Assembly: GCA_964373805.1 (NCBI GenBank)
Contig: CAYJWF010000001.1
Coordinates: 47,181-111,180 of the forward strand
Direction of reading: 5' to 3'
DNA length: 64,000 nt
Source: an uncultured Planctomycetia bacterium
Lineage (GTDB): Bacteria > Omnitrophota > Gorgyraeia > 1-14-0-20-64-10
Shown here: piece after piece, positions 1 through 64,000 of the stretch
Layout: the number at the start of each line of letters is the position of its first letter
How positions within the stretch are numbered: position 1 is the stretch's first letter
Made by a program: the position numbers and the translations under genes
Notes under the pieces: generated by a model
The model's database searches: none
Seen by the model: the letters and a program-made list of their open reading frames with translations, nothing else
What the model was told of the DNA's origin: nothing

Positions 1-978
1 TGGTCCGTAAAGGGTCAACCCCTCGACCTCTTTAAGCCGATGGAGCGCTTCCTGGGTTAAAGCCACCTCGTGCCGGCGAATCTCCGACATCCCGATCTCA
101 TCCAGGTAATCCACCGCCTCCCCAAAGGCGATGACGTCGGCGATATTGGGAGTGCCGGCCTCGAATTTCCAGGGAAGGTCGTTCCAGATGGCCCGGTCCA
201 GCCAGACGTCCCGGATCATGTCCCCTCCGCCTAAGAAGGGATCCATCTGCTCGAGGATTGCTTCTTTCGCGTAGAGAACCCCCACTCCCGTGGGTCCCAG
301 CATCTTATGCGAGGAGAAGGCCAGGAAATCGCAGTTTAACTCCAGGACATTCAACGGAAGGTGCGCCACCCCTTGGGCGCCATCCACCAACACCGGAATT
401 CCCTTGGCGTGCGCGGCCTCAACGATCTCCTTAACCGGGTTGATCGTTCCCAATACGTTGGACATCCAGGTCAAACTCACCAGTTTGGTCTTTCCCTCCA
501 AAAGTCGGGGAAGTCCTTCCAGGGCGAGTCGACCGTCCTGGGTGACCGGGATAAACTTTAAGGTGGCCCCTTTTTCCTGAGCCAACAGTTGCCAGGGAAC
601 CAGATTCGAGTGATGTTCCATCTCGGTCAGGAGAATCTCGTCCCCCTCTTCCAGATGTTTTCGGCCCCAGGCGTGCGCCACCAGATTGATCGCCTCGGTC
701 GTGTTGCGCGTGAAGATGACCGTCGTCGGCTTTGGCGCCCCGATGAAGCCGGCGATCCGTTCTCGGGCTCCCTCGTACTGGGCGGTCGCCTCCTCGCTTA
801 AGGCGTGGATTCCCCTGTGGATGTTGGCGTTGGTTTGGGTGTAATACTGAACCAACGCGTCGATCACTCTCTTCGGTTTCTGAGAGGTGGCGGCGTTATC
901 CAGGTAGACGAGCGGCTTACCGTGCACCCGTCGTTCCAGGATAGGGAAATCCTTTCTAATCCGGTGAACGTCAAGCAT
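1..978 (-). CDS. sufS: cysteine desulfurase SufS-like (3' end runs off window start)
   Basis: Minus-strand translation from ATG at 978: MLDVHRIRKDFPILERRVHGKPLVYLDNAAT..., class-V aminotransferase/SufS N-terminus; missing from ORF track because it is truncated by the window edge; last gene of the suf cluster. Confidence 0.8.
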   Translation of the reverse strand, partial: MLDVHRIRKDFPILERRVHGKPLVYLDNAATSQKPKRVIDALVQYYTQTNANIHRGIHALSEEATAQYEGARERIAGFIGAPKPTTVIFTRNTTEAINLVAHAWGRKHLEEGDEILLTEMEHHSNLVPWQLLAQEKGATLKFIPVTQDGRLALEGLPRLLEGKTKLVSLTWMSNVLGTINPVKEIVEAAHAKGIPVLVDGAQGVAHLPLNVLELNCDFLAFSSHKMLGPTGVGVLYAKEAILEQMDPFLGGGDMIRDVWLDRAIWNDLPWKFEAGTPNIADVIAFGEAVDYLDEIGMSEIRRHEVALTQEALHRLKEVEGLTLYGP

Positions 979-1000
979 GAACCCCCCTTGTCATGACACC

Positions 1001-1324
1001 CTAGACACTAAACGAGTGTCCGCAGCCGCAGGAACCCTTGGCGTTGGGATTCTGAATGGTAAAACCAGCCCCGGTCAAGCCATCGGCCCAGTCCACCTGA
1101 GCGTTATCGATCATCGGCAACGACTTTGGGTCGACGAACAGCTTCACTCCATGGTCCTCAAAAACGGAGTCGTCGGTCGTCGGCTCCTGGTCGAAATCCA
1201 TCTGGTAGGAGTAGCCGGAGCATCCCCCTCCCACGACGCGCAGGCGCAGGCCGTAGCCCGGCTTTCCCTCCTGCTGTTGCAGCAGACGCACCTTCTCAAC
1301 TGCCTTATCGGTTAACGTGATCAT
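1001..1324 (-). CDS. sufA: Fe-S cluster insertion protein, HesB/IscA/SufA family
   Basis: 107 aa, C-terminal CGCGHSF motif and GxxL core typical of A-type carriers. Confidence 0.8.
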   Translation of the reverse strand: MITLTDKAVEKVRLLQQQEGKPGYGLRLRVVGGGCSGYSYQMDFDQEPTTDDSVFEDHGVKLFVDPKSLPMIDNAQVDWADGLTGAGFTIQNPNAKGSCGCGHSFSV

Positions 1325-1342
1325 CTTTTCTGTTCCTCCTTT

Positions 1343-1651
1343 CTACAACTCGACGAATACCTCGCTACCGGTTACCTTCACCGGGAAGATCTTGACCGGC
1401 AACACCGCCGGCAACGTGAGGGCCTGCCCGGTTTTCACATCGAAACGAGCCCCATGACGGGGACACTCGATCTGTCCCCCCAACAGCTCCCCTTCCCCCA
1501 ACGGCCCATCGTCGTGGGTGCAGAGGTCCTGAATGGCGAAGAGATCTCCCTGGATGTTGGCCACGACCACCCTCTGGCCGCCGGCCTCTAGGGCCTTCAC
1601 CCGTCCTTGCGGGATCTCTCCAACCTCAGCGACCTTGACCCAATTCGACAT
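1343..1651 (-). CDS. Rieske [2Fe-2S] ferredoxin-like protein
   Basis: 102 aa with CTHDDGPL ... CPRHGARF Rieske motifs; embedded in suf operon. Confidence 0.75.
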   Translation of the reverse strand: MSNWVKVAEVGEIPQGRVKALEAGGQRVVVANIQGDLFAIQDLCTHDDGPLGEGELLGGQIECPRHGARFDVKTGQALTLPAVLPVKIFPVKVTGSEVFVEL

Positions 1652-1652
1652 C

Positions 1653-3095
1653 TCACGCCCTTCCGTTCAGACGATGGCTGACCTCTTTCATGAGCTGCTC
1701 CTGCAGATCTCCCAGGGGAACCCTTTTGAACACCTGCTCAAAGAATCCTTCCACGATGAGCCGTTCCGCCTCTGGCCGAGGGAGTCCTCGACTCATCAGG
1801 TAAAAGCTCTGCTCCTCATCCACAGGCCCGACGGCCACCCCATGGGTGCAGCGCACGTCGTCCGCCTCGATCTCCAACATAGGAACCGAGTCGGCTTTCG
1901 CTCCTTGGCTTAACAGGAGGTTCCGATTGGCCTGGTAGGCATCCGATTTCTGCGCCTCTTTTCGAATCCGAATCAGTCCCGTGTAGATCGATTGGGATCG
2001 ATCTTTGAGGGCGCTCTTGTACAGGAGGTCGCTTGTCGTGTGGGGGGCCCGATGGTCTTGAAGCGTGTGGAAGTCAAAATGTTGATCGGCTTGTTCAAAG
2101 AAGACTCCCAGCAGATCGGACCGACTCCCAGGTTCCGACAATTCCGTTTCCACCTGGGCTTTGGTCAGGCAACTTCCTAGGCCGACCAAGAGGTTGAAGA
2201 ATTGGGCATCCCGTTTCAAGACCGCCCGCTGGGTGTAAAGTTGCGTGGTGGCGAGGTTCCATCGTTGAAGGTGGAGGTACCGGAGGCTGGCCCCTTCTTG
2301 GATAACGATCTCCACCATCTCATCGGCAAAAAGCGGTTGTGCACCTACCCCTACGTTTTTGGCTGCGCCAGCGGCCAGTTCAGGGAAGTGCCGCACATCA
2401 GCGCGGCCTACCCCTACGTTTTTGGCTGCGCTGGGGCGCGTGGTGGCGCTTCCGACAGCGCCAGCCGCTGCGCTGGGGCGCGTGGTGGCGCTTCCGACAG
2501 CGCCAGCCGCCGCGCTAGCGGCCAATCTAGAAAAGTCCCGCGCATCAGCGCGGGGCTCCCCATCGGATCTCCTCTCATCGATCACGGTCACCTCAGCGCC
2601 GGCTCCCACGACCAAAAGGGTGTGGGGAAAGATCGGTCCGTTTCCCCCCTGGGCCTCCACCCAGCACCTGATAGGAAGTCTCACCCGGACTCCTTCCGGG
2701 ATGTAACAGAAGATCCCGGGATGGAAGAGGGCCTGATGCAGGGCGATGAATTTTGAGAGTCCCTGAGGGGTTCCGGTGCGAAAGAGATGCTCCTCGACCA
2801 GCTCCGGAAACTGTCGGAGGGCCGTGTCAAGGTCCGTTACGATGACCCCGTCCCGGACCGATTCCGAGGGGAGTTCCTCCCAGCCTGCCTGGAAGGCAGG
2901 AACGTCCTGCTCACCCTCGATCGAGGTTCTCGCTTTCGCGAGGATGGGTAAACTCCCGCGAGAATCAAACTCTCCCTCTGAGAGGTGAAGCTGGGCCGGG
3001 TCGGTCCGGCGCCACTCCTCGTCGGTCTTGGTCGGCCAGGGAAGGGCTTCGAACCGTTTCCAGGCCTCCTGCCGGAACTCCTTGACGTTAACCAA
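1653..3095 (-). CDS. sufD: Fe-S cluster assembly protein SufD carrying an in-frame repeat-element insertion
   Basis: SufD-like C-terminal half (LYTGLIRI..., SRGL...EAERLIVEGFF); ORF-track 5' extension to 3176 is Arg/Ser-rich and judged spurious, likely TTG start at 3095 overlapping sufB stop; contains ~70-aa Ala/Gly-rich insert encoded by palindromic repeat at 2345-2557. Confidence 0.7.
   Translation of the reverse strand: MVNVKEFRQEAWKRFEALPWPTKTDEEWRRTDPAQLHLSEGEFDSRGSLPILAKARTSIEGEQDVPAFQAGWEELPSESVRDGVIVTDLDTALRQFPELVEEHLFRTGTPQGLSKFIALHQALFHPGIFCYIPEGVRVRLPIRCWVEAQGGNGPIFPHTLLVVGAGAEVTVIDERRSDGEPRADARDFSRLAASAAAGAVGSATTRPSAAAGAVGSATTRPSAAKNVGVGRADVRHFPELAAGAAKNVGVGAQPLFADEMVEIVIQEGASLRYLHLQRWNLATTQLYTQRAVLKRDAQFFNLLVGLGSCLTKAQVETELSEPGSRSDLLGVFFEQADQHFDFHTLQDHRAPHTTSDLLYKSALKDRSQSIYTGLIRIRKEAQKSDAYQANRNLLLSQGAKADSVPMLEIEADDVRCTHGVAVGPVDEEQSFYLMSRGLPRPEAERLIVEGFFEQVFKRVPLGDLQEQLMKEVSHRLNGRA
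2345..2557. repeat. rearranged double copy of ~105-bp GC-rich palindromic element, in-frame inside sufD
   Basis: Units L (ctacccctacgtttttggctgcgc, x2), B (tggggcgcgtggtggcgcttccgacagcgccagccgc, perfect x2) and C (gcgctagcggccaatctagaaaagtcccgcgcatcagcgcggggctc); reverse complement of the copy at 28866-28972. Confidence 0.8.
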
Positions 3096-5574
3096 CCGAT
3101 CCCTCCATCTCCAATTGGATGAGCCGGTTGAGTTCCACCGCGTACTCGAGCGGCAGCTCCTTGGCGAATGCCTCAAAGAAGCCGTTCACAATCATCGTGG
3201 TCGCCTCCTGCTCTTTAAGTCCTCGGCTCATCAGGTAGAACAGCTGCTCCTCCCCCACCTTGCTCACCGTCGCCTCGTGTTCGATCCGCACCTGTTCGGC
3301 ATCAATCTCCATGGTGGGATAGGTATCCGATCGGGAGATTTCGTCCATCAGCAACGCATCGCAGCGAACCGAAGATTTCACATGCTCGGCCTGAGGATAG
3401 ACCTTCACCAACCCTCGGTAGCTGGTGCGGCCGCCGTCTTTGGAGATCGACTTTGACAGGATCGTGGAGCTGGTTTCTGAAGCGGCATGAACCATCTTGG
3501 CTCCGGCGTCTTGGTGCTGGCCCTTGCCAGAAAACGCCACCGAAACGACTTCCCCTCGGGCCTTGCGCCCCATCAAATAAACCCCGGGGTACTTCATGGT
3601 CAGCTTTGAGCCCAAATTTCCATCGAGCCATTCAACGATCGCATTCTCATAGGCGATGGCCCGTTTTGTGACCAGGTTGTACACGTTCTTTGACCAGTTC
3701 TGGATTGTCGTGTATCGGATGTGCGCGTGGGGCATGGCCACGAGCTCCACCACCGCCGAGTGAAGGCTGTCGGACGAATAGGTAGGAGCCGTGCAGTTGT
3801 GGACGGCAAAACCACGAGCCAGGTAAGCGTTCGGCGCACGGTCCATCTCGATGTTAAAGACCGGTCCTTCATAAGGAGCACGTCGAATTTCTTTCACCGG
3901 TACAAGGAAGGAATCTCCTTGGCGGCGGACTTCACCCATCTGCCTATTGGGGGAATAATAAATGATGTACTGATCCTGCCGAGTTATGGGTCGCCCCAGG
4001 ATCGTATCCTTTCCTCCTTTACGTAAGGAGATGGTTGCGTAATGGCCTTGACGTGCCAGAAGCTCCTGGAGCTGTCGAGCCAAGTTCAAAGAAACAGTCG
4101 AAGCGCGGAGCATGGTATGGGCTCGCCGATACCAACTCCCATCCCCCAGAAAGTACGTCTCCAACAGATGAGCCTGTTTCTCTGGTGGAAGCTCCATGAT
4201 CGTCTTGCTCAGCTGCTTCGTCGATGCCCCTTTGCCGCAGCTTTCAAGGCAAAGCTCCCTGAGAGGGCGGGAGTAGACTACCACGTTAATTCCATGTTTC
4301 TTGCGGTCTACGACTTCCATAGCCCGCTTGCCCGTCACCTCGCGAATAAGTTTCTTGGCCTCTTCCACCAGGGCCCGGTCTGTGGAGCCGAATGAGAGTG
4401 CGACAACCGGCATCCGCAGGGTCTTGTGGACAAACGTAGATCCTTCGGCCAGGTAGTAGCCTAGGAGGCGCAGAGCAGGTACGGTGTACCGAGGATCATC
4501 TTGGGTCTTCTTTGGGATTGGGAAGACGATGAAATCTCCTCGCTGAAGTTTGCCCGCTTCTATGAAATGGGGTTCCGTTGTAAGAAGCTTGGAGGTGCTC
4601 ACCTCTCCAAGCCAGTGGCCGCGCGCTTTCCGGGCGACGCGAACATCCTCTCGCTGGACACCCAGCACAGGGTGCTCCGGTGTGAGGCGAAAGCTGTTTC
4701 CAGAAGACAGTGGCTGGATCGTGATCAGCTCGCCACGGTAGGGACGCACGCGACTGGCCGCAACCTTTGCCTCCTCACCGTTACTGTTCAAAACGCTGTC
4801 GCCTGGCTGGATCGATTCGATGTTTACCCAGCGTTGGCCGGTAGAAACCTGTTCGCCTGCAGGCAGGCATCCCTCTATGTAATGCACGCTGGATCCCTCG
4901 TCGGCGATGATCAAGGTCCGTTCGAACTGGCCCATGTTCTCCGCGTTGATTCGGAAATAGGCCTGCAAGGGAATGGCTACCTTCACCCCTTTCGGAACGT
5001 AGATAAAGCTTCCTCCCGACCAGACCGCGGAGTTTAAAGCGGAAAACTTGTTGTCCGCTGAGGGGATCACCGTGCCAAAGTACTTTTTCACCAACTCCGG
5101 ATATTTCTTGAGGCCATCGTCCATCCCAAGGAAGATGACCCCTTGTTTCTCGAGATCTTCTCGAAGAGAGTGGTACACGACCTCAGACTCGTATTGGGCG
5201 GTGACCCCCGCGAGGAACTTCCGTTCCGCCTCTGGGATTCCCAATTTTTCAAAGGTGTTCTTGATATCCTCGGGAACCTCCTCCCAGCTTTTCTCCTGTT
5301 TATCCACCGGCTTCAGGTAGTAATGGATGTTGTCGAAGTGGATCTGGGAAAGGAGCGTCAAATCGGCCCAGGCCGGTAAGGGCTTCCGGTTGAAATGTTC
5401 CAGCGCCTTTAATCGAAGTTCCCGCATCCAATCCGGTTCCGACTTCATCCAGGAGATCTCCTCCACCACTTCCTTGGAGAGGCCCTTCTTGGCCTTGAAG
5501 AGGTAATGCTCCGGATCGTGGAATCCGTACTTCTCTTCGTAGTCTTTCCCGATATTGAGCGGTTTATCCGTCAT
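3088..5574 (-). CDS. sufB: Fe-S cluster assembly protein SufB interrupted by an intein (extein 470 aa + intein 358 aa)
   Basis: 828 aa instead of ~470; SufB N- and C-terminal halves; conserved EGC|TAP site split by insert beginning CLPAG and ending VHN followed by CTAPTYSS. Confidence 0.9.
3796..4869 (-). mobile_element. intein with LAGLIDADG homing-endonuclease domain inside sufB
   Basis: Insert residues 236-593: N-terminal Cys (codon 4867-4869), C-terminal His-Asn (3796-3801) followed by +1 Cys (3793-3795); two LAGLIDADG motifs [10 protein letters not shown] and [10 protein letters not shown]; exteins rejoin to canonical SufB ...[13 protein letters not shown]... Confidence 0.85.
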
Positions 5575-6332
5575 GGGGTAACCATCTCCTTTTTCGGTTC
5601 GTACGGCGCGTAGCCGTGTTTCTCCAGCTCGTGGGCCAGCTCCTTGCCGCCGGAACGGATGATCTGGCCGTTGATCAAAACGTGAACGAAATCCGGCTGC
5701 ACGTAATTTAAAATCCGCTGGTAATGGGTGATTACCAAAACTCCCAGCTCCGGCCCTTTCAGGCGATTGATTCCATCGGCCACGGTGCGCAGGGCATCGA
5801 TGTCGAGTCCGGAGTCGGTCTCATCCAGGATGGCCAGCTCCGGTTTGAGGAGCGCCATCTGGAGAATCTCGTGCCGCTTCTTCTCCCCTCCGGAGAAGCC
5901 GTCGTTGACGTATCGGGTGGCAAAGCTCTCATCGATCTCGAGATGGGCCATGGCCGCTTTAAGCTGCTTGCGAAACTCCTTTGACGCGAAGCCCTCCCCA
6001 AACCGGGCCTTCATTGCGGTCCGTAAGAAGTTGGCCACGCTCACCCCCGGGATGGCGGTGGGATACTGGAAGGCCAAGAAGATTCCAGCTCGGGCTCGCC
6101 CATCGATTTTGAGAGTCGTCAAGTCCCCTCCCTTGTAGAGGATCCGACCCTGGGTTACCTGGTACTTCGGGTGTCCCATTAAGGAATTGGAGAGGGTCGA
6201 CTTCCCAGAGCCGTTTGGGCCCATCAAGGCATGGACCTCCCCCTTCTGCACGGTAAGGGAAATCCCTTTCAGGATCTCCTTCCCATCGATCTCTGCGTGG
6301 AGATTCTCGATTTGAAGCAAAGGGGCGCTCAT
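5571..6332 (-). CDS. sufC: Fe-S cluster assembly ATPase SufC
   Basis: 253 aa ABC ATPase with Walker [10 protein letters not shown], signature FSGGEKKR, Walker [11 protein letters not shown]. Confidence 0.9.
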
Positions 6333-6338
6333 CGCGGA

Positions 6339-6815
6339 TCAGCTCTTTAAAGGCGGGGTGAGCCAGGTCATCCGTTGGCCTAAGGTCTGACGGATCTTGG
6401 CCTCCGACCCCATTAAATCCGACAGGAAAGTTCCATCCAGAAAGGCCTGAATGGCCATGGTCAGCGTCTCCCACGCGGATCGGATGCAGCACTCATCGAT
6501 GTGGATACAACTGGAACGATTTCCCGTGAACTGATGGCAGATCTCCTCGGTGTTGGGGACTTTTCCTAGGGCCCGAACCACGTTGCCCAGGCTGATCTCC
6601 TGGGCGTGGCGATTGAGGAGATACCCCCCTCTCATCCCTCGGACCGAGTGGATCAAGCCCGCTCGGCCGAGCAGGCGAAGCAGCTTCTCCACGTAGGCTG
6701 GGGAGAGGCCTTCCTTCAAGGCGATCGCCTTGACGGTTAACCCCCCCTTCTCCTCGGCCTGGGCCAGCTGCAACAAGCACCTTAAGCCATACTCTTCTTG
6801 CGCCGTGATCTTCAT
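6339..6815 (-). CDS. Rrf2-family transcriptional regulator (IscR/SufR-like)
   Basis: Rrf2 N-terminus MKITAQEEYGLRCLLQLA and three Cys in C-terminal half; start moved to ATG 6815 (ORF-track start 6941 reads through a palindromic repeat). Confidence 0.75.
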   Translation of the reverse strand: MKITAQEEYGLRCLLQLAQAEEKGGLTVKAIALKEGLSPAYVEKLLRLLGRAGLIHSVRGMRGGYLLNRHAQEISLGNVVRALGKVPNTEEICHQFTGNRSSCIHIDECCIRSAWETLTMAIQAFLDGTFLSDLMGSEAKIRQTLGQRMTWLTPPLKS

Positions 6816-6920
6816 CCTATAATCTAGGATACCAGGAAACATGACTCTTTTGTCAACTATTTTCATGGGGTCTGACCCCATGGGGTTGCAGGGCGTTTTA
6901 CAATTTGATACAGTACGTCT

Positions 6921-7454
6921 ATGATCCTTAAAGTAACCCAATTAGGACACCCAATTCTTCGCCTGAAGGCGAAACCAGTTCCAGTCGGGAGAATTACCAC
7001 TTCCCCCTTTCAGGCTTTCCTGGAGGATTTGGGTTCGACCCTGCACGAATACAATGGGGTAGGGATCGCTGCTCCTCAGGTTCATGTCTCCCTCCAGGTG
7101 GCGGTGATCGAGGTCGACCGGAACCCCCGATACCCGAAGGCCCCCAGGATCTCACGGACGATCCTCATCAATCCCCGCGTCAAACCGATCGGAAAACTCA
7201 AGGCATTCGACTGGGAAGGATGCCTTTCGGTCGACGGCTTTCGCGGACGCGTTCCACGCTGGCGTTCGGTAGAGGTTCAGGCGTATAATGCCCGCGGTGA
7301 ACCAATTCGGATCAAGGCGCACGGTTTTTTTGCCCGGGTGATTCAACACGAATGGGATCACCTGCAAGGAAAGGTGTATCTGGATCGGATGGAGGATCTT
7401 TTGACCCTGACGCATCTTACCGAATATACGCGCTATTGGCAGAGCCATGGTTAA
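6921..7454 (+). CDS. def: peptide deformylase
   Basis: GVGIAAPQV, EGCLS and HEWDHLQG motifs. Confidence 0.85.
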   Translation: MILKVTQLGHPILRLKAKPVPVGRITTSPFQAFLEDLGSTLHEYNGVGIAAPQVHVSLQVAVIEVDRNPRYPKAPRISRTILINPRVKPIGKLKAFDWEGCLSVDGFRGRVPRWRSVEVQAYNARGEPIRIKAHGFFARVIQHEWDHLQGKVYLDRMEDLLTLTHLTEYTRYWQSHG

Positions 7455-7845
7455 GGTAGAGAAGCAGCTTTCAATTTTTCTGGAGAATCGGCCCGGCGGA
7501 TTGGCCAAGATCTGCGGCACCTTGGCCGAGGCTGGGATCAACGTCTTGGCCTTGTCGATCCACGACACCGTGGACCATGCCATCATTCGGCTCCTGGCCG
7601 ATCGGCCGGTCAAAGCGCTGCTCATCCTGGAGCAGTTGGGGCTTTACATCCTGGAGTCGGATGTCGTCGTCGTGGAGTTGGACAACCGATCCGGGGCGTT
7701 GGCCGATGTGGCCCGGAAGCTGGCCCGGGCCGATATCAACATCGAGTACGCCTACTGCTCGGCCACCGAGCATCAACCCATGGGGAGCCTCATCCTCCGG
7801 ACCGATGAGGCGGACCGAACCCTGGAACTTTTGAGCGAGACGTAG
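7447..7845 (+). CDS. ACT-domain protein
   Basis: 132 aa, two ACT-like beta-alpha-beta-beta-alpha-beta units (LENRPGGLAKI..., VELDNRSGALADV...). Confidence 0.6.
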   Translation: MVKVEKQLSIFLENRPGGLAKICGTLAEAGINVLALSIHDTVDHAIIRLLADRPVKALLILEQLGLYILESDVVVVELDNRSGALADVARKLARADINIEYAYCSATEHQPMGSLILRTDEADRTLELLSET

Positions 7846-7851
7846 GTTTTA

Positions 7852-7890
7852 GGGTCAGACCCCGGCACTTGGGGGTCTGACCCTTTAGAT
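7852..7890 (+). terminator. rho-independent terminator-like hairpin built from two inverted GGGTCAGACCCC units
   Basis: gggtcagacccc ggcacttg ggggtctgaccc followed by tttagatttt, directly after the ACT gene stop. Confidence 0.6.
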
Positions 7891-7905
7891 TTTCAGGAGG
7901 AAACC

Positions 7906-8460
7906 ATGGCTCTTCAATTGATGGATGCGATTCCTTCCTTTAACCTGCCTGCCACCGATGGGAAGACCTATTCTCTGGACTCCTTTTCGTCCGCCAAACT
8001 CCTCGTGGTGATCTTCAGTTGCAACCACTGTCCCTATGTTCAGGCGTACGAGGATCGGATGATCGCCCTCCAACGGGATTACGGCCCCAAAGGGGTTCAG
8101 TTGGTGGCGATCAATTCCAATGAGACAGGGAACCATCCAGAGGATGATTTTCCTCACATGGTGGAGCGCTCCAAGGCGAAGGGATTTAACTTCCCGTATC
8201 TGCGGGACGAAACCCAGGAAGTGGCCCGTGCCTACGGGGCGGAGCGAACCCCGCACATCTTCCTCTTCGAAAAGGTGCCTGGCACCATTTCAGAAGGTGC
8301 CAGGCACCGACTCCGCTACACCGGCCGGATCGACGACAACTGGCAGAACCCATCCGCGGTCAAGTCCCATGATCTGAGAAACGCCCTCGATGCCCTCCTC
8401 GCCGGCAAGGAACCCCCCTCGAACACCCCCGCCATCGGCTGCACCGTCAAGTGGAAGTAG
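7906..8460 (+). CDS. thioredoxin-family thiol-disulfide oxidoreductase with 12-aa in-frame hairpin-encoded insert
   Basis: CNHCP active site, C-terminal GCTVKWK; insert VPGTISEGARHR encoded by palindrome 8274-8308. Confidence 0.7.
   Translation: MALQLMDAIPSFNLPATDGKTYSLDSFSSAKLLVVIFSCNHCPYVQAYEDRMIALQRDYGPKGVQLVAINSNETGNHPEDDFPHMVERSKAKGFNFPYLRDETQEVARAYGAERTPHIFLFEKVPGTISEGARHRLRYTGRIDDNWQNPSAVKSHDLRNALDALLAGKEPPSNTPAIGCTVKWK
8274..8308. repeat. hairpin of two 13-mers GGTGCCTGGCACC / GGTGCCAGGCACC inside CDS
   Basis: ggtgcctggcacc atttcagaa ggtgccaggcacc. Confidence 0.8.
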
Positions 8461-8615
8461 TCCATCGTGAGAGCAGTAGCGATAAGGGAGAAGGAAGAAC
8501 TCTTCCGATTGTTGGATAAATTTGAGCGTCGATCCAGAGCCCTTGGACTGACAGAGGCCGATGTTGCCCAAGGGGTGAAGGTCTATCGAAAGGAGCGGAA
8601 GCTTTCGCGGAAAAC

Positions 8616-8843
8616 CTGAAGTTCCTGGAATGCGCCGTCGCCGGCCACGCCCAATTTCCAGTTACCGATGGGCAGGTTCGTCAAACGGCGCTCTACCCTG
8701 AGCGAACCATGGCTGGGTATAGGGGTCGTAAGATTGCAGAAAAGGCGATGGATGCCGAGCATGCTTTGCGAGTAGTTTACGAAGAGCGACCAGGAGAACT
8801 TGAGGTGATCACTTTTTATCCGGTACGGAGGAAACGCTTATGA
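8616..8843 (+). pseudogene. DUF4258-like toxin gene remnant (no convincing start codon)
   Basis: Frame ending TGA 8841-8843 encodes ...HALRVVYEERPGELEVITFYPVRRKRL typical of DUF4258 C-termini; only in-frame ATG (8709) would give 44 aa; stop overlaps ATG of the DUF2283 gene. Confidence 0.3.
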
Positions 8844-9052
8844 GAATCGGCTATGATCGTGAAAAAGACATTCTTTTAATCGAAGTTTCCAGGAAGCCAA
8901 TTGATCATGCAGAGGAACTCGGGCCACTCATCGTCCACTTCTCTCGGCAGGGCCATCCGGTACTTCTTGAAGTCTTGGATGCGAGCGACTTTTTGTCGGC
9001 GGCAACCAAGGTGACGGCGAGAGCAAAGACGGAACAGCTTGTTCCTCTCTGA
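8840..9052 (+). CDS. DUF2283-family small protein (usual partner of DUF4258)
   Basis: MRIGYDREKDILLIEV...LLEVLDAS pattern of DUF2283. Confidence 0.6.
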   Translation: MRIGYDREKDILLIEVSRKPIDHAEELGPLIVHFSRQGHPVLLEVLDASDFLSAATKVTARAKTEQLVPL

Positions 9053-9118
9053 GATTTCTACGGGAAAGCTGCGTAATTTCGCCATCCCTTTCTACTGAGC
9101 GTGGTAAACTACTGCTCG

Positions 9119-9550
9119 ATGTTCACCCTCGAGAAATCTCTCGAAAAACTGGCCAAGGCGCACCGGGAGATCGTGGCCCTTTATCTGTTTGGATCTCAGG
9201 CCACGGCGAAGAAGGGGCCTTTGAGTGATGTAGACGTCGCTCTGTTACTGGATGAGGGACGGGTCCAGCCTCGGAAACGATTCGATCTTCAGCTTGAGCT
9301 GCTCGGCGAGGCGATGCACCGTTGTAGGCGATCCGATGTCGACCTGGTGTTGTTGAACGAGGCAACCCCCTTGTTGGCCTACGAAGTGATCCGATCCGGT
9401 CGGCTCCTTTACGAGCGGGACCACGATGCCCGCGTTTCCTTTGAGGCCAAGGCACTTCAACATTACCTGGATCTAGAGCCGTTCTACCGGGTTGGTCGCC
9501 AGTACCTCAGGCACCAGCTTCTTCATGCAAAGGGGCATGGTCAATCCTGA
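9119..9550 (+). CDS. nucleotidyltransferase (MntA-like antitoxin)
   Basis: LFGSQATAKKGPLSDVDVALL minimal NTase motif; start moved to ATG 9119. Confidence 0.7.
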   Translation: MFTLEKSLEKLAKAHREIVALYLFGSQATAKKGPLSDVDVALLLDEGRVQPRKRFDLQLELLGEAMHRCRRSDVDLVLLNEATPLLAYEVIRSGRLLYERDHDARVSFEAKALQHYLDLEPFYRVGRQYLRHQLLHAKGHGQS

Positions 9551-9950
9551 GGTCGTTGCCAATCGGCTGAGTAGACTTAAGGAGTACCTGGGCTATCTGC
9601 GCAGCCTCCGGCGCTATCCTTACAAGCGGTTTTCCAGTGATCCCTTTATTCGAGGCAGTGCCGAGCGGTACCTTCATTTGGCCATTGAGTGCTGCCTGGA
9701 CATGGGCAACCACCTGATCGCGGACCGGGAGCTTCGCAAGGCCCAGGATTACCGAGAGGTATTTCTCATCCTGGGGGAAGTCAAGATCCTTCCTCCCGCG
9801 TTTGCCAAGCGGATCGCTCCCATGGGAAGCTTCAGGAACATCCTCGTTCACGATTATCTGCGAGTAGATCCGAAGAAGGTGTACGAGTTCCTGCACAAGC
9901 ACCTTGCCGATTTCACCCGGTTCGCCACGGCCATGGCGAAGTTCCTTTAG
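9537..9950 (+). CDS. HEPN-domain toxin (HepT/DUF86)
   Basis: FRNILVHDY (Rx4-6H HEPN motif); overlaps upstream NTase gene; start moved to ATG 9537. Confidence 0.7.
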   Translation: MVNPEVVANRLSRLKEYLGYLRSLRRYPYKRFSSDPFIRGSAERYLHLAIECCLDMGNHLIADRELRKAQDYREVFLILGEVKILPPAFAKRIAPMGSFRNILVHDYLRVDPKKVYEFLHKHLADFTRFATAMAKFL

Positions 9951-10874
9951 GTGAAGGGTGGCCTTCTTTTCTTGCCGCGGTACCTAGAGCATGAGGCGGG
10001 CAAAGGGCATCCGGAGTCGCCGGAGCGGCTGAAGGCGGTCTGGGAACATCTCCAAGCGGTCGGCCTGACAAAGCAGCTTGAGCTTATCGAGCCGAGCCTC
10101 CACGATCTGAACTGGATCGAGACGATCCACGATCCTGCCTATATCCGAAGGGTAAAGGAATCCTGTGAACGAGGAGATTCCCATATCGATTCGCCGGATG
10201 TTGGAATTTGTCGGGCCTCCTTCGAGATCGCGAAACTGGCGGTGGATGGGGCCTTGACCTTGGTGGATTGGGTGACGGACGGAGAAGTTCGACGGGGGTT
10301 TGGGTTGATCCGGCCGCCGGGGCATCACGCGGAGAGGGATCGAGCCTTAGGGTTTTGCCTGTTCAACAACATCGCCATCGCGGCGCGGTACGCCCAGAAG
10401 CAGTACGGCCTCAAGAAGGTCCTGATCCTCGATTGGGACGTCCACCATGGCAACGGCACCCAACACGCCTTCGAGAAGGACCCTTCTGTTCTTTATGTCA
10501 GTACCCACCAGTGGCCCCTTTACCCAGGGACCGGCCGCCGCGAAGAGAAGGGAACGGGGAATATCCTGAACATTCCGTTACCACCGGAATCTGGGGATTC
10601 CGAGCATCTCAAGGCCTTTCAGGAAGAAATCCATCCGGCCGTCGAGGCGTTTCGGCCGGAGCTCATCTTGATCTCTGCCGGGTTTGACGCCCACGTCAAC
10701 GACCCTCTGGCCAACATGTCGGTAACCGAGATGGGATACCGCCGCATGACCGGGTTTGCGGTTCGGTGGGCCGAGGATTACGCGCAAGGACGGATCGTTT
10801 CTCTCCTCGAAGGGGGATACCATCTGCCCTCCTTGGCCCGTTCGGTCCAGGCTCACTTAGAGGCGATGTTTTGA
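9951..10874 (+). CDS. histone deacetylase-family protein (AcuC/HDAC-like)
   Basis: PPGHHA, DWDVHHGNGTQ, ISAGFDAH motifs; GTG start. Confidence 0.8.
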   Translation: MKGGLLFLPRYLEHEAGKGHPESPERLKAVWEHLQAVGLTKQLELIEPSLHDLNWIETIHDPAYIRRVKESCERGDSHIDSPDVGICRASFEIAKLAVDGALTLVDWVTDGEVRRGFGLIRPPGHHAERDRALGFCLFNNIAIAARYAQKQYGLKKVLILDWDVHHGNGTQHAFEKDPSVLYVSTHQWPLYPGTGRREEKGTGNILNIPLPPESGDSEHLKAFQEEIHPAVEAFRPELILISAGFDAHVNDPLANMSVTEMGYRRMTGFAVRWAEDYAQGRIVSLLEGGYHLPSLARSVQAHLEAMF

Positions 10875-10875
10875 C

Positions 10876-10947
10876 GGGGTCAGACCTGTACCAGGTACAA
10901 AATCGGCTCAACTTTTAAAAAGTTAGGCCCAAATTGTACCTGGTACC
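10876..10947. repeat. MITE-like palindromic element (GGGGTCAGACC + GTACCAGGTAC ... AACTTTTAAAAAGTT ... GTACCTGGTAC)
   Basis: Terminal inverted 12-13-mers around AT-rich central palindrome; near-identical copy at 48459-48521. Confidence 0.7.
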
Positions 10948-10963
10948 ATATAATGTCTCCTCG

Positions 10964-12634
10964 ATGTCGCTGACCCTCGTTGCGGGAATCGTTCTGATCC
11001 TCTTCGGACTGGCCTACTTGGGTTACAGCCGGCTGTTGGCCAGGAAAGTGGGCTTAGACGACGCCCAGCCGACCCCAGCCTGCACGATGACCGATGGAAT
11101 CGACTTTGTCCCGGCCAAGGCTCCCTTCCTGTTGGGCCAGCATTTCTCGGCCATCGCCGCGGCCGGCCCGATTGTGGGACCGATCCTGGCGGGGCTCTCC
11201 TTTGGATGGCTGCCCACCTTGCTCTGGATCGTTTTGGGGGCAATCTTTATCGGGGCGGTTCACGATTTCTCCAGTTTGATCGGATCGGTTCGTCATCAAG
11301 CACAGTCGGTGGCCGAGATCGTTCAGCGGCACATCGGCCAGCGGGCCTACCTTTTGTTCCTCGGCTTCATCTGGCTCTCCTTGGTCTACGTGATCACCGC
11401 GTTCGCGGATCTCACCTCCAGCTCCTTCGCCGAACCGGTCTACGGGGGCGGGGTAGCCACCTCTTCGGTCCTCTATCTCGGATTAGCGATTTTAATGGGA
11501 ATCCTCGTCACTCGACTCGGAATGCCGTTAAGAATCGCCACCTTGATCTTTATCCCGGTTCTGGCCGTGGTGATCTGGATGGGGCAGGCGGTTCCGATCC
11601 GATTGCCGGCCCTACCCGGGATCCGACCGGTTCTGGTCTGGGATGGGATTCTGTTGGGATACTGTTTCTTGGCCTCGGTGCTGCCGGTTTGGCTGCTCCT
11701 TCAGCCCCGAGGCTATTTGGGTGGAGTCTTCCTCTATACAGCGCTGGGTGCTGGTTTGGTGGGGTTGGCCTTAGGCGGGATGCGGGTCAACTACCCGGCC
11801 TTTATCGGGTGGTCGGGATCAAGCGGTTGGCCCTTGTTTCCAATGCTGTTCGTCACCGTGGCCTGTGGAGCCTGTTCCGGTTTCCATGGATTGGTCTCCT
11901 CGGGGACCACCTCCAAGCAGATCGCCAGGGAGAGCGATTGCCGGTCGATCGGTTACGGAGGAATGTTGCTGGAAGGGTTGGTGGCCCTCATTGCTCTGGC
12001 CACGGTGATGATGTTGGCCCCAGCCGATGCCGCGACCAAACTTTCGCCCGACCGGATCTACGCGCAAGGGTTGGCCACCTTCGTGGAGCAGTTTGGGATC
12101 AATCCCCAATTCGCGATGGCCTTTGTCCTGCTCGGCTTTGCCACCTTTATCTTCGACACCCTGGATGTGGCCACCCGTCTAGGAAGGTACATCCTTCAGG
12201 AGCTGTTTGGATGGAAAGGTTCCTGGGGTCGGATCTGGGCGACTCTGGTGACGCTCGCCCTTCCGGCCTGGTGCGTCACCGCTACCGTGACCGACGCCAG
12301 CGGGAAGCTCCTCCCGGCCTGGAAGGTATACTGGACGGTGTTCGGGACCTCGAATCAGTTGCTGGCCGCCCTTACCCTGCTGGGGTTGACAGCGTGGTTG
12401 AAGAAAAGTGGAAAGCCATGGGGATTCGCTGCGGTCCCATGCGCCTTCATGATGGGAATGACCGTCTGGGCATTGGGGATTCTGATTCAAAGTTGGTGGA
12501 CCAAAGGGATGGCCGGCCAAGGGGCCCTTTTGGATCCGGTGGGGATGGCTTGTCTGCTGCTTATGGCGCTGGCTCTCATTCTCTTTAAGGAAGGGATCGA
12601 GGCCCTTCGAAAAAGCGGATGCGTAAAGCCGTAA
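10964..12634 (+). CDS. cstA: carbon starvation protein A
   Basis: Polytopic membrane protein with CstA N-terminal signature; start moved to ATG 10964 downstream of the repeat element. Confidence 0.8.
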   Translation: MSLTLVAGIVLILFGLAYLGYSRLLARKVGLDDAQPTPACTMTDGIDFVPAKAPFLLGQHFSAIAAAGPIVGPILAGLSFGWLPTLLWIVLGAIFIGAVHDFSSLIGSVRHQAQSVAEIVQRHIGQRAYLLFLGFIWLSLVYVITAFADLTSSSFAEPVYGGGVATSSVLYLGLAILMGILVTRLGMPLRIATLIFIPVLAVVIWMGQAVPIRLPALPGIRPVLVWDGILLGYCFLASVLPVWLLLQPRGYLGGVFLYTALGAGLVGLALGGMRVNYPAFIGWSGSSGWPLFPMLFVTVACGACSGFHGLVSSGTTSKQIARESDCRSIGYGGMLLEGLVALIALATVMMLAPADAATKLSPDRIYAQGLATFVEQFGINPQFAMAFVLLGFATFIFDTLDVATRLGRYILQELFGWKGSWGRIWATLVTLALPAWCVTATVTDASGKLLPAWKVYWTVFGTSNQLLAALTLLGLTAWLKKSGKPWGFAAVPCAFMMGMTVWALGILIQSWWTKGMAGQGALLDPVGMACLLLMALALILFKEGIEALRKSGCVKP

Positions 12635-13950
12635 GCGTCAAGAGAACCGCGAGATACCGTTACGCGGTAGATCTCGTCAAGAGCTTAAGGGCCGCTGGCG
12701 AAGAGGCGTTCCTCGTTGGGGGATGCGTCCGGGACCTGTTGATGAGGCGCATCCCAAAGGATTACGACATCGCCACCTCGGCCCGGCCCGAGAAGGTGGC
12801 GAAGCTTTTCCCCAAGACGATCCCCGTGGGAGTCCAATTTGGGGTGCTCTTGGTGCTCAAAGGGGGTTACCCCTACGAGGTGGCCACCTTTCGGACCGAC
12901 CAAGGTTACCGCGACGGCCGGCATCCGGTCGGGGTGGTCTTTTCCTCTGCCAAAGAGGACGCCTTGCGCCGCGACTTCACCATCAATGGTCTCTTCCTGG
13001 ACCCCCTGAAGAACCGCGTGATCGATTACGTCGGTGGAGAGAGGGACCTAAAGTCCAAGGTCATCCGGGCCATTGGAGATCCGGCCCAGCGATTTGAAGA
13101 GGACAAGTTGCGGGTGCTTCGGGCGGTCCGCTTCGCGGCGAACCTGACGTTTCCCATTGATCCCACCACCTTTCAGGCGATTCAAAAAGCGGCTCCCCAG
13201 ATCCTTCAGGTCAGCGCCGAGCGGATTCGGGACGAGCTGGTCAAACTGTTCACCGGTCCCCACCCAGGAAAAGGACTGGCTCTATTAGAGGAAAGCGGAT
13301 TGTTAAAGGTGATCCTTCCCGAGGTGGACCGGATGAAAGGGGTCCTGCAGCCGCCGGAGTTTCACCCGGAAGGGGACGTTTTCACGCACACCCAGTTGGT
13401 GTTGGATCGTCTTAAAAATTCCTCCACCGTCCTGGGTTTCGGCGCCCTTTTGCACGACGTCGGCAAGCCCCCCACCTTTAAGGTAGCCGATCGGATCCGA
13501 TTCGACGGCCACGATAGGGTCGGCGCCGACATGGCCCGAACCATCTTAAGGCGCCTTCGTTTCTCCAATGTGGAGACGGACGTCATCGTGACCCTGGTGA
13601 GGAACCACATGAAGTTCAAGGATGTCCGCAAGATGCGGTTGTCCACCTTAAAGAGGTTCGTCCGGACCGCCACCTTTTCGGAGGAGCTCAAACTCCATCG
13701 GGCCGACTGCCTCGCCTCCCATGGGGATCTCTCCAACTGGCGCTTTTTGAAGCGGAAGCTTAAAACGCTGCCGCCGGATGAGCTGAAACCGAAACGGTTA
13801 ATCACCGGGCACGATCTGTTGAAGCTCGGCTACACTCAGGGGCCCTTGATCGGCACCATCTTGAAGGCCCTCGAGGAAAGGCAACTGGAGGGAGAGTTGA
13901 CCTCTAAGGCCCAGGCCTTGACCTGGGTGAAAGAGTCGTTCCCCCAGTGA
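12619..13950 (+). CDS. cca: CCA-adding tRNA nucleotidyltransferase with HD domain
   Basis: FLVGGCVRDLL...DYDIAT head domain, HD motif LHDVGKP. Confidence 0.8.
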   Translation: MRKAVSVKRTARYRYAVDLVKSLRAAGEEAFLVGGCVRDLLMRRIPKDYDIATSARPEKVAKLFPKTIPVGVQFGVLLVLKGGYPYEVATFRTDQGYRDGRHPVGVVFSSAKEDALRRDFTINGLFLDPLKNRVIDYVGGERDLKSKVIRAIGDPAQRFEEDKLRVLRAVRFAANLTFPIDPTTFQAIQKAAPQILQVSAERIRDELVKLFTGPHPGKGLALLEESGLLKVILPEVDRMKGVLQPPEFHPEGDVFTHTQLVLDRLKNSSTVLGFGALLHDVGKPPTFKVADRIRFDGHDRVGADMARTILRRLRFSNVETDVIVTLVRNHMKFKDVRKMRLSTLKRFVRTATFSEELKLHRADCLASHGDLSNWRFLKRKLKTLPPDELKPKRLITGHDLLKLGYTQGPLIGTILKALEERQLEGELTSKAQALTWVKESFPQ

Positions 13951-14705
13951 TTCAGGCTCCCTTTTCCATACTGGCCTGGACGATGGTGGGGATCCTGACA
14001 ATCTTCTCGACCTCACTGATCGCGTTGACCTACCTGATCCACCCGTTGGTCGACCCTCTCTTGCGGATGGCCCATCGAATCGCCTCCTGGTGGGGACGCA
14101 GTCTCGTCGCCCTGGCCCCCGGTTGTCGGGTGCGGGTTTTTGGGGAGGAGCATCTTCCCGACAAAAAGCCGGTGGTTTTTGTGGCAAACCACCAGAGCTA
14201 CGTCGATATCCCGGTTCTCTTTTTTATCCGCCGTCCCTTCAAGTGGGTGGCCGATCAGGATCTTTTTCGGATCCCTTTTTTAGGTTGGGCCATGCGGATG
14301 GCCGGATACATCTCGGTGGATCGAGGCGACCGCCACAGCAGTGCGTCGACCTTAAAGCGGGCTACCCGATGGTTGAGTCGAGGGGTTTCGGTCTTTATTT
14401 TTCCCGAAGGGACCCGCAGCCATACCGGGGCCTTCGGCCGGTTTCATCTGGGAGCCTTTCAATTGGCGGCGCTGACCAAGACCCCCCTCATGCCGATTGT
14501 GGTGGTGGGAACCCGACAACTGCTGCCTCGGGGATCTTGGATTTTACGTTGGGGGGTAAGCCTTGAGATTCACATCTTGCCTCCTGTGGCGCCTTCCTCA
14601 TCGGGATTGAAGGCGATTTATCAACGGGCGGCCCAAGTGCGGGGCGAGATGCGCCAGGTCTATTCTAGGAGACTCCGAGAGTTTCGGAGATCTGGTCGTC
14701 CGTGA
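13947..14705 (+). CDS. plsC: 1-acyl-sn-glycerol-3-phosphate acyltransferase
   Basis: NHQSYVD and FPEGTRS acyltransferase motifs, N-terminal TM helix. Confidence 0.8.
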   Translation: MIQAPFSILAWTMVGILTIFSTSLIALTYLIHPLVDPLLRMAHRIASWWGRSLVALAPGCRVRVFGEEHLPDKKPVVFVANHQSYVDIPVLFFIRRPFKWVADQDLFRIPFLGWAMRMAGYISVDRGDRHSSASTLKRATRWLSRGVSVFIFPEGTRSHTGAFGRFHLGAFQLAALTKTPLMPIVVVGTRQLLPRGSWILRWGVSLEIHILPPVAPSSSGLKAIYQRAAQVRGEMRQVYSRRLREFRRSGRP

Positions 14706-15286
14706 AGGGACGTGCTACACTGAAAACTGTGTCGACCGCAGTGGTACTGATCGGCCACGGCGCTCCAGCCACCGATTGCCCGCCTCAATGGGTTGGAGAG
14801 CTGATGGGCTTACAGTGGCAGGCGGAGGGCCATTCGCATGGGGGTGGTGCGGCCGAAGGCCGAATCGCTGAGTTGGACGCCAAGATCCGGAATTGGCCAC
14901 GGCATGCCGAGAACGATCCTTACAAGGTAGGTCTAGAGCAGTTGGCCGCCGAATTGAAGGCCCTTTTGCCGAACCAGTTATCCGCCGTCGGTTACAACGA
15001 ATTTTGCCGACCGTCCATTCCCGAGGCGGTGGAGCAGGTGATCCGCCAGGGCGCCCAGCGGGTCTTGGTGGTCCCCTCCATGTTGACCCCTGGCGGGGTT
15101 CACTCCGAGGTGGATATCCCAAAGGCCCTGGAAGCGTTACGCCGGAAATATCCAGAAGTTTCGATCGAGTATCTCTGGCCTTTCGATGTGAAAGAGGTCG
15201 CGGGGCTGCTGGCTTCTCAGGTTAAGGCGAAGGGCGCTTTTTTAGACGTCCCCCGACCCACTGGCCAAGAACGGCTGCCCCGATGA
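14702..15286 (+). CDS. cbiX: sirohydrochlorin chelatase CbiX-like
   Basis: VVLIGHGAP ... VVPSMLTPGGVH pattern of short CbiX. Confidence 0.6.
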   Translation: MKGRATLKTVSTAVVLIGHGAPATDCPPQWVGELMGLQWQAEGHSHGGGAAEGRIAELDAKIRNWPRHAENDPYKVGLEQLAAELKALLPNQLSAVGYNEFCRPSIPEAVEQVIRQGAQRVLVVPSMLTPGGVHSEVDIPKALEALRRKYPEVSIEYLWPFDVKEVAGLLASQVKAKGAFLDVPRPTGQERLPR

Positions 15287-15467
15287 CCAGTGGAACGGTG
15301 GCGTAGGGAATTCCGAGGCCGATTCGAAAGGCGATGACCAATGGAATGGGAAGATGGATGGCCAGCCACCAGGGCAGGGAAAACTTCCGGAACCCCTGGC
15401 GCCAAGCCCCGAAGGGGAGATTGAGTACGAAGGTGACGAGTAAAACCAAAAACAGTTTGGTCAGCAT
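15222..15467 (-). CDS. small membrane protein
   Basis: Two hydrophobic helices; start moved to ATG 15467 (ORF-track extension reads into hairpin repeat). Confidence 0.4.
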   Translation of the reverse strand: MLTKLFLVLLVTFVLNLPFGAWRQGFRKFSLPWWLAIHLPIPLVIAFRIGLGIPYATVPLVIGAAVLGQWVGGRLKKRPSP

Positions 15468-15491
15468 CTTGAAGCCGTATGATACCACATT

Positions 15492-15526
15492 GGGTGCCAG
15501 GCACCATTTTCGGATGCCTGGCACCC
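15492..15526. repeat. GGTGCCAGGCACC-type hairpin (12-bp stem) in divergent intergenic region
   Basis: gggtgccaggca ccattttcgga tgcctggcaccc. Confidence 0.7.
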
Positions 15527-15547
15527 AACAGAGGGCCATCTAAAGAA

Positions 15548-16024
15548 ATGGATCTTGAGGCCAAGAAGAAGGCGCTGAGAAAAATCGTCCACGGCGTCTA
15601 CGTGGTCGGGGTCCAGCAGGACGGAAGATTAAACGCCTTTACCGCCACTTGGGTGACGCAGGTCTCCTTTAAGCCGCCGCTCGTGGTGGTGGGGATGGCG
15701 AAGGATTCTCTCTCCTATGCGATGGCGGCGGCGAGCCGGGTGTTTGTCATCAATTTCTTAGGACAGGACCAGAAAATGTTGGCGCAGCATTTCTTGAAAC
15801 CGGCCCACTTAGGCAGCGACAAGCTTGCCGGGATTCTGTATCGACTGGGAAAGGTTGGAGCTCCCATCTTGGAAGAGGCGGCCGCTTTTGTCGAGTGCGA
15901 GGTCCGGGACATTCATCCGGGCGGCGACCACGCCATCGTCATCGGGGAGGTTGTGGAGGCCGGGGTCCATCGGGACGTGGACCCATTGAATTTGAGCCAG
16001 ACCGGTTGGCAATACGGTGGATAA
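15548..16024 (+). CDS. flavin reductase-like FMN-binding protein
   Basis: HGVYVVGV...FTATWVTQVSFKPPLVVVG split-barrel pattern; start moved to ATG 15548. Confidence 0.65.
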   Translation: MDLEAKKKALRKIVHGVYVVGVQQDGRLNAFTATWVTQVSFKPPLVVVGMAKDSLSYAMAAASRVFVINFLGQDQKMLAQHFLKPAHLGSDKLAGILYRLGKVGAPILEEAAAFVECEVRDIHPGGDHAIVIGEVVEAGVHRDVDPLNLSQTGWQYGG

Positions 16025-17144
16025 AACGGCACTTTTAATTGTGGCGGCGAGTGAGCAGGATGCCAACCTCTATTACGCGACCCGATTCTGGGCGCCGGAT
16101 CCGTTCATCTTCGCTCAAATCGATGGCCGCAAGATCCTGGTGATGAGCGATCTCGAGATCGATCGGGCGAAGGCCCAGTCCCAGGTGGAGGAGGTGCTCT
16201 CCTTTTCCAAGCTGCAGCTTAAGGCCAAGAAAAGAAAAGGTTCCACCGGTGGAACCACCGATATCGTGGATCTTCTCTTTAAGGAGCGAAAGGTCGCCCG
16301 CGTTCGTGTGCCGAGCAACTTTTCCGTAGCCTTAGCCGACCGTTTGCGTAAGAAAGGGTACACCTTAGAAGTGGTCCCGGACCCGTTCTTTCCGGAAAGG
16401 ACCGTCAAGCGTAGAGAAGAGGTGGCCGCGATCCAGGAAACTCAGCGTTTAACCGAGGAGGCGGTTCGGTCGGCCATGGATGTGATCCGAGAGTCAGAGA
16501 TCAAAAACGGGGAACTTTGGCTTAAAGGAAAACCGCTCACCTCGGAGCTCATCCGGAAAGTCCTCCACTTGACGTTGATGGGTTCCGACTGTTTGGGCCG
16601 CGAGACGATCGTCGCGGGAGGCACTCAGGCGTGCGATCCCCATTGCATTGGAAGCGGCCCCTTGAAAGCCCATTGGCCGATCGTCTTGGATGTGTTTCCG
16701 GTTTCCTTGAAAACCCGTTACTTTGCCGACATGACCCGGACCGTCGTTAAGGGTAAGCCCTCCAAGAAAGTTAAAAAGATGTACCAGGTGGTTGAGCATG
16801 CCCAAGAGATCGCCTTTGAAAAGCTGAAAGCCGGAGTCGATGGGAAAAGCGTTCACACCGCGATCCTGAAATATTTCCAAGGCCAAGGCTTTCACACCGG
16901 CTGGATCAAAGGCCGGATGCAAGGCTTCTTCCACGGAACCGGCCATGGGGTGGGGCTCGAGATCCACGAGCCTCCTCGGATCAGTTCCACCTCAGACCTT
17001 CTCAAGGAAGGGCAGGTGGTGACCGTGGAACCAGGTCTCTACTACCTCGATGCCGGCGGCATCCGCCTGGAGGACATGGTGGTCATCACCAAAACCGGCT
17101 GTAAAAACCTCACCCCCTTCCCCAAACTCCTCGAACTGAGCTGA
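16017..17144 (+). CDS. M24-family Xaa-Pro aminopeptidase
   Basis: HGTGHGVGLEIHEPP and creatinase-like N-domain. Confidence 0.8.
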   Translation: MDKTALLIVAASEQDANLYYATRFWAPDPFIFAQIDGRKILVMSDLEIDRAKAQSQVEEVLSFSKLQLKAKKRKGSTGGTTDIVDLLFKERKVARVRVPSNFSVALADRLRKKGYTLEVVPDPFFPERTVKRREEVAAIQETQRLTEEAVRSAMDVIRESEIKNGELWLKGKPLTSELIRKVLHLTLMGSDCLGRETIVAGGTQACDPHCIGSGPLKAHWPIVLDVFPVSLKTRYFADMTRTVVKGKPSKKVKKMYQVVEHAQEIAFEKLKAGVDGKSVHTAILKYFQGQGFHTGWIKGRMQGFFHGTGHGVGLEIHEPPRISSTSDLLKEGQVVTVEPGLYYLDAGGIRLEDMVVITKTGCKNLTPFPKLLELS

Positions 17145-17171
17145 AGGTGTCCCATCGCAGGATAACTTATC

Positions 17172-17200
17172 TTGAACATTGGTAATACTTATGTTATACT
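17172..17200 (+). promoter_or_regulatory. sigma70-like promoter TTGAAC-N17-TATACT with overlapping operator palindrome ATACTATAGTAT
   Basis: -35 17172-17177, -10 17195-17200, palindrome 17196-17207, RBS aaaggggg then ATG 17225. Confidence 0.5.
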
Positions 17201-17224
17201 ATAGTATGAAAGGGGGAATACTGA

Positions 17225-17482
17225 ATGGCATCTCAAACAGCGAAGGTAGCGATCAGCATGCCGAAAGAGGTGTTTCGCTCGGTAGAGCAGACCAGGCGGA
17301 AATTGAAGATGGACAGAAGCGAGGCCGTGGTGGAGGCCCTGCAGGCCTGGCTGAAGGAACACGAGGAAAGGGAGCTGGTTCGGCAATACGTAGAAGGGTA
17401 CCGGAAGCACCCCGAATCCAAGAGGGAGGCCAAGGCTTGGACCCATTTGGCCACCGAGGTGTTTCGTAGGAATCCTTGGTGA
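17225..17482 (+). CDS. MazE-like antitoxin
   Basis: 85 aa upstream of and overlapping the mazF-like gene. Confidence 0.55.
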   Translation: MASQTAKVAISMPKEVFRSVEQTRRKLKMDRSEAVVEALQAWLKEHEERELVRQYVEGYRKHPESKREAKAWTHLATEVFRRNPW

Positions 17483-17796
17483 TGAAGAAGGGAGAGGTCT
17501 GGTGGGCTCGTTTGTCTAAGCCTGTGGGAGCACGCCCGGTCTTATTGCTTTCGCGGGATGAAGCCTATCTGATCCGAGAAAGTATCACCATTGCGCCCGT
17601 GACGACACGAAGGCGTGGTTTGTTCACAGAGGTACCTTTGAGCGCCAAGGATGGAATGCCAAGGGAGTGCGTGGTTAATTTGGATTCCATGGCGACGATA
17701 GAGAAAGTTTCTCTCATCGATCGGATTTGCGAGTTGAGTCCTGAGAAGATGAACCAGGTGCACGGGGCGATTCAGTTTGCCCTGGACCTTCCCTGA
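17476..17796 (+). CDS. mazF: MazF/PemK-family mRNA interferase toxin
   Basis: GEVWWARL...RPVLLLSRD PemK signature. Confidence 0.75.
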   Translation: MVMKKGEVWWARLSKPVGARPVLLLSRDEAYLIRESITIAPVTTRRRGLFTEVPLSAKDGMPRECVVNLDSMATIEKVSLIDRICELSPEKMNQVHGAIQFALDLP

Positions 17797-18433
17797 ACAA
17801 TTGTGGATCATGCTGAGCCTCGAACGCAGCGATCTGTCTTTCGTGCTGGAGGGTGAGCCCGATCTCATCCAGGCCGCGGATCAGGTGGTCCTTGATGGAA
17901 GGGTCGACCTCAAAATGGAACGAGATCTCCTCGGGAAGGTGCAAGGTGATCCGCTGCTCTTCTAAGTTGACCGTTGCTTCCAGTCCTTTGTAGCGGCCGA
18001 CCATCTGAAAGATCTCCTCGACCTCCGGTTCCTCCAACTCGACTGTCAACAGCCCATTCTTCGTGGCATTGTTTCGGAGGATGTCGGCAAAGGCCGGAAC
18101 CATGGTGTCTCCTCTTTTTTGTCGAGGGGCGATCACCACCTTGAATCCATACTGCTGAATAGCCCAGACGGCATGTTCCCTGGAAGAGCCGCACCCAAAG
18201 TTGTTCCGAGTCACCAGAATGGAAGCTCCTTTGAATCGCGGCGCATTTAATTCGAACTCTGGGTTCGGACGACCATCGGAGAGATGCCGCCAGTCAAAGA
18301 ATAGGTTCTCCCCAAATCCGGTTCGACCGATCGCCTTCAAAAACTGTTTGGGGATGATCTGGTCGGTATCCACATTCGCCCGATCCAGCGTGGCGATTAA
18401 TCCTCGGTGGTTTTTAAATGGAGTCAGGCCCAT
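17714..18433 (-). CDS. leuD: 3-isopropylmalate dehydratase small subunit
   Basis: [34 protein letters not shown]; start at ATG 18433; carries ~30-aa C-terminal extension overlapping mazF 3' end. Confidence 0.8.
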
Positions 18434-19824
18434 GTTCGGATATCCACAAAGTGACCCGTAACGGCTGCCGCCGCAGCCATCTCGGGGCTGACCAAGTGGG
18501 TGCGGCCTCCTTTTCCTTGACGACCCTCGAAGTTTCTGTTGGAGGTGGAGGCACAGCGTTGACCGGACTTGAGTTGGTCCGGATTCATCCCGAGGCACAT
18601 GCTGCAGCCGGAGTAGCGCCAGTCGCAGCCGGCTTCTTTGAAAACCCGGTCCAATCCCTCGGCGATTGCCTGGGTGCGCACCTGTTCCGACCCTGGGACG
18701 ACGAGCGCCTTAACCCCGGCTGCCACCTTTCGTCCTTTCAAGATTTGGGCGGCGGCCCGGAGATCCTCGATCCGGGCGTTGGTGCAGCTTCCGATAAAAA
18801 CGACATCGATCGGGATCTCAGGTATCGGTGTTCCGGTCTCAAGTCCCATGTAGGCGAGAGCCTGTTCCACATCCCGCCGGCTGTAACCGGGAACCTGATC
18901 GGGTTCAGGGACTTTTCCCGTGACCTCCACCACCATCCCGGGGTTCGTTCCCCAGGTGACCTGCGGGGCGATCTGCGAGGCATCGATCGTGATCGAGCGA
19001 TCGAAGGGGGCGTCCGGGTCGGAGGGCAGAGTTTTCCAGAAGGCGATCGATCGATCCAGATCGCTTCCTTTCGGAGCAAACGGTCGATGGCCGGTGGCGA
19101 TGTACTGGAACGTGGTATCGTCGGGTGCGATCATACCGGCCCGCGCCCCGGCCTCGATCGACATGTTGCAGATCGTCATCCGAGCCTCCAGGGAGAGGGA
19201 TTTCACTGCCGATCCGGTATACTCAAACACGTGTCCGGTCCCACCGGCGGTCCCGATGGTTCCGATTAACTTCAGGATCATGTCCTTGGAGGTGACGTGG
19301 GGTTTGAGCTGTCCCGTAAACTCCACCTGAAACGTTTTTGGCCTCTTCTGGGTGAGACACTGGGTGGCCAGGACATGTTCCAGCTCCGAGGTTCCGATCC
19401 CAAAGGCCAGCGTCCCAAAGGCGCCGTGGGTGGAGGTGTGGGAATCTCCGCAGACGATCGTGGTTCCGGGCAAGGTGAGGCCCAACTCCGGCCCGATGAT
19501 GTGAACGATCCCTTGATGGTCGCTTTTCAAATCGTACAGGGTGATGCCGAACTCAGCGCAGTTCTTCGACAGAGCCTCGATCTGGGCTCGGGAGATCGGA
19601 TCCTGGATGGTCGTCCGGTTATCGGTCGGGACGTTGTGGTCCATGGTGGCGATGGTCAACTCCGGCCGCCGGACCGCTCGAGCCCTCAGGCGCAGCCCCT
19701 CAAAGGCCTGGGGAGAGGTCACTTCATGGATGAGATGCCGGTCGATGTAGAGAAGGGCTGTCCCATCCGGGAACGTGGTGACCAGGTGCCGGTCCCAGAT
19801 CTTCTCAAACAGCGTTTTTCCCAT
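18424..19824 (-). CDS. leuC: 3-isopropylmalate dehydratase large subunit
   Basis: Aconitase-family motifs; alternative upstream ATG at 19851 lies within the GGGGTCAGACCCC repeat (MGSDPSGLA). Confidence 0.85.
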
Positions 19825-19826
19825 AG

Positions 19827-20339
19827 CTAAACCTGAGGGGTCTGACCCCATTTGGTTTTCTTTTCGAGGGTTATAAAACTGAAGGGGTATGGGTTCTCTT
19901 GATCCGGGGAAAAATCCTCCCGAGAGGCTTCCTGCCAGACCGAGCGATCCAAAGAGAATAGAGGTGTATCCCCCGGAAAATCATGGTGGATCAAGGTGAG
20001 GTAGATGCGATTCGCGAACGGCAAGGCCTGCTCAAAGATCTGGCCACCGCCAATGACAAAGACCTCCTCGTCTCTCTCACAGAGGCGAAGCGCTTCCTCC
20101 AAGGAGTGGGCCACCAAGCCGTCTTGAGCTCTGAAATCGCTCTGTCGGGTGACGACCACGTTGGTTCTACCGGGCAAGGCCTTTCCGATCGATTCGTATG
20201 TTTTTCGTCCCACGATGATGGGGTGGTTCATGGTGAGTTGCTTAAAGTGCTTCAGATCCGCGGGCAAGTGCCACGGGAGCCGATTCTTGTTTCCGATGAC
20301 CCCGTTTTGGGAAGCTGCACAAAGGATGGAGATCATCAC
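19827..20339 (-). CDS. folA: dihydrofolate reductase
   Basis: [14 protein letters not shown]...[13 protein letters not shown] signature; last 8 codons plus stop supplied by the 13-mer repeat. Confidence 0.8.
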
Positions 20340-20350
20340 GTCGCACCGAT

Positions 20351-21145
20351 TTAAACTGCCACCTCGGCCCGGATCGGTGGGTGGTGCTGGTAATTCTCCA
20401 GTTGGAAATCCTCATAGGTGAAATCGAAGATCGATCGGACGTTGGGATTTAGTTTCATCCGAGATAAGGGGAATGGCTCTCGGGTGAGCTGCAGCCTGGC
20501 GAGCTCGAGATGACTTAAGTAGAGGTGAACGTCCCCCAAGGTGTGGACGAACTCCCCAGGTTTAAGATCGCACACGGAAGCGACCATGAGCGTCAGAAGC
20601 GCGTAGGAGGCGATGTTGAAGGGGACCCCCAGGAAAAGGTCGGCGCTTCGTTGGTACAACTGGCACGACAGTTTCCCATCGGCTACGTAAAATTGAAACA
20701 AACAGTGACAAGGAGGCAGCCTCATCTTATCGAGATCCGCCACGTTCCAGGCGGAGACGACCAGCCGTCGGGAGTCCGGGTCTTTCTGGATTGCCTCGAC
20801 CAACCGGCTCACCTGATCGATGGCGCCGCCGTCGGGGCAGGGCCAGCTTCGCCACTGATGGCCGTAGACCGGCCCTAAGTCACCTTTGGAATCGGCCCAC
20901 TCATCCCAGATGGTGACCCCGTGGTCCTTGAGGTACTTGACGTTGGTGTCCCCTTTCAGAAACCAGAGCAGTTCATAGATCGCCGATTTCAGGTGAACCT
21001 TCTTCGTGGTGACCAAGGGGAACCCCTGGGCCAGATCGAACCGCATCTGGTAGCCGAAGAGGCTGAGCGTCCCGGTCCCCGTTCGATCCGGTCGCTTCAC
21101 CCCATGGTCCAGGATGCGCTGCATCAGTTCAAGATACTGTTTCAT
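20351..21145 (-). CDS. thyA: thymidylate synthase
   Basis: [16 protein letters not shown]...DRTGTGT ThyA N-terminus, 264 aa. Confidence 0.9.
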
Positions 21146-21194
21146 CGACGGAAAGCCCCCAGATTTTCCTGAGCCCTATTATAGCCATGTTATA

Positions 21195-21566
21195 ATGAAA
21201 GTTCTATCGATGGTTGAGTACGCAGGGATTTTGATTACCTTCCTTCTGGCTGCCTTGGTGGCCGGTGGGTTTCTGATGCTGGCGAGCCTGTTGGGGCCGA
21301 AGAGGCCGTCGCCGGCGAAATTGGAGCCGTTTGAGTGCGGATCAGAACCGTTTCAGCTGCCGGCCGGTCGGTTTTCGATCAAGTTCTATCTCGTGGCGAT
21401 GCTGTTTATCCTGTTCGATGTGGAGTTGGTCTTCCTATTCCCTTGGGCGGTGGTCTACCGGGAGTTGGGGTTTCCGGGATTTCTCGAGATGGCGGTCTTC
21501 CTCGGCATTGTCCTAGTGGGTTTTGTCTACGCTTGGAAGAAAGGGGCCTTGGAGTGGGCGGATTGA
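21195..21566 (+). CDS. nuoA: NADH-quinone oxidoreductase subunit A
   Basis: Three TM helices, ...FLFPWAV motif; start ATG 21195. Confidence 0.8.
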   Translation: MKVLSMVEYAGILITFLLAALVAGGFLMLASLLGPKRPSPAKLEPFECGSEPFQLPAGRFSIKFYLVAMLFILFDVELVFLFPWAVVYRELGFPGFLEMAVFLGIVLVGFVYAWKKGALEWAD

Positions 21567-22057
21567 ATTTCTTTACCAGTAGGTTAGAGGCGGCGGTCGG
21601 GTGGGCGAGGAAGTTCTCCATCTTTCAGTATCCGTTCGTCACCGCCTGCTGTGGGATGGAGTACATGGCCACTGCCTGCTCCCATTACGATGTGGATCGC
21701 TTCGGCGCCGGGTTCCCCCGCTTCTCCCCCCGCCAGGCGGATGTGTTGTTCGTCGTGGGCACGATCAGCCACAAGATGGCCCCCGTCTTAAAGAAGATCT
21801 ACGATCAGATGACGGAACCGAAGTGGGTCGTGGCTTTTGGGGTCTGCACCTGTACCGGAGGATTTTACGACAACTACGCCACGGTGATGGGAATCGACAC
21901 CTTCATTCCGGTGGACATCTACATCCCCGGTTGCCCCCCTCGGCCTGAGAACGTGCTCGATGGGCTGATGAAACTTCAGGAGAAGATCCAGGCGCAGCAC
22001 TCTGGAAAACCGTATCCCCCGGCGCAACAGTACCATGGAGCCTCCTTTACTGTGTGA
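21553..22057 (+). CDS. nuoB: NADH-quinone oxidoreductase subunit B
   Basis: [32 protein letters not shown] motifs; GTG start overlapping nuoA end. Confidence 0.8.
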
Positions 22058-22619
22058 ACAGTTGGCCCGCCGATTTCCCGAGGCGGTATTGGCCACCCAT
22101 ACCTACCGAGGGGAGGCCACCGCGACGATCCGCCGGGAGCGGCTTCTGGAGGTGGCCCGATTCTTGAAAGAGGATCCCCTTTTTAAGATGAACTTCCTCG
22201 TGGATCTGACAGCGGTGGATTACCTGACTTTTGGAAAGCAGCCGCCCGCTCAAGGGGCCTTTGTCAACAGCGGGATAGCCGTTCGGCCCGCGTCAGAGAT
22301 TCCGGATCCGAATCCTTGGCCCGGTCGCGCGACCTCGGATCGGTTTGAGGTGGTTTACCATTTCTTCTCGCTTGCCTTAAGGCATCGGATCCGGATCAAG
22401 GTCCCGGTTTCGGAGGCCGATCCGCAGGTGCAGTCGCTCACCTCTCTTTGGGCAGGAGCCGACTGGTTTGAGCGGGAGATCTGGGACATGTTTGGGATTC
22501 GATTCCGAGGGCATCCCAACTTGAAACGGATCCTGATGTACGAGGAGTTTGTGGGCCATCCGTTGCGGAAGGATTATCCGGTGAATAAACGACAGCCTCT
22601 GATCGGGCCGGTAAATTGA
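22035..22619 (+). CDS. nuoC: NADH-quinone oxidoreductase subunit C
   Basis: 30-kDa subunit family. Confidence 0.75.
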
Positions 22620-22637
22620 CGCGGACCGAAGGACCGC

Positions 22638-22672
22638 GTCATTGCGAGGAACGATGGTGACGAAGCAATCTC
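22638..22672. repeat. REP-like repeat family copy (GTCATTGCGAGGAACGATGGTGACGAAGCAATCTC)
   Basis: Family consensus GTCATTGCGAGGARCGAAGTGACGAAGCAATC; other copies 27483-27560, 44254-44322, 45811-45860, 49228-49263. Confidence 0.75.
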
Positions 22673-24051
22673 CTACAAGCGAGATCGCCACGCCCCCGCT
22701 TAAAGCGGGGGCTCGCGATGACGTACGGTTAGAAACGCGGGAGATGCTCCTTAACGTGGGGCCGGCCCATCCGGCGATGCACGGGATCATCCGGATCGTC
22801 TTGAAACTGGATGGGGAGACGATTCGCTCGAGCGATGTGGAGATCGGGTACCTCCATCGGGGTTTCGAAAAGATGTCGGAAGTGGTCACCTATAACGGGG
22901 TGATCCCTTACGCCGATCGGTTAAACTACGTCTCACCCCTCATCAACAACGTAGGCTACTGCATGGCCGTCGAGAAGCTGCTCGGGATCGAAACCCCGGA
23001 GCGATGCCAATACATCCGGGTGATCGTATCGGAAATCTCTCGGGTCACCGACCATTTGACCTGCATTGGGGCCTCGGCCATGGAACTCGGGGCCTTCACC
23101 GTGTTCCTCTACATGATCAAGGCCCGGGAGTTTCTCTGGGAGTTGGTGGAGGTGGTGACCGGGGCGAGGCTCACCGTTTCCTATTGCCGAGTGGGGGGAA
23201 TCAAGGCCGACCTGCCGGAGGGATTTTCCGATCGGTGCCGGAAGGCGATCGCCGAGACTCGGAAGGTGCTGGTGGAGGTGGACAAGCTCTTGACCCGGAA
23301 TCGGATCTTTGTCGACCGGATGAAAGGGACCGGTCGGATCTCCCAGGAGGAAGCGATCTCCTACGGGATCACCGGTCCTTTCTTAAGAGCGACCGGGGTG
23401 AACTACGACGTTCGCAAGGTTTCACCCTATTTGGTGTACGACCGGCTGCAGTTTGACGTGCCGCTCGGTTCCCATGGGGACAATTTGGACCGATATTACG
23501 TCCGGATGGAGGAGATGGAGCAGTCGATGCGGATCATCGAGATCTGCCTGAAGGGGATTCCCGCCGGGCCTATTGGAGTTGAGCCGGAGACCGGCAAGCC
23601 CATCTCTGCGGCTGAGATGGTTGATAAAGGAAAGATGGGCCGGATCCATGAGATTGCCGACAAGGTGGCGGTGACCGACCCTACTTTGGAAGGAGCCTCC
23701 AAACCGGTTTACGGAGGGATCGCTGCCGGGCAGAAGCGGGTTTTCCTGCCGCCCAAAGAGGATACCTACGGGAACATCGAGGGCCTCATGCAGCATTTCA
23801 AGCTGGTCATGTTTGGGCATGGTATCCGGCCCCCTCAGGGAGAGGTTTATTTCCCGGTCGAAGGGGCCAACGGCGAGTTGGGATTCTACGTGGTGAGCGA
23901 CGGTTCGGACAAGGCGTACCGGGTTCGGGTGCGGCCGCCCTGCTTTACCATTATGTCGGCGTTACCGAGGCTGCTGACAGGCGATATGGTGGCCGATCTG
24001 GTCCCGACCTTTGGGTCGGTCAACATGATCGGCGGTGAGCTCGACCGATGA
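22654..24051 (+). CDS. nuoD: NADH-quinone oxidoreductase subunit D
   Basis: LNVGPAHPAMHG 49-kDa subunit signature; ATG 22654 lies inside REP-like repeat (ATGGTGACGAAGCAATCTCC). Confidence 0.85.
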   Translation: MVTKQSPTSEIATPPLKAGARDDVRLETREMLLNVGPAHPAMHGIIRIVLKLDGETIRSSDVEIGYLHRGFEKMSEVVTYNGVIPYADRLNYVSPLINNVGYCMAVEKLLGIETPERCQYIRVIVSEISRVTDHLTCIGASAMELGAFTVFLYMIKAREFLWELVEVVTGARLTVSYCRVGGIKADLPEGFSDRCRKAIAETRKVLVEVDKLLTRNRIFVDRMKGTGRISQEEAISYGITGPFLRATGVNYDVRKVSPYLVYDRLQFDVPLGSHGDNLDRYYVRMEEMEQSMRIIEICLKGIPAGPIGVEPETGKPISAAEMVDKGKMGRIHEIADKVAVTDPTLEGASKPVYGGIAAGQKRVFLPPKEDTYGNIEGLMQHFKLVMFGHGIRPPQGEVYFPVEGANGELGFYVVSDGSDKAYRVRVRPPCFTIMSALPRLLTGDMVADLVPTFGSVNMIGGELDR

Positions 24052-24077
24052 CTTCTTGAAGAGGATGACGGTTTGAA

Positions 24078-25886
24078 ATGGATTTTAAGCAGCTAGAACC
24101 GAAGGCGGCCGAGATCATCGCGCGGTACGAGCAGAAACAGGCGGCGATGCTGCCACTTTTGTGGCTCCTCCAGGAGAGGATCGGCTACATTCCCGTGGAG
24201 GGGGAGGCCTGGGTTTCGGAGAAGTTGGGCGTCAGCATCGCCCATGTGGATGAGGTTGTCTCCTTCTATACCCTGTTCCATCGAAAGCCGGTTGGTAAAC
24301 ACCACATCCAGGTTTGCACGACGCTCCCCTGCCTCTTAAACGGGGCCAAACAGGTTTTGGCCCAATTGGAGGAACGGCTAGGAATCGGGGTAGGGAAGAC
24401 TTCTTCCGATGGGAAGGTGACCCTTTCCACGGTTGAGTGCCTCTGCGCCTGCGAAGTGGCGCCGGTGGCCCAGGTCAACGACCGATACGTAGGGCCGTTG
24501 ACCCCGGAGTCGGTCCCGTCCTTCCTAAAAACGGTGTCTGACACCTCGCAGTTGCGAGAAGCGGTGTCAGACACCACCTACGTTTCCACCGATGGGCCGG
24601 TTCTCTCCAGGCGATTCAGGAACGCCGAGGGGAACTGGTTTGATGCCTATGTCGCCGATGGAGGGTATCAAGCGGCGAAGAAGGCGCTGACCTCCATGAC
24701 GCCTCAACAGGTGATCGACGTCGTCTCCCGGTCGAACCTTCGTGGACTGGGAGGGGCAGGCTTTCCGACTGGAAAGAAATGGGGGTTTGTCCCCAAGAAC
24801 AGCGCGAAGCCGGTCTATTTGGTGGTCAACGCCGATGAAGGGGAACCAGGCACTTTCAAGGATCGGTACATTCTGGAGCGGGACCCCCATGCCCTGATGG
24901 AAGGGATGATCATCGCTGCTTACGCCATTGGGGCGCACAAGGCGTACGTCTACGTTCGGGGGGAGTACGTCCGGCCGTTCCACCGGTTCTCGCAAGCGGT
25001 CCAAGAAGCTACCCAACACGGATGGCTGGGGAAGAAGATCCAGGGAACCAGTTTTGACCTGGAGGTGGTGGTTCATCGAGGGGCTGGGGCCTACATCTGT
25101 GGGGAAGAGACGGCCCTGTTGACCTCTCTCGAAGGAGGCAAAGGTTTCCCCAAATTAAAGCCGCCGTTTCCGGCGATCTCTGGGCTTTTCAAGTGTCCCA
25201 CCATGGTGAACAACGTGGAGACCCTGGCCTGTGTTCCACCGATCGTTCGAAACGGTCCCGAGTGGTTTGCGAAGCTGGGAACCCTTAAGCAGGGAGGGAC
25301 CCGCCTGTTCAGCCTCTGTGGGCATGTCAACCGTCCTGGCCTATACGAGGCCCCGGTGGGGGTAAGCTTAAGGGAGCTCATCTATCATCATGCCGAAGGG
25401 ATTCGAGGAGGCCGCGAGCTTAAGGCGGTTGTCCCCGGCGGAATCTCGGCCAAGATCTTGACCGCCCAGGAGATCGATGTGGGCATGGACTTCGATTCGC
25501 TTTCGGCGGCCGGGACGATGGCCGGATCGGCCGGGGTGATTGTGATGGATGAGACGACCTGCATGGTGGAGGCCCTGGTGAGCGCGGCCCGCTTTTTTGC
25601 CGATGAGTCCTGCGGGCAATGTTCCCCTTGCCGGGAAGGGACCGGCTGGATCCTGAAGATCCTGACTCGGATGAAGGAGGGCCAGGGCCGTCCGCAAGAT
25701 TTGGAGAGTCTCCTTTCCATTGCGGGGAACATGGAGGGCAAGACGATCTGCGTCTTTGCCGATGCGGCCGCTTGGCCGGTGCAGAGCTACATCACGAAGT
25801 TCCGGGAAGAGTTTGAATACCACGTCCGAGAGGGGCGGTGCGATTTAGAGGATCACCCGTTCGTCCTTAAGCATGTCGAAGGATAA
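24078..25886 (+). CDS. nuoEF: fused NADH-quinone oxidoreductase subunits E and F
   Basis: N-terminal 24-kDa NuoE (CTTLPC...CLCACEVAP) and C-terminal NuoF (GLGGAGFPTG, CGQCSPCREG) in one 602-aa ORF; junction carries a palindromic repeat. Confidence 0.8.
   Translation: MDFKQLEPKAAEIIARYEQKQAAMLPLLWLLQERIGYIPVEGEAWVSEKLGVSIAHVDEVVSFYTLFHRKPVGKHHIQVCTTLPCLLNGAKQVLAQLEERLGIGVGKTSSDGKVTLSTVECLCACEVAPVAQVNDRYVGPLTPESVPSFLKTVSDTSQLREAVSDTTYVSTDGPVLSRRFRNAEGNWFDAYVADGGYQAAKKALTSMTPQQVIDVVSRSNLRGLGGAGFPTGKKWGFVPKNSAKPVYLVVNADEGEPGTFKDRYILERDPHALMEGMIIAAYAIGAHKAYVYVRGEYVRPFHRFSQAVQEATQHGWLGKKIQGTSFDLEVVVHRGAGAYICGEETALLTSLEGGKGFPKLKPPFPAISGLFKCPTMVNNVETLACVPPIVRNGPEWFAKLGTLKQGGTRLFSLCGHVNRPGLYEAPVGVSLRELIYHHAEGIRGGRELKAVVPGGISAKILTAQEIDVGMDFDSLSAAGTMAGSAGVIVMDETTCMVEALVSAARFFADESCGQCSPCREGTGWILKILTRMKEGQGRPQDLESLLSIAGNMEGKTICVFADAAAWPVQSYITKFREEFEYHVREGRCDLEDHPFVLKHVEG
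24533..24575. repeat. hairpin of two 13-mers GGTGTCTGACACC / GGTGTCAGACACC with inner palindrome, at nuoE-nuoF junction
   Basis: ggtgtctgacacc tcgcagttgcgagaagc ggtgtcagacacc; codes KTVSDTSQLREAVSDTT. Confidence 0.75.
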
Positions 25887-25889
25887 CCG

Positions 25890-27503
25890 ATGCCGACACT
25901 AACCATTGACGGCAAGTCGATCACCGTGCCGGAGGGGACGACCGTCATTCAGGCGGCCGAAAGCCAAGGGATCTTCATCCCTCGGTACTGCTACCATCCG
26001 GGGCTTTCCATCGCGGGGAACTGCCGAATCTGTCTCGTGGAGATCGAGAAGAACCCCAAGCTGCAGATCGCCTGCAACACCCCGGTCGTCGAGGGAATGG
26101 TGGTCCGCACAAACTCCCCTCGGGTTTCGCAGGGCCAACAGTCGGTGCTCGAGTTTCTCCTCATCAACCACCCGTTGGACTGCCCGGTCTGCGACCAGTC
26201 CGGCGAGTGCGACCTTCAGAACTTCTACCTCAAGTACGGGCTGTACGATGCTCGGTTTAGGGAGCAAAAGGTCAAGAAGCCGAAGGTCGTTCCCATTGGC
26301 CCGACGGTGATGTTGGACGCCGAGCGTTGCATCCTCTGCTCCCGATGTGTCCGGTTTACCGATGAGATCACGAAGACCGGGGAGCTCGGGATTTTTAACC
26401 GCGGTGATCAGGCCGAGATCGGGCTGGGGCCGGGCAAGGTTCTGGACAACCGATATTCCGGCAACGTGGTGGACATCTGCCCGGTCGGGGCCTTGACCGA
26501 CCGGGATTTCCGGTTCAAGGCACGGGTCTGGTATCTTTCCACCTCGCCATCGATCTGCAACGGTTGTTCCCAAGGATGCAACATCGAACTCCATGATGTG
26601 CTCGATCGGCCGCATTTGAGCGGGGGCGCCCGGGTGATGCGGATAAAACCGCGGTATAACGCCGAGGTCAATCAATGGTGGATCTGCGATGAGGGCCGCT
26701 ACGGTTATAAATTCATCGACCAGGACCGCCTGCGGAAGGTACTTCGCCATGGAGTGGAGAGTTCCTGGGAAAAGGCGTTGTCGGAGTTGGCCGAGGGCTT
26801 AAGACAGGTCCATCTGGAGGCCGCACCGCATCGATTAGGGGTACTTCCATCGGCCCAACTGACCCTGGAGGAGCTGTTCCTCATCCGAAAGCTGTTCAAG
26901 GATCTTCTCGGGGTGCCGTATTGCACAGCGGATGTCCCAGCCCGGCCAGGGTATGCGGACGATTTTCTCATCAAGGCGGATAAGAACCCCAACACCCGAG
27001 GGGCGACTCTTCTGGGTTTAGCGGGCGAGGGGGTTCCTCCGGCTGCCCAGGTGATCGAGGAGATTCAAGCCGGTCGAATCAGAGCCCTCTGGGTCTTTGG
27101 CCACGATCTCGTGGAGCTGTTCGGGGAGGCCCTGGTTAAGGATTTGGCAAAAAGGCTATGCGTATTTATCTTTCAGGGTTCCAACGTGAACGGAACCGCT
27201 CGCTACGCCCATTGGGTCCTGCCCAGCGCCGTGTATGCCGAGAAGGAGGGGACCTTTGTGAACGTCCACGGGCGCCTCCAGCGGATCTTTCAGGCCTTTG
27301 AACCCCTTCCAGAGGCTCGATCCGATAGCGAGATTCTTCTGGATCTGTTCGATCACCTGAACCTGCCGGTTCCGGGCCGGACGGCAGAAGAGATCTTCCA
27401 CGCGGTGGGGGAGGCGGTACCCATCTTCTCGGGGCTCACCTACGAGAAGATCGGATTGCAGGGAACACAACTGGTGAACTCGTCATTGCGAGGAGCGAAG
27501 TGA
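25890..27503 (+). CDS. nuoG: NADH-quinone oxidoreductase subunit G (short form)
   Basis: N-terminal 2Fe-2S and 4Fe-4S Cys clusters (CYHPGLSIAGNCRICLVE, CPVCDQSGEC, CILCSRCVRF). Confidence 0.8.
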   Translation: MPTLTIDGKSITVPEGTTVIQAAESQGIFIPRYCYHPGLSIAGNCRICLVEIEKNPKLQIACNTPVVEGMVVRTNSPRVSQGQQSVLEFLLINHPLDCPVCDQSGECDLQNFYLKYGLYDARFREQKVKKPKVVPIGPTVMLDAERCILCSRCVRFTDEITKTGELGIFNRGDQAEIGLGPGKVLDNRYSGNVVDICPVGALTDRDFRFKARVWYLSTSPSICNGCSQGCNIELHDVLDRPHLSGGARVMRIKPRYNAEVNQWWICDEGRYGYKFIDQDRLRKVLRHGVESSWEKALSELAEGLRQVHLEAAPHRLGVLPSAQLTLEELFLIRKLFKDLLGVPYCTADVPARPGYADDFLIKADKNPNTRGATLLGLAGEGVPPAAQVIEEIQAGRIRALWVFGHDLVELFGEALVKDLAKRLCVFIFQGSNVNGTARYAHWVLPSAVYAEKEGTFVNVHGRLQRIFQAFEPLPEARSDSEILLDLFDHLNLPVPGRTAEEIFHAVGEAVPIFSGLTYEKIGLQGTQLVNSSLRGAK

Positions 27504-27560
27504 CGAAGCAATCCCGTTTTAAGGACGAGATTGCTTCGCCCCTGCGGGGCTCGCAATGAC
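27483..27560. repeat. REP-like repeat, inverted pair between nuoG and nuoH
   Basis: gtcattgcgaggagcgaagtgacgaagcaatc ... gagattgcttcgcccctgcggggctcgcaatgac; supplies nuoG TGA and nuoH ATG. Confidence 0.8.
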
Positions 27561-28638
27561 CGGAATCGACCTTTGCATTAAACTGGCCTTGGCGGGGCTC
27601 GTCTTCTTTGGGGTCCTCAACCTGGCCGGTCTCCACACCTGGGTGGAGCGCAAGCAATCGGCCATCATGCAGGACCGGATCGGCGCGAACCGGGCCTCGA
27701 TCTTTGGCCTGCGCCTCTTTGGCCTGTTTCATCCTTTGGCCGACGCGATCAAGATGTTCACCAAGGAAGATTTTATTCCGGCCCACGCGGATCGGCTTCT
27801 TCACACCCTGGCTCCATTTCTCTCGGTCTTCTTTGCCCTCGTCGCTTTTGCCGGCATCCCGTTTGGAGATCGGCTCTTTCTGGGGGATCGGGTGATTGAT
27901 CTCCAAGTGGCCAAGATCGACGTCGCCCTCCTCTACATCTTTGCCATGCTCTCCTTGGGGGTTTATGGAGTGATCTTGGCCGGTTTCGCCTCCCGGAACA
28001 ACTACGCCCTGTTGGGATCTTTGAGGGCCTCGGCCCAGATGCTCTCCTACGAGGTCACCTTGGGGATCGCCATCGTCGGGGTGGTGATGAGTTTTGGAAC
28101 GCTGGACCTCCAGGAGATGGTCCGAGCTCAGGGGAGATACCTCTTCGGGTGGATTCCGATGTGGGGGATCCTGTTGCAGCCGGTCGCCTTTTTCATCTTC
28201 TTGACCGCCGCCTTGGCGGAGACGAAACGGGTCCCGTTCGATCTGCCGGAAGGGGAGTCGGAGATCATCGGCTACTTTGTCGAGTACAGCGGCATGAAGT
28301 TTGGGATGTTCTTCTTAACCGATTTCATCGAAACGGTGATGGTGGCTTGTCTGGCCACCACCTTATTTTTGGGAGGGTGGCAGGTTCCGTTTCTTTCTCC
28401 GGACGGCTTCCACTTTCCGTGGGGCGGGCTTCTCTCGGTTAAGCCTTTGGGGTACACCCTCTTAGGGGTAGCGAGCTTCACGGTGAAGGTGTTGGTCTTC
28501 TGCTGGCTGTTCATGGCGATTCGCTGGACGCTGCCTCGGTTTCGGTACGATCAGCTGATGCACCTCGGGTGGAAGATCTTGTTCCCCATCTCGGTAGCCA
28601 ACGTGTTGGTGACCGGATTGCTCTTACTGGTGGTGTGA
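27556..28638 (+). CDS. nuoH: NADH-quinone oxidoreductase subunit H
   Basis: Polytopic membrane protein, QDRIGANR motif; ATG within REP-like repeat. Confidence 0.85.
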   Translation: MTGIDLCIKLALAGLVFFGVLNLAGLHTWVERKQSAIMQDRIGANRASIFGLRLFGLFHPLADAIKMFTKEDFIPAHADRLLHTLAPFLSVFFALVAFAGIPFGDRLFLGDRVIDLQVAKIDVALLYIFAMLSLGVYGVILAGFASRNNYALLGSLRASAQMLSYEVTLGIAIVGVVMSFGTLDLQEMVRAQGRYLFGWIPMWGILLQPVAFFIFLTAALAETKRVPFDLPEGESEIIGYFVEYSGMKFGMFFLTDFIETVMVACLATTLFLGGWQVPFLSPDGFHFPWGGLLSVKPLGYTLLGVASFTVKVLVFCWLFMAIRWTLPRFRYDQLMHLGWKILFPISVANVLVTGLLLLVV

Positions 28639-29382
28639 ATGCCGCGTAAACGGGAACTGACGTTCTGGGAACGAATTTACCTACCGGAGATTGTCCGGGG
28701 GGTGTGGATTACCTCTCGTCACTTCTTCGTTAATCTCTTTCTCCACACGGCACATCTCTTTGGGCTGTTCAAGGACCGCGCGGCCTCGGTCACCTTTCAG
28801 TATCCGGAGCAGCCCCGACCGTTGGCTCCCCGTTTAAGGACTCGGCATCGGTTAACGGTTCGGCCAGAGCCCCGCGCTGACGCGCGGGACTTTTCTGGAT
28901 TGGCCGCTGACGCAGCGGCTGGCGCTGTCGGAAGCGCCACCACGCGCTCCGGCGCAGCCAGAAACATAGAGGAAGGGACTCCCCGGTGTGTGGCCTGCAT
29001 GCTCTGCGAGACGGTCTGCCCGGCCAAATGCATCACGATCGTCGCTGGAGAGCACCCGGATCCGAACGTGGAGAAATATCCGATTCGGTTCGACATTGAT
29101 TTAGGGGTCTGCGTCTACTGCGGCTACTGTGTCGAGGCCTGTCCGGAGGATGCCATTCGGATGGACACCGAGATCCTGGACATCGCCGCCTATTCTAGGG
29201 CCCAGATGAAGCTGGACATCCATGAGCTCATGGATCCCAAGCTGCGCAAGCCGGTGAACCAGTGTGAACTAAGGTTTCCACACCAATGCGCCCTGCACGG
29301 TGGTCAGATGAAAGGGAACTGGCAAGACGTCTATGGGAAAACGGAACAGGGACTGTCCCCGCAGGGGACTGTCCCTGGCTAA
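28639..29382 (+). CDS. nuoI: NADH-quinone oxidoreductase subunit I with in-frame ~35-aa repeat-encoded insert and C-terminal extension
   Basis: Two 4Fe-4S motifs CVACMLCETVCP and CVYCGYCVEACP; insert PRADARDFSGLAADAAAGAVGSATTRSGAARN between N-terminal segment and first ferredoxin motif. Confidence 0.8.
   Translation: MPRKRELTFWERIYLPEIVRGVWITSRHFFVNLFLHTAHLFGLFKDRAASVTFQYPEQPRPLAPRLRTRHRLTVRPEPRADARDFSGLAADAAAGAVGSATTRSGAARNIEEGTPRCVACMLCETVCPAKCITIVAGEHPDPNVEKYPIRFDIDLGVCVYCGYCVEACPEDAIRMDTEILDIAAYSRAQMKLDIHELMDPKLRKPVNQCELRFPHQCALHGGQMKGNWQDVYGKTEQGLSPQGTVPG
28866..28972. repeat. single copy of the same ~105-bp palindromic element, in-frame inside nuoI
   Basis: gagccccgcgctgacgcgcgggacttttctggattggccgctgacgcagcggctggcgctgtcggaagcgccaccacgcgctccggcgcagccagaaacatagagg. 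Confidence 0.8.
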
Positions 29383-29385
29383 AAT

Positions 29386-30387
29386 ATGCGTTATCGAGAA
29401 CTTGCCAAGAGTGGTTTAAAACTTTCCGAGATCGGGTTCGGGGTCTGGACCGTCTCCACCACCTGGTGGGGAGTCAAGGAGGAGTCGGTCGGCGTCGATC
29501 TGCTGCGGAAGGCTTTCGATCTGGGGATCACCTTTTTTGATACCGCCGATACCTACGGTAACGGGCTGGGGGAGACGATCCTAGCGAAGGCGCTGGGAGA
29601 CAAAAGAGATCAATTCGTGATCGGCACCAAGGTCGGCTACGATTTCTATCACCACACCGGCCGAAGAGGGCAGGAGGAACTCCCCCAAGATTTCTCGTCC
29701 AACTATCTCGAGTTTGCTTTAGGGGAATCGCTCAAGAGATTGGGGACAGATTGCGTCGACCTGTATCAGCTCCACAACCCGCGGATCGATGTGATTGAGC
29801 GCGACGAGGTGTTCCAGACCCTTGAGCGTTTCAAGCGGGAAGGGAAGATCCGAGCCTATGGGGCCGCCTTGGGGCCGGCCATCGCTCCTCGGCAGATCGA
29901 AGAAGGAAAGGCCGCCATTGCCCGAGGATTCAATTCGGTCCAGATCATCTACAACCTCTTGGAACAGATGTTGGGGGAGGCCTTGTTTCCGGCGGCCCAA
30001 GGGAGGGATTCCAGTTTCTTGGTACGGGTGCCCCATGCCTCCGGCCTTCTCGATGGGACGGTGACGCGCGAGACCACCTTCTCCGAGACCGATCACCGGT
30101 ATCATCGGGTCTCGACCGACGATCGAAAGCGGCTCTGGCAGGAAGAGGGGTTAAAGAAGGTGGAGCAACTGTCATTCCTCACCGAGGGAACCAGCCGGAC
30201 CTTAGGCCAAGCAGCCTTGAGATTCATCTTAAGCGAACCGACCGTGGCTTCGGTCTTGCCCAACCTCTACAACGAACAACTCCTCACCGAATTCGCCGCT
30301 GCAAGCGACGTTGCCGATCTTTCTTCAGAGGAGCTGGCCCGAGCCGTGGCTGCGGCTAGAGGAAGCCGCACCACTTGTAAGCTCTGA
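29386..30387 (+). CDS. aldo/keto reductase family oxidoreductase
   Basis: [11 protein letters not shown], ...GASGLL AKR motifs. Confidence 0.75.
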
Positions 30388-30448
30388 GTCGCCCAGCTTC
30401 AGGCCTCCTAAGCTCGGAGCGGCCACCTCGAAGATTTGTAGAGAAGTA

Positions 30449-30476
30449 TTGACAATTTAAAGTACCACTTTAGAAT
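30449..30476 (+). promoter_or_regulatory. sigma70-like promoter TTGACA-N16-TAGAAT giving a leaderless transcript of the ATPase gene
   Basis: -35 30449-30454, -10 30471-30476, ATG at 30484; AT-rich context unlike surrounding DNA. Confidence 0.5.
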
Positions 30477-30483
30477 AGCATAT

Positions 30484-31704
30484 ATGTATATCCATCGTTT
30501 ACTGGAGAAAACCTTAAAAGAGGCCCTCGCGTCATTTCCTGTCGTCTTCATAGGCGGTCCGCGGCGTTCAGGGAAGACCACGCTGGTGAAGCAGCTTGTC
30601 CCACGGTCCAGGTATGTGCTTTTGGATGAGATGGATGTTCGTGCCTTTGCTTCAGAAGACCCGAAAGGGTTCTTGGACGCGAATCCGCCGCCGGTCATCA
30701 TGGATGAGATTCAAAACGTTCCACAACTCTTGCCCTATATCAAAGCGCGGGCAGACAAAGACAAAAAGCCCGGGCAGTGGGTATTGACCGGCTCACAGCA
30801 GTGGGCGCCTATGAAAGGCATCGGCGAAACTCTGGCCGGTCGAGTCGCTGTGCTGCACCTTTATCCATTCTCTTTGACGGAAATACAGAAAAGAGCCGCG
30901 ACTCAGCCTGAAGGAATTGAAAAGCTCATGGAATATTTTGAGCGGGCGGTGCCTCGGCCGCAAAAAGCGGTTGCGCTGGGTGATTGGATCTTAAAGGGTG
31001 GATATCCGGAAGTCGTGCTTGGCAAAAGTACCTCCCGTAAATTGTGGTTTTCAAGTTACATGCAGACCTACATTGACCGGGATGTTCGCGGAAACATCAA
31101 GGAAATCAACCTCAGGGACTTCGAGCGGTTTGTCCGGCTTCTTGCGGCCAGATCCGCGCAGCAACTTAACGCCTCAACTCTTGCCGGGGACGTCGGAGTA
31201 ACCGTCCCCACCATCAAGGCATGGTTGACTCTTTTGGAGGCCGGCGGCTTGATTTTCTTTTTGATGCCTTATCATAGGAATTTTGGCAAGAGAGTGATCA
31301 AGGCGCCAAAGTGTTATTTCATGGATACCGGTCTTATCTGTTATCTTGTCGGGATCAAAGATGGGCTATCCGCCCTACGGGGTCCGATGGGAGGCGCTCT
31401 TTTTGAGACTGCGTGCGTCTCTCAAATGTATAAACGCCTTGCCGCGATGGGGGAGGAGAGGGCGCTTTATTATTTCCGGAGCCATGACGGTCTGGAGATC
31501 GATATGCTGATTGAACGGCCACAGCGCTGTTATCCCATTGAAATCAAGCTATCTTCGACTATCAGCAGTCAGCAGGCGTGGGGTATCAGGAGATGGATGG
31601 AATTGAGCGGAGACAAAAAACAAACCGGGTTCGTTGTGTCAACGGCTAAGGAATTGGGCATAGTGGCATCAGGGATACGCAATATCCATTACAACCTCTT
31701 ATAA
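30484..31704 (+). CDS. AAA+ ATPase with DUF4143 domain
   Basis: Walker A GGPRRSGKTT, Walker B VIMDEIQ; architecture of the ATPase/DUF4143 family. Confidence 0.65.
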   Translation: MYIHRLLEKTLKEALASFPVVFIGGPRRSGKTTLVKQLVPRSRYVLLDEMDVRAFASEDPKGFLDANPPPVIMDEIQNVPQLLPYIKARADKDKKPGQWVLTGSQQWAPMKGIGETLAGRVAVLHLYPFSLTEIQKRAATQPEGIEKLMEYFERAVPRPQKAVALGDWILKGGYPEVVLGKSTSRKLWFSSYMQTYIDRDVRGNIKEINLRDFERFVRLLAARSAQQLNASTLAGDVGVTVPTIKAWLTLLEAGGLIFFLMPYHRNFGKRVIKAPKCYFMDTGLICYLVGIKDGLSALRGPMGGALFETACVSQMYKRLAAMGEERALYYFRSHDGLEIDMLIERPQRCYPIEIKLSSTISSQQAWGIRRWMELSGDKKQTGFVVSTAKELGIVASGIRNIHYNLL

Positions 31705-31708
31705 GAAT

Positions 31709-31748
31709 CAGGGGGACGCTCCATTTGGGGACACTCTACTGTGGAAAG
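31709..31748. repeat. 40-bp direct repeat copy 1 flanking the AbiE cassette
   Basis: cagggggacgctccatttggggacactctactgtggaaag; ~92% identical to 33075-33115. Confidence 0.7.
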
Positions 31749-31836
31749 AGCCTGCATTTTCCACAAGGGTCTGTCCCTTTTTGATTGAGTTATTTATCAT
31801 ATCAGTATACAATATTGTATACCACTGGTTTAATTT

Positions 31837-32394
31837 ATGAACAATTCAGAGCGGTTAAAAATACTCATGGAATCCGGAAGGTCGATATTTACGCCTCTGG
31901 ACATGCGCCTGTTGTGGCAGATGAATGCCTTGAGCGCCAAGATCAGCGCTGTGCGGATGGTGGAAAATGGGCTCATGATGAGGTTGGCCAATGGCTATTA
32001 TGCTCTGAATGATCGGTATAACCCGTATGAACTCGCCAACCGCCTGGTCTCGCCTTCCTACGTCTCGTTTCAGGCCTCTCTTTTTCACGCGGGGATCAAT
32101 TTTCAAGCGCGTCGGGAGATCGGATCCGTGGCGACTCGAGACCGCCAAAGGAAAGTGGGGGACGTCCTTTATACCTATGCCGCCATGAAGAAGGAGTTGT
32201 TTTTCGGCATGGAAGGTGTGGTGACTCGCGAAGGCGTGTCGATAGCGAGCCCTGAGCGCGCGATCCTGGACAGTTTTTACTTCGGGTATTTACCGGATAT
32301 CGACGATGCCGGAAAATTAAATAAAACCACTTTGGCGAAATTAAGCGCTGGGTACCCTAAGACCGTTCAAAAGAAGGTGAAAAATCTTTTATGA
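31837..32394 (+). CDS. AbiEi-family antitoxin (type IV TA transcriptional regulator)
   Basis: 185 aa, precedes and overlaps an AbiEii-like NTase gene; AbiEi-like N-terminal wHTH region. Confidence 0.5.
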   Translation: MNNSERLKILMESGRSIFTPLDMRLLWQMNALSAKISAVRMVENGLMMRLANGYYALNDRYNPYELANRLVSPSYVSFQASLFHAGINFQARREIGSVATRDRQRKVGDVLYTYAAMKKELFFGMEGVVTREGVSIASPERAILDSFYFGYLPDIDDAGKLNKTTLAKLSAGYPKTVQKKVKNLL

Positions 32395-33140
32395 GCCGCT
32401 TGTTTGAACGGGACACGCATAAAAGGTATCTTGCGCTTTTACTGACAGAGATGGCAAAGGCATTTCCTGAGAAGATCGCGTTTAAAGGCGGCACCTGCGC
32501 TCATTTTTTTTACAACCTTCCGCGATTCTCATTTGATCTGGATTTCGATATGGTCCGAGCCTTTAAGGCCGTCGATGTCGATCGATTCCGTGAGCTTGTG
32601 GAAAAACATGGACAAGCGAAGGATTTTTATGACAAGGCAAACACCTTATTTTGCCTTTTTGATTACGGGAAAGGCTATCCCAATATCAAAATCGAGCTGA
32701 ATAAGCGTGTGTGGACCCATAATGTTTATAAACCCGTCTGGTTGATGGGGGTGCCGATTTCTATTGCGGATGAAACCACGGTTCTTACGAATAAGCTGGT
32801 CGCGCTCACGGATCGAAAGACCGCGGTCGCGAGAGACTTATACGATATCTGGTACTTTTTAAAGGCGGGGTTTCCGGTCCACGATGCCCTTGTCCTCGAG
32901 CGCACCGGCAAGGATGCCCGAACCTATTTGGCATCCATCACCGCGTTTATCAAGAAAACCTATACGCCCCGTAACGTGTTGCACGGGCTGGGTGATGCGC
33001 TCGATGAAAAACAGAAGGCTTGGGCAAAGGATCATCTTGTTTCAGAAACCATACAGGAGATCAATCGGCGTGAGTCGGGGGGACGCTCCATTTTGGGACA
33101 CTCTACTGCGGAAAGAACCGCGTCCCCATCGCCACCCTAA
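32391..33140 (+). CDS. AbiEii/AbiGii-family nucleotidyltransferase toxin (DUF1814)
   Basis: FKGGTCAHFFYNLPRFSFDLDFD NTase core; C-terminal 20 codons read through direct repeat copy 2. Confidence 0.6.
   Translation: MSRLFERDTHKRYLALLLTEMAKAFPEKIAFKGGTCAHFFYNLPRFSFDLDFDMVRAFKAVDVDRFRELVEKHGQAKDFYDKANTLFCLFDYGKGYPNIKIELNKRVWTHNVYKPVWLMGVPISIADETTVLTNKLVALTDRKTAVARDLYDIWYFLKAGFPVHDALVLERTGKDARTYLASITAFIKKTYTPRNVLHGLGDALDEKQKAWAKDHLVSETIQEINRRESGGRSILGHSTAERTASPSPP
33075..33115. repeat. 40-bp direct repeat copy 2
   Basis: tcggggggacgctccattttgggacactctactgcggaaag. Confidence 0.7.
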
Positions 33141-33249
33141 CGACTCCCCCAGCGGCTGCGGCTGAAGGAGGCCGCACCACGGCCCTCGGGCCGGTGGCTT
33201 ATGCGGTTAAGGTGAAAGGGGTCGGGACGACCTGGCACCTTAAGGCGCC

Positions 33250-34692
33250 TTAAAACAGTCCCTTGACGGCGGCGTAGGAAAGCCGGAGGAACGGTTCTTG
33301 CCAGATGCCGATCCCCAACATACCCAGGAGACAGACGTAAAGGGCGATGCGGACCGGTATCGCTACTGGAATCGGGGTAGGATCGTCGGGCGGATCCACG
33401 TACATCCTCTTGACCAACACCAGGTAGTAGTAAAGGGAGATCACCACCGCCGCGGCTCCCACGACCGCTAACCAGAAATACCCTTCTCCCACCGCGCTTA
33501 AAAGGAGCAGGAATTTCCCAAAGAATCCGGAAAGGGGCGGCACCCCGGCCAGGGAAAGCAGCGCCACAAAGAGAGTCGCTGCCAAGAAGGGGGATCGCCG
33601 GGAGAGACCGGCGTAGGAGCGCATCTCGTCGGATCCCACCTGCTTCGAGAAGGCGGCCACGACCAGGAAGACGGCCAGGTTCGTGACCAGGTAGCTTACG
33701 AGATAAAAGACAACCGCGGTGGCGCCGAGACTCGAAGGAGAGGCGATCCCGATCAACAGGTATCCGGCATGCCCGATCGAGGAGTACCCCAAGAACCGCT
33801 TGATGTTCGTCTGAGGGATCGCTCCTAAGTTCCCGTAGAGGATCGTCAAACCGGCCAGCCACGCGATCAGGATCGACCAGTGGCCGCTTGCGGGAAGAAA
33901 CAGCTCATGGAGGACCCGAATGGCGACCAAGAATCCGGCCGCTTTGGAACCGACCGAGAGGAAGGCGGTGACCGGCGTGGGAGCCCCTTCGTAAACGTCC
34001 GGCACCCAGAGATGAAACGGAACCGCCGCCGCCTTGAACGTAATCCCCCCTAAGATCATGAGGAGCCCCAAGAGCATCCCGGCTGGAAGCTGCTCTCGAT
34101 CTCGCAGAACCGCTTGGATTTCGGAGAACCTCGTTGACCCGGTGGCGCCGTACAGATAGGCGATCCCATAGAGGAAAAATGCCGAGGCGATAGAGCCTAA
34201 GATGAGGTACTTAAGACCCGCCTCCAGGGAGCGGGCGTCGGTTTTGAGATAGGCCGTCATCACGTAAAAGGAGATCGTGATCAGCTCCAGAGAGATAAAC
34301 AGCGTCAGGAAATCGCCTGCCGAAGCCACGAACAACATCCCTAAGGTGGCCGCTAAGAGGAGGAGATAAAACTCCGAATGATTCTGCTCCAGGGTGTGGA
34401 CAAGCTCGCGGGTCATGAGGACGACGAGAAGCGCAGTTAAAGCGAAGATCCCTTTGAAGAGGGTCGATAATGGATCGATTCGATACATCCCACCGAGGAG
34501 ATCTTGGACGCCCAACGAACCTTGCCATAGGAGGATCGGTAGTAAAGGAGTGAGCCCCAGCGCCGTGATCGTACCAAGGGTTCGATGGCGCGTAGCCCCA
34601 CGCCACTTAAGGTCGAGCGCCAGGAGCAATCCCATCAGGCCGGCCAGCCAAAATTCTGGCAGCAGAAAACTCCAGCCCGATGGGATGCTCAT
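33250..34692 (-). CDS. nuoN: NADH-quinone oxidoreductase subunit N
   Basis: Complex I antiporter-like subunit; start MSIPSGW overlapping nuoM stop; ORF-track extension to 35550 judged spurious. Confidence 0.8.
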   Translation of the reverse strand: MSIPSGWSFLLPEFWLAGLMGLLLALDLKWRGATRHRTLGTITALGLTPLLPILLWQGSLGVQDLLGGMYRIDPLSTLFKGIFALTALLVVLMTRELVHTLEQNHSEFYLLLLAATLGMLFVASAGDFLTLFISLELITISFYVMTAYLKTDARSLEAGLKYLILGSIASAFFLYGIAYLYGATGSTRFSEIQAVLRDREQLPAGMLLGLLMILGGITFKAAAVPFHLWVPDVYEGAPTPVTAFLSVGSKAAGFLVAIRVLHELFLPASGHWSILIAWLAGLTILYGNLGAIPQTNIKRFLGYSSIGHAGYLLIGIASPSSLGATAVVFYLVSYLVTNLAVFLVVAAFSKQVGSDEMRSYAGLSRRSPFLAATLFVALLSLAGVPPLSGFFGKFLLLLSAVGEGYFWLAVVGAAAVVISLYYYLVLVKRMYVDPPDDPTPIPVAIPVRIALYVCLLGMLGIGIWQEPFLRLSYAAVKGLF

Positions 34693-36182
34693 AATTGGGC
34701 CAGCATCCGTAAGGGGTTCAGGGCCTCCAGGACCGATCCGGTGGAAACCGAGATGAGATCGGTGAGTGTTCTCGGCCAGCAGCCGACGATGAGAAGGCCA
34801 GCAATCAAGATGAGGTACGGGAGCCGTTCGAAAGGGGTGGCGTCCTGCAGGTGGACCCATCGGGGGTTGAGCGGGCCAAAGAAGGCGGTCCGGACGATCC
34901 TCAGCATGTAGAAGGCGGTGATCACAATCCCCAACACCGCGGCCAAGGCGGACCACCGATAGGTTTCCCAGGCGCCGAAGAAGATGAGGAGCTCCGAGGC
35001 AAAATTGGCAAAGCCTGGCAAACCGGCCGAGGCCAACGCGGCCATGATGAACAGAACCGCGATGAAAGGGACCTGCCGAGCCAATCCTCCCCACTCCGAG
35101 AAGATCCGGGTGTGGGTCTGATCGTAGATGTGGCCGACCGCGGCGAAGGCCAGGGCGGTCATGAGGCCGTGGCCAAACATAAGGAGCACCGCTCCGTTTA
35201 ACCCGATCGGATTTAAGCAGGCGATTCCCAACAGCACGTATCCCATGTGGCTGGAGGAGGAGTAGCCGATCAAGAACTTGGCGTCCCGCTGGGCCATGGC
35301 CACCCATCCGCCGTAGAGGATGTTCATCACCACAATCCCTGCCACCCAGGGGAGCCACGTGATCGCCCCTTGGGGGAGGAGTGGAACGGCGATCCGAAGG
35401 ATCGCGTACGACCCCAGCTTCATGAGCACCCCGGCATGCAGCATGCTCACCGCCGAGGGAGCCGCCGCGTGCCCAATGGGGGACCAGGAATGAAACGGCC
35501 ACATCGGGGCAATCACCCCAAACCCAATCAGGAGAAAAGGGAAAAGCCAACGCTGCAAGGGGCCGGGGATCGGATTCTGGGCCAGGTACCGTTTCAGAAA
35601 AAGGAGATCAAAGGTTGGCACTCCACTGACCACGTAGAGGATGAGAAGCCCCACGAGAGCCAAGACCGCCCCGGCAGTCAAGTAGAGGGTGAGCTTCATC
35701 GTGGCGTACTCTTTGTCCCCGGATCCCCAGATCCCAATCAAGGGGAACATCGGGATCGCCGCCATCTCGTAGAAGAAATAGAAGAAGAACAGATCGAGCG
35801 ACGTGAAAACCCCGTACACCCCGCCGATCAACAAGAGATAGAAGAGGTAATACTCCTTGACCCGCTCCCGGATTCGGTAAGAGATGAGCACCCCGGTAAA
35901 GCTGCAGAGGGCGTTGAGCAAGGTCAGCGTGAGACTGATGCCGTCCAGTCCAACCTGATAATGGATCCCTAAATAGGGGATCCACGGGATCCGGTCGACC
36001 CATTGGTAATCCCCAGCGGCCCGGTCGTAACAGGCCACTAAAATCAGAGTGATGATCAAAGGCAGACCGGTGGCCGCTGCCGAAATCCGGCGCACCCAGC
36101 GGACTCGGTCGTTGGGGATAACCAAAAGCAACAAGGCGCCGATCAAGGGGCTCAGGAGAATGACGCTTACCGGTCCCATCAT
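34689..36182 (-). CDS. nuoM: NADH-quinone oxidoreductase subunit M
   Basis: 497-aa antiporter-like subunit. Confidence 0.85.
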   Translation of the reverse strand: MMGPVSVILLSPLIGALLLLVIPNDRVRWVRRISAAATGLPLIITLILVACYDRAAGDYQWVDRIPWIPYLGIHYQVGLDGISLTLTLLNALCSFTGVLISYRIRERVKEYYLFYLLLIGGVYGVFTSLDLFFFYFFYEMAAIPMFPLIGIWGSGDKEYATMKLTLYLTAGAVLALVGLLILYVVSGVPTFDLLFLKRYLAQNPIPGPLQRWLFPFLLIGFGVIAPMWPFHSWSPIGHAAAPSAVSMLHAGVLMKLGSYAILRIAVPLLPQGAITWLPWVAGIVVMNILYGGWVAMAQRDAKFLIGYSSSSHMGYVLLGIACLNPIGLNGAVLLMFGHGLMTALAFAAVGHIYDQTHTRIFSEWGGLARQVPFIAVLFIMAALASAGLPGFANFASELLIFFGAWETYRWSALAAVLGIVITAFYMLRIVRTAFFGPLNPRWVHLQDATPFERLPYLILIAGLLIVGCWPRTLTDLISVSTGSVLEALNPLRMLAQL

Positions 36183-38029
36183 CTGAGGCTGAAGTACAGG
36201 AGAATCGTTAAGCCGCCCAAGAGGGTCAGGGCGTACGCCTGGACCTTACCGGTCTGCGCCCGGCGTACCAAAGATCCGGTTAAGCCGGTGACCTTGGCTA
36301 TGCCGTTGGCCCAGAGCCCGATGATCACGTACCGTTCGAAGAGGCTTAAAAGGATGGCCCATCGCTGCTGGACGTTCTGGTTCAACCAGCGGTACAGATC
36401 GTCCACGAAATATTTTCGACGAAGAACATACGCCATCCAATCGACGGCCGGGACACCGAGCTTGACCGGCCGCCAGTTTCCTCGATACAAGCCGTACGCC
36501 AGACCCAGCCCGCTCAAGGCGACCAGAGTCGAGACCAATGCCACAAAGGGATTAAACTCCGCGTGAGCGCTTTCCATCTCATGGAGTAACCCGGGGATTC
36601 CGTAACCTCCCACGACCGAAAGGACTGCCAGCACGATGAGAGGCCCAGTCATGATCCGGGGAGCTTCATGGTGATGCGCGTGGATCTTAGGTTCGCCCCC
36701 AAAGGCGAGACACCAAACCCGTCCCATGTAGAAGGCGGTCATCCCAGCGGTGATCGTCGCGACGATCCAGAGGAATTGATTCTGGGTAAAAGCCAGGGTC
36801 AGGATCTCATCCTTACTCCAGAACCCGCTTAACGGAAAGATTCCACAGAGGGCCAACGAGGCGATAAAGAAGGTAGCGCTGGTCACCGGCATCGACTTCG
36901 TGAGTCCTCCCATCTGTTTCAAGTCGTTGGTATGGAGGGCATGAATGACGCAGCCGGCTCCGAGGAAGAGGAGCGCTTTAAAAAAGGCGTGGGTCGTTAA
37001 ATGGTACATCCCAACGACTGGACTGCCCAGCCCCAGGGCCATCACCATGTATCCCAGTTGACTCAAGGTGGAGTAGGCGAGTACCCTCTTCAAGTCGTTT
37101 TCCACTATGGCGAGGCTGGCGGCAAAGAAGGCGGTGAAGACCCCTAGGATGGCAATCCCTTGAAGCAGGAAAGGGTTCAAGGAGAAGAGGAAAAAGAGGC
37201 GGGCCATGAGATACACGCCGGCCGCTACCATGGTGGCGGCATGGATTAAAGCGGAAACAGGGGTGGGACCTTCCATCGCATCCGGCAGCCAGACGTGCAG
37301 CGGGAATTGAGCCGATTTGCCGACCACTCCGCAGAAGAGGAGCGCTCCGATCAGACCCAAGAGGCCGACGGAGACGTTGCCATGGAGGACGAATAGATCC
37401 AGACGTTCCTCCAATTTAAGGAAATTGAGCGTCTTGGGCTCCGCCCCCACACCGGATAAGCTCCAGAGCATCAAAATCCCGATTAGGAATCCGAAGTCAG
37501 CGATCCGGTTGACGAGGAACGCTTTCTTCCCGGCCTCGGCCGCTTGCGGCCGCTCAAACCAGTGGCCGATCAAGAGATAGGAGCTCGCCCCCACAAGTTC
37601 CCAGAAGATGAATAAGGTCACAAAGTTGTTGGCGAGGACGATTCCCAACATGGAGAAGGCAAACCCGGCCAGACCAGCGAAGTAGCGGGAGAAGCCGGTA
37701 TCGTCGGCCATGTAGCCGACCGAGTAGATGAAGATCATGAGCCCCACACCGGTGACGACGAGGCTCATGAGGATGGATAGCGGCGTCAGGAGCAGCCCGA
37801 ACTCCAGGTGCAAACCGGGCAGGTTAATCCAGGGGACCGATACCTCGAGCGGCAGTTGGATTTTCCATAGGGTGAAATCCAGGAAGGCCTTGAGCGATGC
37901 GAGGAAACTTACCCCTAAGCCGGCGATCGATAGAATCGCGGCCCACCTTTTGGAGGACCGATTTCCCAACACGATTCCTAAACAGGCCAACGCCGGCGCA
38001 AAGAGGATGATCCAGGGCAAGGCTACCAT
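36179..38029 (-). CDS. nuoL: NADH-quinone oxidoreductase subunit L
   Basis: 616-aa antiporter-like subunit with long C-terminal helix. Confidence 0.85.
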   Translation of the reverse strand: MVALPWIILFAPALACLGIVLGNRSSKRWAAILSIAGLGVSFLASLKAFLDFTLWKIQLPLEVSVPWINLPGLHLEFGLLLTPLSILMSLVVTGVGLMIFIYSVGYMADDTGFSRYFAGLAGFAFSMLGIVLANNFVTLFIFWELVGASSYLLIGHWFERPQAAEAGKKAFLVNRIADFGFLIGILMLWSLSGVGAEPKTLNFLKLEERLDLFVLHGNVSVGLLGLIGALLFCGVVGKSAQFPLHVWLPDAMEGPTPVSALIHAATMVAAGVYLMARLFFLFSLNPFLLQGIAILGVFTAFFAASLAIVENDLKRVLAYSTLSQLGYMVMALGLGSPVVGMYHLTTHAFFKALLFLGAGCVIHALHTNDLKQMGGLTKSMPVTSATFFIASLALCGIFPLSGFWSKDEILTLAFTQNQFLWIVATITAGMTAFYMGRVWCLAFGGEPKIHAHHHEAPRIMTGPLIVLAVLSVVGGYGIPGLLHEMESAHAEFNPFVALVSTLVALSGLGLAYGLYRGNWRPVKLGVPAVDWMAYVLRRKYFVDDLYRWLNQNVQQRWAILLSLFERYVIIGLWANGIAKVTGLTGSLVRRAQTGKVQAYALTLLGGLTILLYFSLR

Positions 38030-38325
38030 TTCAGCTCCCGCATTTCATCGGCATCACCCTTGCCGGTGGTTCGGACCAAAACCACAGCGATGGCGAGCCC
38101 AACGGTCACCTCAGCCGCCGCCACGAGGATCACGAAGAAGACCATGAGCTGTCCGTTTAAGTTTCCCAATGCCCGGGAGAAGGCTACAAAGGTGAGATTC
38201 ACCGCGTTGAGCAGGATCTCCAGGCTGAGCAGAATCATGATGACGTTTCGGCGGGTGATGACTCCTACCAGCCCAATGGTAAATAGGATCCCGCTTAAGA
38301 TGAGGTAATGCGTCAGGGTGACCAT
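38023..38325 (-). CDS. nuoK: NADH-quinone oxidoreductase subunit K
   Basis: ~100 aa MVTLTHYLILSGILFTIGL...; ORF-track 5' extension reads through repeat. Confidence 0.8.
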   Translation of the reverse strand: MVTLTHYLILSGILFTIGLVGVITRRNVIMILLSLEILLNAVNLTFVAFSRALGNLNGQLMVFFVILVAAAEVTVGLAIAVVLVRTTGKGDADEMRELKW

Positions 38326-38326
38326 T

Positions 38327-38848
38327 TTAAAGGGGTCGGGTCGACCTGGTACCTTTGGCCAGCACGATTGCCCCGATGATCCCAACGAGGAGGAGCCCGG
38401 AGGCCACCTCAAACGGCAGTGCGTAGGTGGTAAACAGCAGCTTCCCAACCGCCGCGGTGGTTCCAGGAACTGGAGGACCTTGACCAGTCCACGGCACAAG
38501 CGGGATCCAGCCCATCTTGGCGACGAGGATCAGCTCTCCGAGGAAGAGGAGTCCTACCAAGGTTCCGGTCCCCCTCAAGGTTCCCCCTTTCATCCGGAAC
38601 ACCCTTTCCGGGGCCAGGTCGAGCAGCATCACGACAAAGAGGAACAGGACCAGGATTGCCCCCGCATACACCAGGATCTGGACGATCGCCACGAAGTAAG
38701 CCTGAAGCAGAACGAAGAGACCGGAGAGGGCCAGAAAGGTCCCCACCAGGCTCAACACCCCATAGACCGGGTGCCGGGCCAAGATCACCCCCAAGGCACT
38801 GGCCACCATCACGGTGGCTAGACCGTAGAACACAGTAGGATGCCCCAT
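38327..38848 (-). CDS. nuoJ: NADH-quinone oxidoreductase subunit J
   Basis: NuoJ-like TM helices (…LVYAGAILVLFLFVVML); start moved to ATG 38848. Confidence 0.75.
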   Translation of the reverse strand: MGHPTVFYGLATVMVASALGVILARHPVYGVLSLVGTFLALSGLFVLLQAYFVAIVQILVYAGAILVLFLFVVMLLDLAPERVFRMKGGTLRGTGTLVGLLFLGELILVAKMGWIPLVPWTGQGPPVPGTTAAVGKLLFTTYALPFEVASGLLLVGIIGAIVLAKGTRSTRPL

Positions 38849-38905
38849 CGGACAAAACCGAAGAATCCGCATTATATCATCAAATCCCCTGACCACTCGG
38901 AGAAC

Positions 38906-38935
38906 TTGACAAACCGTTAAAAGGTAAGGTAAATT
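38906..38935 (+). promoter_or_regulatory. sigma70-like promoter TTGACA-N17-GTAAAT for the small secreted AGLEE protein genes
   Basis: -35 38906-38911, -10 38929-38935, RBS aaggaga 38944-38950, GTG 38961. Confidence 0.5.
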
Positions 38936-38960
38936 GCTCTTAAAAGGAGACCCCATCCCG

Positions 38961-39443
38961 GTGAAAAACCGAACTCCCCGATTCGTCGCTATTTTTCTTA
39001 TCTATGCCCTGCTTCTGCCAAGCCCTGCCTTTGCCATGAGGACACAGAGTGCCGATTCCAAAACAGTCGAATCCGGCCTGGAAGAAGCCCTTCGATCCGG
39101 AAAGCCGGATGCCCTTTTCAAATTCGGCACCGCCCGCCTCGCCGGCGCCCTGGGGATATCTCCGGCTGTTCCCTCTTCGAGAGCACCTGCCGTCGTTCCT
39201 CCGCGCTCCTCGACTGTCGCCGCCGGCCTGGAGGAGAGGGCTGTGGTGCAGGAGCGGGTGCGCCGGTTCTTAGCGGGGTTGGAGGAGCAAGCCCCGCAGG
39301 GGATGACCCCTATTCTGATTGGCCGGGCTCTACAAGGGCAGGATGCCCGGTTCCGAGCCTTAGCTGGGTTGGAGCAATTCAGCATTTATCTGGATCCTGG
39401 AGCCAGGGACAGAGACTCTCTCTTTTTACTCAATTTGTCATGA
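38961..39443 (+). CDS. small secreted protein with four [AS]GLE[EQ] motifs
   Basis: GTG start after good RBS; signal peptide (M)KNRTPRFVAIFLIYALLLPSPAFA|MRTQ; mature ~135 aa Ala/Arg/Leu-rich with SGLEE, AAGLEE, LAGLEE, LAGLEQ. Confidence 0.55.
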   Translation: MKNRTPRFVAIFLIYALLLPSPAFAMRTQSADSKTVESGLEEALRSGKPDALFKFGTARLAGALGISPAVPSSRAPAVVPPRSSTVAAGLEERAVVQERVRRFLAGLEEQAPQGMTPILIGRALQGQDARFRALAGLEQFSIYLDPGARDRDSLFLLNLS

Positions 39444-39673
39444 AAGGCTACCGGCATTTCCTTTTTGCCGGTTTGGAGGAGGCACAGGCTCTGCGTCCCT
39501 TAGCGGGTCTAGCCGGTATGACCCTTGACGTGGTTCCTCCGCAGCGATTCGAGGAGCTCATGCCATCCCTTTTGGCCAAGGCCACTGGATTGGAACAGGA
39601 GGCCCTTCGGGCCTGGGAAGGCTTCGGCCAGGTCATGGCCGGTTTGGAAGAGCTCGCCGCCCTCGGCGTGTAA
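39440..39673 (+). CDS. small protein with three xGLE[EQ] motifs, translationally coupled (ATGA) to upstream gene
   Basis: 77 aa MKGYRHFLFAGLEEAQ...ATGLEQEA...MAGLEELAALGV. Confidence 0.5.
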   Translation: MKGYRHFLFAGLEEAQALRPLAGLAGMTLDVVPPQRFEELMPSLLAKATGLEQEALRAWEGFGQVMAGLEELAALGV

Positions 39674-39736
39674 GCCTGCTCGAAGAGGTACCGGGACTGT
39701 ACAGTTTAGGTCAAAGGCGTTGACCCACCTCGTATC

Positions 39737-40084
39737 TTGCGTTATTCTAGCTGCACGGTGACTCCTGTGGGACTTCATAGAGAGCTTAATCGTGTAGTCG
39801 ATCTGATTAAGAAGCGGTACCATCCGAAGGAGATTATTCTCTTTGGATCTCTGGCAAGAGGACGCAGTCGTTCCGGCAGCGATATTGATCTCGTTGTGAT
39901 CAAATCTACTCGAAAATCCTTTGTAGATCGCTTGCGGGAAGTGGCCTTGCTCCACCACGCCCGTGTCGGGGTCGACATTCTAGTCTACACGCCTAAAGAG
40001 TGGGAACGATTGCAGCACGAGAAGCGTTGGTTTATCCTGGACGAGGTCTTAAAGAAGGGGCGAATCCTCTATCGTGCCGCCTGA
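39737..40084 (+). CDS. nucleotidyltransferase (MNT antitoxin-like)
   Basis: LFGSLARGRSRSGSDIDLVV minimal NTase motif. Confidence 0.7.
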   Translation: MRYSSCTVTPVGLHRELNRVVDLIKKRYHPKEIILFGSLARGRSRSGSDIDLVVIKSTRKSFVDRLREVALLHHARVGVDILVYTPKEWERLQHEKRWFILDEVLKKGRILYRAA

Positions 40085-40499
40085 TACAGGAGCCGTTGGC
40101 CACTGGTTACGATTTGCGGCAGATGATTTAAAAGCTGCTCGGTCGGTCCTGCGAGAAGGTCTTTACCACGTGACCTGTTTCCACGCCCAGCAAGCGGTTG
40201 AAAAAGGTCTAAAGGCGTATCTGGTGGCGAGAGGGAAAGCGTTGCCGCGTGAGCATCACCTGATTAACCTTTTACAGCACTGTGTCCGTTCAAAACTAAG
40301 CGGTAGTAGAGGAGTAGAGCATGCTTGTAAGATCTTGGATCAGTACTATCTACCTACTCGGTATCCAGATGCCCTAGTGGGAAGCCTCCCTCAAGGATTA
40401 CCCACTCGTTCCCACGCAACAGAGGCCATCGACCTGGCCGAGACGGCTTTGCGAGCCGTTCGGCGATCCATCAGAAGAAAATCTGTTTTCCCCGGGTAA
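40074..40499 (+). CDS. HEPN-domain protein
   Basis: FHAQQAVEKGLKAYL and YYLPTRYPD HEPN features; overlaps NTase gene. Confidence 0.7.
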   Translation: MPPDTGAVGHWLRFAADDLKAARSVLREGLYHVTCFHAQQAVEKGLKAYLVARGKALPREHHLINLLQHCVRSKLSGSRGVEHACKILDQYYLPTRYPDALVGSLPQGLPTRSHATEAIDLAETALRAVRRSIRRKSVFPG

Positions 40500-40544
40500 G
40501 CTCCTATGGTTCCCATGGGGCCGGCGTGCTATGCTTAAAGTGAG

Positions 40545-40866
40545 ATGGATGGCCGGATAAGAATTTTGCTGGCGGAGTTGAAAAAAAGAACTCCAGGCGA
40601 TTTACGGAGGCCGTTTGATAAGGGTCCACCTGTACGGTTCCTATGCCAGAGGCGAGGCGGATCCGGAGTCGGATGTCGATGTGTTGGTCGTGTTGGACGA
40701 ATACGACCGGTATTCTGTAGAGATAAGGCGGACCAGTCAACGGATCTCCTCCCTATGCCTCAAGTACAGTGTCAGCGTTAGTCGTGTGTTCATTTCTGAA
40801 GAGAAATGGTTAAGGGACGATTCGCCCTTTCTCCGGAACACGCGATCTGAAGCCATTGCCGCATGA
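40545..40866 (+). pseudogene. nucleotidyltransferase gene disrupted by +1 frameshift in an A7 tract (40581-40587)
   Basis: ATG 40545 frame gives MDGRIRILLAELKK then, with A6, would continue ELQAIYGGRLIRVHLYGSYARGEADPESDVDVLVV (the 40615..40866 ORF). Confidence 0.6.
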
Positions 40867-40991
40867 AGCCAGAGACTGAGAAACTGCTGGAGAAGGCGGC
40901 ACCTGGCAGGCCAACAGTAAGATTCCCTGTTCCGCAAGATGTCCGGCATTTCCTTTTTGCCGGTCTGGAACAGCTCGGCTCCAGCGCGTAG
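40863..40991 (+). CDS. 42-aa peptide ending RHFLFAGLEQLGSSA
   Basis: ATG overlaps NTase stop (ATGA); shares 30-nt identity (ccggcatttcctttttgccggt...tgga) with start of gene 39440..39673; below ORF-track size cutoff. Confidence 0.3.
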   Translation: MKPETEKLLEKAAPGRPTVRFPVPQDVRHFLFAGLEQLGSSA

Positions 40992-41136
40992 GCCCATCCC
41001 AACTTCCTCTGCGGGTGCATCCCAAGTTTGTCGGTAAAGGGTTAAAATAAGAGGAACTCCCCGAAGAAAGGAGTTCCTCTACCGTCGGGTTGATTCTCCC
41101 TTTTCGCTGTGGTAAAGTCGTTTTAAGGAGATACCC

Positions 41137-41358
41137 ATGCGGCTCAGTGAGGCAAAAAGGAAATATCGAGGCCAGTGGTTGGCGTTCTCTATCCGACGGG
41201 AGAAAGACGCAGATCCGGAAGGGACTCTGGTGGCCCACGCGAAGAGTCGCCATGAGCTGCATCGAAGGCTTCAAAAGCGACACATCTGGCGCGTGTATCT
41301 AACCTTTGCAGGTCCTCCTGTAAGGCCAGGCTACGCCGTCGTTTTTGTTCTGACTTAA
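41137..41358 (+). CDS. DUF5678-like small protein
   Basis: 73 aa; recollection of DUF5678 pattern, low certainty. Confidence 0.35.
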   Translation: MRLSEAKRKYRGQWLAFSIRREKDADPEGTLVAHAKSRHELHRRLQKRHIWRVYLTFAGPPVRPGYAVVFVLT

Positions 41359-41751
41359 GTGGAGCTTCCCCTCGTATTTGGAAAACCAATCCTCGTTCCG
41401 AGAGTCCGCGTCACTGGGCCAAAGGCCATCCGCGAGGTGGACCTATTCCTCGATACGGGGGCCCTTTATACCCTCCTCGCCGTTGATGTGTTACGTGAAG
41501 TTGGATGTGACCCGCTGGCTGCTCGTCGTCGCATTCCTATGGTGACTGCCAAGGGCGTCCTTACGGTTCCTGTTGTTCGAGTCCCATCCGTAGAGGTTGC
41601 CGGCTTTCGACTGAGGAACGTTTCTGTGCTTTGTCACGATATCCCTGAACTGGCCGAAGCGGCCGGATTACTTGGGCTTAACGTGTTGGAGTCGTTCATC
41701 ACTACGTTGGATTATGAGAAAAGGAAACTTCTCTTCCAGTTGTGGCGCTAA
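41359..41751 (+). CDS. retropepsin-like (clan AA) aspartic protease
   Basis: FLDTGALYT catalytic DTG motif in ~130-aa protein, GTG start abutting upstream gene. Confidence 0.6.
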   Translation: MELPLVFGKPILVPRVRVTGPKAIREVDLFLDTGALYTLLAVDVLREVGCDPLAARRRIPMVTAKGVLTVPVVRVPSVEVAGFRLRNVSVLCHDIPELAEAAGLLGLNVLESFITTLDYEKRKLLFQLWR

Positions 41752-42623
41752 AGATCCCTCTTTCTGAACTTCCCGCCGTTGCCAGAGAGATTCGTAAAGA
41801 AGTGGTCCGGATGCTGGGGGTGGCCGGTTCCGGGCATCCCGGCGGCTCTCTATCGGCGGCGGATATCGTGGCCACCCTGTTTTTCCACGTGATGCGGTAC
41901 GATCCGAAGAATCCCGATTGGGAAGACCGGGACCGGTTCGTCTTGAGTAAGGGGCACGGTTGTCCGGTCGTTTACGCGGCCATGGCGTTGGCCGGGTATT
42001 TTCCGCGAGAGCAGTTGATGACCTTACGAAAACTCGGCTCCCCGTTACAGGGGCATCCGGATCGGAAGCGCCTACCCGGTCTGGAGGCCTCTACCGGCTC
42101 CTTGGGGCAGGGGCTCTCCATTGCCAATGGGATCGCCTTGAGCGGCGCCATGGACCGAAAGGATTATTGGACCTTTTGCCTGATGAGCGACGGGGAGCTC
42201 CAGGAGGGGCAGAGCTGGGAAGCGGCCGCTTTCGCCGGGTTCCATCGGTTGGAGCGGCTCATCGCCATCGTCGATTACAATAAGTTCCAGTTGGATGGAG
42301 CGGTGGCCCAGATCAACGATCCGGAGCCCCTGCGGGCGAAGTGGGAAGCCTTCCGGTGGCACGTGCAGGAGATCGATGGGCACGATATCCCAAGGATCGT
42401 TCAGGCGATCGAGGCGGCGAAAGCGGTCAAGAAACAACCTCATATGATCATCGCCCATACGATCAAGGGAAAGGGGGTATCCTTCATGGAGAACAACAAC
42501 TATTTCCATGGGGTGGCTCCGAACGCCGAGGAGGCGCAAGCGGCTCTGAAAGAGCTGGAGGGTGACCCCTCTCTTTCGCAGGCGCTCATCGCCGCCGGCA
42601 AGGTGAAGACGGGCAACAAGTGA
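41742..42623 (+). CDS. transketolase, N-terminal (thiamine diphosphate-binding) subunit
   Basis: GHPGGSLS, GSLGQGLS TPP-binding motifs; split-transketolase arrangement. Confidence 0.8.
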   Translation: MALKIPLSELPAVAREIRKEVVRMLGVAGSGHPGGSLSAADIVATLFFHVMRYDPKNPDWEDRDRFVLSKGHGCPVVYAAMALAGYFPREQLMTLRKLGSPLQGHPDRKRLPGLEASTGSLGQGLSIANGIALSGAMDRKDYWTFCLMSDGELQEGQSWEAAAFAGFHRLERLIAIVDYNKFQLDGAVAQINDPEPLRAKWEAFRWHVQEIDGHDIPRIVQAIEAAKAVKKQPHMIIAHTIKGKGVSFMENNNYFHGVAPNAEEAQAALKELEGDPSLSQALIAAGKVKTGNK

Positions 42624-43609
42624 CGGTTATAGAAACCATGGAACGAAAACTGGGATGTGCCACCCGAGACGCGTACGGCCAGACCCTGGTCGAGTTGGGA
42701 AGAAACAATCCCCAGATCGTGGTGTTGGACGCGGATCTCGCCTCCTCCACGAGAACCCGGCTATTTGCCAAGGAGTTCCCGGACCGATTCTTTAATGTGG
42801 GGATCTCAGAGGCCAACATGGTGGGGATGGCCGGTGGGTTAGCTTCCTCTGGGAAAATCCCCTTTATCTCCAGCTTTGCCTGCTTCATGACCTGCAAGGC
42901 GTACGATCAGCTCCGGATGGCGGTGGCGTATCCCCATTTGAACGTCAAGGTGGTCGTTTCCCATGGTGGGATCAGCGTAGGAGAAGATGGAGTCTCCCAG
43001 CAGTCGATCGAAGACGTGGCCCTGATGACGTCGCTTGCCCATTTTACCGTGATCGTCCCGGCCGATGAGCATGCCACGCGGGCGCTGGTGAAGGAGGCCG
43101 CGTCAACGGTGGGGCCCATCTACCTTCGAACCGGAAGGCCCAAGGCCCCTTTGATCTATCAACAGTCGTCGGCCTTTTCCATGGGGAAAGGGAATCTGCT
43201 TCGCCAGGGAAAGGATGTCACCGTGATGGCCAACGGCCTATTGGTCTTTGAAGCGCTGGTGGCGGCCGAGGAGTTGGAGAAGGCAGGGATTTCCGCCGCC
43301 GTGGCGGATCTCCACACGGTTAAGCCGCTGGATGAGTCGCTGATTCTCTCTCAGGCGAAGGCCACCGGGGCGATTGTCACCGCCGAGGAGCACCAGATCT
43401 GGGGCGGCTTAGGTTCGGCGGTAGCCCGCATGGTAGCCCGGACGCATCCCGTTCCGATGGAGTTCGTGGCCATCCAAGACACCTATGCCGAATCGGGCAA
43501 GCCGGAAGAGCTGTTCGAAAAGTACGGGCTTACCTCCCAGCACGTCGTCGAGGCGGTCCGGCGGGTGTTGGAGAGAAAATCTAAAGGGGTCAGACCCCAT
43601 CAGCAATGA
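42620..43609 (+). CDS. transketolase, C-terminal (pyrimidine-binding) subunit
   Basis: Transketolase Pyr and C-terminal domains; last codons KGVRPHQQ encoded by GGGGTCAGACCCC repeat. Confidence 0.8.
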   Translation: MTVIETMERKLGCATRDAYGQTLVELGRNNPQIVVLDADLASSTRTRLFAKEFPDRFFNVGISEANMVGMAGGLASSGKIPFISSFACFMTCKAYDQLRMAVAYPHLNVKVVVSHGGISVGEDGVSQQSIEDVALMTSLAHFTVIVPADEHATRALVKEAASTVGPIYLRTGRPKAPLIYQQSSAFSMGKGNLLRQGKDVTVMANGLLVFEALVAAEELEKAGISAAVADLHTVKPLDESLILSQAKATGAIVTAEEHQIWGGLGSAVARMVARTHPVPMEFVAIQDTYAESGKPEELFEKYGLTSQHVVEAVRRVLERKSKGVRPHQQ

Positions 43610-44250
43610 AACTTTATCTTAAATCTCTCGAGTTAGGGCCCCTTCAAAACCTTGTCTATTTAATCGGCTGCCTCGAGACCCGAGAATCGGCCGTGGTCGA
43701 TCCGGCCTGGAATGTTCCCAAAATCTTGGAGACCGCCGTCCAGGATGAGATGCGGGTGACGACCGCGATCATCACCCACACCCATTTCGATCATGTGAAT
43801 GGCCTGTCGGATCTCTTGAAAGCGGTGGATCCCAAAGTGATCGTCCATAAAAAGGAGGCGGCTCAGCTTGCCATCGAGCGATCCAGCGTCCAGGCCGTCG
43901 AGGGAGGGCAAGAGATCCCCCTAGGAAACTTAAAGCTCTCATTCCTCCATACCCCAGGGCATACGCCCGGCTCTCAGTGCATCACCGTGGCCGATCGGTT
44001 GATCGCCGGGGATACCCTCTTCGTTGGGGGCTGCGGTCGTTGCGACCTTGCCGGCGGGGACCCCGAGGCGCTGTACCAGAGTTTGGTTCGATTGAACCAA
44101 CTCGACGATCGAACGATTCTCCACCCCGGCCATAACTACGCCGCTTCCCCTACCTCGACCTTGAGGGAGGAGAAGTCGTACAATCCGTTCTTGAAGGCCC
44201 CGAGCGTGGAGGGCTTCCTTCAGCTCGTTGGCGCCGTCCGAAAGCGGTAA
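43606..44250 (+). CDS. MBL-fold metallo-hydrolase
   Basis: THTHFDHVNG HxHxDH motif. Confidence 0.75.
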   Translation: MKLYLKSLELGPLQNLVYLIGCLETRESAVVDPAWNVPKILETAVQDEMRVTTAIITHTHFDHVNGLSDLLKAVDPKVIVHKKEAAQLAIERSSVQAVEGGQEIPLGNLKLSFLHTPGHTPGSQCITVADRLIAGDTLFVGGCGRCDLAGGDPEALYQSLVRLNQLDDRTILHPGHNYAASPTSTLREEKSYNPFLKAPSVEGFLQLVGAVRKR

Positions 44251-44253
44251 GGC

Positions 44254-44322
44254 GAGATTGCTTCGTTCCCATTGCGGAGTTTACCCTGAGAGCCATCGAA
44301 GGGCTCTGGGTCCTCGCAATGA
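44254..44322. repeat. REP-like repeat, degenerate inverted pair between MBL-hydrolase gene and folB
   Basis: gagattgcttcgttcccattgcggag ... gggtcctcgcaatgac. Confidence 0.6.
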
Positions 44323-44335
44323 CGGTGGTGGATGA

Positions 44336-44734
44336 ATGGACCGGATCCTGATGGAAGGGCTCAAAGCCGATGCCCATGTCGGGGTTCTCTTAAAGGAACG
44401 AGAGAAACGCCAGCGGATCTTGATCGATCTGGAGTTGGGGTTGGATTTAAAGCTGGCCGGTGAGAGGGACCGCGTGCAGGCGACGATCGATTACGTCGCG
44501 GTGGCTAAGGAAGTGAAGGATCTTGTGGAGGGCCGGTCTTTCCACTTGGTGGAGGCGATGGCCGAGGCGGTCGGAAAGCTGGTTTTAGAGCGGTTCAAAC
44601 CGGCTCAGGTTCGGGTCAGGATCCGGAAGTTTTCGGTTCCGGCAACGAGCTGGGTGGGTGTAGAGATGATCCGGCCTACGAGTTCCGGTAACTCGCGAAA
44701 GAGGTCGACGTCTCCCAGAGTCGGACCTCGGTGA
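44336..44734 (+). CDS. folB: dihydroneopterin aldolase
   Basis: FolB-like core ...TIDYVAVAKEV...VGVEMIRP; C-terminal tail overlaps queD on opposite strand. Confidence 0.6.
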   Translation: MDRILMEGLKADAHVGVLLKEREKRQRILIDLELGLDLKLAGERDRVQATIDYVAVAKEVKDLVEGRSFHLVEAMAEAVGKLVLERFKPAQVRVRIRKFSVPATSWVGVEMIRPTSSGNSRKRSTSPRVGPR

Positions 44735-45080
44735 CCGGAAAGCCTTTGGATTGGGCGTAGGTGAAGATCATCCGAGCCAGCGCCTCGGCGGTGGGATTCT
44801 CCTCGATTATGACGATGGGTTCCTTCAGGCTGTTTAAGTGCGGGATGATGAGATCCGCTCGGTTCAGGATCATCTTGTGATCCAGGGCGGTGTCGATCCA
44901 AGCCTGGATGCCCTGTTTAATCTCCTCGAAATCCATCACCATCCCCCGGTGGTCCAGTGTATTGCGGCTGAGCTCAATCTCCACCTTGGCGTTGTGCCCG
45001 TGGAGGAACCGACACTTCCCCTCGTAGTTCAACAGCCGATGGCCGTAGCAGAAATGAATCTCTTTGGTCACCTTGTACAA
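44676..45080 (-). CDS. queD: 6-carboxy-5,6,7,8-tetrahydropterin synthase
   Basis: CYGHRLLNYEGKCRFLHGHN motif. Confidence 0.8.
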   Translation of the reverse strand: MYKVTKEIHFCYGHRLLNYEGKCRFLHGHNAKVEIELSRNTLDHRGMVMDFEEIKQGIQAWIDTALDHKMILNRADLIIPHLNSLKEPIVIIEENPTAEALARMIFTYAQSKGFPVTEVRLWETSTSFASYRNS

Positions 45081-45142
45081 GAACGCTTCTCCTAGGGACA
45101 GTTCTCTTAAAGAGAACCGTCCCTGACTCGCCCCATGATACG

Positions 45143-45859
45143 ATGAAGCGACCGAAGGATCAAGCCACGGCCGTGGGCGTTTTGACCAGCGGCGGGGTGG
45201 AGTCGGCGGCTCTCTTGACCGAGGCCGTTCAACGATACGAGCGGGTTTACCCGATCTATGTCCAGAAGGGGTTCCAGTGGGAAAGGGTAGAGCTTTCCTA
45301 TTTAAAGAGACTTCTCAGTACCTTGGCCTGCGACGGGATGGCCCGGTTGACGATTCTCCGTCTGCCGGTAAAATCGATCTACGGATCTCATTGGAGCTTA
45401 GGGAGATTGAGGACGCCCGGTTCTAGAGCGCCGGATCAGGCGGTCTATCTGCCGGGGCGGAACCTCTTGTTGTTAAGCGGCGCGGCCCTTTTCTGTTGTT
45501 TGAGGAAGATCCCGGTGCTTTGGATCGGGATCTTGAGGGGAAACCCCTTCCGCGACGCCCGATACAACTTCTTGGAGGGGATCGGGAGATTAATTCAGGA
45601 GGCGCTGGAGGAGCCGATTCGGATTGTGGCTCCTTTGAGAGAGTTGAATAAGGCTGAGGTCATTCGGCGTTGGTCTGAGGTTCCATGGGGAAAGACCTTT
45701 TCCTGTCTCAATCCTTTCGGGCAGATCCACTGCGGCCGGTGTCAGAAGTGCGCGGAGCGAAAGGGCGGCTTCCGAGCGGTCGGGATTCCGGATCCAACCA
45801 CCTACGCACGCGCGTCATTACTTCGCTCCTCTCGCCTTCGCTCGGGGTCCTCGCAATGA
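45143..45859 (+). CDS. queC: 7-cyano-7-deazaguanine synthase-like PP-loop ATPase
   Basis: VGVLTSGGVESAAL PP-loop, C-terminal CLNPFGQIHCGRCQKC zinc site. Confidence 0.65.
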   Translation: MKRPKDQATAVGVLTSGGVESAALLTEAVQRYERVYPIYVQKGFQWERVELSYLKRLLSTLACDGMARLTILRLPVKSIYGSHWSLGRLRTPGSRAPDQAVYLPGRNLLLLSGAALFCCLRKIPVLWIGILRGNPFRDARYNFLEGIGRLIQEALEEPIRIVAPLRELNKAEVIRRWSEVPWGKTFSCLNPFGQIHCGRCQKCAERKGGFRAVGIPDPTTYARASLLRSSRLRSGSSQ

Positions 45860-45860
45860 C
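45811..45860. repeat. REP-like repeat, degenerate copy between queC and sdhC
   Basis: gcgtcattacttcgctcctctcgccttcgctcggggtcctcgcaatgac; contains queC stop. Confidence 0.6.
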
Positions 45861-45881
45861 GATGATAGGAGAATTTACACC

Positions 45882-46244
45882 ATGATTTACCGCGGCGGTA
45901 TCGGCCAGTGGTCTTGGGCTCTGCACCGCGTGACCGGCATCGGGGTGCTCCTGTTCCTTTTTACCCACATCTTGGATACGGCCCTCATCATGCTGGGTCC
46001 CCAATGGTACAACCGGGTGATCGGGATCTATCGGATGCCGATCTTTGGGCTCCTGGAGATCGGCCTATTTGCCGCGGTCCTGTACCACGCCTTAAACGGT
46101 GTGCGGATCGTTCTGTTCGATTTCTGGCCGGGGCTGACGGTCCATTACAAAACGATGTTCATGATTCAGATGGTCTTGTTCATGGTCGTCTTCCTTCCGG
46201 TCGCCTGGATCATGCTGGGGCACATCCTTCCTGGGGGGGCCTAA
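45882..46244 (+). CDS. sdhC: succinate dehydrogenase cytochrome b subunit
   Basis: 120 aa, three TM helices with His ligand. Confidence 0.7.
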   Translation: MIYRGGIGQWSWALHRVTGIGVLLFLFTHILDTALIMLGPQWYNRVIGIYRMPIFGLLEIGLFAAVLYHALNGVRIVLFDFWPGLTVHYKTMFMIQMVLFMVVFLPVAWIMLGHILPGGA

Positions 46245-46679
46245 ATGACCCGCCCTCCGGTGTTCATGAAAGGAAATCCTGATCTTGGGTATGGACATCC
46301 TAGGCCCTCCGGTGGGACGGAGTTGTACGCCTGGCTCTTCATGCGGCTCTCCGGGATTCTGCTGTTGGTGTTGGCCCTCGGGCATTTCTTCATCATGCAT
46401 CTTTTTAACAGCGTTCACACCATCGACTACGATTTTGTCGCGGCCCGGTACCTGGGACTTTTCTGGCGTGGCTATGATCTCGCCCTGCTGTGGCTGGCGA
46501 TGATCCACGGGATCAATGGAGCCCGCATGCTGGCCGACGATTACCTGCGTCCACCGGTTCGAGGGTGGGTGGTGAAGGGGCTGTATCTCGTGGGAATTTT
46601 GTTTCTGGTGTTGGGCACTTGGGTGATTGTAGCGTTCCAACCGATGGTGCCAGGCACCAAAACCCTGAAACTTTTATAA
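46245..46679 (+). CDS. sdhD: succinate dehydrogenase membrane anchor subunit
   Basis: 144 aa hydrophobic; position between sdhC and sdhA; last codons read into repeat. Confidence 0.65.
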   Translation: MTRPPVFMKGNPDLGYGHPRPSGGTELYAWLFMRLSGILLLVLALGHFFIMHLFNSVHTIDYDFVAARYLGLFWRGYDLALLWLAMIHGINGARMLADDYLRPPVRGWVVKGLYLVGILFLVLGTWVIVAFQPMVPGTKTLKLL

Positions 46680-46691
46680 AGTTAAGCCAAA

Positions 46692-46705
<14 letters not shown>
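46646..46705. repeat. MITE-like element: GGTGCCAGGCACC ... AACTTTTATAAAGTT ... GGTGCCAGGCAC
   Basis: Spans sdhD stop and sdhA start; supplies ATGGTGCCAGGCAC = MVPGT. Confidence 0.7.
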
Positions 46706-48458
<1,753 letters not shown>

Positions 48459-48521
48459 ATGGTACCAGGTACAATTTCGGCTCAACTTTTTAAAAGTTAT
48501 ACCGATTTTGTACCTGGTACC
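48459..48521. repeat. MITE-like element (GGTACCAGGTACA ... AACTTTTTAAAAGTT ... TGTACCTGGTACC)
   Basis: Between sdhA stop and sdhB; near-identical to 10887-10947. Confidence 0.75.
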
Positions 48522-48540
48522 GTTTTCGTACCGTTTTCCG

Positions 48541-49239
48541 ATGCAAGTAACCTTTAAGATTCTACGGTTCAATCCCGAGCAGGACCCCAAGCCGCACTGG
48601 GAGACCTACCCGGTGGAGTTGGAGCCGACCGATCGGGTGTTGGACGGCCTGGAGGCGATCAAGGGACGGCTGGATGGGACCTTGGCCTTGCGGCGCTCCT
48701 GCGCCCACGGGATCTGCGGCTCCGATGCCATGCTGGTGAATGGCCGGAATCGGTTGGCCTGCAAGGTATTGGTTAAAAATTTAAAGCAGCCGATCGCCAT
48801 TGAACCGATGCGGGGTTTTAAGGTTTTGAAGGACCTGATCGTTGACATGGAAGGTTTCTTTGCCAAGTACCGATCGATGAAGCCGTATCTGATCGAGGCC
48901 GGCCCAGCCCCAGAAAAGGAACGGCTTCAGTCGCCGGCCGAACGGGAACGGTTCGACGACACCACCAAGTGTATCCTCTGTGGGGCCTGCACGACCAGTT
49001 GCCCCTCTTTCTGGTCCAATCCGGATTATGTGGGACCGGCGGCGATCGTCCAGGCCCATCGGTTTCTTTTCGACAGCCGTGACGAGGGGAAGGAAGAGCG
49101 CCTGAAGGTTTTAAATACCTCGGATGGCGTCTGGCGCTGCCGAACGGTCTTTAATTGTGTGGAAGCCTGCCCGCGCGGCATCAACGTGACCCGCGCCATC
49201 GGCGAAGTGAAACTCGCGCTCATGAGTGCGTCATTGTGA
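48541..49239 (+). CDS. sdhB: succinate dehydrogenase iron-sulfur subunit
   Basis: CAHGICGSDAMLVNG, CILCGACTTSCP, CVEACP clusters; start ATG 48541; stop inside REP-like repeat. Confidence 0.85.
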   Translation: MQVTFKILRFNPEQDPKPHWETYPVELEPTDRVLDGLEAIKGRLDGTLALRRSCAHGICGSDAMLVNGRNRLACKVLVKNLKQPIAIEPMRGFKVLKDLIVDMEGFFAKYRSMKPYLIEAGPAPEKERLQSPAERERFDDTTKCILCGACTTSCPSFWSNPDYVGPAAIVQAHRFLFDSRDEGKEERLKVLNTSDGVWRCRTVFNCVEACPRGINVTRAIGEVKLALMSASL

Positions 49240-49263
49240 GGAACGAAGTGACGAAGCAATCTC
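49228..49263. repeat. REP-like repeat copy at sdhB stop
   Basis: gcgtcattgtgaggaacgaagtgacgaagcaatctc. Confidence 0.75.
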
Positions 49264-49478
49264 GGTTTAAGGGATCGCCCGCCCCGGCCCCTGGTTCCCA
49301 AGCCGGGCCGGGGAGTCGGCCTGGCACCTTTGGGCCAGAGGCCTTCCCTCCGGCGTCTCCCCCCGACAACACGCAGCGTCACCTCTACTGCCCCACGTGC
49401 GGCCAGCGTCTCACCAATCGCTCGTGCAAATGGTGGTGCCCGACCTGCGGCTACCACGAATCCTGCGCCGATGGCTAA
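49249..49478 (+). CDS. small zinc-ribbon protein (uncertain)
   Basis: C-terminal CPTCGQRLTNRSCKWWCPTCGYHESC; possible GTG start inside repeat; mostly low-complexity. Confidence 0.3.
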
Positions 49479-49486
49479 TCGGCCGG

Positions 49487-49564
49487 CCCCCCACGTTTTG
49501 TTTTGTTTCGTTTGCCCTGAGGAATCGCGCGAAGCAAAACGAAACTTAGGGGGGCTGGGCAACG
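49487..49564 (+). terminator. long GC-clamped imperfect stem-loop after sdh operon
   Basis: cccccc acgttttgttttgtttcgtttgc ... gcgaagcaaaacgaaac ttagggggg; no U-tract. Confidence 0.3.
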
Positions 49565-49596
49565 GTGAAGTAAAAATTAGATAAACCCAGTTATCC

Positions 49597-49625
49597 TTGA
49601 CAATTTCCGGCCGATCGGCCATACT
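49597..49625 (+). promoter_or_regulatory. candidate promoter of giant gene: TTGACA, 12-bp palindrome GGCCGATCGGCC in spacer, weak -10, near-leaderless
   Basis: TTGACA 49597-49602; CATACT/ATACTT 49620-49626; ATG 49638 with no Shine-Dalgarno. Confidence 0.35.
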
Positions 49626-49637
49626 TAATACATCCCT

Positions 49638-52600
49638 ATGCGAAATCGAATCGTAGCTGGTTTAACCGTTCTAGCATTCCTGCTTGGCCAAACGCCCGCC
49701 TACCCCTTTGACCACGGGGAAGGAGGGAAGCGTCCCGGCTTTGGGTCAGCCGTTCTTCGCCCTCTCAGCCCGGATCAGTCGGATTGGATGAGGCAGGCCA
49801 TTGAAGCCGGTTTGGAGGAGCCCGCCGGAGAAGAAACGCGCTCGTTTGAGGAGCTGCTTTTAGAGATTCTGGACGAGGAGAAAGCCAGAAACCGCTCCAG
49901 CCGGGATTCAAAGAGACTGTTGAATCGGTTTGTGGAGTTTTTTGAAGAGGATGCAAGGAGCGGTTCTTCGGTGCCCGAGACTGTGACTGTGGAGGCAAGG
50001 GCCAGGAGGATCTTATTAAGGCAGACCCCCGGAGTAACCGTGGCTAAATTACGCCAAGAGACAGACAACCCCAGTAAGAGGTTTTCCCTTCGGAACCTTC
50101 CGGGAAGGAAAGGGGAAATGGCCTTGCCTAACGTATGGGTCTTGCGGGAACAGGTAGCAAGGACTGCTCGGATTCTCGAGGGGTTAAAGATTACCCAAGA
50201 CAAGGGGCCTATCTCCGAGCCTCCTACTTTAGAATCAACCCTGACACCTACAGAGTACTTAGCTAGGTTAAGAACGCACCTGTTCTATTCCAACCAACAG
50301 CAACAGTACCTTTCGGTCCCGACGTACGGGGTCGTTGGTTTTTTTGATCCGGAGGAATACCGCCGCGCGGGAGAAGAAACACCCTATGCGGTTTTACCTG
50401 TCTTGGCCGTCCGACAAATCGGCCTTCAGCCTTCCCTCCGAGCCTTTGACTTGGCCATCGGAATGGTGGACAACGGGCTCAAGAAGGTCGAAATGCGAGA
50501 ATCGGGAACCGACCATCCGCCTTTTCTTCTTCTCCACTTTGCAAGGCCACTGATCGATGCCGAAAGCGGCCGGAGAGGTCTGGACCGGCTGGCCGTTTTT
50601 CTGCTCAAGACACCCTGGCCTGAGCTTCCCAAGTTGGCGGGGGATAGACCGCTTGAGACTCTTCCCGATGAGGAATTTCTTAACGCGGTTCTGCAATCTT
50701 TACTGGCGGAGAGAGAACATCTCGAGCAGGACGCGGGACGGCTTCGGCAGATTGCCTTTGAGGAAGGGGAACCGGTTTCTATTCAGATAGAGAAACGGGA
50801 ATCCCTTCTCCGGTTAGCCCTAGCGGAGAGGCTTGTTCCTCGGTCAGGCTATCAACCTTACACGGCAGCCAGCGCCGTGAGACTCGCTCGGTGGATGGGC
50901 CGAACCGTGAGGGAGAGGCAGTTCATCCGACAGCATATGGAGTTGTTGATAGAGGAGGCGAACCTGATCGAGGCCTCCGGAGCTGTGACGTGGAGTCGTT
51001 CGTCTAAAACGGAGAAAGCCATAGAGGCACTTTGGGAGAGGTTTCACCGGTGGAAGAGGCGCACAGGGATTTTGCAAGAGCTTGGGACCTTGGATCTGGC
51101 TGAGATCCCGGGGGCTGCAGAAAGGGTTGAGCAGCTCGACAAGAAGCTTCTGATTCCTAAAAAGGACGTTTCGATGGAAGCTTGGCGGCTGTATCTGCCG
51201 TTGCTTCGGCTGGTTCTTGCCAGAGATTCCCTGGGCCAATGGGTGCTCAACGACCAGGAGGCTACCTACCTGCTCAATCGCATGGAAAAATTCCGTCAGG
51301 AGTTGCTGAATGGGGTTCTCGTGATGGAGAGAACGTTAGCCTCGATGACCCCGGGAGAGGCTCAGGCGATCCTATCTTTTGAACTTAACCAGGCACTTCT
51401 TGACCCGCTGATTCAGAAACCGCTGAAAACCCCTCGGGTGACGCTGCAAAAGGCCCTGCTGAAGGAATGTGAGCGGTTGTTCCAGGTTTCTTTGGGCAGG
51501 TCCCCCACGGCTTTGGCCCTGTTAAGAGACGAGCGAGAGGCTTTATTCAAAGAGGTTCGCCAGGTTCAGGGCAGATTCTGGGCCAGCCTTCTGGGGAACT
51601 TGTCGGAAGCAGAGAAGGCTCTGACGGAGTTCGAGCGACTGGATGAGCGTTTGAGGGCGTTCGGTCCGCGGCTTGCAGGCAGGGACGTAGGGGTGGCTTC
51701 GGAGGGCGGCGGCGTGCCACCCCTACCACTGTCTCAAGAAGGAATTTTGTCTTTCCTAGACAGGATGAAGGAAAAGATAACAACACCAGCGAATTTGGGA
51801 CGACTGGAAAATCCTTCTGGGCTTGATCTGTACCGATCCCTTTTGGATATCGCCCGGCTCGTCCCAGAAGGCCGTGTGAGAGAGGCTTTCGAAAGGAGCC
51901 GGTTGGATGCAGCGATCTCGCTGGAGGAATGGGAGCGGCCCTTTTTGGGTTCGTTCCGGCGGAGACTGGCTGAGCGGATTGCCCAAGAGGTCCTGGAGGA
52001 TGCCCAGACCGCTCCGCCAACACAGCAGAAGGCAGCCGAACAGCGGATCTTAGAGGCAGCGGAACTGGTAGGGGAGTTTCCACAGATCGCAGGGAAACTT
52101 TTAACCACCGATCGGGCCAAGGCGAAGGCTTTACTCTCGGCTTTTACCACGGAATTGTCGGATAAGGGAAACCGGCTCCTTCGAGAATTTGTAGTGGCTA
52201 AGGCCAGCCGGGAACCTTTCCCAGAAGCCAAGGAGGATAAGCTCAGAAAACGTTACCGCAGTCTCCATTCCGGTAGAGGAGTCCCAACGCTGTACGAACG
52301 GGTAGCCTTGGATCTGGATCCCTCCCTTCTTCCCAACCGACCCATTCCTTCCGGATCGGTTTCGCCAACGATTGTAAGGAAGGAAGATTCCACCGCCGGC
52401 CTGGAGGAGAAAAAGGGCGGTTCCATTTTGGATAGGGAAGGGGAGAAGCAGATCCGCGAGGCCACTCAGGCATTAGACGGAGCCCTCCACCCCATTGGGA
52501 ACCCGGTCGTTTTTTTCTCCAAGGTCGAAGCTGCGGTCGTTTTTTTCTCCAAGGTCGAAGCTGCGCTGAAGGCCATTGGAGAAGTGCCTTCTTCTCGATG

Positions 52601-55600
52601 GCCTAACCTTTTTCAAGAGGAGTTTAAACGACTTAGGGATCAATTGAGAATTGCCGAGAGGCATCCTGACCAGAAGGAGTTTGCCCAGAGGATGCGGCAC
52701 TCCCTCTCTGATTTTCGGGACCGGTGGAACAGGTCTCTTGCCCAAGAGGGAATTTCGTCTGGCCGGGAACAAAAGCCCGCCAGTGAGAAAAAGGTCGATG
52801 GGGGAATTATCCCTCAACAGAGGCCTTTGCCTAAGCGACCATCGAAACGGCAGCGGATCATTGAGGAGCTGTCGCGGTTGCCGGATGAGAGAAAACGTCT
52901 CAAATCCCTTCGCCTGGCGGCTGGATTTCGGTCTCCCCATGAGTTAGAAAAAGCAGCCGGGGTGGCCTGGGCGACGGTATCCCGAATGGAATCCGGCAAG
53001 CGAGGAATCGGTCCCCACGTCAGGCGAAAGGTGAAAGGGCTATTGGAAAAGGAGTTGGGTCTACGACTGACGTTTCACTTCCGTTTGATAGAGTTTCCTT
53101 TAGAGCGCAGTGTCAATGTCTTGCCGACGACCGAGGATCGGTTTACTTTCCTCAAGGACGAACTTCTGGGATGGACCAAGCAAGAACTCGCTCAGCGAGC
53201 GAACGCCATCAGGAGTCTCCCTTCTCCTGCTTTGGACACGCGCTACCGCCATGCGCCGATGGATCAAACCCATTTCTGGATTCGGCGTTCCATCCGGGAT
53301 GCTCTGGAACGTGGTTTATCGGAGGAGTTTCAACGCCCTGTACGGCTTGACGGACGTCTTCGGATTGTTACGAATTCGGTTGCCGGGCATCTCAGAGCTT
53401 TGCCCAATGCCGAGGCGCGTCTGACCTGGTTGTTGGAGGAGGAACTTGTCTGGTATCGGAGCGAATTTCTTAGAGAAGCGGGGTTCAAAGAGCATGGGAA
53501 GGTACAGCCCCCTCCGAATCAGCAATCCCAGGCGTTGCAGAGGTGGGAGAAACTCCGTCGCGCGCTCGAGCGAGGTTTGGCCAAGCGGGGAGAGCAGATT
53601 TCTCTTGATGCCAACTTGCTCCCTCAGACCGGCCTGGAGGAACGGAACCAGAGCAGACCCAGTGGGTTGGACCTAGGGCAACAGGTGAGGCGGCTGGTGG
53701 ATACGGCGAAGGGGTTAGCCTCCTCCGGACAGGAAGGGGATGCCCTAGGGGTGCTGGATGAGGCGCTTCGGTTAGATCCTGAGAATGCCCATACCTTGGT
53801 GGAGAAGGCGAGCCTGTTGGACCGACGGCGGAGCTTAAGAAAAGCCCTTCAGGCCATTAATCGAGCCCTCTTGATCGATCGCCGTCGCATCCGTGAACTT
53901 GGGATCGGCCCGATTCGTGGTCGAGATAAATCTGGACGTATTTATCTGGTCATCCGAACGATTCGGGCAAGGATCCTGTTTCACTTAAGTCAACAAGAAA
54001 GGGATCCGACGCAGCGTCTTCATTTCCATCGAGGAGCAGAGAATTCGGTTAAGCAGGCCCTCCAGTGGGATCCGACGGATCCTTGGGCGGTGAAACAAGC
54101 GGTTCAGATCATTCATAGGCGTCCAGTGGAGCACGAGAGCTATGAACAAAGGTGGGAGGATGCCCAGGAAGTGGCGGCTCCCCTCTTGGCCAGAGTGGGC
54201 AGAGGGGAGTTTCGAGAGGAAGATGACCGACTTTCTATTGCACAGATACTTCATGATCTCAAGTGGACCGAGAGAATGGTTACGTTTCTTGAGGAAACGG
54301 TGTTACCCCAGAACCCCGGGTGGCCTCCAGCGTTAAAACTCTTGAGTGAGGGAAAGCGCGATTTAAATAAACCCACCGCTGGTTTGGAGGAGCGGTGGGT
54401 GCGTGTGATTGCCGACGATGCCACGGGTGGCGCGGAGTTGGTGTTGGAGCTCGCCAAGAGAGGTAAGAGGGCCCTTCTCGTCTCTCTGGACACCCCGGAT
54501 AAGCTTCTCAAGCGGTATCGGGTTATTGTGTACAACACCCTGGCTCGGAATCTGTCTCCCCGAGAGACGCGCCTTCGCACAGGCCAGGTCAAGGGTTCCA
54601 TTCTTCAACCGGGAGAGTGGGCCTACCTTAAGATCGATTCGACCCTCCGTGGGAATTGGCTGGATGGGATCATCGCCTGGACCAAGAGGCTTCAACCGGA
54701 GGTGATCTTGGTGGCGCCGGCCATTGTTTCACAGGGAAGAGCGACCCGACAGGGAGTCCATGAACTCCTCGAGGGAGGGAGTTGGATCCCCCTGCATCAA
54801 ACCATGTACCGTGACCTGATTGATCCGGGACTGGTTCAATCAGAATCCAATCTTCAGGAATATCTGCGGCAGCGGGTCTCGGCGAAGGTGGAGCTCCTCA
54901 ACCGAGAGGTCATTGAGCAAGGGTCTGAAGAGGTTCGCAAACGGCTCGCCGGTGTGGAAAAAGGGACTTACCTCGTGGCGGATGCCACCGAGAGCCGACA
55001 CCTTGAATCCATAGCTGAAGCTGTCCATGAGCTTCCCCGACCGATCCTTTGTTCCGGTTCTGCCGGCCTCTTCGGCACCCTGGTCAAGGAAGAGAAATCG
55101 GTTGAATTAGTGCCCTGGGTGGAACAGCTCATCAAAAAGACTTCACGGGGCAGAGGGAAGGTGTTGGTACTGGCCGGCTCTCGTCACCCAAGATCAGACG
55201 AACAGGTCAGAAGAGCTCTCGAGAGTCTTCCGGGTCGCGTGGCCCTGCTGAAGATTTCCACGGAAGGCTTCCAAAGAAGGCAGACTCGAGCTGCTGGGAT
55301 TCGGCGTGCCCAGCGGAAGATCCATCGAGCTTGGCAGCAGGCCCAAGGTGTCATCCTCCAGTTCGAGCCGCCGCGTCTTAAGAAACGGAGCCACCAAACA
55401 CAGCGTGCCATGGCGGAATTTTACCGTGAACTGTTCGGCACAAGGGAGATTCAAGGTCAGCTCGGCCTTCTCGTTGTTTTTGGGGGAGACACCTTGGGTA
55501 CAGTTCTAACGGGCTTCCAAGCCGGGTTTACCGCTACAGGAGAAGTGGCTCCTCAGATCTCTTACGGGCAGCTCATCACCATGGATCGACCGCCTTTGCC

Positions 55601-58145
55601 TCTCATCAGCAAAGCCGGCGGATTTGGGGATCGGGACTTGCTCGTCGATATCCTGACCCAAGCGCGTGCCATCGCCCCTGCCCGCCTGGGGATTACCATG
55701 GGGGATCCGGCGGGGAGCGGGCCGGAGCTGCTCCTTCGGGCTCTCGTCCAAGAACCCACCTTCCTGGAAAAGGCGGAGCTTCTCGTCATTGGCGATGCCA
55801 AGGTCCTCAGGCAAGCGCGGGATTACTTTAAAATTCGAGGGGCTCCTCAAATTCGGGCGATTGCTCGGGTGGAAGAGGCCCGATTTGTTCCAGGGGTTCT
55901 CAATGTGATGGATCTTGAGAATGTCAATTCGGAGATCCTCAAGAAAAGTTTTGGCCCGGTCGGTGTGGATTTGGACGAGGAAACCCGCCGTCATTTTGGC
56001 CAAGCAGCCCTGCAGTCTATCGATGGGGGAATGGAGTTGGCTTCGGCAGGGAAGGTGGATGGCCTGGTCACCCTGCCGGTTACCAAGGAGGATATCGATC
56101 TGGTTTCTCCAGGTTTCCGAGGCCATACCGACCATCTGGCCAAGGGGTTAGGCACCCTCACCGGCTCTGGGGTGGTCACCATCGCCTTGATTTACGGAAA
56201 GCTCCGGGTCCTTCACGTGACGACGCACCTGTCGCTTAAAAAGGTGGTGGAGGAGTTCCAGAAGCCGGAGATTACCGATAAGATTCTAGAGCTCATTCGG
56301 ATAGCAGACCAGATGGGACGTCGCTACTTCGGTTTTAGCCTGGCGAAACGACCTCGCATTGGGGTATTGGGACTCAACCCTCATGCCGGAGAAGGGGGAC
56401 TGCTGGGCACGGAGGATCAAGAACGGATTCAGCCGGCTATTGATCAGGCTTTGGAAGAAGGATTGAACGTTGCGCCACACCCGGTCCCTGCCGACACGGC
56501 CTTTACCAGAGAGGTCCGCAATGGCTACGATTTCATCATCGCCATGTCCCACGATCAGGGCCACGGACCCTTTAAGGCGCTGGCCGGGTTTGAGGGGGTG
56601 AACGTAACCGGGAATCTACCGATTGTTCGTACCAGCCCAGACCACGGAACCGCTCGGCAGGAGGCCTGGAACAGAGATCGGGATGTCTCCCTTACCACGA
56701 GAGGGCTCATCGCCTCCATCCGCTCCGCCATCAAGATGGTCCACGCCGCCCCCCGCTCTGCCTTGATGTCGAAGGAGACTACCGCCGGCCTGGAGGAGAC
56801 CGCCAAGGAAAAAGCGAAAAGGGTCAAGGGGTTGCTAGAGGTGGCTTCCCACTTGGCTTCTGCAGAGAGATTTGAGGATGCCTTGGAGAAAGCTCGGGAG
56901 GCTTTTCGGTTGGATTCCGGCAACACGGCGGTCGTAGTGCAGTTAGCAAGTCACTTGGATCGGATCGGATATCGGGATCAGGATTCTGAGAAAGTCCATA
57001 ATGCGCTAAGCGCTATTGAGGTGGTTCTTGGGAAACTCCCGAAGAATCCGGGCGCGCTAACGGTCAAAGCCAGAATTCTGTTTCATCTCAGTAAACTGGA
57101 GAAGGACGAGAAGAGCCCAGAACGCCACATCGAGGCAGAGAGAATCCTTTGGCGCGTTCTCAGGGAAAATTTCCCAGACCACCGGGCAACGCTTACGCTC
57201 GTCCACGTTATCCATGGTCGTTCTCACGAAGACGCCCGGTTTCAAGGTAAGCATGTCGATGCCCTGCGGGTTGCGTTGCGAATTTTGGAAAGAGGTGAGC
57301 CCCGTCGAATGAAATACCGAGAATGGTTTGCCCAGCTCTTATTCGACTTAGGAGACCTGGGATGGGCAGACCATGTTGCCAGTAAAATGGTTCAACAGGG
57401 TCGTAAGGGACCCCCTTCTTTCCGCCGCCTTGTTGAGAATATCCCAGCCAGGCGCAAGGAGTTCGGTGATATGAAACTCATGTTGCGTGCGGCCTTGAAG
57501 GGGCTCAGCGATTGGGACAGAACGGTTTTCTACCGGGCGCGGAATCGCAGTTTGGGATCCCTCGCTGGCCCTTCGGTTCGTGCTCCGGACTCGCTCGGAG
57601 CCGGTTTGGAGGAGTTGCCGGAGCCGGTGGCGGAGGCGTTGAGGGCGGAGCCGGAGGCGGCGGTGACGAGGGCGGTGGTACTGGATGCGGATGGGATTCC
57701 GCAGGTGGTGGTGACACTTCGGGTACCGGTTGATGTTCCGTCGGCTCCCAAGATTTTGGTGAAGCCGGTGGTGTTGGCGCAGTTGGGGTTGTTGCCAGAT
57801 CAGGTCGTGGGACGATTCCAATCCTGGGGATGGTCGGTGACGTTCATGCCGGCCGATTTAACGGGGAAACGGCTTCTGGGGGAAGTCGACGCTGGCCTTG
57901 AAGAATGGGAGGGCCCCCTTTTCGTGATCGTCGATGAAAAGTGGGAGGAAACGGTTAAGCAACTACCGGCCTACTCCCGTGTGACGGCGGTTGCCTTGGA
58001 TCGATCGTTGGCGCATGCCCTGGATCCTGACCTGCTGGTTTTGTCTCTCTTGCAGGCTTTCAAGAACCTTCCCGGCCGGTTCCTCAGGCCGGAATATTTC
58101 CTTCAGACCGGCTTGGAAGAGATCGTCGTCGCTACCCAGTTGTAG
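49638..58145 (+). CDS. giant (2835-aa) signal-peptide helical/TPR protein with embedded DUF1537 kinase-PdxA dehydrogenase module
   Basis: Single stop-free ORF; N-terminal hydrophobic signal/anchor; Leu/Glu/Arg-rich helical and TPR-like sequence; residues ~1588-2375 carry IADDATGG, VVFGGDTLG (four-carbon acid sugar kinase) and ITMGDPAGSGPEL, NPHAGEGG, MSHDQGHGP (PdxA family); eight xGLEE motifs. Confidence 0.7.
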   Translation: MRNRIVAGLTVLAFLLGQTPAYPFDHGEGGKRPGFGSAVLRPLSPDQSDWMRQAIEAGLEEPAGEETRSFEELLLEILDEEKARNRSSRDSKRLLNRFVEFFEEDARSGSSVPETVTVEARARRILLRQTPGVTVAKLRQETDNPSKRFSLRNLPGRKGEMALPNVWVLREQVARTARILEGLKITQDKGPISEPPTLESTLTPTEYLARLRTHLFYSNQQQQYLSVPTYGVVGFFDPEEYRRAGEETPYAVLPVLAVRQIGLQPSLRAFDLAIGMVDNGLKKVEMRESGTDHPPFLLLHFARPLIDAESGRRGLDRLAVFLLKTPWPELPKLAGDRPLETLPDEEFLNAVLQSLLAEREHLEQDAGRLRQIAFEEGEPVSIQIEKRESLLRLALAERLVPRSGYQPYTAASAVRLARWMGRTVRERQFIRQHMELLIEEANLIEASGAVTWSRSSKTEKAIEALWERFHRWKRRTGILQELGTLDLAEIPGAAERVEQLDKKLLIPKKDVSMEAWRLYLPLLRLVLARDSLGQWVLNDQEATYLLNRMEKFRQELLNGVLVMERTLASMTPGEAQAILSFELNQALLDPLIQKPLKTPRVTLQKALLKECERLFQVSLGRSPTALALLRDEREALFKEVRQVQGRFWASLLGNLSEAEKALTEFERLDERLRAFGPRLAGRDVGVASEGGGVPPLPLSQEGILSFLDRMKEKITTPANLGRLENPSGLDLYRSLLDIARLVPEGRVREAFERSRLDAAISLEEWERPFLGSFRRRLAERIAQEVLEDAQTAPPTQQKAAEQRILEAAELVGEFPQIAGKLLTTDRAKAKALLSAFTTELSDKGNRLLREFVVAKASREPFPEAKEDKLRKRYRSLHSGRGVPTLYERVALDLDPSLLPNRPIPSGSVSPTIVRKEDSTAGLEEKKGGSILDREGEKQIREATQALDGALHPIGNPVVFFSKVEAAVVFFSKVEAALKAIGEVPSSRWPNLFQEEFKRLRDQLRIAERHPDQKEFAQRMRHSLSDFRDRWNRSLAQEGISSGREQKPASEKKVDGGIIPQQRPLPKRPSKRQRIIEELSRLPDERKRLKSLRLAAGFRSPHELEKAAGVAWATVSRMESGKRGIGPHVRRKVKGLLEKELGLRLTFHFRLIEFPLERSVNVLPTTEDRFTFLKDELLGWTKQELAQRANAIRSLPSPALDTRYRHAPMDQTHFWIRRSIRDALERGLSEEFQRPVRLDGRLRIVTNSVAGHLRALPNAEARLTWLLEEELVWYRSEFLREAGFKEHGKVQPPPNQQSQALQRWEKLRRALERGLAKRGEQISLDANLLPQTGLEERNQSRPSGLDLGQQVRRLVDTAKGLASSGQEGDALGVLDEALRLDPENAHTLVEKASLLDRRRSLRKALQAINRALLIDRRRIRELGIGPIRGRDKSGRIYLVIRTIRARILFHLSQQERDPTQRLHFHRGAENSVKQALQWDPTDPWAVKQAVQIIHRRPVEHESYEQRWEDAQEVAAPLLARVGRGEFREEDDRLSIAQILHDLKWTERMVTFLEETVLPQNPGWPPALKLLSEGKRDLNKPTAGLEERWVRVIADDATGGAELVLELAKRGKRALLVSLDTPDKLLKRYRVIVYNTLARNLSPRETRLRTGQVKGSILQPGEWAYLKIDSTLRGNWLDGIIAWTKRLQPEVILVAPAIVSQGRATRQGVHELLEGGSWIPLHQTMYRDLIDPGLVQSESNLQEYLRQRVSAKVELLNREVIEQGSEEVRKRLAGVEKGTYLVADATESRHLESIAEAVHELPRPILCSGSAGLFGTLVKEEKSVELVPWVEQLIKKTSRGRGKVLVLAGSRHPRSDEQVRRALESLPGRVALLKISTEGFQRRQTRAAGIRRAQRKIHRAWQQAQGVILQFEPPRLKKRSHQTQRAMAEFYRELFGTREIQGQLGLLVVFGGDTLGTVLTGFQAGFTATGEVAPQISYGQLITMDRPPLPLISKAGGFGDRDLLVDILTQARAIAPARLGITMGDPAGSGPELLLRALVQEPTFLEKAELLVIGDAKVLRQARDYFKIRGAPQIRAIARVEEARFVPGVLNVMDLENVNSEILKKSFGPVGVDLDEETRRHFGQAALQSIDGGMELASAGKVDGLVTLPVTKEDIDLVSPGFRGHTDHLAKGLGTLTGSGVVTIALIYGKLRVLHVTTHLSLKKVVEEFQKPEITDKILELIRIADQMGRRYFGFSLAKRPRIGVLGLNPHAGEGGLLGTEDQERIQPAIDQALEEGLNVAPHPVPADTAFTREVRNGYDFIIAMSHDQGHGPFKALAGFEGVNVTGNLPIVRTSPDHGTARQEAWNRDRDVSLTTRGLIASIRSAIKMVHAAPRSALMSKETTAGLEETAKEKAKRVKGLLEVASHLASAERFEDALEKAREAFRLDSGNTAVVVQLASHLDRIGYRDQDSEKVHNALSAIEVVLGKLPKNPGALTVKARILFHLSKLEKDEKSPERHIEAERILWRVLRENFPDHRATLTLVHVIHGRSHEDARFQGKHVDALRVALRILERGEPRRMKYREWFAQLLFDLGDLGWADHVASKMVQQGRKGPPSFRRLVENIPARRKEFGDMKLMLRAALKGLSDWDRTVFYRARNRSLGSLAGPSVRAPDSLGAGLEELPEPVAEALRAEPEAAVTRAVVLDADGIPQVVVTLRVPVDVPSAPKILVKPVVLAQLGLLPDQVVGRFQSWGWSVTFMPADLTGKRLLGEVDAGLEEWEGPLFVIVDEKWEETVKQLPAYSRVTAVALDRSLAHALDPDLLVLSLLQAFKNLPGRFLRPEYFLQTGLEEIVVATQL
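52505..52564 (+). repeat. perfect 30-bp in-frame tandem duplication (2 x ggtcgtttttttctccaaggtcgaagctgc) inside giant ORF
   Basis: Encodes VVFFSKVEAA twice; each unit contains a T7 homopolymer (52510-52516, 52540-52546). Confidence 0.9.
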
Positions 58146-58256
58146 TACAATTCACACCGGTATTTCGACTGCTCTGCTATTGAAGGAACGGCGAAAGGGA
58201 AGGCTTCTCGAAGAACGCAAGATAAAGAGACCATTTAGGGCTGACCCTATGATAGT

Positions 58257-58613
58257 ATGCATGGGGTAATTGTTATGGAAATTTCATGGGCGGTTACTCG
58301 AGAAAAGATTGAGCAGGCTGTTAAGAGGATCATCCGTTTTGAGCAGCCAAGGAGGGTTGTTTTGTTTGGTTCCGCGGCGCATGGCAATGCCACACTTCAC
58401 AGCGACGCGGATATTCTCGTGGTAACCAAGAAGGAAGTGGACAGCTCTCGTAAGGAGAGTGTTCGGATCCGTCGGCAACTACGTGGTATTTCCATGCCAA
58501 TGGACATCCTGGTGATTTCAGAAAATCGCCTAAAGGCATTGGCCGACCATCCCGGACTCATCTATCGGGAGGCCCTGCGGCATGGAAAAGTCCTCTATGA
58601 GGCCGCAGCCTGA
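58257..58613 (+). CDS. nucleotidyltransferase (MNT antitoxin-like)
   Basis: LFGSAAHGNATLHSDADILVV. Confidence 0.7.
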   Translation: MHGVIVMEISWAVTREKIEQAVKRIIRFEQPRRVVLFGSAAHGNATLHSDADILVVTKKEVDSSRKESVRIRRQLRGISMPMDILVISENRLKALADHPGLIYREALRHGKVLYEAAA

Positions 58614-59007
58614 AAAGGGGATTCCGGGATCGCCAAGAGAATGGCTGATCCACGCTGAAAGTGATCTAAAACTGGCCTGCTTGGCCAGAGATTCCGAAGG
58701 TGTTTTACCGGAACAGAGCTGTTTTCACTCCCAGCAGACGGCTGAGAAAGCCTTGAAAGCTGTTCTCCTTTTCAATAAGATCGATTTCCCCCTTACCCAT
58801 GATATCGAAGAGCTACTTGAACTCGGTAAACAAGGAGGTTTAACGCTGCCCTCCCAGATAGAGGAGGTAGGTAGCCTTACTCCCGATGCCGTGGAGGCCC
58901 GCTACCCTGGTCATTTTGAAGAAATTACATCTCCCGACGTTGATGAGGCAATCCGCGTAGCTGAAGTAGTTCTTCAGTGGGCTAGGGAGATCGTTGGAGA
59001 GTCGTAA
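58582..59007 (+). CDS. HEPN-domain protein
   Basis: FHSQQTAEKALKAVL, EARYPGHF HEPN features; overlaps NTase gene. Confidence 0.7.
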   Translation: MEKSSMRPQPEKGIPGSPREWLIHAESDLKLACLARDSEGVLPEQSCFHSQQTAEKALKAVLLFNKIDFPLTHDIEELLELGKQGGLTLPSQIEEVGSLTPDAVEARYPGHFEEITSPDVDEAIRVAEVVLQWAREIVGES

Positions 59008-59025
59008 CCCCGTTAAATCTAAGCT

Positions 59026-60000
59026 ATGGTTTCCAGCCGGTCGCCGTACATCAGGCATCTGTTTGTCTGCGTGAATCAGCGGGATCCCGGTGTGACCTGC
59101 TGTTCTCACACTGGCGGGGAGGCGATCCTGGAGGAGCTTAAAGGCTACGTGAAGGCCAACGGATTACAGGGAAAGGTGCGGGTGAGCAAGTCCGGCTGCA
59201 TGGACCTTTGCGCGCAGGGGCCGAACGTGATGGTGGAGCCGGACCACCGGTGGTACCGCCATGTGATGCTGGAGGATGTGGAGAAGATTATTGAGAAAGA
59301 GCTTAAACCGCTCATGCAAAAGGGGTCAGACCCCTTCTGGTCTCTATCGGTGCCAGGTCTTAGACCTGGCACCGATTTCCCATCTGCCCAGCCGATCCGC
59401 GCCTTTCTCTTTGATCTGGGCAACGTCTTGGTTCAGTTTGACCACCTGCGGGCGGCCGAGCGGATCGCGGCCAACGCGAAGGTAACCCCAGAAGAGCTGT
59501 ACCGGCTGTTCTTTGAGTCTCCCCTGATCATCGAGCACGATGAAGGCAAGATCTCGACCGCCACCTTTTTCGAACGGTTGAAGGCCCAGATTGGGTTATC
59601 CCTGTCTTTTGGAGAATTCTTGGAAATCTGGAATGGGATCTTCACCGAGAATCGGCCGGTCGCCCAATTGGTCCGACGGTTGCTCGCCCAGTACCCCTGT
59701 TATCTCATCTCGAATACCAACCGGCCCCATTTCGAACATTGCGTTGAACGTTATCCGGTGCTCAAGGAGCTCACCGGGCGGATCTTATCCTATGAAGTGG
59801 GGGTGTTGAAGCCGCATCCGAAGATTTATCGCCGGGCATTGGAGCTGGCCCAGATACCGCCTTCCCAGATCTTCTACGTGGACGATCGAGCCGATCTCAT
59901 TGAGGCCGGTCGGTCGATCGGGTTCCAGGTGCATCGGTTTACCGACACCGAGGGACTTCTTTCCGAGTTGAAGGCCAAGGGGATCAACCACGGAGTTTAG
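59026..60000 (+). CDS. fusion ORF: thioredoxin-like [2Fe-2S] ferredoxin domain + HAD-family hydrolase, joined through palindromic repeats
   Basis: N-terminal CxxC...C...C ferredoxin-like (CCSHTGGE...SGCMDLCAQGPNV); C-terminal FLFDLGNVLV...DD HAD motifs; linker KGSDPFWSLSVPGLRPGT encoded by GGGGTCAGACCCC and GGTGCCAGGTC-tta-GACCTGGCACC; possible internal GTG start at 59350. Confidence 0.55.
   Translation: MVSSRSPYIRHLFVCVNQRDPGVTCCSHTGGEAILEELKGYVKANGLQGKVRVSKSGCMDLCAQGPNVMVEPDHRWYRHVMLEDVEKIIEKELKPLMQKGSDPFWSLSVPGLRPGTDFPSAQPIRAFLFDLGNVLVQFDHLRAAERIAANAKVTPEELYRLFFESPLIIEHDEGKISTATFFERLKAQIGLSLSFGEFLEIWNGIFTENRPVAQLVRRLLAQYPCYLISNTNRPHFEHCVERYPVLKELTGRILSYEVGVLKPHPKIYRRALELAQIPPSQIFYVDDRADLIEAGRSIGFQVHRFTDTEGLLSELKAKGINHGV
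59322..59373. repeat. GGGGTCAGACCCC 13-mer plus GGTGCCAGGTC-tta-GACCTGGCACC hairpin inside fusion ORF linker
   Basis: Seen directly at 59322-59334 and 59349-59373. Confidence 0.75.
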
Positions 60001-60009
60001 AGCCGGCTC

Positions 60010-60921
60010 TTAGTACCGTTCGATCTGGTTGAGCAGGATGTAGCTTAGGTAATCCTTTTGGGCGATCAAGCGTAAGGCCCCCTTGCGCCGGCGCCAAAAG
60101 GCGTACAGGCTGATCCGCAGGTTCAAGGCGGCCGCCTCCTCCTTGTAAAAGCGGAGGTAGTAAAGTTCCACCGCCTGACGCTGGGAAGGCGGCAACCCCT
60201 TCACCGTTCCATGGACCCGTTCGTGATGGTAAGGGTTGAGGAACTGGTACGGGACGCATCGAAGATACGAGTAGCCGGTGAGCTTGCGCTGAGCGGGATC
60301 CGGAGGATTCTCCAGGGTCCGGTAGTTTTTCAAAAGGGTGGGCCAAAAGGTCTGCTTGAAAACCCAGCGGAATCCGGTGGTCTCGAAGGGAGGGATCGCG
60401 GCGTAGTTCAAGCCCCGCCGATGCGGGACTCTTCTCGACGGGCCGCTATCGCAGCCAGAAACGTAGAGGAAGAGGCACTCTTTAAAGGTTCGGTAAACAA
60501 TTCTCTGAAAATCGTTCTGGGAGAAGGCGCGGTAGTCTCCTCGGCAGTAAAGCTTCTCCTCCATGGACCGCAGGACAAAACGGCATCCCTCGGTCGAAAG
60601 GAGAAATTCCCAACAGGAAAGGGCCCATTGGATGGCCGGCTGAAACTCGGCCAGCAGCTCTCCATAGGCCTGGCCGAAGCCGGAGCTGTCTTGGGATTGA
60701 TGGGCTTTCGCGGCCTGGGCGACCAGTTTTTGAATGGGGGCTTTTCCCCGCTGAAAGCAGGGAGCCTTCGGCCGCCGAAAGAGCTGAGGCAACCATAGGT
60801 CTAGAGGGGGCGCTTCCTCCTCGACAAAGGAAAAAGGATCCTTCAACAGAATCATTGGACGCCTCGGCGATAACCGCGCATCTTGAAGTAAGTATAGCAC
60901 AGGACCTCCCCTCGTTGACAA
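60010..60921 (-). CDS. protein with sigma-70 region-4-like C-terminal HTH
   Basis: LPPSQRQAVELYYLRFYKEEAAALNLRISLYAFWRRRKGALRL resembles sigma70 r4. Confidence 0.35.
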   Translation of the reverse strand: MSTRGGPVLYLLQDARLSPRRPMILLKDPFSFVEEEAPPLDLWLPQLFRRPKAPCFQRGKAPIQKLVAQAAKAHQSQDSSGFGQAYGELLAEFQPAIQWALSCWEFLLSTEGCRFVLRSMEEKLYCRGDYRAFSQNDFQRIVYRTFKECLFLYVSGCDSGPSRRVPHRRGLNYAAIPPFETTGFRWVFKQTFWPTLLKNYRTLENPPDPAQRKLTGYSYLRCVPYQFLNPYHHERVHGTVKGLPPSQRQAVELYYLRFYKEEAAALNLRISLYAFWRRRKGALRLIAQKDYLSYILLNQIERY

Positions 60922-60958
60922 AAGGCCCGGACCTTCGATAAGCTAGTGAAAACAACCC

Positions 60959-61828
60959 ATGTCGTTGACGAATCCCAATTGGTTTGCCCTCATTAAACTT
61001 CTGGGAGACGACCATCCCCAGGTGGTGGAGACGGTCCACGCCAAGCTTCAGGAGCTGGCCCCCGCCGTGGTTCCCCTTCTGAAACAGGCGGCCGAGTCGA
61101 ACGAGGATCCGAAGGTCCGGTTAGGAGCTCGGGCGGTCTTGGAGAGGATTCGTCTGGCCCAGATCCACCGGGAGTGGGATCGGTTCTCCGGTCTGCCGGA
61201 TGCCCAGCTCAATTTGGAAAAAGGGGTCTTCCTTCTCGCCGGGATTTCCTATCCGGATCTCGACCCGAAGCCTTACCAACTTCGGCTGGACGAGTTGGCC
61301 GATCGGATCCGCCCGGCTTTGAAGGCGGTGATCAAACCGCTGGATCGGCTGAAGGTGATGAACCGCGCCCTGTTCAAAACCGAGAAGTTTCGAGGGAATT
61401 GGGCCGACTATTTTGATCCGGAGAATTGTTATCTTCATCGCGTGCTTGAGCGGAAACTCGGAATTCCGATCAGCCTTTCGGTCCTGTACCTGTTGGTGGC
61501 GGGGAGGCTGGATCTGCCGATCGAGGGGGCCGGCATCCCGGGCCACTTCATGGTGAAGTACAGGGACGGCGAGACCGAGTGTTACGTGGACGTCTTTAAC
61601 GAAGGAAGATTCCTCTCCCGATCGGAATGCGTCCAGTTTATTGTTGAGGCGGGGTATCCGTATCAGGTGGCTTTCCTAGAGGGGATCAACGCCCGGGAGA
61701 TCTTAGCCCGCATGATTCGTAACCTCATCCTGATTTACATGGATCGCCAGGAGAAGTCGTTGGAGCAGACCTTCACTGGATTTCTGAGGATCCTCTATCC
61801 TATCTACAGAACCGAAGCGGAGTCGTAA
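60959..61828 (+). CDS. transglutaminase-like/SirB1 (UPF0162) family protein
   Basis: DYFDPENCYLHRVLERKLGIPISLSVLYLLVAGRLDLPIEGAGIPGHFMV matches SirB1-family core. Confidence 0.6.
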   Translation: MSLTNPNWFALIKLLGDDHPQVVETVHAKLQELAPAVVPLLKQAAESNEDPKVRLGARAVLERIRLAQIHREWDRFSGLPDAQLNLEKGVFLLAGISYPDLDPKPYQLRLDELADRIRPALKAVIKPLDRLKVMNRALFKTEKFRGNWADYFDPENCYLHRVLERKLGIPISLSVLYLLVAGRLDLPIEGAGIPGHFMVKYRDGETECYVDVFNEGRFLSRSECVQFIVEAGYPYQVAFLEGINAREILARMIRNLILIYMDRQEKSLEQTFTGFLRILYPIYRTEAES

Positions 61829-61837
61829 AGGGTAACC

Positions 61838-62671
61838 TTGGGCGCCATCCCCATTCGCATTGGGCATAGCCCGGATCCGGACGATGCCTTTCTCTTTTAC
61901 GCCCTGACCCACGGAAAGCTGGACCTGCCCGGTTTTAGGATGACTCACCTGCTGGAAGGGATCGAGCAACTCAACCAACGGGCCTTGAGTGGGGAACTGG
62001 AGATGACGGCCATCTCCTTGGCCGCCTACCCGTATTGTGCCGATCGGTATCTGCTTCTGACGACCGGAGCCAGCGTCGGGGACCGGGTGGGCCCGATGGT
62101 GGTGGCGAAGGAGGAGCTCTCCCTCGAGACTCTTCAAAAGGTTCCGGTCGCGGTGCCGGGTCGGTTGACCACCGCGACCCTCCTGCTCCAGTTGGCCGTG
62201 GGGCAAATTCAACAGGAAGTTCTCCCTTTCGATCAAATCCTCCCGGCGGTCAAAGAAGGCCGCGCGGCCGCCGGGGTCCTCATCCATGAAGGACAACTGA
62301 CGTACCCCGAGTGGGGATTAAAGAAGGTTCTGGATTTAGGCCAGTGGTGGTGGCAGAAGACCGGGCTTCCGGTTCCTTTAGGGGTGAACGTGATCCGGCG
62401 GGATCTGGGAGCCGCGGTCATCGATCGGCTGAACCGAGCCTTTCGAGAGAGCCTCGGGTACGCCTTCGCCCATCGCGAGGAGGCTTTTTCATACGCCTTG
62501 AAATTTGGACGGGGGCTCGATCGGGATCGAGCCAACTTATTTATCGGGAGGTACGTCAACCGCTTCAGCCTCGATGCCCGATCGGAGGCGGCGGCCGCCA
62601 TGCAGCGGCTCTTGGATTGGGGTGCCGAGGCCGGATTCGTTCCCCATCGGGTCCCGATCGAATTCGTTTGA
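61838..62671 (+). CDS. mqnD: 1,4-dihydroxy-6-naphthoate synthase (futalosine pathway)
   Basis: IGHSPDPDDAFLFYAL N-terminus and overall MqnA/MqnD-family pattern. Confidence 0.6.
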   Translation: MGAIPIRIGHSPDPDDAFLFYALTHGKLDLPGFRMTHLLEGIEQLNQRALSGELEMTAISLAAYPYCADRYLLLTTGASVGDRVGPMVVAKEELSLETLQKVPVAVPGRLTTATLLLQLAVGQIQQEVLPFDQILPAVKEGRAAAGVLIHEGQLTYPEWGLKKVLDLGQWWWQKTGLPVPLGVNVIRRDLGAAVIDRLNRAFRESLGYAFAHREEAFSYALKFGRGLDRDRANLFIGRYVNRFSLDARSEAAAAMQRLLDWGAEAGFVPHRVPIEFV

Positions 62672-62686
62672 AACGGATATCACGCC

Positions 62687-63421
62687 ATGAGACTTAAAGG
62701 AAAGGTGGCGCTGGTCACTGGCGGGGCGAAGCGGGTCGGTCGAGCCATTGCCCTGGGGTTGGCTGGTCGGGGTTGCCGGGTCGCCATCACCTATCGGACG
62801 TCCGAAAAGGAGGCCTGGGCCACGGTCCGGTCGATCCGCCGTCATGGGGCAAAGGGACTGGCCCTCCCGGTCGATCAGCGGGAACCTTTGCAGGTCCGGG
62901 CCGCGGTGAAACAGGTTCTGAAAACCTGGGGGCGAATCGACGTCTTGATCAACAACGCCTCCTCCTTTTATCCGACCCCTTGGGCCGAGGTGACTGAGAC
63001 CCAATGGGAGGATCTGGTATCGACGAATCTCACCGGTCCCTGGCGTTTTGCACAGGCGGTGGCTCCGTTGATGATCCGTGAGCGGGCAGGCAAGATCGTC
63101 AACATCGTGGATACCGCTGCCTTCTCTCCATGGACCGACTATCTTCCCTATTGTGCGGCGAAAGGGGGTCTTGTGACTCTGACGAAAGGATTGGCCAAGG
63201 CGTTGGCGCCGCATGTGCAGGTCAACGCGATCGCCCCTGGGCCCATCCTATTTCCTCCAAAGATGACCAGCCAGGAGAGAGAGCGGGCGATCCGTCGAAC
63301 GCTGCTCAAACGGGTGGGCCATCCAGAGGACATCGTCCAGGCGGTTCTTTTCTTTTTGGAAGGTTCCGATTTCGTGACCGGGACGATCCTCCCCGTGGAC
63401 GGTGGGAGGCTCCTTGCCTGA
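62687..63421 (+). CDS. SDR-family NAD(P)-dependent oxidoreductase
   Basis: [16 protein letters not shown] Rossmann motif, YCAAKGG catalytic YxxxK. Confidence 0.8.
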
Positions 63422-63812
63422 TCCGATTCCTCTCGATGTGGTTGTTGCTGTCATTGAGCGGGAGAGCCGCTACCTCATCACCCAACGTCTGGAAAATGAC
63501 TCCTTCGGTGGATGGTGGGAATTCCCGGGAGGAAAGGTGAATCCTGGAGAATCCCTGGAGGCCGCTGTGGTGCGTGAGATCCAGGAAGAGTTGGGATTAA
63601 CGATTGAAGTGGGTATCCTGTTTCAGGTGATTGAGCACCGCTATCCCGAACGGTTCCTTCGACTCCACTGTTTCGCCTGTCGGATCACGGCAGGAGAGCC
63701 GAAAGCGGTGGAGTGCGCCGCCTGGCGATGGGTGAATCCCGATGAGTTTCGCCAATTCAAATTTCCGCCGGCCAGTGAATCGCTCCTGCGAAAGTTGGAA
63801 AACGGCCGGTGA
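63402..63812 (+). CDS. NUDIX hydrolase (MutT-like)
   Basis: [24 protein letters not shown] Nudix box. Confidence 0.8.
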
Positions 63813-64000
63813 CGAAGCGCAAAGGTTCTTCTCGGGATTCGGAGCGCTATCTTAAAGTAGCGATACGGGCCGCCAGGAAGGCGGGCAAAATTCTCCTGGG
63901 GTCTTTGGGCCGGCTCAAGCGGTCCGATGTGAGCCGAAAGGGAGAATCCGATTGGGTGACCACCATCGATCGCTCCTCGGAAGAGGCGATCATCCGTGTT
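63809..64000 (+). CDS. inositol monophosphatase-family protein (5' part; continues beyond window)
   Basis: GTG start overlapping NUDIX stop; ...[10 protein letters not shown]...[16 protein letters not shown]-terminal IMPase pattern. Confidence 0.6.

Follow-up and report, generated by a model that had tools for sequence, protein, structure and literature searches.

Direct repeats bracketing an AbiE cassette as probable decayed members of a REP/REPIN family in Candidatus Omnitrophota

In the 64-kb stretch of DNA analysed here (the window), an AbiEi/AbiEii gene pair is bracketed by two direct repeats. These repeats are probably decayed members of a REP/REPIN family dispersed by a REP-associated tyrosine transposase (RAYT), and neither att sites nor parts of the AbiE module. 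REP and REPIN would here be short palindromic, non-autonomous elements moved in trans by a single-copy RAYT of the Y1/HUH type in Candidatus Omnitrophota; that the RAYT mobilises the repeat is itself part of the proposal, and is suggested by the arrangement of the sequences. Members of the family are present in other Omnitrophota genomes, where their arms border RAYT genes, and they are absent from other AbiE cassettes and from an empty counterpart of the locus.

The repeat pair and the AbiE cassette between its copies

A sequence-only reading of this DNA had reported direct repeats around an AbiE cassette, and these are real. A repeat search places them at 31705-31752 and 33072-33119, each 48 nt long, 90% identical to one another and 1367 nt apart. 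Their 39-nt core (GGGGGACGCTCCATTTGGGGACACTCTACTGTGGAAAGA) starts at 31711 with no mismatches and at 33078 with two; it has no further match on either strand of the 64-kb window, and none of 100 dinucleotide shuffles contained any match to it. Copy 1 starts right behind the stop codon (TAA, 31702-31704) of an ATPase gene. Its REP arm (D1a, 31711-31741, forward strand) consists of the half-sites GGGGGACGCTCC and GGGGACACTC followed by TACTG, with a spacer that departs from the family consensus (CCATTT in place of CCCCAAA). The remainder of what appears to be a REPIN remnant (31740-31782, forward strand) comprises a spacer hairpin, a degenerate inverted inner half-site (GGGTCTGTCCC) and a T run; compared with the intact doublet of another Omnitrophota locus (L001), the outer inverted half-site is missing. 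The hairpin that had been described after copy 1 exists, but not with the 9-bp stem quoted for it: the stem is TGTGGAAA/TTTCCACA (31740-31747 and 31758-31765), 8 bp long with a 10-nt loop. As single-stranded DNA copy 1 folds with -12.8 kcal/mol (z -1.95), and a terminator-like match with a weak hairpin lies at 31765-31779.

Copy 2 (D1b, 33078-33127, forward strand) is built from an arm at 33078-33108, a short spacer and the terminal complement GCGTCCCC at 33120-33127. Its structure reads as that of a short REPIN with an internal deletion, of the type seen at locus L005; it retains an 8-bp terminal stem, and its fold is no better than that of shuffled sequences (z -0.18). As the sequence-only reading had it, this copy falls within the last abiEii codons, namely the final 22 of a 249-codon open reading frame (32391-33140). 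No RYYYAAC/GTTRRRY cores are seen on reading the repeat.

The enclosed genes had been named AbiEi and AbiEii, an assignment that is borne out by PADLOC models for both and by Pfam PF08843 for AbiEii. The first, abiEi (31837-32394, forward strand), encodes an antitoxin of 185 aa and presumed autorepressor, which has no Pfam match and was assigned with PADLOC (AbiEi, E 6e-28). The second, abiEii (32391-33140, forward strand; PADLOC AbiEii, E 7e-45), encodes the nucleotidyltransferase toxin and overlaps abiEi by 4 nt. The promoter/operator (31785-31822, forward strand) has the form TTGAGT-17-TACAAT and overlaps a perfect palindrome, GTATACAATATTGTATAC (31805-31822), whose GTATAC-N6-GTATAC pattern is kept in all relatives of the cassette. 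An AbiEi gene overlapping an AbiEii (DUF1814) gene, together with a palindromic operator, mark the pair as AbiE. The AbiE (AbiEi/AbiEii) abortive infection system is reportedly a type IV toxin-antitoxin system, as described by Dy and colleagues in 2014. The cassette is like such systems in being bicistronic with overlapping genes (ATGA), in combining an AbiEi-family antitoxin with a DUF1814 nucleotidyltransferase toxin, and in placing a palindromic operator within the promoter; it differs in its flanking repeats, which are foreign to the system, in a foreign tail of 22 aa on the toxin, and in the replacement of the native -35 element.

Other contexts, more than 20 in number, share DNA homology with the window here over 31791-33072 only, and the AbiE pair is therefore a discrete, horizontally moving unit. 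This homology stops at 31791 on one side and at 33061-33072 on the other, precisely where the repeats start. The repeat is missing from each of some 17 closely related cassettes in other contexts, 89 kb of sequence altogether, and from 47 more distant AbiEii loci. At the left edge, D1a sequence stands in the place of the -35 element TTGACA that is conserved in the relatives. At the right edge, conserved AbiEii ends at about codon 227 (33071) and the final 22 codons are read from copy 2; homologues are 228-235 aa long and cover 91% of the query, and the aligned C-terminal tails part ways after ...QEINR. Copy 1 has written over the -35 region of this promoter, and copy 2 has taken away the native stop of abiEii and lengthened the gene by 22 foreign codons. 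The REP copies are not part of conserved AbiE regulation, nor of the AbiE module.

This last point bears on the suggestion that the repeats form a dedicated regulatory unit of the locus, that is, a protein-binding site or terminator duplicated behind each transcription unit and without any mobile origin. Each copy does sit behind a gene end, that of the ATPase gene (copy 1) or of abiEii (copy 2), each carries two GGGGACNCTC half-sites spaced 15-16 nt apart, and the weak terminator-like hairpin at 31765-31779 would suit such a role. Against it, other genomes carry this sequence at dispersed sites, in inverted doublets that flank a transposase gene; none of the other AbiE operons examined has it; it folds weakly; and Rfam, searched over 29-35 kb at E<=1, gives no match. 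A regulatory origin is thus extremely improbable, and the 'repeated regulatory unit' proposed earlier is a loose fit: REPs are able to function as 3' hairpins, but the copies here do not belong to the conserved regulation of AbiE. Any terminator or mRNA-stabilising role of the copies is putative; under the REP/REPIN reading, the present effects of the copies would be incidental, copy 1 providing a weak hairpin and T run behind the ATPase gene.

A dispersed repeat family and an associated transposase in other Omnitrophota

The family to which the two copies probably belong has the consensus CCTGGGGGACGCTCCCCAAAGGGACACTC, with an arm of the form CCTGGGGGACGCTCC(4-5 nt)GGGACACTC, and is present between housekeeping genes in other Candidatus Omnitrophota genomes. 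A scan of a genome collection with a 20-base degenerate pattern returned four real matches, all in metagenome-assembled genomes (MAGs) of Omnitrophota; two further matches, in Chloroflexota and Frankia, proved to be coding tandem repeats and were discarded, and the pattern had no match in viral contigs. The four REP-bearing loci were found through the repeat pattern itself and carry that ascertainment bias. In L001 the element lies among rmlB/rmlD/rmlA, a PQ-loop gene, tyrS and an S1 gene, and in L005 in a priA region. Half-site matches in other Omnitrophota loci number 19 in 28.6 kb and fall between housekeeping genes. The 11-mer GGGGACGCTCC, allowing at most one mismatch, occurs nine times in 29 kb of RAYT loci that were chosen by protein alone (0.47 expected) and once across the close AbiE cassette loci, which span 89 kb. 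The sequence-only reading had named a generic REP at unrelated loci as the finding that would speak against its own proposal of an att-like duplication, and this is what other Omnitrophota contain, at rml genes, tyrS, S1, priA and the flanks of RAYT genes.

Inverted doublets of the arm form long hairpins at L001 (2985-3115 and 5086-5208), L003 (64-160) and L005 (295-354). The L001 doublet, of about 120 nt, folds as single-stranded DNA with -38.3 kcal/mol (z -8.6), and that of L005 with z -5.6. At orthologous sites shared by two of these loci, L001 has the full doublet and L003 single arms only, a difference read as decay. The L001 form has terminal inverted repeats, and no direct duplication is visible at the flanks of the L001 element, which extend the palindrome. 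Upstream open reading frames at L001 stop about 49 nt into the element.

The associated enzyme is encoded at L004 (4754-5353), where a Y1_Tnp protein of 196 aa (Pfam, 63 bits) is bordered by inverted arms of exactly the repeat family of the AbiE locus. Its top NCBIfam match is the REP-associated tyrosine transposase model NF047646 (74 bits, E 1e-20), for which the curated cut-off is 80, and it reaches 27 bits against the IS200 model, for which the cut-off is 55. The HUH motif (HLH) and YIERNP are readable in the sequence, and comparison by sequence with solved structures gave no match. Inverted copies of the repeat flank the gene at five out of five orthologous transposase loci (L004, L080, L082, L084 and L085), the orthologues at the last four being 56-81% identical. 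Apart from L085, these loci share a syntenic site behind a T2SS E/F-pseudopilin operon, and in L080, L082 and L084 a tRNA-like gene, recognised by eye rather than by a tRNA scan, lies downstream. Divergence of the RAYT and drift of the arm sequence go together, and RAYT protein clusters are mostly seen on a single contig.

REP/REPIN-RAYT systems are known from Pseudomonas and Enterobacteria (REP, BIME; Bertels & Rainey, 2011, PMC3116915; Bertels et al., 2017, PMC5581495; Messing et al., 2012, PMC3479197). The Omnitrophota family resembles them in that a short palindromic repeat is scattered behind genes, inverted doublets form long hairpins, singlets look like decayed doublets, the opposite strand of many arms shows GTAG at its 5' end, and an apparently single and syntenic transposase of the Y1/HUH type lies between inverted copies of a repeat that drifts with the transposase lineage. 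It differs in belonging to another phylum, in having an arm of two tandem mini-palindromes (GGGGA-CGC-TCCCC and GGGGA-CAC-TCCCC), and in a 196-aa transposase that falls just below the curated RAYT cut-off; the window, for its part, shows just two decayed copies and no RAYT.

Gene ends are also targets of other small elements. Correia elements of Neisseria, other MITEs and the palindromic elements of Rickettsia are non-autonomous, about 100-150 bp long with terminal inverted repeats of about 26-30 bp, and insert at gene ends, where they supply stops or starts and extend open reading frames. The reading frames that run into the element (those upstream at L001, and abiEii into copy 2) are alike in this respect. 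The Omnitrophota family appears to differ from Correia elements and MITEs in showing no evident target-site duplication and in being associated with a Y1 enzyme, not a DDE transposase.

The presence of a cognate Y1 enzyme in the phylum would also accommodate a different arrangement, in which REP-AbiE-REP as a whole is an IS200/IS605-like (PATE-like) single-strand transposon with AbiE as cargo and same-strand hairpins as ends. In IS608, Y1 transposases act on same-strand subterminal hairpins in direct orientation, which is the orientation of the copies here. However, each of the two ends is decayed, with a fold no better than that of shuffled sequences, the cassette moves without them, RAYT genes are bordered by inverted and not direct copies, and a second copy of REP-AbiE-REP was found nowhere searched (the window, plasmids, viral contigs and 62 metagenome loci). 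Such a transposon is very improbable.

The defence islet and the arrival of the repeats

The AbiE pair adjoins a gene for an AAA_14/DUF4143 ATPase (30484-31704, forward strand; Pfam PF13173 and PF13635), which matches the PADLOC candidate defence gene PDC-S01 (PDLC04790, E 3.9e-108). Together they make up a window-specific islet of 2.9 kb (30338-33246) between an aldo/keto reductase gene and the nuoN stop. Its GC content is 0.49, against 0.57 for the window and 0.42-0.44 for the REP-bearing loci. Pfam searches on all genes between 27.5 and 38 kb identify nuoH, nuoI, the aldo/keto reductase, the ATPase, AbiEii and nuoN/M/L. A related genome is without the islet (locus L014): alignment to this empty site breaks at 30337 and restarts at 33247, and the aldo/keto reductase gene and nuoN there overlap by 4 nt. 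No repeat copy is present at the empty site or at two loci with alternative inserts (L015 and L017). The aldo/keto reductase-nuoN junction is thus a variable spot that accepts defence genes. A circularly permuted three-gene unit (ATPase-AbiE here, AbiE-ATPase in L007) was considered and rejected, the ATPases being only 27% identical, compared with 83% for AbiEi and 86% for AbiEii.

It is at such a spot that attL/attR-like duplications from site-specific integration of AbiE, or attC-like cassette sites, might be looked for. Direct repeats of about 48 nt do lie around a two-gene mobile module, as at the ends of modules acquired horizontally by integrative islands or integrons. Here, however, no integrase or recombinase is found in the islet or beside it (Pfam, genes from 27.5 to 38 kb), and integron signs amount to only two copies with no integrase among those genes. 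No tRNA gene turned up in a tRNA scan of the window, which leaves no att site of the tRNA type. Moreover, the repeat does not accompany the cassette in its other contexts, of which there are more than 20; it is dispersed at unrelated housekeeping loci and flanks RAYT genes; and the empty site has not even the single copy that the sequence-only reading had proposed to seek. An att origin is highly improbable, and the att-like duplication put forward earlier is already largely refuted.

REP and REPIN elements would settle in short spaces behind genes, which would explain why the copies lie at the 3' ends of the ATPase gene and abiEii. On this, the preferred reading, AbiEi/AbiEii would be an independent, horizontally moving unit of a promoter and two genes that came to adjoin the DUF4143 ATPase gene, the two together forming the lower-GC defence islet. 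We infer the manner and the time of the copies' arrival: they may have been brought along by the islet, from an Omnitrophota donor rich in REPs and lower in GC, or have transposed into the islet, and would have decayed since. A search of the islet against plasmids by blastn gave no match.

Some observations weigh against the decayed-REP reading. The window holds two copies and one divergent arm (46782-46807) in 64 kb and no RAYT gene, so that any resident REP population in the source genome is hypothetical, and the RAYT elsewhere scores 74 bits against a cut-off of 80. In addition, the two copies share derived features found in no other family member (the CCATTT spacer and TACTGYGGAAAGA), are directly oriented and abut exactly on the limits of the cassette. 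This pattern would also fit local duplication, or recombination tied to the arrival of the cassette.

One form of such recombination is capture, in which circular or linear DNA carrying AbiE and one REP recombined with a REP resident behind the ATPase gene. RecA or short-homology recombination would then have left one hybrid copy on each side, and the direct pair would be the scar of arrival. The direct orientation of copies placed exactly at both homology limits, and the subfamily-specific changes common to both, would follow from such an event, as would the complementary 3' parts, of which copy 1 retains the inner and copy 2 the outer inverted half-site. Against capture, the close AbiE relatives, about 17 in number, are without even one REP, and no REP-bearing donor form is therefore seen. 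Divergence between the copies amounts to 10%, similar to that between the cassette and its relatives, and pairs of same-orientation REPs 1-2 kb apart also surround plain housekeeping genes in L001. On balance, capture is unlikely, and the preferred reading remains that of decayed REP/REPIN members.

Separate from the REP pair, a 27-nt direct repeat brackets the entire islet. Its left copy (30348-30374, forward strand; GGCTGCGGCTAGAGGAAGCCGCACCAC) forms a hairpin and falls within aberrant C-terminal codons of the aldo/keto reductase; the right copy (33154-33180, forward strand) is 89% identical to it. Within three mismatches there are only these two copies, where none is expected by chance. Taking the DNA past the right copy as the former 3' end of the reductase gene restores a frame that, like the one in L014, ends in an overlap with the nuoN stop; the ...ELYxSxFGL... 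motif conserved in homologues is nevertheless absent from the tail in both its present and its restored form. The repeat may also be related to a 27-mer repeated in nuoI and a sufBD-like gene, the flanks being similar and the stem changes seemingly compensatory. An apparent member in L005 lies on the opposite strand in apparently protein-coding sequence and is probably a chance match. Another short repeat, at 33215-33241 (forward strand) just ahead of the nuoN stop, is 93% identical to 38329-38355.

A probable REP/REPIN-RAYT system in an uncultivated phylum

For the AbiE locus, a tempting att-site reading of a mobile defence cassette is replaced by an ordinary one. It is conceivable, if distinctly unlikely, that in Omnitrophota small defence cassettes such as AbiE are captured or moved by way of REP and REPIN elements, used as landing pads or portable ends, through REP-REP recombination or through RAYT acting on two same-strand ends. 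If true, a domesticated transposase-repeat system would take part in the shuffling of defence genes.

The family is of an ordinary kind, and had not yet been described in Omnitrophota; no paper in the literature searched ties Candidatus Omnitrophota to REP or RAYT. The consensus arm, the doublet forms and the syntenic transposase locus outline a REP/REPIN-RAYT system in an uncultivated phylum. They also provide a handle for repeat-aware annotation of Omnitrophota MAGs, in which gene callers are misled because REP arms supply stop codons, extend open reading frames and overwrite promoters, and they open REPIN population dynamics outside Proteobacteria to study.

A variable junction between the reductase and nuoN genes

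The AbiEi/AbiEii pair is preceded by an AAA_14/DUF4143 ATPase gene (30484-31704, + strand), a PADLOC match to the candidate defence gene PDC-S01. The pair itself had been called from the sequence, and the calls agree with the defence-gene models of PADLOC for AbiEi (31837-32394, + strand) and with both Pfam and PADLOC for AbiEii (32391-33140, + strand). On one side lie nuoH, nuoI and an aldo/keto reductase gene (+ strand), convergent with nuoN, nuoM and nuoL (- strand) on the other, and GC content drops from ~0.59 to 0.43-0.54 across roughly 30.4-33.1 kb (0.49 for the islet vs 0.57 for the window). The bacterium itself belongs to Candidatus Omnitrophota, and all close reductase homologues with a named source are from Omnitrophica. 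A related MAG (L014), whose reductase is 81% identical, has no DNA between the reductase and nuoN genes, which overlap there by 4 nt; its alignment with the window stops at 30337 and restarts at 33247. Three other relatives, L015, L016 and L017 (82% identical), have an insert of another kind at this junction, an ORF of ~1100-1160 aa without a Pfam match (at about 8.3-11.8 kb in L015). The empty site, the alignment gap and the alternative insert mark 30338-33246 as an islet at a site of variable content and as an insertion relative to the related genome; the inserts in the three relatives further indicate that the junction takes up foreign DNA repeatedly.

The entire islet is enclosed by a 27-nt direct repeat able to form a hairpin (30348-30374 and 33154-33180, 89% identical), with no site beyond these two within 3 mismatches. 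Its left copy encodes part of an aberrant C-terminus of the reductase, which is without the ...ELYxSxFGL... motif that every close homologue has. The two copies may be the islet's actual junction duplication; alternatively, both may belong to a family of hairpin repeats in the host, since a related 27-mer, with compensatory changes in its stem, recurs within nuoI and a sufBD-like gene (three occurrences). A GC-rich repeat of ~110 nt is also found in frame at ~28865-28990 (nuoI) and ~2340-2560 (sufBD-like ORF 1653-3176, - strand), encoding EPRADARDFS.LAA.AAAGAVGSATTR..., and looks like an element invading coding sequence in frame; the sufBD-like gene repeat includes a perfect 42-nt tandem duplication, and NuoI has 247 aa in the window vs 199-204 aa in relatives. 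Another 27-nt repeat, AAAGGGGTCGGGACGACCTGGCACCTT, is shared at 93% identity by 33215-33241, just before the nuoN stop, and 38329-38355, in the nuoJ/nuoK area, and short repeats of three different kinds are pieced together across 33072-33250. A 44-nt repeat (CGTCATTGCGAGGAGCGAAGTGACGAAGCAATC...) occupies intergenic sites at 27481-27524 and 49229-49272 (91% identical), with related pieces at 44303 and 45840. Lastly, 49638-58145 holds a 2835-aa ORF with TPR repeats, four-carbon acid sugar kinase domains (SBD_N/NBD_C) and PdxA, which is either a fusion of unusual size or a run of separate genes read as one.

A transposase-associated repeat family

Within the islet, a repeat search of the window recovers the direct repeat claimed by the sequence-only reading, as 48 nt at 31705-31752 (copy 1) and 33072-33119 (copy 2), 1367 nt apart and 90% identical. 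Its siting was also described correctly: copy 1 starts directly 3' of the stop of the 406-aa ATPase ORF, and copy 2 lies within the final 22 codons of the 249-codon abiEii ORF. A 39-nt core is found without mismatch at 31711 and with 2 mismatches at 33078, has no third site on either strand of the 64 kb, and was matched in 0 of 100 dinucleotide-preserving shuffles. The hairpin reported 3' of copy 1 is present, but its stem (TGTGGAAA/TTTCCACA, 8 bp, 10-nt loop) differs slightly from the one quoted.

A scan with GGGGACNCTCNNNNNNGGGACNCTCTAC across 185,579 species, each represented by one genome, returned six loci, four in Omnitrophota MAGs and two others. Loci from Chloroflexota and Frankia were rejected as family members, being coding tandem repeats in high-GC genomes. 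GC content of the REP-bearing loci is 0.42-0.44. In L001, elements of ~120 nt have terminal inverted arms, CCTGGGGGACGCTCCCC-NNN-GGGGACACTC ... GGGGAGTGTCCC-TTT-GGGGAGCGTCCCCCAGG, around an AT-rich spacer, and are sited among rmlB, rmlD, rmlA, a PQ-loop gene, tyrS and an S1-protein gene, with upstream ORFs stopping ~49 nt into the element. Only single arms are present at the orthologous rml sites of L003, which has a full doublet (two inverted arms, a REPIN) at another site, and L005 carries a 60-nt short doublet in a priA region. When folded as single-stranded DNA, intact doublets are much more stable than their shuffles (-38.3 kcal/mol, z -8.6 in L001; z -5.6 in L005). Drawn from 16 copies, the consensus arm is AACCTGGGGGACGCTCCCCAAAGGGACACTC; TAC frequently comes next, giving GTAG on the opposite strand.

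In L004, two inverted arms flank a 199-aa ORF for a Y1_Tnp protein with visible HUH and Tyr motifs, whose best NCBIfam match is the REP-associated tyrosine transposase (RAYT; 74 bits, E 1e-20, against a cut-off of 80), with IS200 at 27 bits. Its homologues are widespread in Omnitrophota, nearly all of 195-196 aa and mostly found on a single contig each. The four genome loci were picked by the repeat pattern itself and the RAYT loci independently of it; four more orthologues (81%, 69%, 85% and 56% identical) were retrieved by protein alone, and inverted arm copies flank the transposase in all four. The 81%, 69% and 85% orthologues and that of L004 are sited after a T2SS E/F-pseudopilin operon, the RAYT at this conserved site lying at 4649-5407 in L004 and ~3880-4660 in L080, L082 and L084. 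Just 3' of it, the latter three loci have a tRNA-like sequence (judged by eye), in place of which L004 has a DUF4143 ATPase. The arm sequence drifts as the transposase diverges, to GGGGACGTTCC in the 56% orthologue. A transposase gene flanked by inverted repeat arms is the defining REP/REPIN-RAYT architecture (PMC3116915, PMC5581495), and the Omnitrophota system resembles it in its Y1 transposase, inverted arms and arm-transposase co-drift. The repeat is thus shown to belong to a dispersed, transposase-associated family. This distribution contradicts a regulatory unit specific to this locus, the least probable of the explanations weighed, and the 'repeated regulatory unit' that had been suggested is at best a loose fit.

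The window repeats are probably decayed REP/REPIN copies of this RAYT-associated family; no RAYT gene is encoded within the window. Both contain the full arm and a derived spacer in which CCATTT replaces CCCCAAA, and both continue into TACTGYGGAAAGA; these shared features make them sister copies of one subfamily. Past the arm, copy 1 runs through a shortened spacer, the 8-bp hairpin, into an inner inverted half-site that is degenerate, GGGTCTGTCCC, and a T run; the outer half-site is absent, and a terminator-like match falls at 31765-31779. Copy 2 is similar to the short form of L005, is internally deleted and retains only the outer complement GCGTCCCC. Folding of both is about at shuffled level (z -1.95 and -0.18, respectively), and such forms are decayed remnants in the REPIN literature (PMC3116915). 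An IS200/IS605-like composite is very improbable, given that no second copy of the unit turned up in the window, plasmids, viral contigs or 62 metagenome loci and that its ends are decayed.

A divergent arm, GGGGACGTCCC-TGAA-GGGGACACCCC, is located at 46782-46807 (- strand) inside ORF 46692-48458, in the N-terminal region of a succinate dehydrogenase/fumarate reductase flavoprotein, to which it appears to add a short segment. A 60-nt palindromic element (GTACCAGGTAC...AACTTTTAAAAAGTT...GTACCTGGTACC) present three times (10888-10947, 46647-46706, 48462-48521) is an intergenic repeat family distinct from the REP arms.

The AbiE pair and the origin of the repeat copies

AbiEii homologues have 228-235 aa (91% query coverage), and their conservation stops at ...QEINR, beyond which the tails differ; the final 22 residues of the window protein are read from copy 2. 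DNA homology to more than 20 other contexts is confined to the stretch between 31791/2 and 33061-33072. A TTGACA -35 and a GTATAC-N6-GTATAC palindrome are retained in every other cassette; in the window, the end of copy 1 sits at the -35 position, and TTGAGT-17-TACAAT is readable as a substitute. There are zero arm matches in the AbiE cassette loci L007-L013 and L018-L079, and close relatives (89 kb) contain the 11-mer GGGGACGCTCC (<=1 mismatch) a single time, against 1.45 expected by chance. The repeat is thereby shown to be no companion of AbiE, and to be located where cassette homology ends. The ATPase does not form one unit with AbiE either, since in the closest long contigs (L007-L012; AbiEi 83% and AbiEii 86% identical) the DUF4143 ATPase is on the opposite side of the pair and only 27% identical. 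DUF4143 ATPases of various subfamilies (24-38% identical to the window's) adjoin AbiE pairs in L007-L012, L034 and L036. Such proximity in several unrelated contexts is a loose defence-island association, not a fixed three-gene system.

The att-like duplication by site-specific insertion that the sequence-only reading had proposed is not borne out: att or attC sites of the cassette are a slim prospect, because no recombinase is encoded among the genes at 27.5-38 kb, the repeat is not conserved with the cassette, and the empty site is without a copy. The main rival, itself unlikely, is a recombination scar in which the cassette was captured through a REP copy. This would account for the direct orientation, exact abutment and shared derived features, but a REP-bearing form of the cassette is seen nowhere, and plain rml genes in L001 are likewise bracketed by two same-orientation REPINs.

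For decayed REP copies beside an independent AbiE pair, two routes can be envisaged. REPINs may have transposed into the short spaces 3' of the ATPase and abiEii genes, or the copies may have been carried in as passengers with the islet from a lower-GC, REP-rich member of the Omnitrophota. If landing is assumed to be uniform, the arithmetic probability that a second copy falls within that same 2.9-kb part of the 64 kb is ~0.04. From E. coli it is known that REPs may function as 3' hairpins, confer stability on mRNA and influence translation close to stop codons. The window copies would at most serve today as a 3' hairpin or weak terminator, and the RAYT-associated REP family to which they belong appears to be undescribed in Omnitrophota.

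Follow-up and report, generated by a model that had tools for sequence, protein, structure and literature searches.

ORF A and ORF B, two small overlapping genes in a 64,000-nucleotide stretch of DNA (hereafter, the window), are probably members of a so far undescribed family of modular giant proteins, led by a signal peptide and 'punctuated' by a short delimiter peptide that probably serves as a processing site. For this family we observed the motif itself, its enrichment, its conservation at the protein level and its position at module boundaries, along with homology of the ORF A leader and a recurring neighborhood pattern. The original prediction had implied two new repeat proteins in an operon standing on its own; that picture did not hold, as the 'repeat' is a delimiter that is also found in a 2835-aa ORF of the window and in the giant family.

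The ORF A/B locus and its motif

The features of the window are as follows.

38906..38935, + strand: sigma-70-like promoter, TTGACA, 18 nt, TAAATT (or 17 nt, GTAAAT)
38944-38949, + strand: Shine-Dalgarno-like AAGGAG, 11 nt upstream of the GTG at 38961 (sequence reading)
38961-39443, + strand: ORF A, 160 aa, GTG start; Sec-type signal peptide, family leader and four [AST]GLE[EQ] delimiters
38961..39035, + strand: predicted signal peptide of ORF A, (M)KNRTPRFVAIFLIYALLLPSPAFA, cleavage before MRTQS
39072..39086, + strand: delimiter 1, S-GLEE, TCC GGC CTG GAA GAA (this and the other delimiters from motif scan and codons)
39222..39236, + strand: delimiter 2, A-GLEE
39273..39287, + strand: delimiter 3, A-GLEE
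39363..39377, + strand: delimiter 4, A-GLEQ
39440-39673, + strand: ORF B, 77 aa, overlapping ORF A by ATGA; three delimiters, no ribosome-binding site of its own
39467..39481, + strand: delimiter 5, A-GLEE, within a 27-nt repeat (39451-39477) that recurs at 40943-40969
39584..39598, + strand: delimiter 6, T-GLEQ
39638..39652, + strand: delimiter 7, A-GLEE
39737-40084 and 40074-40499, + strand: MNT and HEPN pair downstream of ORF B (Pfam: NTP_transf_2 1e-10, HEPN 4e-28)
40615-40866, + strand: second MNT (Pfam)
40863-40991, + strand: 42-aa chimeric ORF downstream of the second MNT, a HEPN-like N-terminus joined to '...RHFLFAGLEQLGSSA*'
49638..58145, + strand: giant family member, 2835 aa, with signal peptide (Pfam, motif scan, homology search)
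58257-58613 and 58582-59007, + strand: MNT and HEPN pair downstream of the giant gene (Pfam)

The promoter was predicted as TTGACA-N17-GTAAAT and is present, with TTGACA at 38906-38911 and a score of 10/12, the top site of the promoter scan across 38700-41500. The ribosome-binding site, described as good, and the GTG start are both there, with a spacing of 11 nt that is rather long. The signal peptide has the n-h-c layout and AFA cleavage site expected of it (three positive charges, a hydrophobic core of 12 residues, A-F-A at -3 to -1), and the four xGLE[EQ] motifs of ORF A lie at aa 39, 89, 106 and 136. ORF B begins with MKGYRHFLFAGLEE, initiating at the ATG of the ATGA overlap, and ends in AGLEELAALGV; C-termini in the family read SGLEELA, AGLEEAA and LEAA. 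From 38933 onward the ORF B frame stays open over 246 codons and spans all of ORF A. In a codon log-odds score trained on the long genes of the window, the annotated frames of both ORFs were the top of the six, with values of 0.09 for ORF A and 0.34 for ORF B (giant ORF, 0.13; core genes, 0.14-0.53). The 160-aa and 77-aa products were also called independently on two Logan contigs, which are 100% identical to the window and therefore uninformative on selection.

Homology to a characterised family had been named as one point to check, and none was found in Pfam, NCBIfam or 5.8 billion proteins. Pfam and NCBIfam gave no match for ORF A/B or for the uncharacterised parts of the giant, and ORF A, searched by word index against the 5.8 billion proteins, matched nothing but itself. 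The claim that the products lack a known family was therefore right for curated families, but the motif is common to uncurated giants. An Rfam scan of the window found no RNA families. The neighbors of ORF A/B are nuo genes, identified by eye from translations and from precomputed Pfam calls on contig L001, the MNT/HEPN genes, a retropepsin-like gene and a transketolase. As predicted, nuoJ is divergent and MNT and HEPN (by Pfam) lie directly downstream. Pfam detected no nucleotidyltransferase or HEPN domain in ORF A/B themselves, and the MNT/HEPN module is a neighbor of the pair and not a component.

The motif GGNYTGGARSAR occurs 16 times in the window, always on the + strand, versus 1.35 copies expected, and none of 100 shuffles reached 16. 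The copies, all of them in frame, are distributed over ORF A/B, a stump at 40959 and the 2835-aa ORF. ORF A/B have seven copies of GLE[EQ] in 237 aa, against ~0.01 expected by a rough residue-frequency estimate made by hand. Their -1 residues (S, A, A, A, A, T, A) agree with the family consensus, [A 60%, S, T, G]-G-L-E-E from 78 sites with otherwise unconserved flanks, and both ORFs share with the family multiple in-frame copies of [AST]G[LAM]E[EQ] (4 + 3), over-represented relative to composition.

Every position of the GLEE motif varies synonymously, as do, freely, the codons of the alternative delimiters RSEVR and ASLG. The Gly codon choice depends on the genome (GGG in the family protein P0005, GGC/GGT in the window) and the peptide stays constant. 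Since the codons vary synonymously, selection is on the protein. The Leu codon of the motif is YTG in 15/16 window copies and two DNA variants predominate (GCC GGC CTG GAG GAG and GCC GGT TTG GAG GAG), so some copying or constraint at the DNA level is possible. A strict DNA repeat or MITE was rejected because the motif flanks are unconserved, and stop-codon reassignment because the motif is written in ordinary sense codons within conserved domains.

The family of punctuated giants

The giant ORF lies ~10 kb downstream of ORF A/B and has eight or nine motif copies at the boundaries of complete domains, of which eight read [AT]GLEE (aa 58, 921, 1332, 1582, 2384, 2656, 2753 and 2825). Its modules are arranged as an ~800-aa core, HTH, TPR, a DUF1537 kinase with PdxA, a second TPR and a tail; the kinase and PdxA (aa 1590-2346) are enclosed by the delimiters at 1582 and 2384. 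Pfam content was limited to PdxA, SBD_N, NBD_C, TPR and HTH, with no RTX or cysteine protease domain. The window giant has a syntenic orthologue in P0005, and the genes flanking the two are 54-77% identical. Their homologous blocks stop within five residues of the delimiters and the two proteins differ by whole modules.

A phmmer search with aa 1-1200 of the giant against 1.84 billion representatives gave 36 matches including the query, 29 of them at E<=1e-10. The family comprises ~35 giant modular proteins of 0.6-6.9 kaa (the longest, 6894 aa) from uncultured Planctomycetia-labelled MAGs and metagenomes, among which the position of the common module varies. A locus search with a narrower family alignment returned just two genome loci and one metagenome locus. 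GLEE is the top over-represented 4-mer in P0003, P0005, P0006, P0009, P0010 and P0029; it ties with AGLE for the top in P0023, and AGLE (7) stands above GLEE (5) in P0018. Other members use RAEVR/RSEVR/RSEAR, ASLG or LQTQPLQ. The lineage-specific delimiters [AST]GLEE, R[SA]E[VLA]R and ASLG occupy equivalent boundaries: the three classes coincide in position, 4-19 residues before the first helix of the core module, across at least eight proteins. A family protein has up to 21 delimiters, with one or two in the first 90 aa, at most three in the last 150 aa and one per 315-1170 aa in between.

The modules enclosed by delimiters are whole proteins. In P0010, a formyltransferase (73-370) lies between delimiters 43 and 405, and ARMT1 (910-1142) between 779 and 1170. 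In P0012, delimiters 1114 and 2053 bound a module with the domain set of a hybrid histidine kinase (PAS, HisKA, HATPase_c and receiver) and an N-terminal hydrophobic stretch taken as transmembrane by eye, without a predictor; the same protein has a PCMT (3625-3802) between 3562 and 3904. All three strict internal Tat-like signals (3/3, expectation 11%) sit 10-21 aa past a delimiter, and the Tat-like segment of P0018 has delimiters on either side. In P0005 and P0021 a delimiter lies 4 aa past the signal peptidase site. Most family members end in -AA, many of them as ...GLEEAA. The differences by whole modules, the Tat-like signals, the membrane kinase, the -AA ends and the MNT-clan neighbors are evidence that the modules may be autonomous units.

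The invariant residues of the core module are arginines, and no PDB sequence was matched by a profile search at E < 0.17. The idea that the core is a protease was unsupported, as it lacks invariant catalytic-type residues. No conserved protease domain or neighbor was found in the Pfam-scanned giants, the core alignment or the neighborhoods, and the retropepsin-like gene at 41359-41751 was dismissed as a conserved partner since it is absent near relatives. The family matches no curated family, solved fold or publication; literature on AGLEE, bacterial polyproteins and Planctomycetes/Omnitrophota polyproteins yielded no description.

Leader, tail and neighborhood

ORF A aa 7-93 aligned to P0018 aa 9-85 with 39% identity over an 89-aa alignment (E 7e-10 in a small local database). 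The n-h-c layout is the same, with PSPAFA before M in P0010 and PSPVFA before L in P0018, and ORF A and P0010 have LPSPAFAM[RH]T...VES in common. After the cleavage site of ...LLLPSPAFA, ORF A continues with MRTQSADSKTVES-GLEE, and P0010, after ...LSLPSPAFA, with MHTLEPVESAPLLTKLTA-GLEE. ORF A therefore has the leader seen in the family, a Sec-type signal peptide followed by the first [AST]GLEE within ~10-40 residues. P0010 was rejected as a positional orthologue of ORF A/B, for the gene upstream of it is not nuoJ; judged from its sequence, that gene may encode an M48-type lipoprotein.

Local BLAST detected no core module (query aa 60-850) in ORF A/B, and the inter-motif segments of 10-50 aa are too short for domains. 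Without core or cargo modules, the pair is at best a cargo-less or collapsed member. A fusion of ORF A(88-160) and ORF B aligned full-length but weakly with the family tail modules, with the ORF A/B junction falling in a gap-free stretch. The tail HMM ranked the fusion best of 730 window ORFs, yet at just 9.1 bits (E 0.046), and AlphaFold2 gave it a pLDDT of only 58. The translational coupling first proposed for ORF B has its ATGA overlap, but the weak tail alignment, the absence of a ribosome-binding site for ORF B and the leader homology mean that the pair may instead be one frameshifted gene or a relic.

The adjacency of MNT and HEPN had been reported correctly but treated as incidental, whereas it recurs across the family. 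MNT-clan nucleotidyltransferase genes adjoin ORF A/B, the giant, P0005 (both sides), P0018 and P0012; the neighborhood of P0010 has none. The gene types concerned are MNT, DUF2204 or DUF6036, and for ORF A/B it is the MNT starting at 39737. A C-terminal -AA occurs in only 2/67 window ORFs, both of them MNTs, and a genome-wide tendency to -AA ends was rejected on this count. The 27-nt repeat (39451-39477 vs 40943-40969) is 26/27 identical, scoring 49 against a shuffle maximum of 34, and its exact 23-mer had no match in GTDB representative genomes. The '...RHFLFAGLEQLGSSA*' half of the 42-aa ORF resembles a C-terminal remnant of a further family gene; the HEPN-like resemblance of the other half was judged by eye, without a Pfam scan of that ORF.

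Processing of the giants and alternative readings

In the explanation that we favor, complete modules (enzymes, sensor kinases, HTH/TPR units and the ~800-aa core) are fused in a single reading frame and separated by a lineage-specific short peptide, here [A/S/T]-G-L-E-E, and the AGLEE 'repeats' of ORF A/B are these family delimiters. The ORF A leader consists of the Sec signal peptide, a first delimiter, a degenerate Tat-like segment and a second delimiter, and ORF A 88-160 plus ORF B resemble the motif-rich C-terminal tail module, so that the pair would be a leader and a tail with the cargo absent. Such a pair may be a minimal functional member or, about equally likely, what remains of a larger gene after its modules were lost and a 1-nt deletion (TCN-ATG to TCATGA) divided it. 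Site-specific processing is the most likely role of the delimiter, although we infer both the cleavage and the protease. It would be recognised by a co-evolving site-specific protease that cuts the long chain into modules in a polyprotein-like manner, and a few secreted peptides, each 17-50 aa long, would then come from ORF A. The Sec signal on chains of cytoplasmic-type enzymes and HTH domains fits this explanation poorly.

A broader proposal, which we put forward tentatively, is that some uncultured Planctomycetia-labelled bacteria and related lineages may translate the equivalents of operons as single secretory or membrane-targeted polyproteins that would be cut at lineage-specific delimiters by a postulated co-evolving protease. 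These chains would include metabolic enzymes, two-component sensors and DNA-binding proteins, and ORF A/B would be a peptide-releasing multi-site substrate, a decoy or a regulator. A control circuit of the polyproteins may involve the neighboring MNT-clan nucleotidyltransferase as well as the -AA C-terminus.

Several other readings were weighed. ORF A and ORF B may form a self-contained functional operon of one secreted and one cytoplasmic small repeat protein, for example a periplasmic scaffold or a multi-copy peptide precursor with a recognition system in common with the giants, and we consider this somewhat unlikely. The promoter, ribosome-binding site and signal peptide are all intact, as are the seven motifs, the ATGA overlap is typical for translational coupling, the codon score of ORF B is on par with core genes, and the motif density (7/237 aa) is higher than in the combined leader and tail of any family member, as for a multi-site substrate or decoy. 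However, no small-gene homologue exists among the 5.8 billion proteins, ORF B has no ribosome-binding site and its frame is open throughout ORF A, the junction lies inside the gap-free tail-module alignment, a truncated family stump and a truncated HEPN gene are nearby, and no RiPP-type maturation genes were seen among the Pfam-scanned genes, the L001 Pfam calls and the nuo genes identified by eye. That the two frames are open by chance, in GC-rich intergenic DNA that encodes nothing, is scarcely credible: the GC content of 59-61%, the second frame open over ORF A and the low codon score of ORF A would allow it, but the annotated frames are the top of six, seven family-specific motifs are in frame, the leader is homologous to the family, and promoter, ribosome-binding site and signal peptide are in register. 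The delimiter may also be left uncut, as a short linear motif for docking, hinging or modification to which a partner binds (for example, the neighboring MNT-clan nucleotidyltransferase or the TPR modules), and the giants would then be intact multi-enzyme scaffolds. Positions just past the signal peptide, at the ...GLEEAA end and on both sides of the Tat-like segment make little sense for cleavage, nucleotidyltransferase genes recurrently adjoin family genes and the giant contains TPR modules. We nevertheless think this unlikely, as the Tat-like signals and membrane-anchored kinase modules past delimiters point to separate chains, and the identity of the delimiter changes wholly between lineages while its position stays, as in viral protease sites.

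Two further readings place the motif in the nucleic acid. It is rather improbable that the motif acts at the DNA level, as a short repeat at which recombination or microhomology shuffles modules or as a mobile in-frame insert, with an incidental AGLEE translation. The synonymous variation at all positions, the constancy of the peptide despite genome-specific codons, the near absence of DNA conservation in the RSEVR and ASLG delimiters and the unconserved flanks argue against it, and a site-specific recombinase would need more than 12 to 15 degenerate bases; on the other side, every copy is co-oriented, two DNA variants and the YTG codon predominate, module indels between the orthologues fall exactly at delimiters, and the 27-nt repeat, with the motif at its end, joins ORF B to the rearranged stump 1.5 kb away. 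An internal Shine-Dalgarno sequence (TGGAGGAG), from which modules would also be translated separately on the long mRNA, is very improbable. GGAGG is present in 10/16 copies, one GGAGGAG of the giant lies 7 nt upstream of an in-frame GTG from which the kinase would start as MRVIADD, and Tat signals at module starts would become N-terminal. Yet 6/16 copies are TGGAAGAG, which is not SD-like, most copies lack a suitably spaced start codon, RSEVR and ASLG are not purine-rich, and upstream ribosomes, with no stop codon, would read through.

The processing explanation can be compared with known systems. MARTX are giant bacterial toxins with conserved ends and variable, recombining effector modules, which are freed by cutting after Leu at short inter-domain sites. 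The giants here share the conserved ends and interchangeable complete modules, but MARTX are marked by glycine-rich RTX repeats, type I secretion through a C-terminal signal and a cysteine protease domain within the chain, whereas the giants have an N-terminal Sec signal, housekeeping-type enzymes and a fixed lineage-specific pentapeptide. Pfam detected no MARTX hallmarks in P0003, P0006, P0009, P0010, P0012, P0018, P0021, P0023 and P0026, and nothing in ORF A/B that would place them with MARTX/RTX. In polymorphic toxins, VENN (CdiA) and PxxxxDPxGL (Rhs) mark the point of module swap, recombination breakpoint and processing; these are likewise short conserved peptides at a module-swap point, but each toxin has one delimiter, a single C-terminal toxin and a cognate immunity gene, while the giants have many delimiters and non-toxin modules and show no immunity-gene pattern. 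Viral polyproteins (picornavirus 3C and flavivirus NS3 sites) also hold whole proteins in one ORF with short lineage-specific sites, which co-evolve with the protease. Unlike them, the giants are in a cellular genome with chromosomal synteny, no recognised embedded protease and no viral context. The Mycoplasma hyopneumoniae adhesins P97/P102 are cut into several fragments at S/T-X-F-X-D/E, after the F. They resemble the giants as bacterial proteins in which a short motif directs endoproteolysis (which for the giants we infer), and differ in being surface adhesins and not enzyme chains, with a degenerate motif that lies off lineage-conserved domain boundaries.

ORF A/B alone are similar to multi-core RiPP precursors (cyanobactin PatE; G(L/V)E(A/P)S, AYDG), in that peptides of 10-50 aa lie between repeats of a motif close to GLEAS. 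Those precursors have no Sec signal and lie beside protease and cyclase genes, whereas ORF A has the signal and neither gene type was among the Pfam-scanned neighbors or the L001 calls; moreover, the motif here, unlike a RiPP recognition sequence, also separates enzyme modules of 250-860 aa. Also comparable are the giant proteins of Omnitrophota (Archaeovorins); the paper on them reports their cleavage points as unknown, invokes embedded C39 and subtilisin domains and describes no delimiter motif (bioRxiv 10.1101/2023.11.21.568195). Both groups are very long multi-domain ORFs of uncultured bacteria with suspected post-translational cutting; the giants here are smaller and built on another core module, and the GLEE lineage among them is in Planctomycetia-labelled MAGs.

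For annotation, the ORFs of this giant family are best parsed by module, and the 'repeat proteins' ORF A/B are not understandable apart from the giant gene 10 kb away. Polyproteins with defined cleavage sites are, to our knowledge, limited to viruses and a few toxins, and we know of none for ordinary bacterial enzymes. The delimiters are short, portable and experimentally tractable, and a cognate protease could serve as a tool. If the processing explanation is true, it would supply the 'missing cleavage points' of giant bacterial genes and reveal a new bacterial mode of gene organisation and stoichiometric expression, in which enzymes, kinases and proteins with export signals are encoded between delimiters.

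Genes and motif copies in the window

The two small AGLEE-repeat genes, ORF A (38961-39443, 160 aa) and ORF B (39440-39673, 77 aa, beginning within the ATGA overlap), had been predicted to form an operon with a strong promoter, and the sequence agrees. TTGACA at 38906 is followed after 18 nt by TAAATT (10/12, the top promoter-like site in 38700-41500), AAGGAG at 38944-38949 precedes the GTG start at 38961, and ORF A opens with a textbook Sec signal peptide (KNRTPRFVAIFLIYALLLPSPAFA/MRTQS); ORF B has no RBS. As expected, nuoJ lies upstream in divergent orientation and an MNT/HEPN pair downstream (Pfam), and no curated family matched either product. By codon log-odds, with the long genes of the window as training set, both annotated frames ranked first among six (0.09 for ORF A, 0.34 for ORF B). 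The same products were called on two independent Logan contigs, which are 100% identical to the window, so that selection on the genes is not inferable from them. ORF A, ORF B and the 2835-aa ORF 10 kb downstream (hereafter, the giant) are singletons at 90% identity.

The motif is not confined to the two small genes. There are 16 copies of the pattern GGNYTGGARSAR in the window, where 1.35 would be expected, and all are on the + strand. ORF A/B account for seven and a 42-aa chimeric ORF for one, and the giant has seven in frame as [AT]GLEE and an eighth out of frame; a further in-frame copy with CTT for Leu gives the giant eight [AT]GLEE in total.

Features of the window
38933-39670, + strand: ORF B frame open for 246 codons, covering all of ORF A in another frame, with no ATG, GTG or TTG before 39440
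39737-40084, 40615-40866 and 58257-58613: MNT genes with products ending in -AA; MNT follows both ORF A/B and the giant (Pfam)
40863-40991, + strand: 42-aa chimeric ORF after the second MNT gene, with a HEPN-like N-terminus MKPETEKLLEKA (by eye) joined to ...RHFLFAGLEQLGSSA and a stop codon
41050-41080: 13-bp GC-rich hairpin AGAGGAACTCCTT...GGAGTTCCTCT just after the 42-aa ORF, with the T-run on the minus strand
41137-41751, + strand: 73-aa ORF abutting a 130-aa retropepsin-like clan AA aspartic protease (36 bits against TIGR02281, below cut-off)
41742-43609, + strand: adjacent 293-aa and 329-aa genes, apparently the N- and C-terminal halves of a split transketolase
49638-58145, + strand: the giant, with a core of unknown function, HTH, two paralogous TPR units, and a DUF1537 four-carbon acid sugar kinase plus PdxA
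Giant aa 1590-2346: DUF1537 kinase and PdxA, exactly between motifs 1582 and 2384 (Pfam)

In the giant, the motifs are always between domains and never within one, and the HTH and TPR units sit in other motif intervals (Pfam). Like ORF A/B, the giant has a signal peptide at its start and an MNT/HEPN pair downstream (Pfam). Asp_protease_2 is recorded on a Logan contig for the 130-aa protein, and Transketolase_N is listed in the precomputed Pfam calls of the Logan contig L001 for the 293-aa gene. A metallo-beta-lactamase-fold gene comes after the putative split transketolase genes; these surroundings are ordinary context.

A family of proteins punctuated by delimiters

Searched exhaustively by phmmer, giant aa 1-1200 matched 36 proteins, the giant and 35 others (P numbers below) of 421-6894 aa. 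A module of ~800 aa (the core module) is common to them at widely differing positions, and an HTH module is common to some. Most full-length sequences start with a signal peptide, followed in the GLEE group by 'A-x-A/[LM]R...' and a first GLEE within 10-40 residues. The short lineage-specific peptides between modules (hereafter, delimiters) fall into several types. GLEE is the top over-represented 4-mer in P0003, P0005, P0006, P0009, P0010 and P0029 and is tied with AGLE in P0023; R[SA]E[VLA]R is present in P0008 (21 copies), P0012 (8) and P0011 (7); P0019 has ASLG and P0033 has LQTQPLQ. The GLEE-type sites (n = 78) have the consensus [A 60%/S/T/G]-G-L-E-E with no further conserved position.

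In an alignment anchored at the first helix of the core module, three motif classes share one interval 4-19 residues upstream of that helix: AGLEE/SGLEE/VGLEE (P0003, P0009, P0014), RAEVR/RSEAR/RSEVR (P0008, P0011, P0012, P0015) and RSLG (P0028). ASLG in P0019 is at the same position by eye. Delimiters are densest at the protein ends: the first 90 aa contain 1-2 and the last 150 aa up to 3, whereas the middle has one per 315-1170 aa. The C-termini end in -AA in 15 of the 22 compared (GLEEAA, LEAA, AAA, KAA, QAA) and in a single Ala in four more.

The modules behave like independent proteins. In P0010, a formyltransferase and an ARMT1-like phosphatase are each within a single delimiter interval. 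In P0012, the interval between delimiters 1114 and 2053 contains hybrid histidine kinase domains (PAS, HisKA, HATPase_c, receiver) behind a hydrophobic stretch read by eye as transmembrane segments, and the interval between delimiters 3562 and 3904 contains a PCMT methyltransferase. Export signals normally function only near a free N-terminus. Under a strict definition ([STDN]RRx[FLM], then a hydrophobic stretch) there are three internal Tat-like signals, and all are located 10-21 residues after a delimiter (P0018 aa 41-85, with GLEE on either side; P0023 aa 605-650; P0008 aa 1108-1150); no more than 11% of residues are that near to a delimiter. Two giant family genes are in tandem on the contig L010 (1034-11872 and 11890-17872), one with a glucan phosphorylase domain and the other with a Glu/Leu/Phe/Val dehydrogenase domain.

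The giant and P0005 (1994 aa) are positional orthologues in the common order sdhB-[giant]-nucleotidyltransferase-HAD-x-Transglut_core2-VitK2_biosynth-SDR, and their neighbouring genes are 54-77% identical. The blocks of homology between the two proteins stop no more than 5 residues from a delimiter (window giant aa 1577-2388, P0005 aa 1024-1844), and the window giant has two additional delimiter-bounded modules and a different tail. The P0006-like and P0009 genes are also positional orthologues with differing module content. P0005 and the P0006-like gene (a 2052-aa ORF on L005) are in MAGs labelled 'uncultured Planctomycetia bacterium', and synteny with the 54-77% identities places the window organism near GCA_964603095.1. 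P0010 and P0018 are from a groundwater metagenome, and the RSEVR and ASLG lineages have GC contents of 47% and 62%.

Synonymous variation was found at every motif position in the window and P0005 (Gly GGC, GGT, GGG, GGA; Leu CTG, TTG, CTT, CTC; Glu GAG, GAA), codon preference differs between the two genomes, and the RSEVR and ASLG delimiters vary nearly freely at synonymous sites. Such variation speaks against a primary function as DNA repeat, RNA signal or internal Shine-Dalgarno site: the motif is selected as a peptide. A residual DNA-level signal is that Leu is YTG in 15/16 copies and two DNA variants prevail. Recombination at or near delimiters does happen, since ORF B, near its 5' end (39451-39477), and the 42-aa ORF (40943-40969) share a 27-nt repeat with 26/27 identity that ends in the motif.

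ORF A and ORF B as a probable leader and a possible tail

We read ORF A/B as what appears to be a family leader (signal peptide and first delimiters) and C-terminal delimiter-rich tail without cargo. Residues 7-93 of ORF A align with the P0018 leader (39% identity, E 7e-10 in a local database of the family), including the Tat-like segment, which is degenerate in ORF A (SGKPDALFKFGTA vs SSRRDFLKVGAA), and 'LPSPAFAM[RH]T..VES' is common to ORF A and P0010. ORF A 88-160 plus ORF B make 150 aa, against 133-166 aa for the tail modules of seven members, and the concatenation aligns with tails over its entire length, without a gap at the junction (LFLLNLS/MKGYRHFLFAG vs LVVVNAENKARYEELYAG and ILFIGSSQEFQEFRAFS). 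A tail HMM ranked the fusion first among 730 window ORFs at only 9.1 bits (E 0.046), and its AlphaFold2 model was poor (pLDDT 58), with beta strands and alpha helices alternating across the junction; homology to the tails is thus only suggestive. The high motif density is explained by the concentration of delimiters at the ends of family proteins, although at 7 delimiters in 237 aa it is above that of any family leader plus tail.

A one-base deletion, TCN-ATG to TCATGA, would give exactly the observed stop/start overlap. The 42-aa ORF has an ending typical of the giant family and appears to be what remains of a deleted family gene, which supports a history of decay at this locus and suggests that the TA-rich stretch has already lost most of another family gene. 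Of the 27-nt repeat, 14 nt recur in inverted orientation (GGCAAAAAGGAAAT) at 41151-41164, and no convincing minus-strand gene ends at the 41050-41080 hairpin. We give roughly equal weight to a minimal member that still functions and to a relic.

Possible roles of the delimiters

The best-supported reading is that the delimiters would be recognition sites for a site-specific endoprotease co-evolving with them. The family chains would then be polyproteins, with ORF A a source of secreted 17-50-aa peptides. This reading is supported by the autonomy of the modules, with export and membrane signals at their beginnings, by the retention of delimiter position while identity changes across lineages, by the small residue at -1, and by a hydrophobic residue (L/M/A/V) that each of the three motif classes has. 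Against cleavage weighs that no protease for the delimiters was found, and no retropepsin-like protease gene was near other family genes. Some delimiters also seem pointless as cut sites (4 aa past the signal peptidase site; the terminal ...GLEEAA), and the Sec leader on cytoplasmic-type enzymes lacks an explanation. The non-GLEE giants P0008, P0012 and P0026 have a signal peptide and a conserved N-terminal module, with 'H[IL]Q[DT]AH.N[YF]' near its start (also in the L010 giant at 11890-) and 'TGGFH' ~400 aa later. This module, which we take to resemble the TraB/ChaN/Tiki superfamily, would on that resemblance be a candidate in-cis protease; a Pfam scan of it gave no match.

The main alternative is that the delimiter is an uncut docking or modification motif, whose partner may be the neighbouring nucleotidyltransferase. 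MNT-clan nucleotidyltransferase-like genes recur beside the family in three other genomes, one with the RSEVR delimiter.

MNT-clan genes at other family loci
Both sides of P0005: DUF2204/DUF6036
After P0018: DUF2204
Before P0012 (different delimiter lineage): DUF6036
Coordinates of the DUF2204/DUF6036 genes in the three genomes: L003 458-922 and 7280-7843; L007 4984-5544; L009 133-633

No HEPN partner was called beside these genes on L003, L007 and L009. To our knowledge the MNT, DUF2204 and DUF6036 families are uncommon, which makes a chance association seem unlikely. The three window MNTs end in -AA (RILYRAA, EAIAA, LYEAAA); in a list of 67 non-overlapping ORFs of the window, the only two with this ending are MNTs (an overlapping ORF displaced MNT1 from the list). 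The -AA of MNTs and of most giants may be a C-terminal degron or recognition tail used by both.

No curated family, solved fold or paper in the searchable literature describes such punctuated proteins. Work on giant Omnitrophota genes (bioRxiv 10.1101/2023.11.21.568195) states explicitly that their cleavage points are not known and makes no mention of a delimiter. The nearest analogies, MARTX toxins, VENN and Rhs pre-toxin delimiters, viral polyproteins, motif-directed Mycoplasma adhesin processing and multi-core RiPP precursors, each fail on their own defining features. The main interest is the organisational principle that ORF A/B expose, more than the two small ORFs themselves.

Follow-up and report, generated by a model that had tools for sequence, protein, structure and literature searches.

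A family of modular proteins that is undescribed, and absent from Pfam and NCBIfam, carries a junction pentapeptide, [A/S/T]-G-[L/M]-E-[E/Q], whose most likely job is to signal the limits between successive modules to another factor. The role we favour for it is that of a putative endoproteolytic processing site, and we assign a probability of roughly 45% to the proposal that this is a family-defining junction motif read and cut by an endopeptidase. We infer a trans-acting reader because the identical short motif, lying in disordered segments, persists in unrelated sequence contexts.

Within the window, by which we mean the whole 64-kb stretch of DNA that was analysed, a six-frame scan identified eight in-frame copies of [A/T]GLEE in a giant ORF (49638..58145, + strand), with codon blocks at 49806, 52395, 53628, 54378, 56784, 57600, 57891 and 58107, exactly where the initial annotation had placed them. 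Three small upstream ORFs, also on the + strand, together hold another eight copies. The same annotation had counted four, three and one copies in these, and the counts stand when one-residue variants (S at position -1, Q at +4) are admitted but not for strict [A/T]GLEE, which accounts for only four of the eight: SGLEE 39072, AGLEE 39222, AGLEE 39273 and AGLEQ 39363 in the ORF at 38961..39443; AGLEE 39467, TGLEQ 39584 and AGLEE 39638 in that at 39440..39673; and a single AGLEQ at 40959 in that at 40863..40991. Since the family-wide consensus is [A/S/T]-G-[L/M]-E-[E/Q], the variants count as genuine. The motif had further been described as absent from other genes, other frames and the opposite strand, and indeed [A/S/T]GLE[E/Q] does not occur outside these four ORFs in any frame or strand of the window. 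The only other GLEE there is LGLEE at 5491, antisense to sufB, and GLEQ at 14930, 56663 and 41584(-) is preceded by V, G or M at position -1.

The giant ORF encodes 2835 aa, is identical to database protein P0007 and belongs to a family marked by xGLEE junctions and a C-terminal domain ending in 'STQL'. Its coding frame scores best, and its GC3 is 0.61 compared with approximately 0.74 in core genes. A promoter-like site (TTGACA-17-CATACT at 49597..49625, + strand, a consensus match at 10/12 positions) ends 12 nt before the ATG, where one such site was found against 0.1 expected; this suggests that the gene may have its own promoter and a very short leader. The encoded protein begins with an N-terminal leader (49638..49820) comprising a Sec-type signal peptide (MRNRIVAGLTVLAFLLGQTPAYP...; signal peptides were judged by eye from sequence throughout), a conserved 'LRP' stretch and the first motif copy, AGLEE at 49806-49820. 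This leader is homologous to aa 1-62 of the relative P0010 (45% identity), and P0010 and P0012-P0017 are laid out in the same way. Module 1 (aa 62-919, 49821..52394) is without recognisable domain or homolog and is followed by junction motif 2, located by motif scan (STAGLEEK, 52395..52409). Module 2 (aa 925-1330, 52410..53627) has a weak HTH_31/HTH_3 match at aa 1087-1126 and a perfect tandem duplication of 30 bp, in frame (52504-52563). Junction motif 3 (PQTGLEER, 53628..53642) falls in a linker with pLDDT<50 in the AlphaFold model and leads into module 3 (53643..54377), a TPR-like helical solenoid with its core at aa 1343-1574 (Pfam TPR_19, AlphaFold model) that is a paralog of module 5 (30% identity, E=5e-15) and the ortholog of P0010 aa 63-279 (50% identity), in a block of homology that stops at the motif.

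Junction motif 4 (PTAGLEER, 54378..54392), again in a linker with pLDDT<50, lies directly before the kinase domain of module 4 (54393..56783), which Pfam identifies as a four-carbon acid-sugar kinase joined to a PdxA-type dehydrogenase. The kinase is complete (SBD_N and NBD_C, aa 1590-2002), the dehydrogenase spans aa 2016-2371, and the catalytic-looking motifs ADDATGG, GHTDH, NPHAGEGG and SPDHGTA are all intact. Pfam bit scores for SBD_N, NBD_C and PdxA are 120.6, 59.0 and 230.7 against gathering cut-offs of 25, 28.3 and 27; scores fall below the NCBIfam equivalog cut-offs for D-threonate kinase (124 vs 450) and 4-hydroxythreonine-4-phosphate dehydrogenase (246.5 vs 290). Module 4 resembles stand-alone DUF1537 kinase/PdxA fusions in its order SBD_N, NBD_C, PdxA, and its nearest relative is one of these, the 742-aa P0001 (38% identity). 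In P0001, however, the motif is absent, whereas module 4 is embedded in the 2835-aa ORF between two junction motifs. The bracketing of this enzyme module proposed initially is borne out, with motifs at aa 1581-1585 and 2383-2387 enclosing a kinase that starts at aa 1590 and a PdxA domain that ends at 2346-2371.

The downstream bracket, junction motif 5 (TTAGLEET, 56784..56798), is identical to motif 2 over 19 nt (ACCGCCGGCCTGGAGGAGA) and precedes module 5 (56799..57599), which sequence comparison recognises as a second TPR-like solenoid, paralogous to module 3. The protein ends with a conserved C-terminal domain, CTD1 (57600..58142), which consists of motif 6 (GAGLEELPEP, 57600-57614), a disordered linker and an alpha/beta core that includes an AGLEEW helix at 57891-57905, followed by the tail TGLEEIVVATQL at 58107-58142; copies of the motif thus follow closely on the signal peptide and stand 12 aa short of the C-terminus, as first noted. 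Neither Rfam nor tRNA scans of the window gave any match, nor did PADLOC for the giant or the small ORFs. A word-indexed search returned no homolog of the N-terminal 1580 aa of the giant; a search of the same index with the CTD1 alignment gave 0 matches although the collection includes CTD1 members, which marks the sensitivity limit of the word index.

An exhaustive HMMER search recovered 11 relatives (P0008-P0018) that have the C-terminal domain in common, with E-values from 3e-45 to 4e-18 over query aa 282-466 (phmmer). CTD1 is an alpha/beta domain of about 150-185 aa with a mean column identity of 44% across the alignment. Family proteins range from 227 to 2732 aa and fall into about 12 clusters at 50% identity; the only named relative comes from a 'Candidatus Omnitrophica' MAG, and the organisms carrying the family are probably Omnitrophota. 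Full-length members share one architecture: behind a signal peptide comes a short leader that closes with the first xGLEE, then a series of unrelated modules with the motif between them, and finally CTD1. The leader is laid out as signal peptide, 'LRP', 9-17 residues and xGLEE, so that the first [AST]GLE[EQ] lies within about 15-35 residues after the signal peptide in the giant, P0010 and P0012-P0017. CTD1 is introduced by the motif and ends xGLEExxxVSTQL, its terminal copy standing 7-25 residues from the C-terminus. These copies at the two ends, after the signal peptide and near the C-terminus, fit trimming better than they fit a spacer. In all, the family and the small ORFs contain 53 copies, where shuffles give an expectation of 1.7; position -1 is A, T or S in 50 of them, Met (ATG) replaces Leu in four, and Q replaces E at the last position only.

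The modules of the relatives include UDP-glucose dehydrogenase-like plus GHMP kinase, CofD-like, HATPase_c, TPR, GNAT-like and HTH domains, and most members are without TPR modules. The C-terminal domain of the family has no match in Pfam or NCBIfam, and a PDB sequence search with the CTD1 profile gave nothing below E=0.17. A scan of viral sequences found no relatives, and one of metagenomes found a single locus, a near-duplicate of P0010. A 21-nt repeat searched among genome contigs produced three chance matches in unrelated phyla. A literature search for the motif yielded noise only. In preprints on Omnitrophota giant proteins the motif, polyproteins and linkers do not feature.

The family gene is found directly after sdhB in the window and at loci L004, L007 and L010/L011; at L006, L008 and L013 it was not seen in this position. 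Among the sdhB-linked loci the flanking genes are 52-84% identical, whereas the family protein keeps only CTD1, the leader or one module: the orthologs share either CTD1 alone (36-41% identity) or the leader and a TPR module. The TPR block shared with P0010 ends at 54392, at the motif; CTD1 homology starts at 57597-57600 for P0009, P0012 and P0015; and P0013 differs from P0011 by a GNAT-like insert of about 300 aa between two motif copies. As judged from these alignments, orthologous genes differ by gain and loss of modules, and several of the breakpoints fall at the motif. That the motif delimits modules, as originally suggested, is accordingly upheld by homology blocks that start or end at it and by junction copies that sit in low-confidence AlphaFold linkers. 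Downstream of the family gene lie unrelated toxin-antitoxin pairs or a HAD gene, which vary by locus. A second carrier family was also identified: in L008 and L013, ORFs immediately preceding the family gene contain 2-3 motif copies and share a C-terminal domain of their own (38% identity, E=4e-21). Homology of this second domain to CTD1 was ruled out (hhalign probability 0.3%).

At the nucleotide level, the pattern GGNYTNGARGAR matches the window 15 times, always on the + strand, compared with 2.63 +/- 1.44 matches in shuffles; none of 100 shuffles of the window reached 15, and 13 of the 15 matches lie in frame within the four motif ORFs. Several codons are used at each position (GCC/GCT/GCG/ACC/ACT/TCC, then GGC/GGT/GGG/GGA, TTG/CTG/CTT and GAG/GAA). 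Codon choice is nevertheless biased, since the motif Leu codon is YTG in 15/16 window copies (background 0.44, p=5e-5) and in 14/15 copies from relatives, and the motif Gly codon is GGY in 13/16 window copies (background 0.40, p=1e-3). The earlier argument for a peptide-level signal therefore holds in one respect, in that the pentapeptide recurs with other codons across genomes at the frequency given above, and not in the other, as synonymous variation is not free when Leu YTG and Gly GGY stand well above background. Because of this bias a nucleotide-level component may contribute, although the signal acts mainly at the peptide level; the synonymous-site bias in the motif codons is left unexplained by a purely peptide-level signal.

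It is improbable that the signal is primarily one of DNA, with a 12-15-nt GCCGGYYTGGARGAR serving as a recombination or microhomology site for in-frame cassette swaps and the peptide merely tolerated. Such a role would agree with the bias at synonymous sites, the 19-nt identity of motifs 2 and 5, the 18-nt direct repeats that flank the kinase-PdxA module, the breakpoints of ortholog homology at the motif and the single orientation of all copies. However, third positions and the -1 codon vary while the residue class is strictly kept across genomes, Met stands for Leu in four copies and Q for E solely at the last position, and [A/S/T]GLE[E/Q] is never out of frame or on the other strand of the window. 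Moreover, no recombinase is conserved at the loci, and 12-15 nt is short for homologous exchange. An RNA signal resembling a Shine-Dalgarno sequence, in which the GGAGG in the motif would pause ribosomes at module boundaries or drive internal initiation, is largely refuted and very improbable. GGAGG is present in 9/16 window copies, and a GTG lies at the natural start of the kinase domain, 6 nt after motif 4; yet a suitably placed downstream start codon follows only 1/8 of the giant copies, the 7/16 copies without GGAGG keep the YTG bias, core genes are rich in GGAGG as well (2.9 per kb vs 3.6 per kb in the giant), and nothing resembling a Shine-Dalgarno sequence lies upstream of the clear-ATG genes sdhA, mbl, folB, queC, HAD and the giant itself.

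Structure predictions bear on whether the peptide is cut or bound. In two AlphaFold models the three modelled junction copies have pLDDT<50, while the adjoining domains reach pLDDT>90. Such a short conserved motif, placed in disordered linkers, suits binding as well as cleavage, and the pentapeptide might be an uncleaved docking or assembly motif, bound by CTD1, by the TPR-like modules or by a surface or secretion component, that oligomerises, anchors or hands over the intact protein; we consider this unlikely. TPR domains typically bind short acidic peptides, and TPR-like modules recur in the family, but they are missing from most members, and docking of the flanking motifs on a TPR module was rejected when the AlphaFold model left both at pLDDT<50 and neither in the solenoid. 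Two side-by-side families with different C-terminal domains and the same motif would suit hetero-assembly, and the conserved [S/T]-x-L C-terminal end presumably resembles a PDZ-type ligand. Against CTD1 as the receptor, its predicted fold is CheY-like, a generic match, and no conserved pocket residues stand out in its alignment. Copies at every boundary, including the signal peptide and the extreme C-terminus, also exceed what docking needs.

Within CTD1, the motif-like AGLEEW and, in some members, xGLEEAVK lie in folded helices and are only partly conserved, and consequently not every copy can be a junction. These helical copies would be expected if the motif were a passively inherited linker, a helix-capping or spacer sequence that repeated internal duplication multiplied together with modules and that lacks a specific reader. 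The two paralogous TPR-like modules, each of which follows a motif, point the same way, as does the recent 30-bp in-frame tandem duplication in module 2, a sign that the gene duplicates internally. We nonetheless hold passive inheritance to be a poor account, with little chance of being right, since most copies have unrelated flanking sequences, the motif is kept in non-homologous neighbouring proteins and at 30-45% family identity while linker residues vary freely, and the excess of observed over expected copies goes far beyond linker composition.

The small ORFs lie in a lineage-specific inserted block of 2.8 kb (38957..41741) in the nuoJ-transketolase interval. The syntenic loci L004 and L007 lack this block, which is rich in toxin-antitoxin and defence genes; besides the three ORFs it contains an MNT/HEPN pair, a fragment of an MNT gene and a retropepsin-like protein that matches PADLOC candidate PDC-M08B. 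The first (38961..39443, 160 aa from GTG) has a signal-peptide-like N-terminus and a leader module with homology to the P0016 N-terminus (aa 4-117, 38% identity over 117 aa, E=6e-10, tblastn). The second (39440..39673, 77 aa), which overlaps the first by ATGA in a different frame, is without a signal peptide, ends AGLEELAALGV* and has no significant homolog. The third (40863..40991, 42 aa) stands directly behind the truncated MNT gene. Its one motif copy falls within a 27-nt direct repeat of the start of the second ORF, where copy 1 (CCGGCATTTCCTTTTTGCCGGTYTGGA, 39451..39477, + strand) encodes RHFLFAGLE; copy 2 (40943..40969, + strand) is 26/27 identical, and between the two copies lie the remainder of ORF 2, the MNT-HEPN pair and the MNT fragment. 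This copy of the motif is therefore not independent, and the third ORF is probably a remnant whose motif came from the 27-nt DNA duplication. The initial annotation had regarded the small proteins as secreted and as possible decoys. Only the first might be described as secreted, since it alone has a signal-peptide-like N-terminus, and its homology to the P0016 leader removes the case for a separate decoy class. A relationship of the first two ORFs to the second C-terminal domain family suggested itself on inspection but did not reach significance (E=1.8).

Known systems offer partial parallels. Gingipain/HagA-type polyproteins and type IX cargo of Bacteroidota combine a signal peptide, mixed modules and a shared C-terminal domain, and are cut at module boundaries. 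The present family has the same signal peptide, heterogeneous string of modules and conserved C-terminal domain. Unlike type IX cargo, however, its CTD1 is alpha/beta and CheY-like as opposed to a beta-sandwich and has no Por_Secre_tail/TIGR04183 match in Pfam or NCBIfam, and unlike gingipains it has a fixed pentapeptide in place of Arg/Lys sites, carries cytoplasmic-type enzyme modules and belongs to another phylum. Polymorphic toxins have demarcation motifs such as the CdiA 'VENN' and Rhs 'PxxxxDPxGL', and MafB is a further example; there, as here, a short peptide and its coding DNA mark an exchange boundary in fast-evolving loci beside mobile toxin-antitoxin genes. In the present family it is the C-terminus that is conserved and the interior that varies, with many junctions per protein, and neither toxin domains nor a cognate immunity gene were found in the family proteins and loci scanned. 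Viral polyproteins likewise concatenate complete proteins in one ORF with a repeated short sequence in flexible linkers, but the giant is encoded on a bacterial chromosome, within a conserved setting of housekeeping genes, with no viral relatives and no protease module in the ORF.

Among bacteria of the PVC superphylum, chlamydial Pmp proteins carry GGA[I/L/V] and FxxN repeats in the beta-helix rungs of an autotransporter passenger. They too are recognised by many copies of very short motifs, and are large, signal-peptide-bearing and fast-evolving; in contrast, the pentapeptide occupies disordered linkers that join helical or alpha/beta domains, and Pfam detects no beta-barrel or autotransporter domain. 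Cyanobactin precursors have G(L/V)E(A/P)S before each core peptide, where it is read by a protease, and so share with the giant a repeated 'G-L-E-x' element in a multi-cassette protein, although their cores are 6-8 residues long as against folded modules of 70-1400 aa here; a PatA/PatG-type (subtilisin-like) protease was not found among the scanned ORFs of the window. Established sorting signals were rejected as the identity of the motif. The sequence does not fit a prepilin signal or lipobox, a single LPQTG (aa 1327-1332) is attributable to chance and not to a sortase signal, and the C-terminal tails of 6-12 residues are without a membrane segment.

Returning to the favoured reading, the family protein would be a Sec-exported 'beads-on-a-string' precursor made up of a signal peptide, a leader, variable folded modules, disordered linkers bearing the motif, and CTD1, its captured modules including TPR-like solenoids, HTH domains and whole enzymes of cytoplasmic type. 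An endopeptidase, the most likely reader, would cut at or beside the motif, trimming the leader and the short C-terminal tail and releasing the modules. The motif DNA, GCC GGY YTG GAR GAR, may in addition provide microhomology that promotes the exchange of modules in frame.

It speaks against processing that a Sec-exported protein is an odd place for HTH domains and for enzymes that depend on ATP or NAD. The family is also small, and a search of seven loci (the window, L004, L006, L007, L008, L010 and L013) found no conserved neighbouring protease, an observation that tells in the same direction. The retropepsin-like gene in the inserted block (41359-41751) was rejected as a dedicated protease: it is without a signal peptide, is absent from L004/L007 and matches a defence candidate.

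More tentatively, and on balance doubtfully, these proteins could constitute an Omnitrophota-type polyprotein system, in which complete enzymes and binding domains, captured in frame between copies of the pentapeptide, would be exported behind one signal peptide and cut by a dedicated protease into modules, giving a rapidly reshuffled cocktail that possibly acts on or in a host or prey cell. The motif DNA would then serve as microhomology for cassette entry, and the two neighbouring families, despite their different C-terminal domains, would be substrates of the same machinery. A bacterial polyprotein system of this sort may be previously unknown. A universal junction motif would offer a simple rule by which large proteins that lack annotation, in a phylum that is uncultivated and possibly host-dependent, could be divided from sequence into functional units, and would point to an unknown reader, whether protease or receptor. 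It predicts peptide termini at the motif in proteomic data and, in comparative genomics, a gene whose phyletic pattern matches that of the motif. It would also show how a hyper-variable locus set among housekeeping genes can take up entire enzymes, in frame, into the exported proteins that it encodes and, if processing proves true, the family would represent a rare bacterial analogue of viral polyprotein logic.

A six-frame scan recovered, at the coordinates given, all eight in-frame copies of [A/T]GLEE that the initial annotation had assigned to the giant ORF (49638..58145, + strand, 2835 aa). Outside this ORF and three small ones, no [A/S/T]GLE[E/Q] occurs on either strand of the 64-kb window, whatever the frame, in agreement with the proposed restriction of the motif. 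For the small ORFs, the claimed four, three and one copies hold if one-residue variants are counted (SGLEE, AGLEE, AGLEE and AGLEQ in 38961..39443; AGLEE, TGLEQ and AGLEE in 39440..39673; AGLEQ in 40863..40991; eight in total), but not for the strict motif. The corresponding DNA pattern, GGNYTNGARGAR, has 15 matches in the window where 2.63 are expected; every match is on the + strand, and none of 100 shuffles reached 15.

The proposed bracketing of an enzyme module was also borne out. Copies at aa 1581 and 2383 of the giant enclose a complete DUF1537-type sugar kinase (SBD_N and NBD_C, aa 1590-2002) and a PdxA-type dehydrogenase (aa 2016-2371). This unit is flanked by two TPR-like modules that are paralogs of each other (30% identity, E=5e-15), each preceded by a motif. 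A word-indexed search found no homolog of the N-terminal 1580 aa. In a predicted structure the TPR-like module at aa 1343-1574 forms a helical solenoid, and both motifs flanking it lie in segments of pLDDT<50 that are undocked from the solenoid. The AGLEEW copy (aa 2752) is part of a helix within the C-terminal domain and only partly conserved, and therefore not all copies are junctions. The annotated frame scores best along the whole gene, GC3 is 0.61 compared with about 0.74 in core genes, and a promoter-like site upstream has its 3' end 12 nt before the ATG. Within the gene, a perfect 30-bp in-frame tandem duplication (52504-52563, VVFFSKVEAA twice) points to internal duplication or replication slippage in the very recent past. 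An unusually long spacer (49240-49596) separates the giant gene from sdhB, about 400 nt against 126 nt in the 'Candidatus Omnitrophica' MAG locus L004; it is G+C-rich, with an inverted repeat that is imperfect (gttttgtttcgtttg ... caaaacgaaac) and a 110-codon ORF without coding signal.

Used as query in an exhaustive HMMER search, aa 2370-2835 of the giant recovered the database protein identical to it (P0007) and 11 relatives of 227-2732 aa, one annotated to a 'Candidatus Omnitrophica' MAG, that can be aligned only over the final ~185 residues. Inspection by eye of the full-length sequences (P0010 and P0012-P0017) revealed a common plan: a signal peptide and a short leader, in which 'LRP' and the first xGLEE occur, then heterogeneous modules separated by xG[L/M]EE, and finally a conserved C-terminal domain (CTD1) with xGLEE(L/V)P at its start and xGLEExxxVSTQL at its end. 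The modules recognisable with Pfam vary between proteins, and include a UDP-glucose dehydrogenase-like domain and GHMP kinase, a CofD-like domain, HATPase_c, TPR, HTH_17 and a weak match to GNAT. Across the family and the small ORFs, G[LM]E[EQ] occurs 53 times, whereas composition-preserving shuffles give 1.7 (maximum 7), and in 50 of these 53 copies an A, T or S precedes the glycine. The motif is a conserved linear element in predicted-disordered linkers at the module boundaries of signal-peptide-bearing modular proteins. Neither it, the C-terminal domain nor the family is described in Pfam, NCBIfam, PADLOC, PDB or the literature searched.

A family gene follows sdhB in the window, L004 and two further loci (L007 and L010/L011), where the flanking genes share 52-84% identity with those of the window. 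The locus is orthologous but hyper-variable: between these conserved flanks the encoded protein has 2835, 2011, 1095 or 1258 residues. The giant has only the C-terminal domain in common with its counterparts (36-41% identity), together with the leader and one TPR-like module in the case of L007. Several ends of homologous blocks coincide with the motif: the TPR block of P0010 ends at 54392, the final base of motif 4; C-terminal-domain homology to P0009, P0012 and P0015 starts at 57597-57600; and P0013 and P0011 differ by an insert of ~300 aa between two motif copies. Modules turn over at the motif. Directly 3' of the family gene, three genomes have unrelated toxin-antitoxin pairs (MNT/HEPN, window 58257-59007; MazE/PIN, L010 5545-6172; HicA/HicB-like, L008 6230-6633), which in the window and L010 lie between the family gene and a HAD-fusion gene. 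L007 has no such pair after its family gene. The site looks like an insertion hot spot.

At two loci, L008 and L013, the CTD1-family gene is immediately preceded by an ORF (L008 3-521 and L013 2-2044) that itself has two or three motif copies. These ORFs share a different C-terminal domain (CTD2), ending ...LGVQL (38% identity, E=4e-21), for which no profile similarity to CTD1 was found (probability 0.3%). By eye, the region before the motif in the L013 ORF is PP2C-phosphatase-like. Across the inspected loci the motif is confined to genes of these two families, in their frame only. An inert linker inherited with duplicated modules would not be expected to persist identically in non-homologous, co-located proteins, and we consider it improbable; use of one short motif by both families argues instead for a common trans-acting reader, which we infer. 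The C-termini themselves are conserved, as [S/A]-[T/S]-Q-L-COOH in CTD1 (window 58131-58142 and relatives) and G-V-Q-L-COOH in CTD2. Such an ending is reminiscent of PDZ-type C-terminal ligands and may serve as a recognition tag.

Selection had been proposed to act on the peptide, and this is clear, since residue classes are kept across genomes while codons differ. Synonymous sites, however, are not free: the motif leucine is YTG in 15 of 16 window copies (background 0.44, or 0.58 for leucine before glutamate) and in 14 of 15 copies from four relatives, and GGY encodes the glycine in 13/16 window copies, against a background of 0.40. The motif-coding DNA possibly has a secondary role as microhomology for in-frame module exchange; that the motif is primarily a DNA-level cassette-exchange signal, we think hardly likely. 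A reading as an SD-like signal fails and is very improbable: clear-start genes lack an upstream SD sequence, GGAGG is equally common in core genes and the giant, the bias persists in copies without GGAGG, and a usable start codon lies downstream of only one of the eight giant copies.

The small proteins had been suggested to act as decoys; they are best read instead as a truncated or minimal paralog and remnants within an insertion. Homology to residues 1-117 of P0016 (38% identity, E=6e-10) shows ORF 38961..39443 to be a family leader that lacks both cargo and C-terminal domain. Its end overlaps 39440..39673 by ATGA in a different frame, and the two may be one frameshifted gene; the pair has no significant homology to CTD2. 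The 42-aa ORF 40863..40991 follows a truncated MNT gene, and a 27-nt repeat in it recurs (26/27 identical) at the start of 39440..39673, which, as does the giant, has an MNT/HEPN pair directly 3'. L004 and L007 lack the whole block 38957-41741 between their nuoJ and transketolase genes; the block also holds toxin-antitoxin genes and a retropepsin-like protein. The retropepsin-like protein (41359-41751, 130 aa) has a DTG active-site motif, no signal peptide and a match to the PADLOC candidate defence family PDC-M08B; its gene overlaps the transketolase start and is missing from syntenic L004 and L007.

The window is otherwise ordinary chromosome, encoding SufB with an intein, CstA, CCA-adding enzyme, aconitase, a split nuo operon, transketolase, FolB, QueC, SdhAB and a futalosine-pathway enzyme. 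The SufB intein (3091-5820, - strand) has a LAGLIDADG homing-endonuclease domain. Between the nuo halves, a low-GC patch (30442-33137, 0.49) encodes a DUF4143 AAA ATPase and an AbiEii-type toxin; nuoJ-L-M is opposite in strand to nuoB-I, as in L004. A ~60-nt palindromic element (GGTACCAGGTACAAAATCGGCTCAACTTTT / inverted) occurs upstream of cstA (10888-10948) and between sdhA and sdhB (48461-48521), its pattern giving three half-site matches where 0 are expected; a REP-like hairpin and a regulator site are both conceivable identities.

We favour, at a probability of roughly 0.45, a trans-acting reader that would recognise the motif and lead to endoproteolytic processing there. Processing is favoured because copies also lie just after the signal peptide and a few residues from the C-terminus, where trimming makes sense, because every module resembles an entire protein, and because the placing of uniform sites between whole proteins follows the logic of a polyprotein. 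Against it, no conserved protease was found at the family loci, and ATP/NAD enzymes and HTH domains are odd cargo for export. A docking motif is rather unlikely. In their logic, the closest counterparts are T9SS gingipain-type polyproteins, polymorphic toxins with demarcation motifs, viral polyproteins, chlamydial Pmp motif families and cyanobactin recognition sequences, each with at least one tested defining feature that is lacking here. The family belongs with modular exported proteins that have a common C-terminal domain and junction signals, and might, as a tentative possibility, constitute a system of bacterial polyproteins and cassette capture that is truly new.
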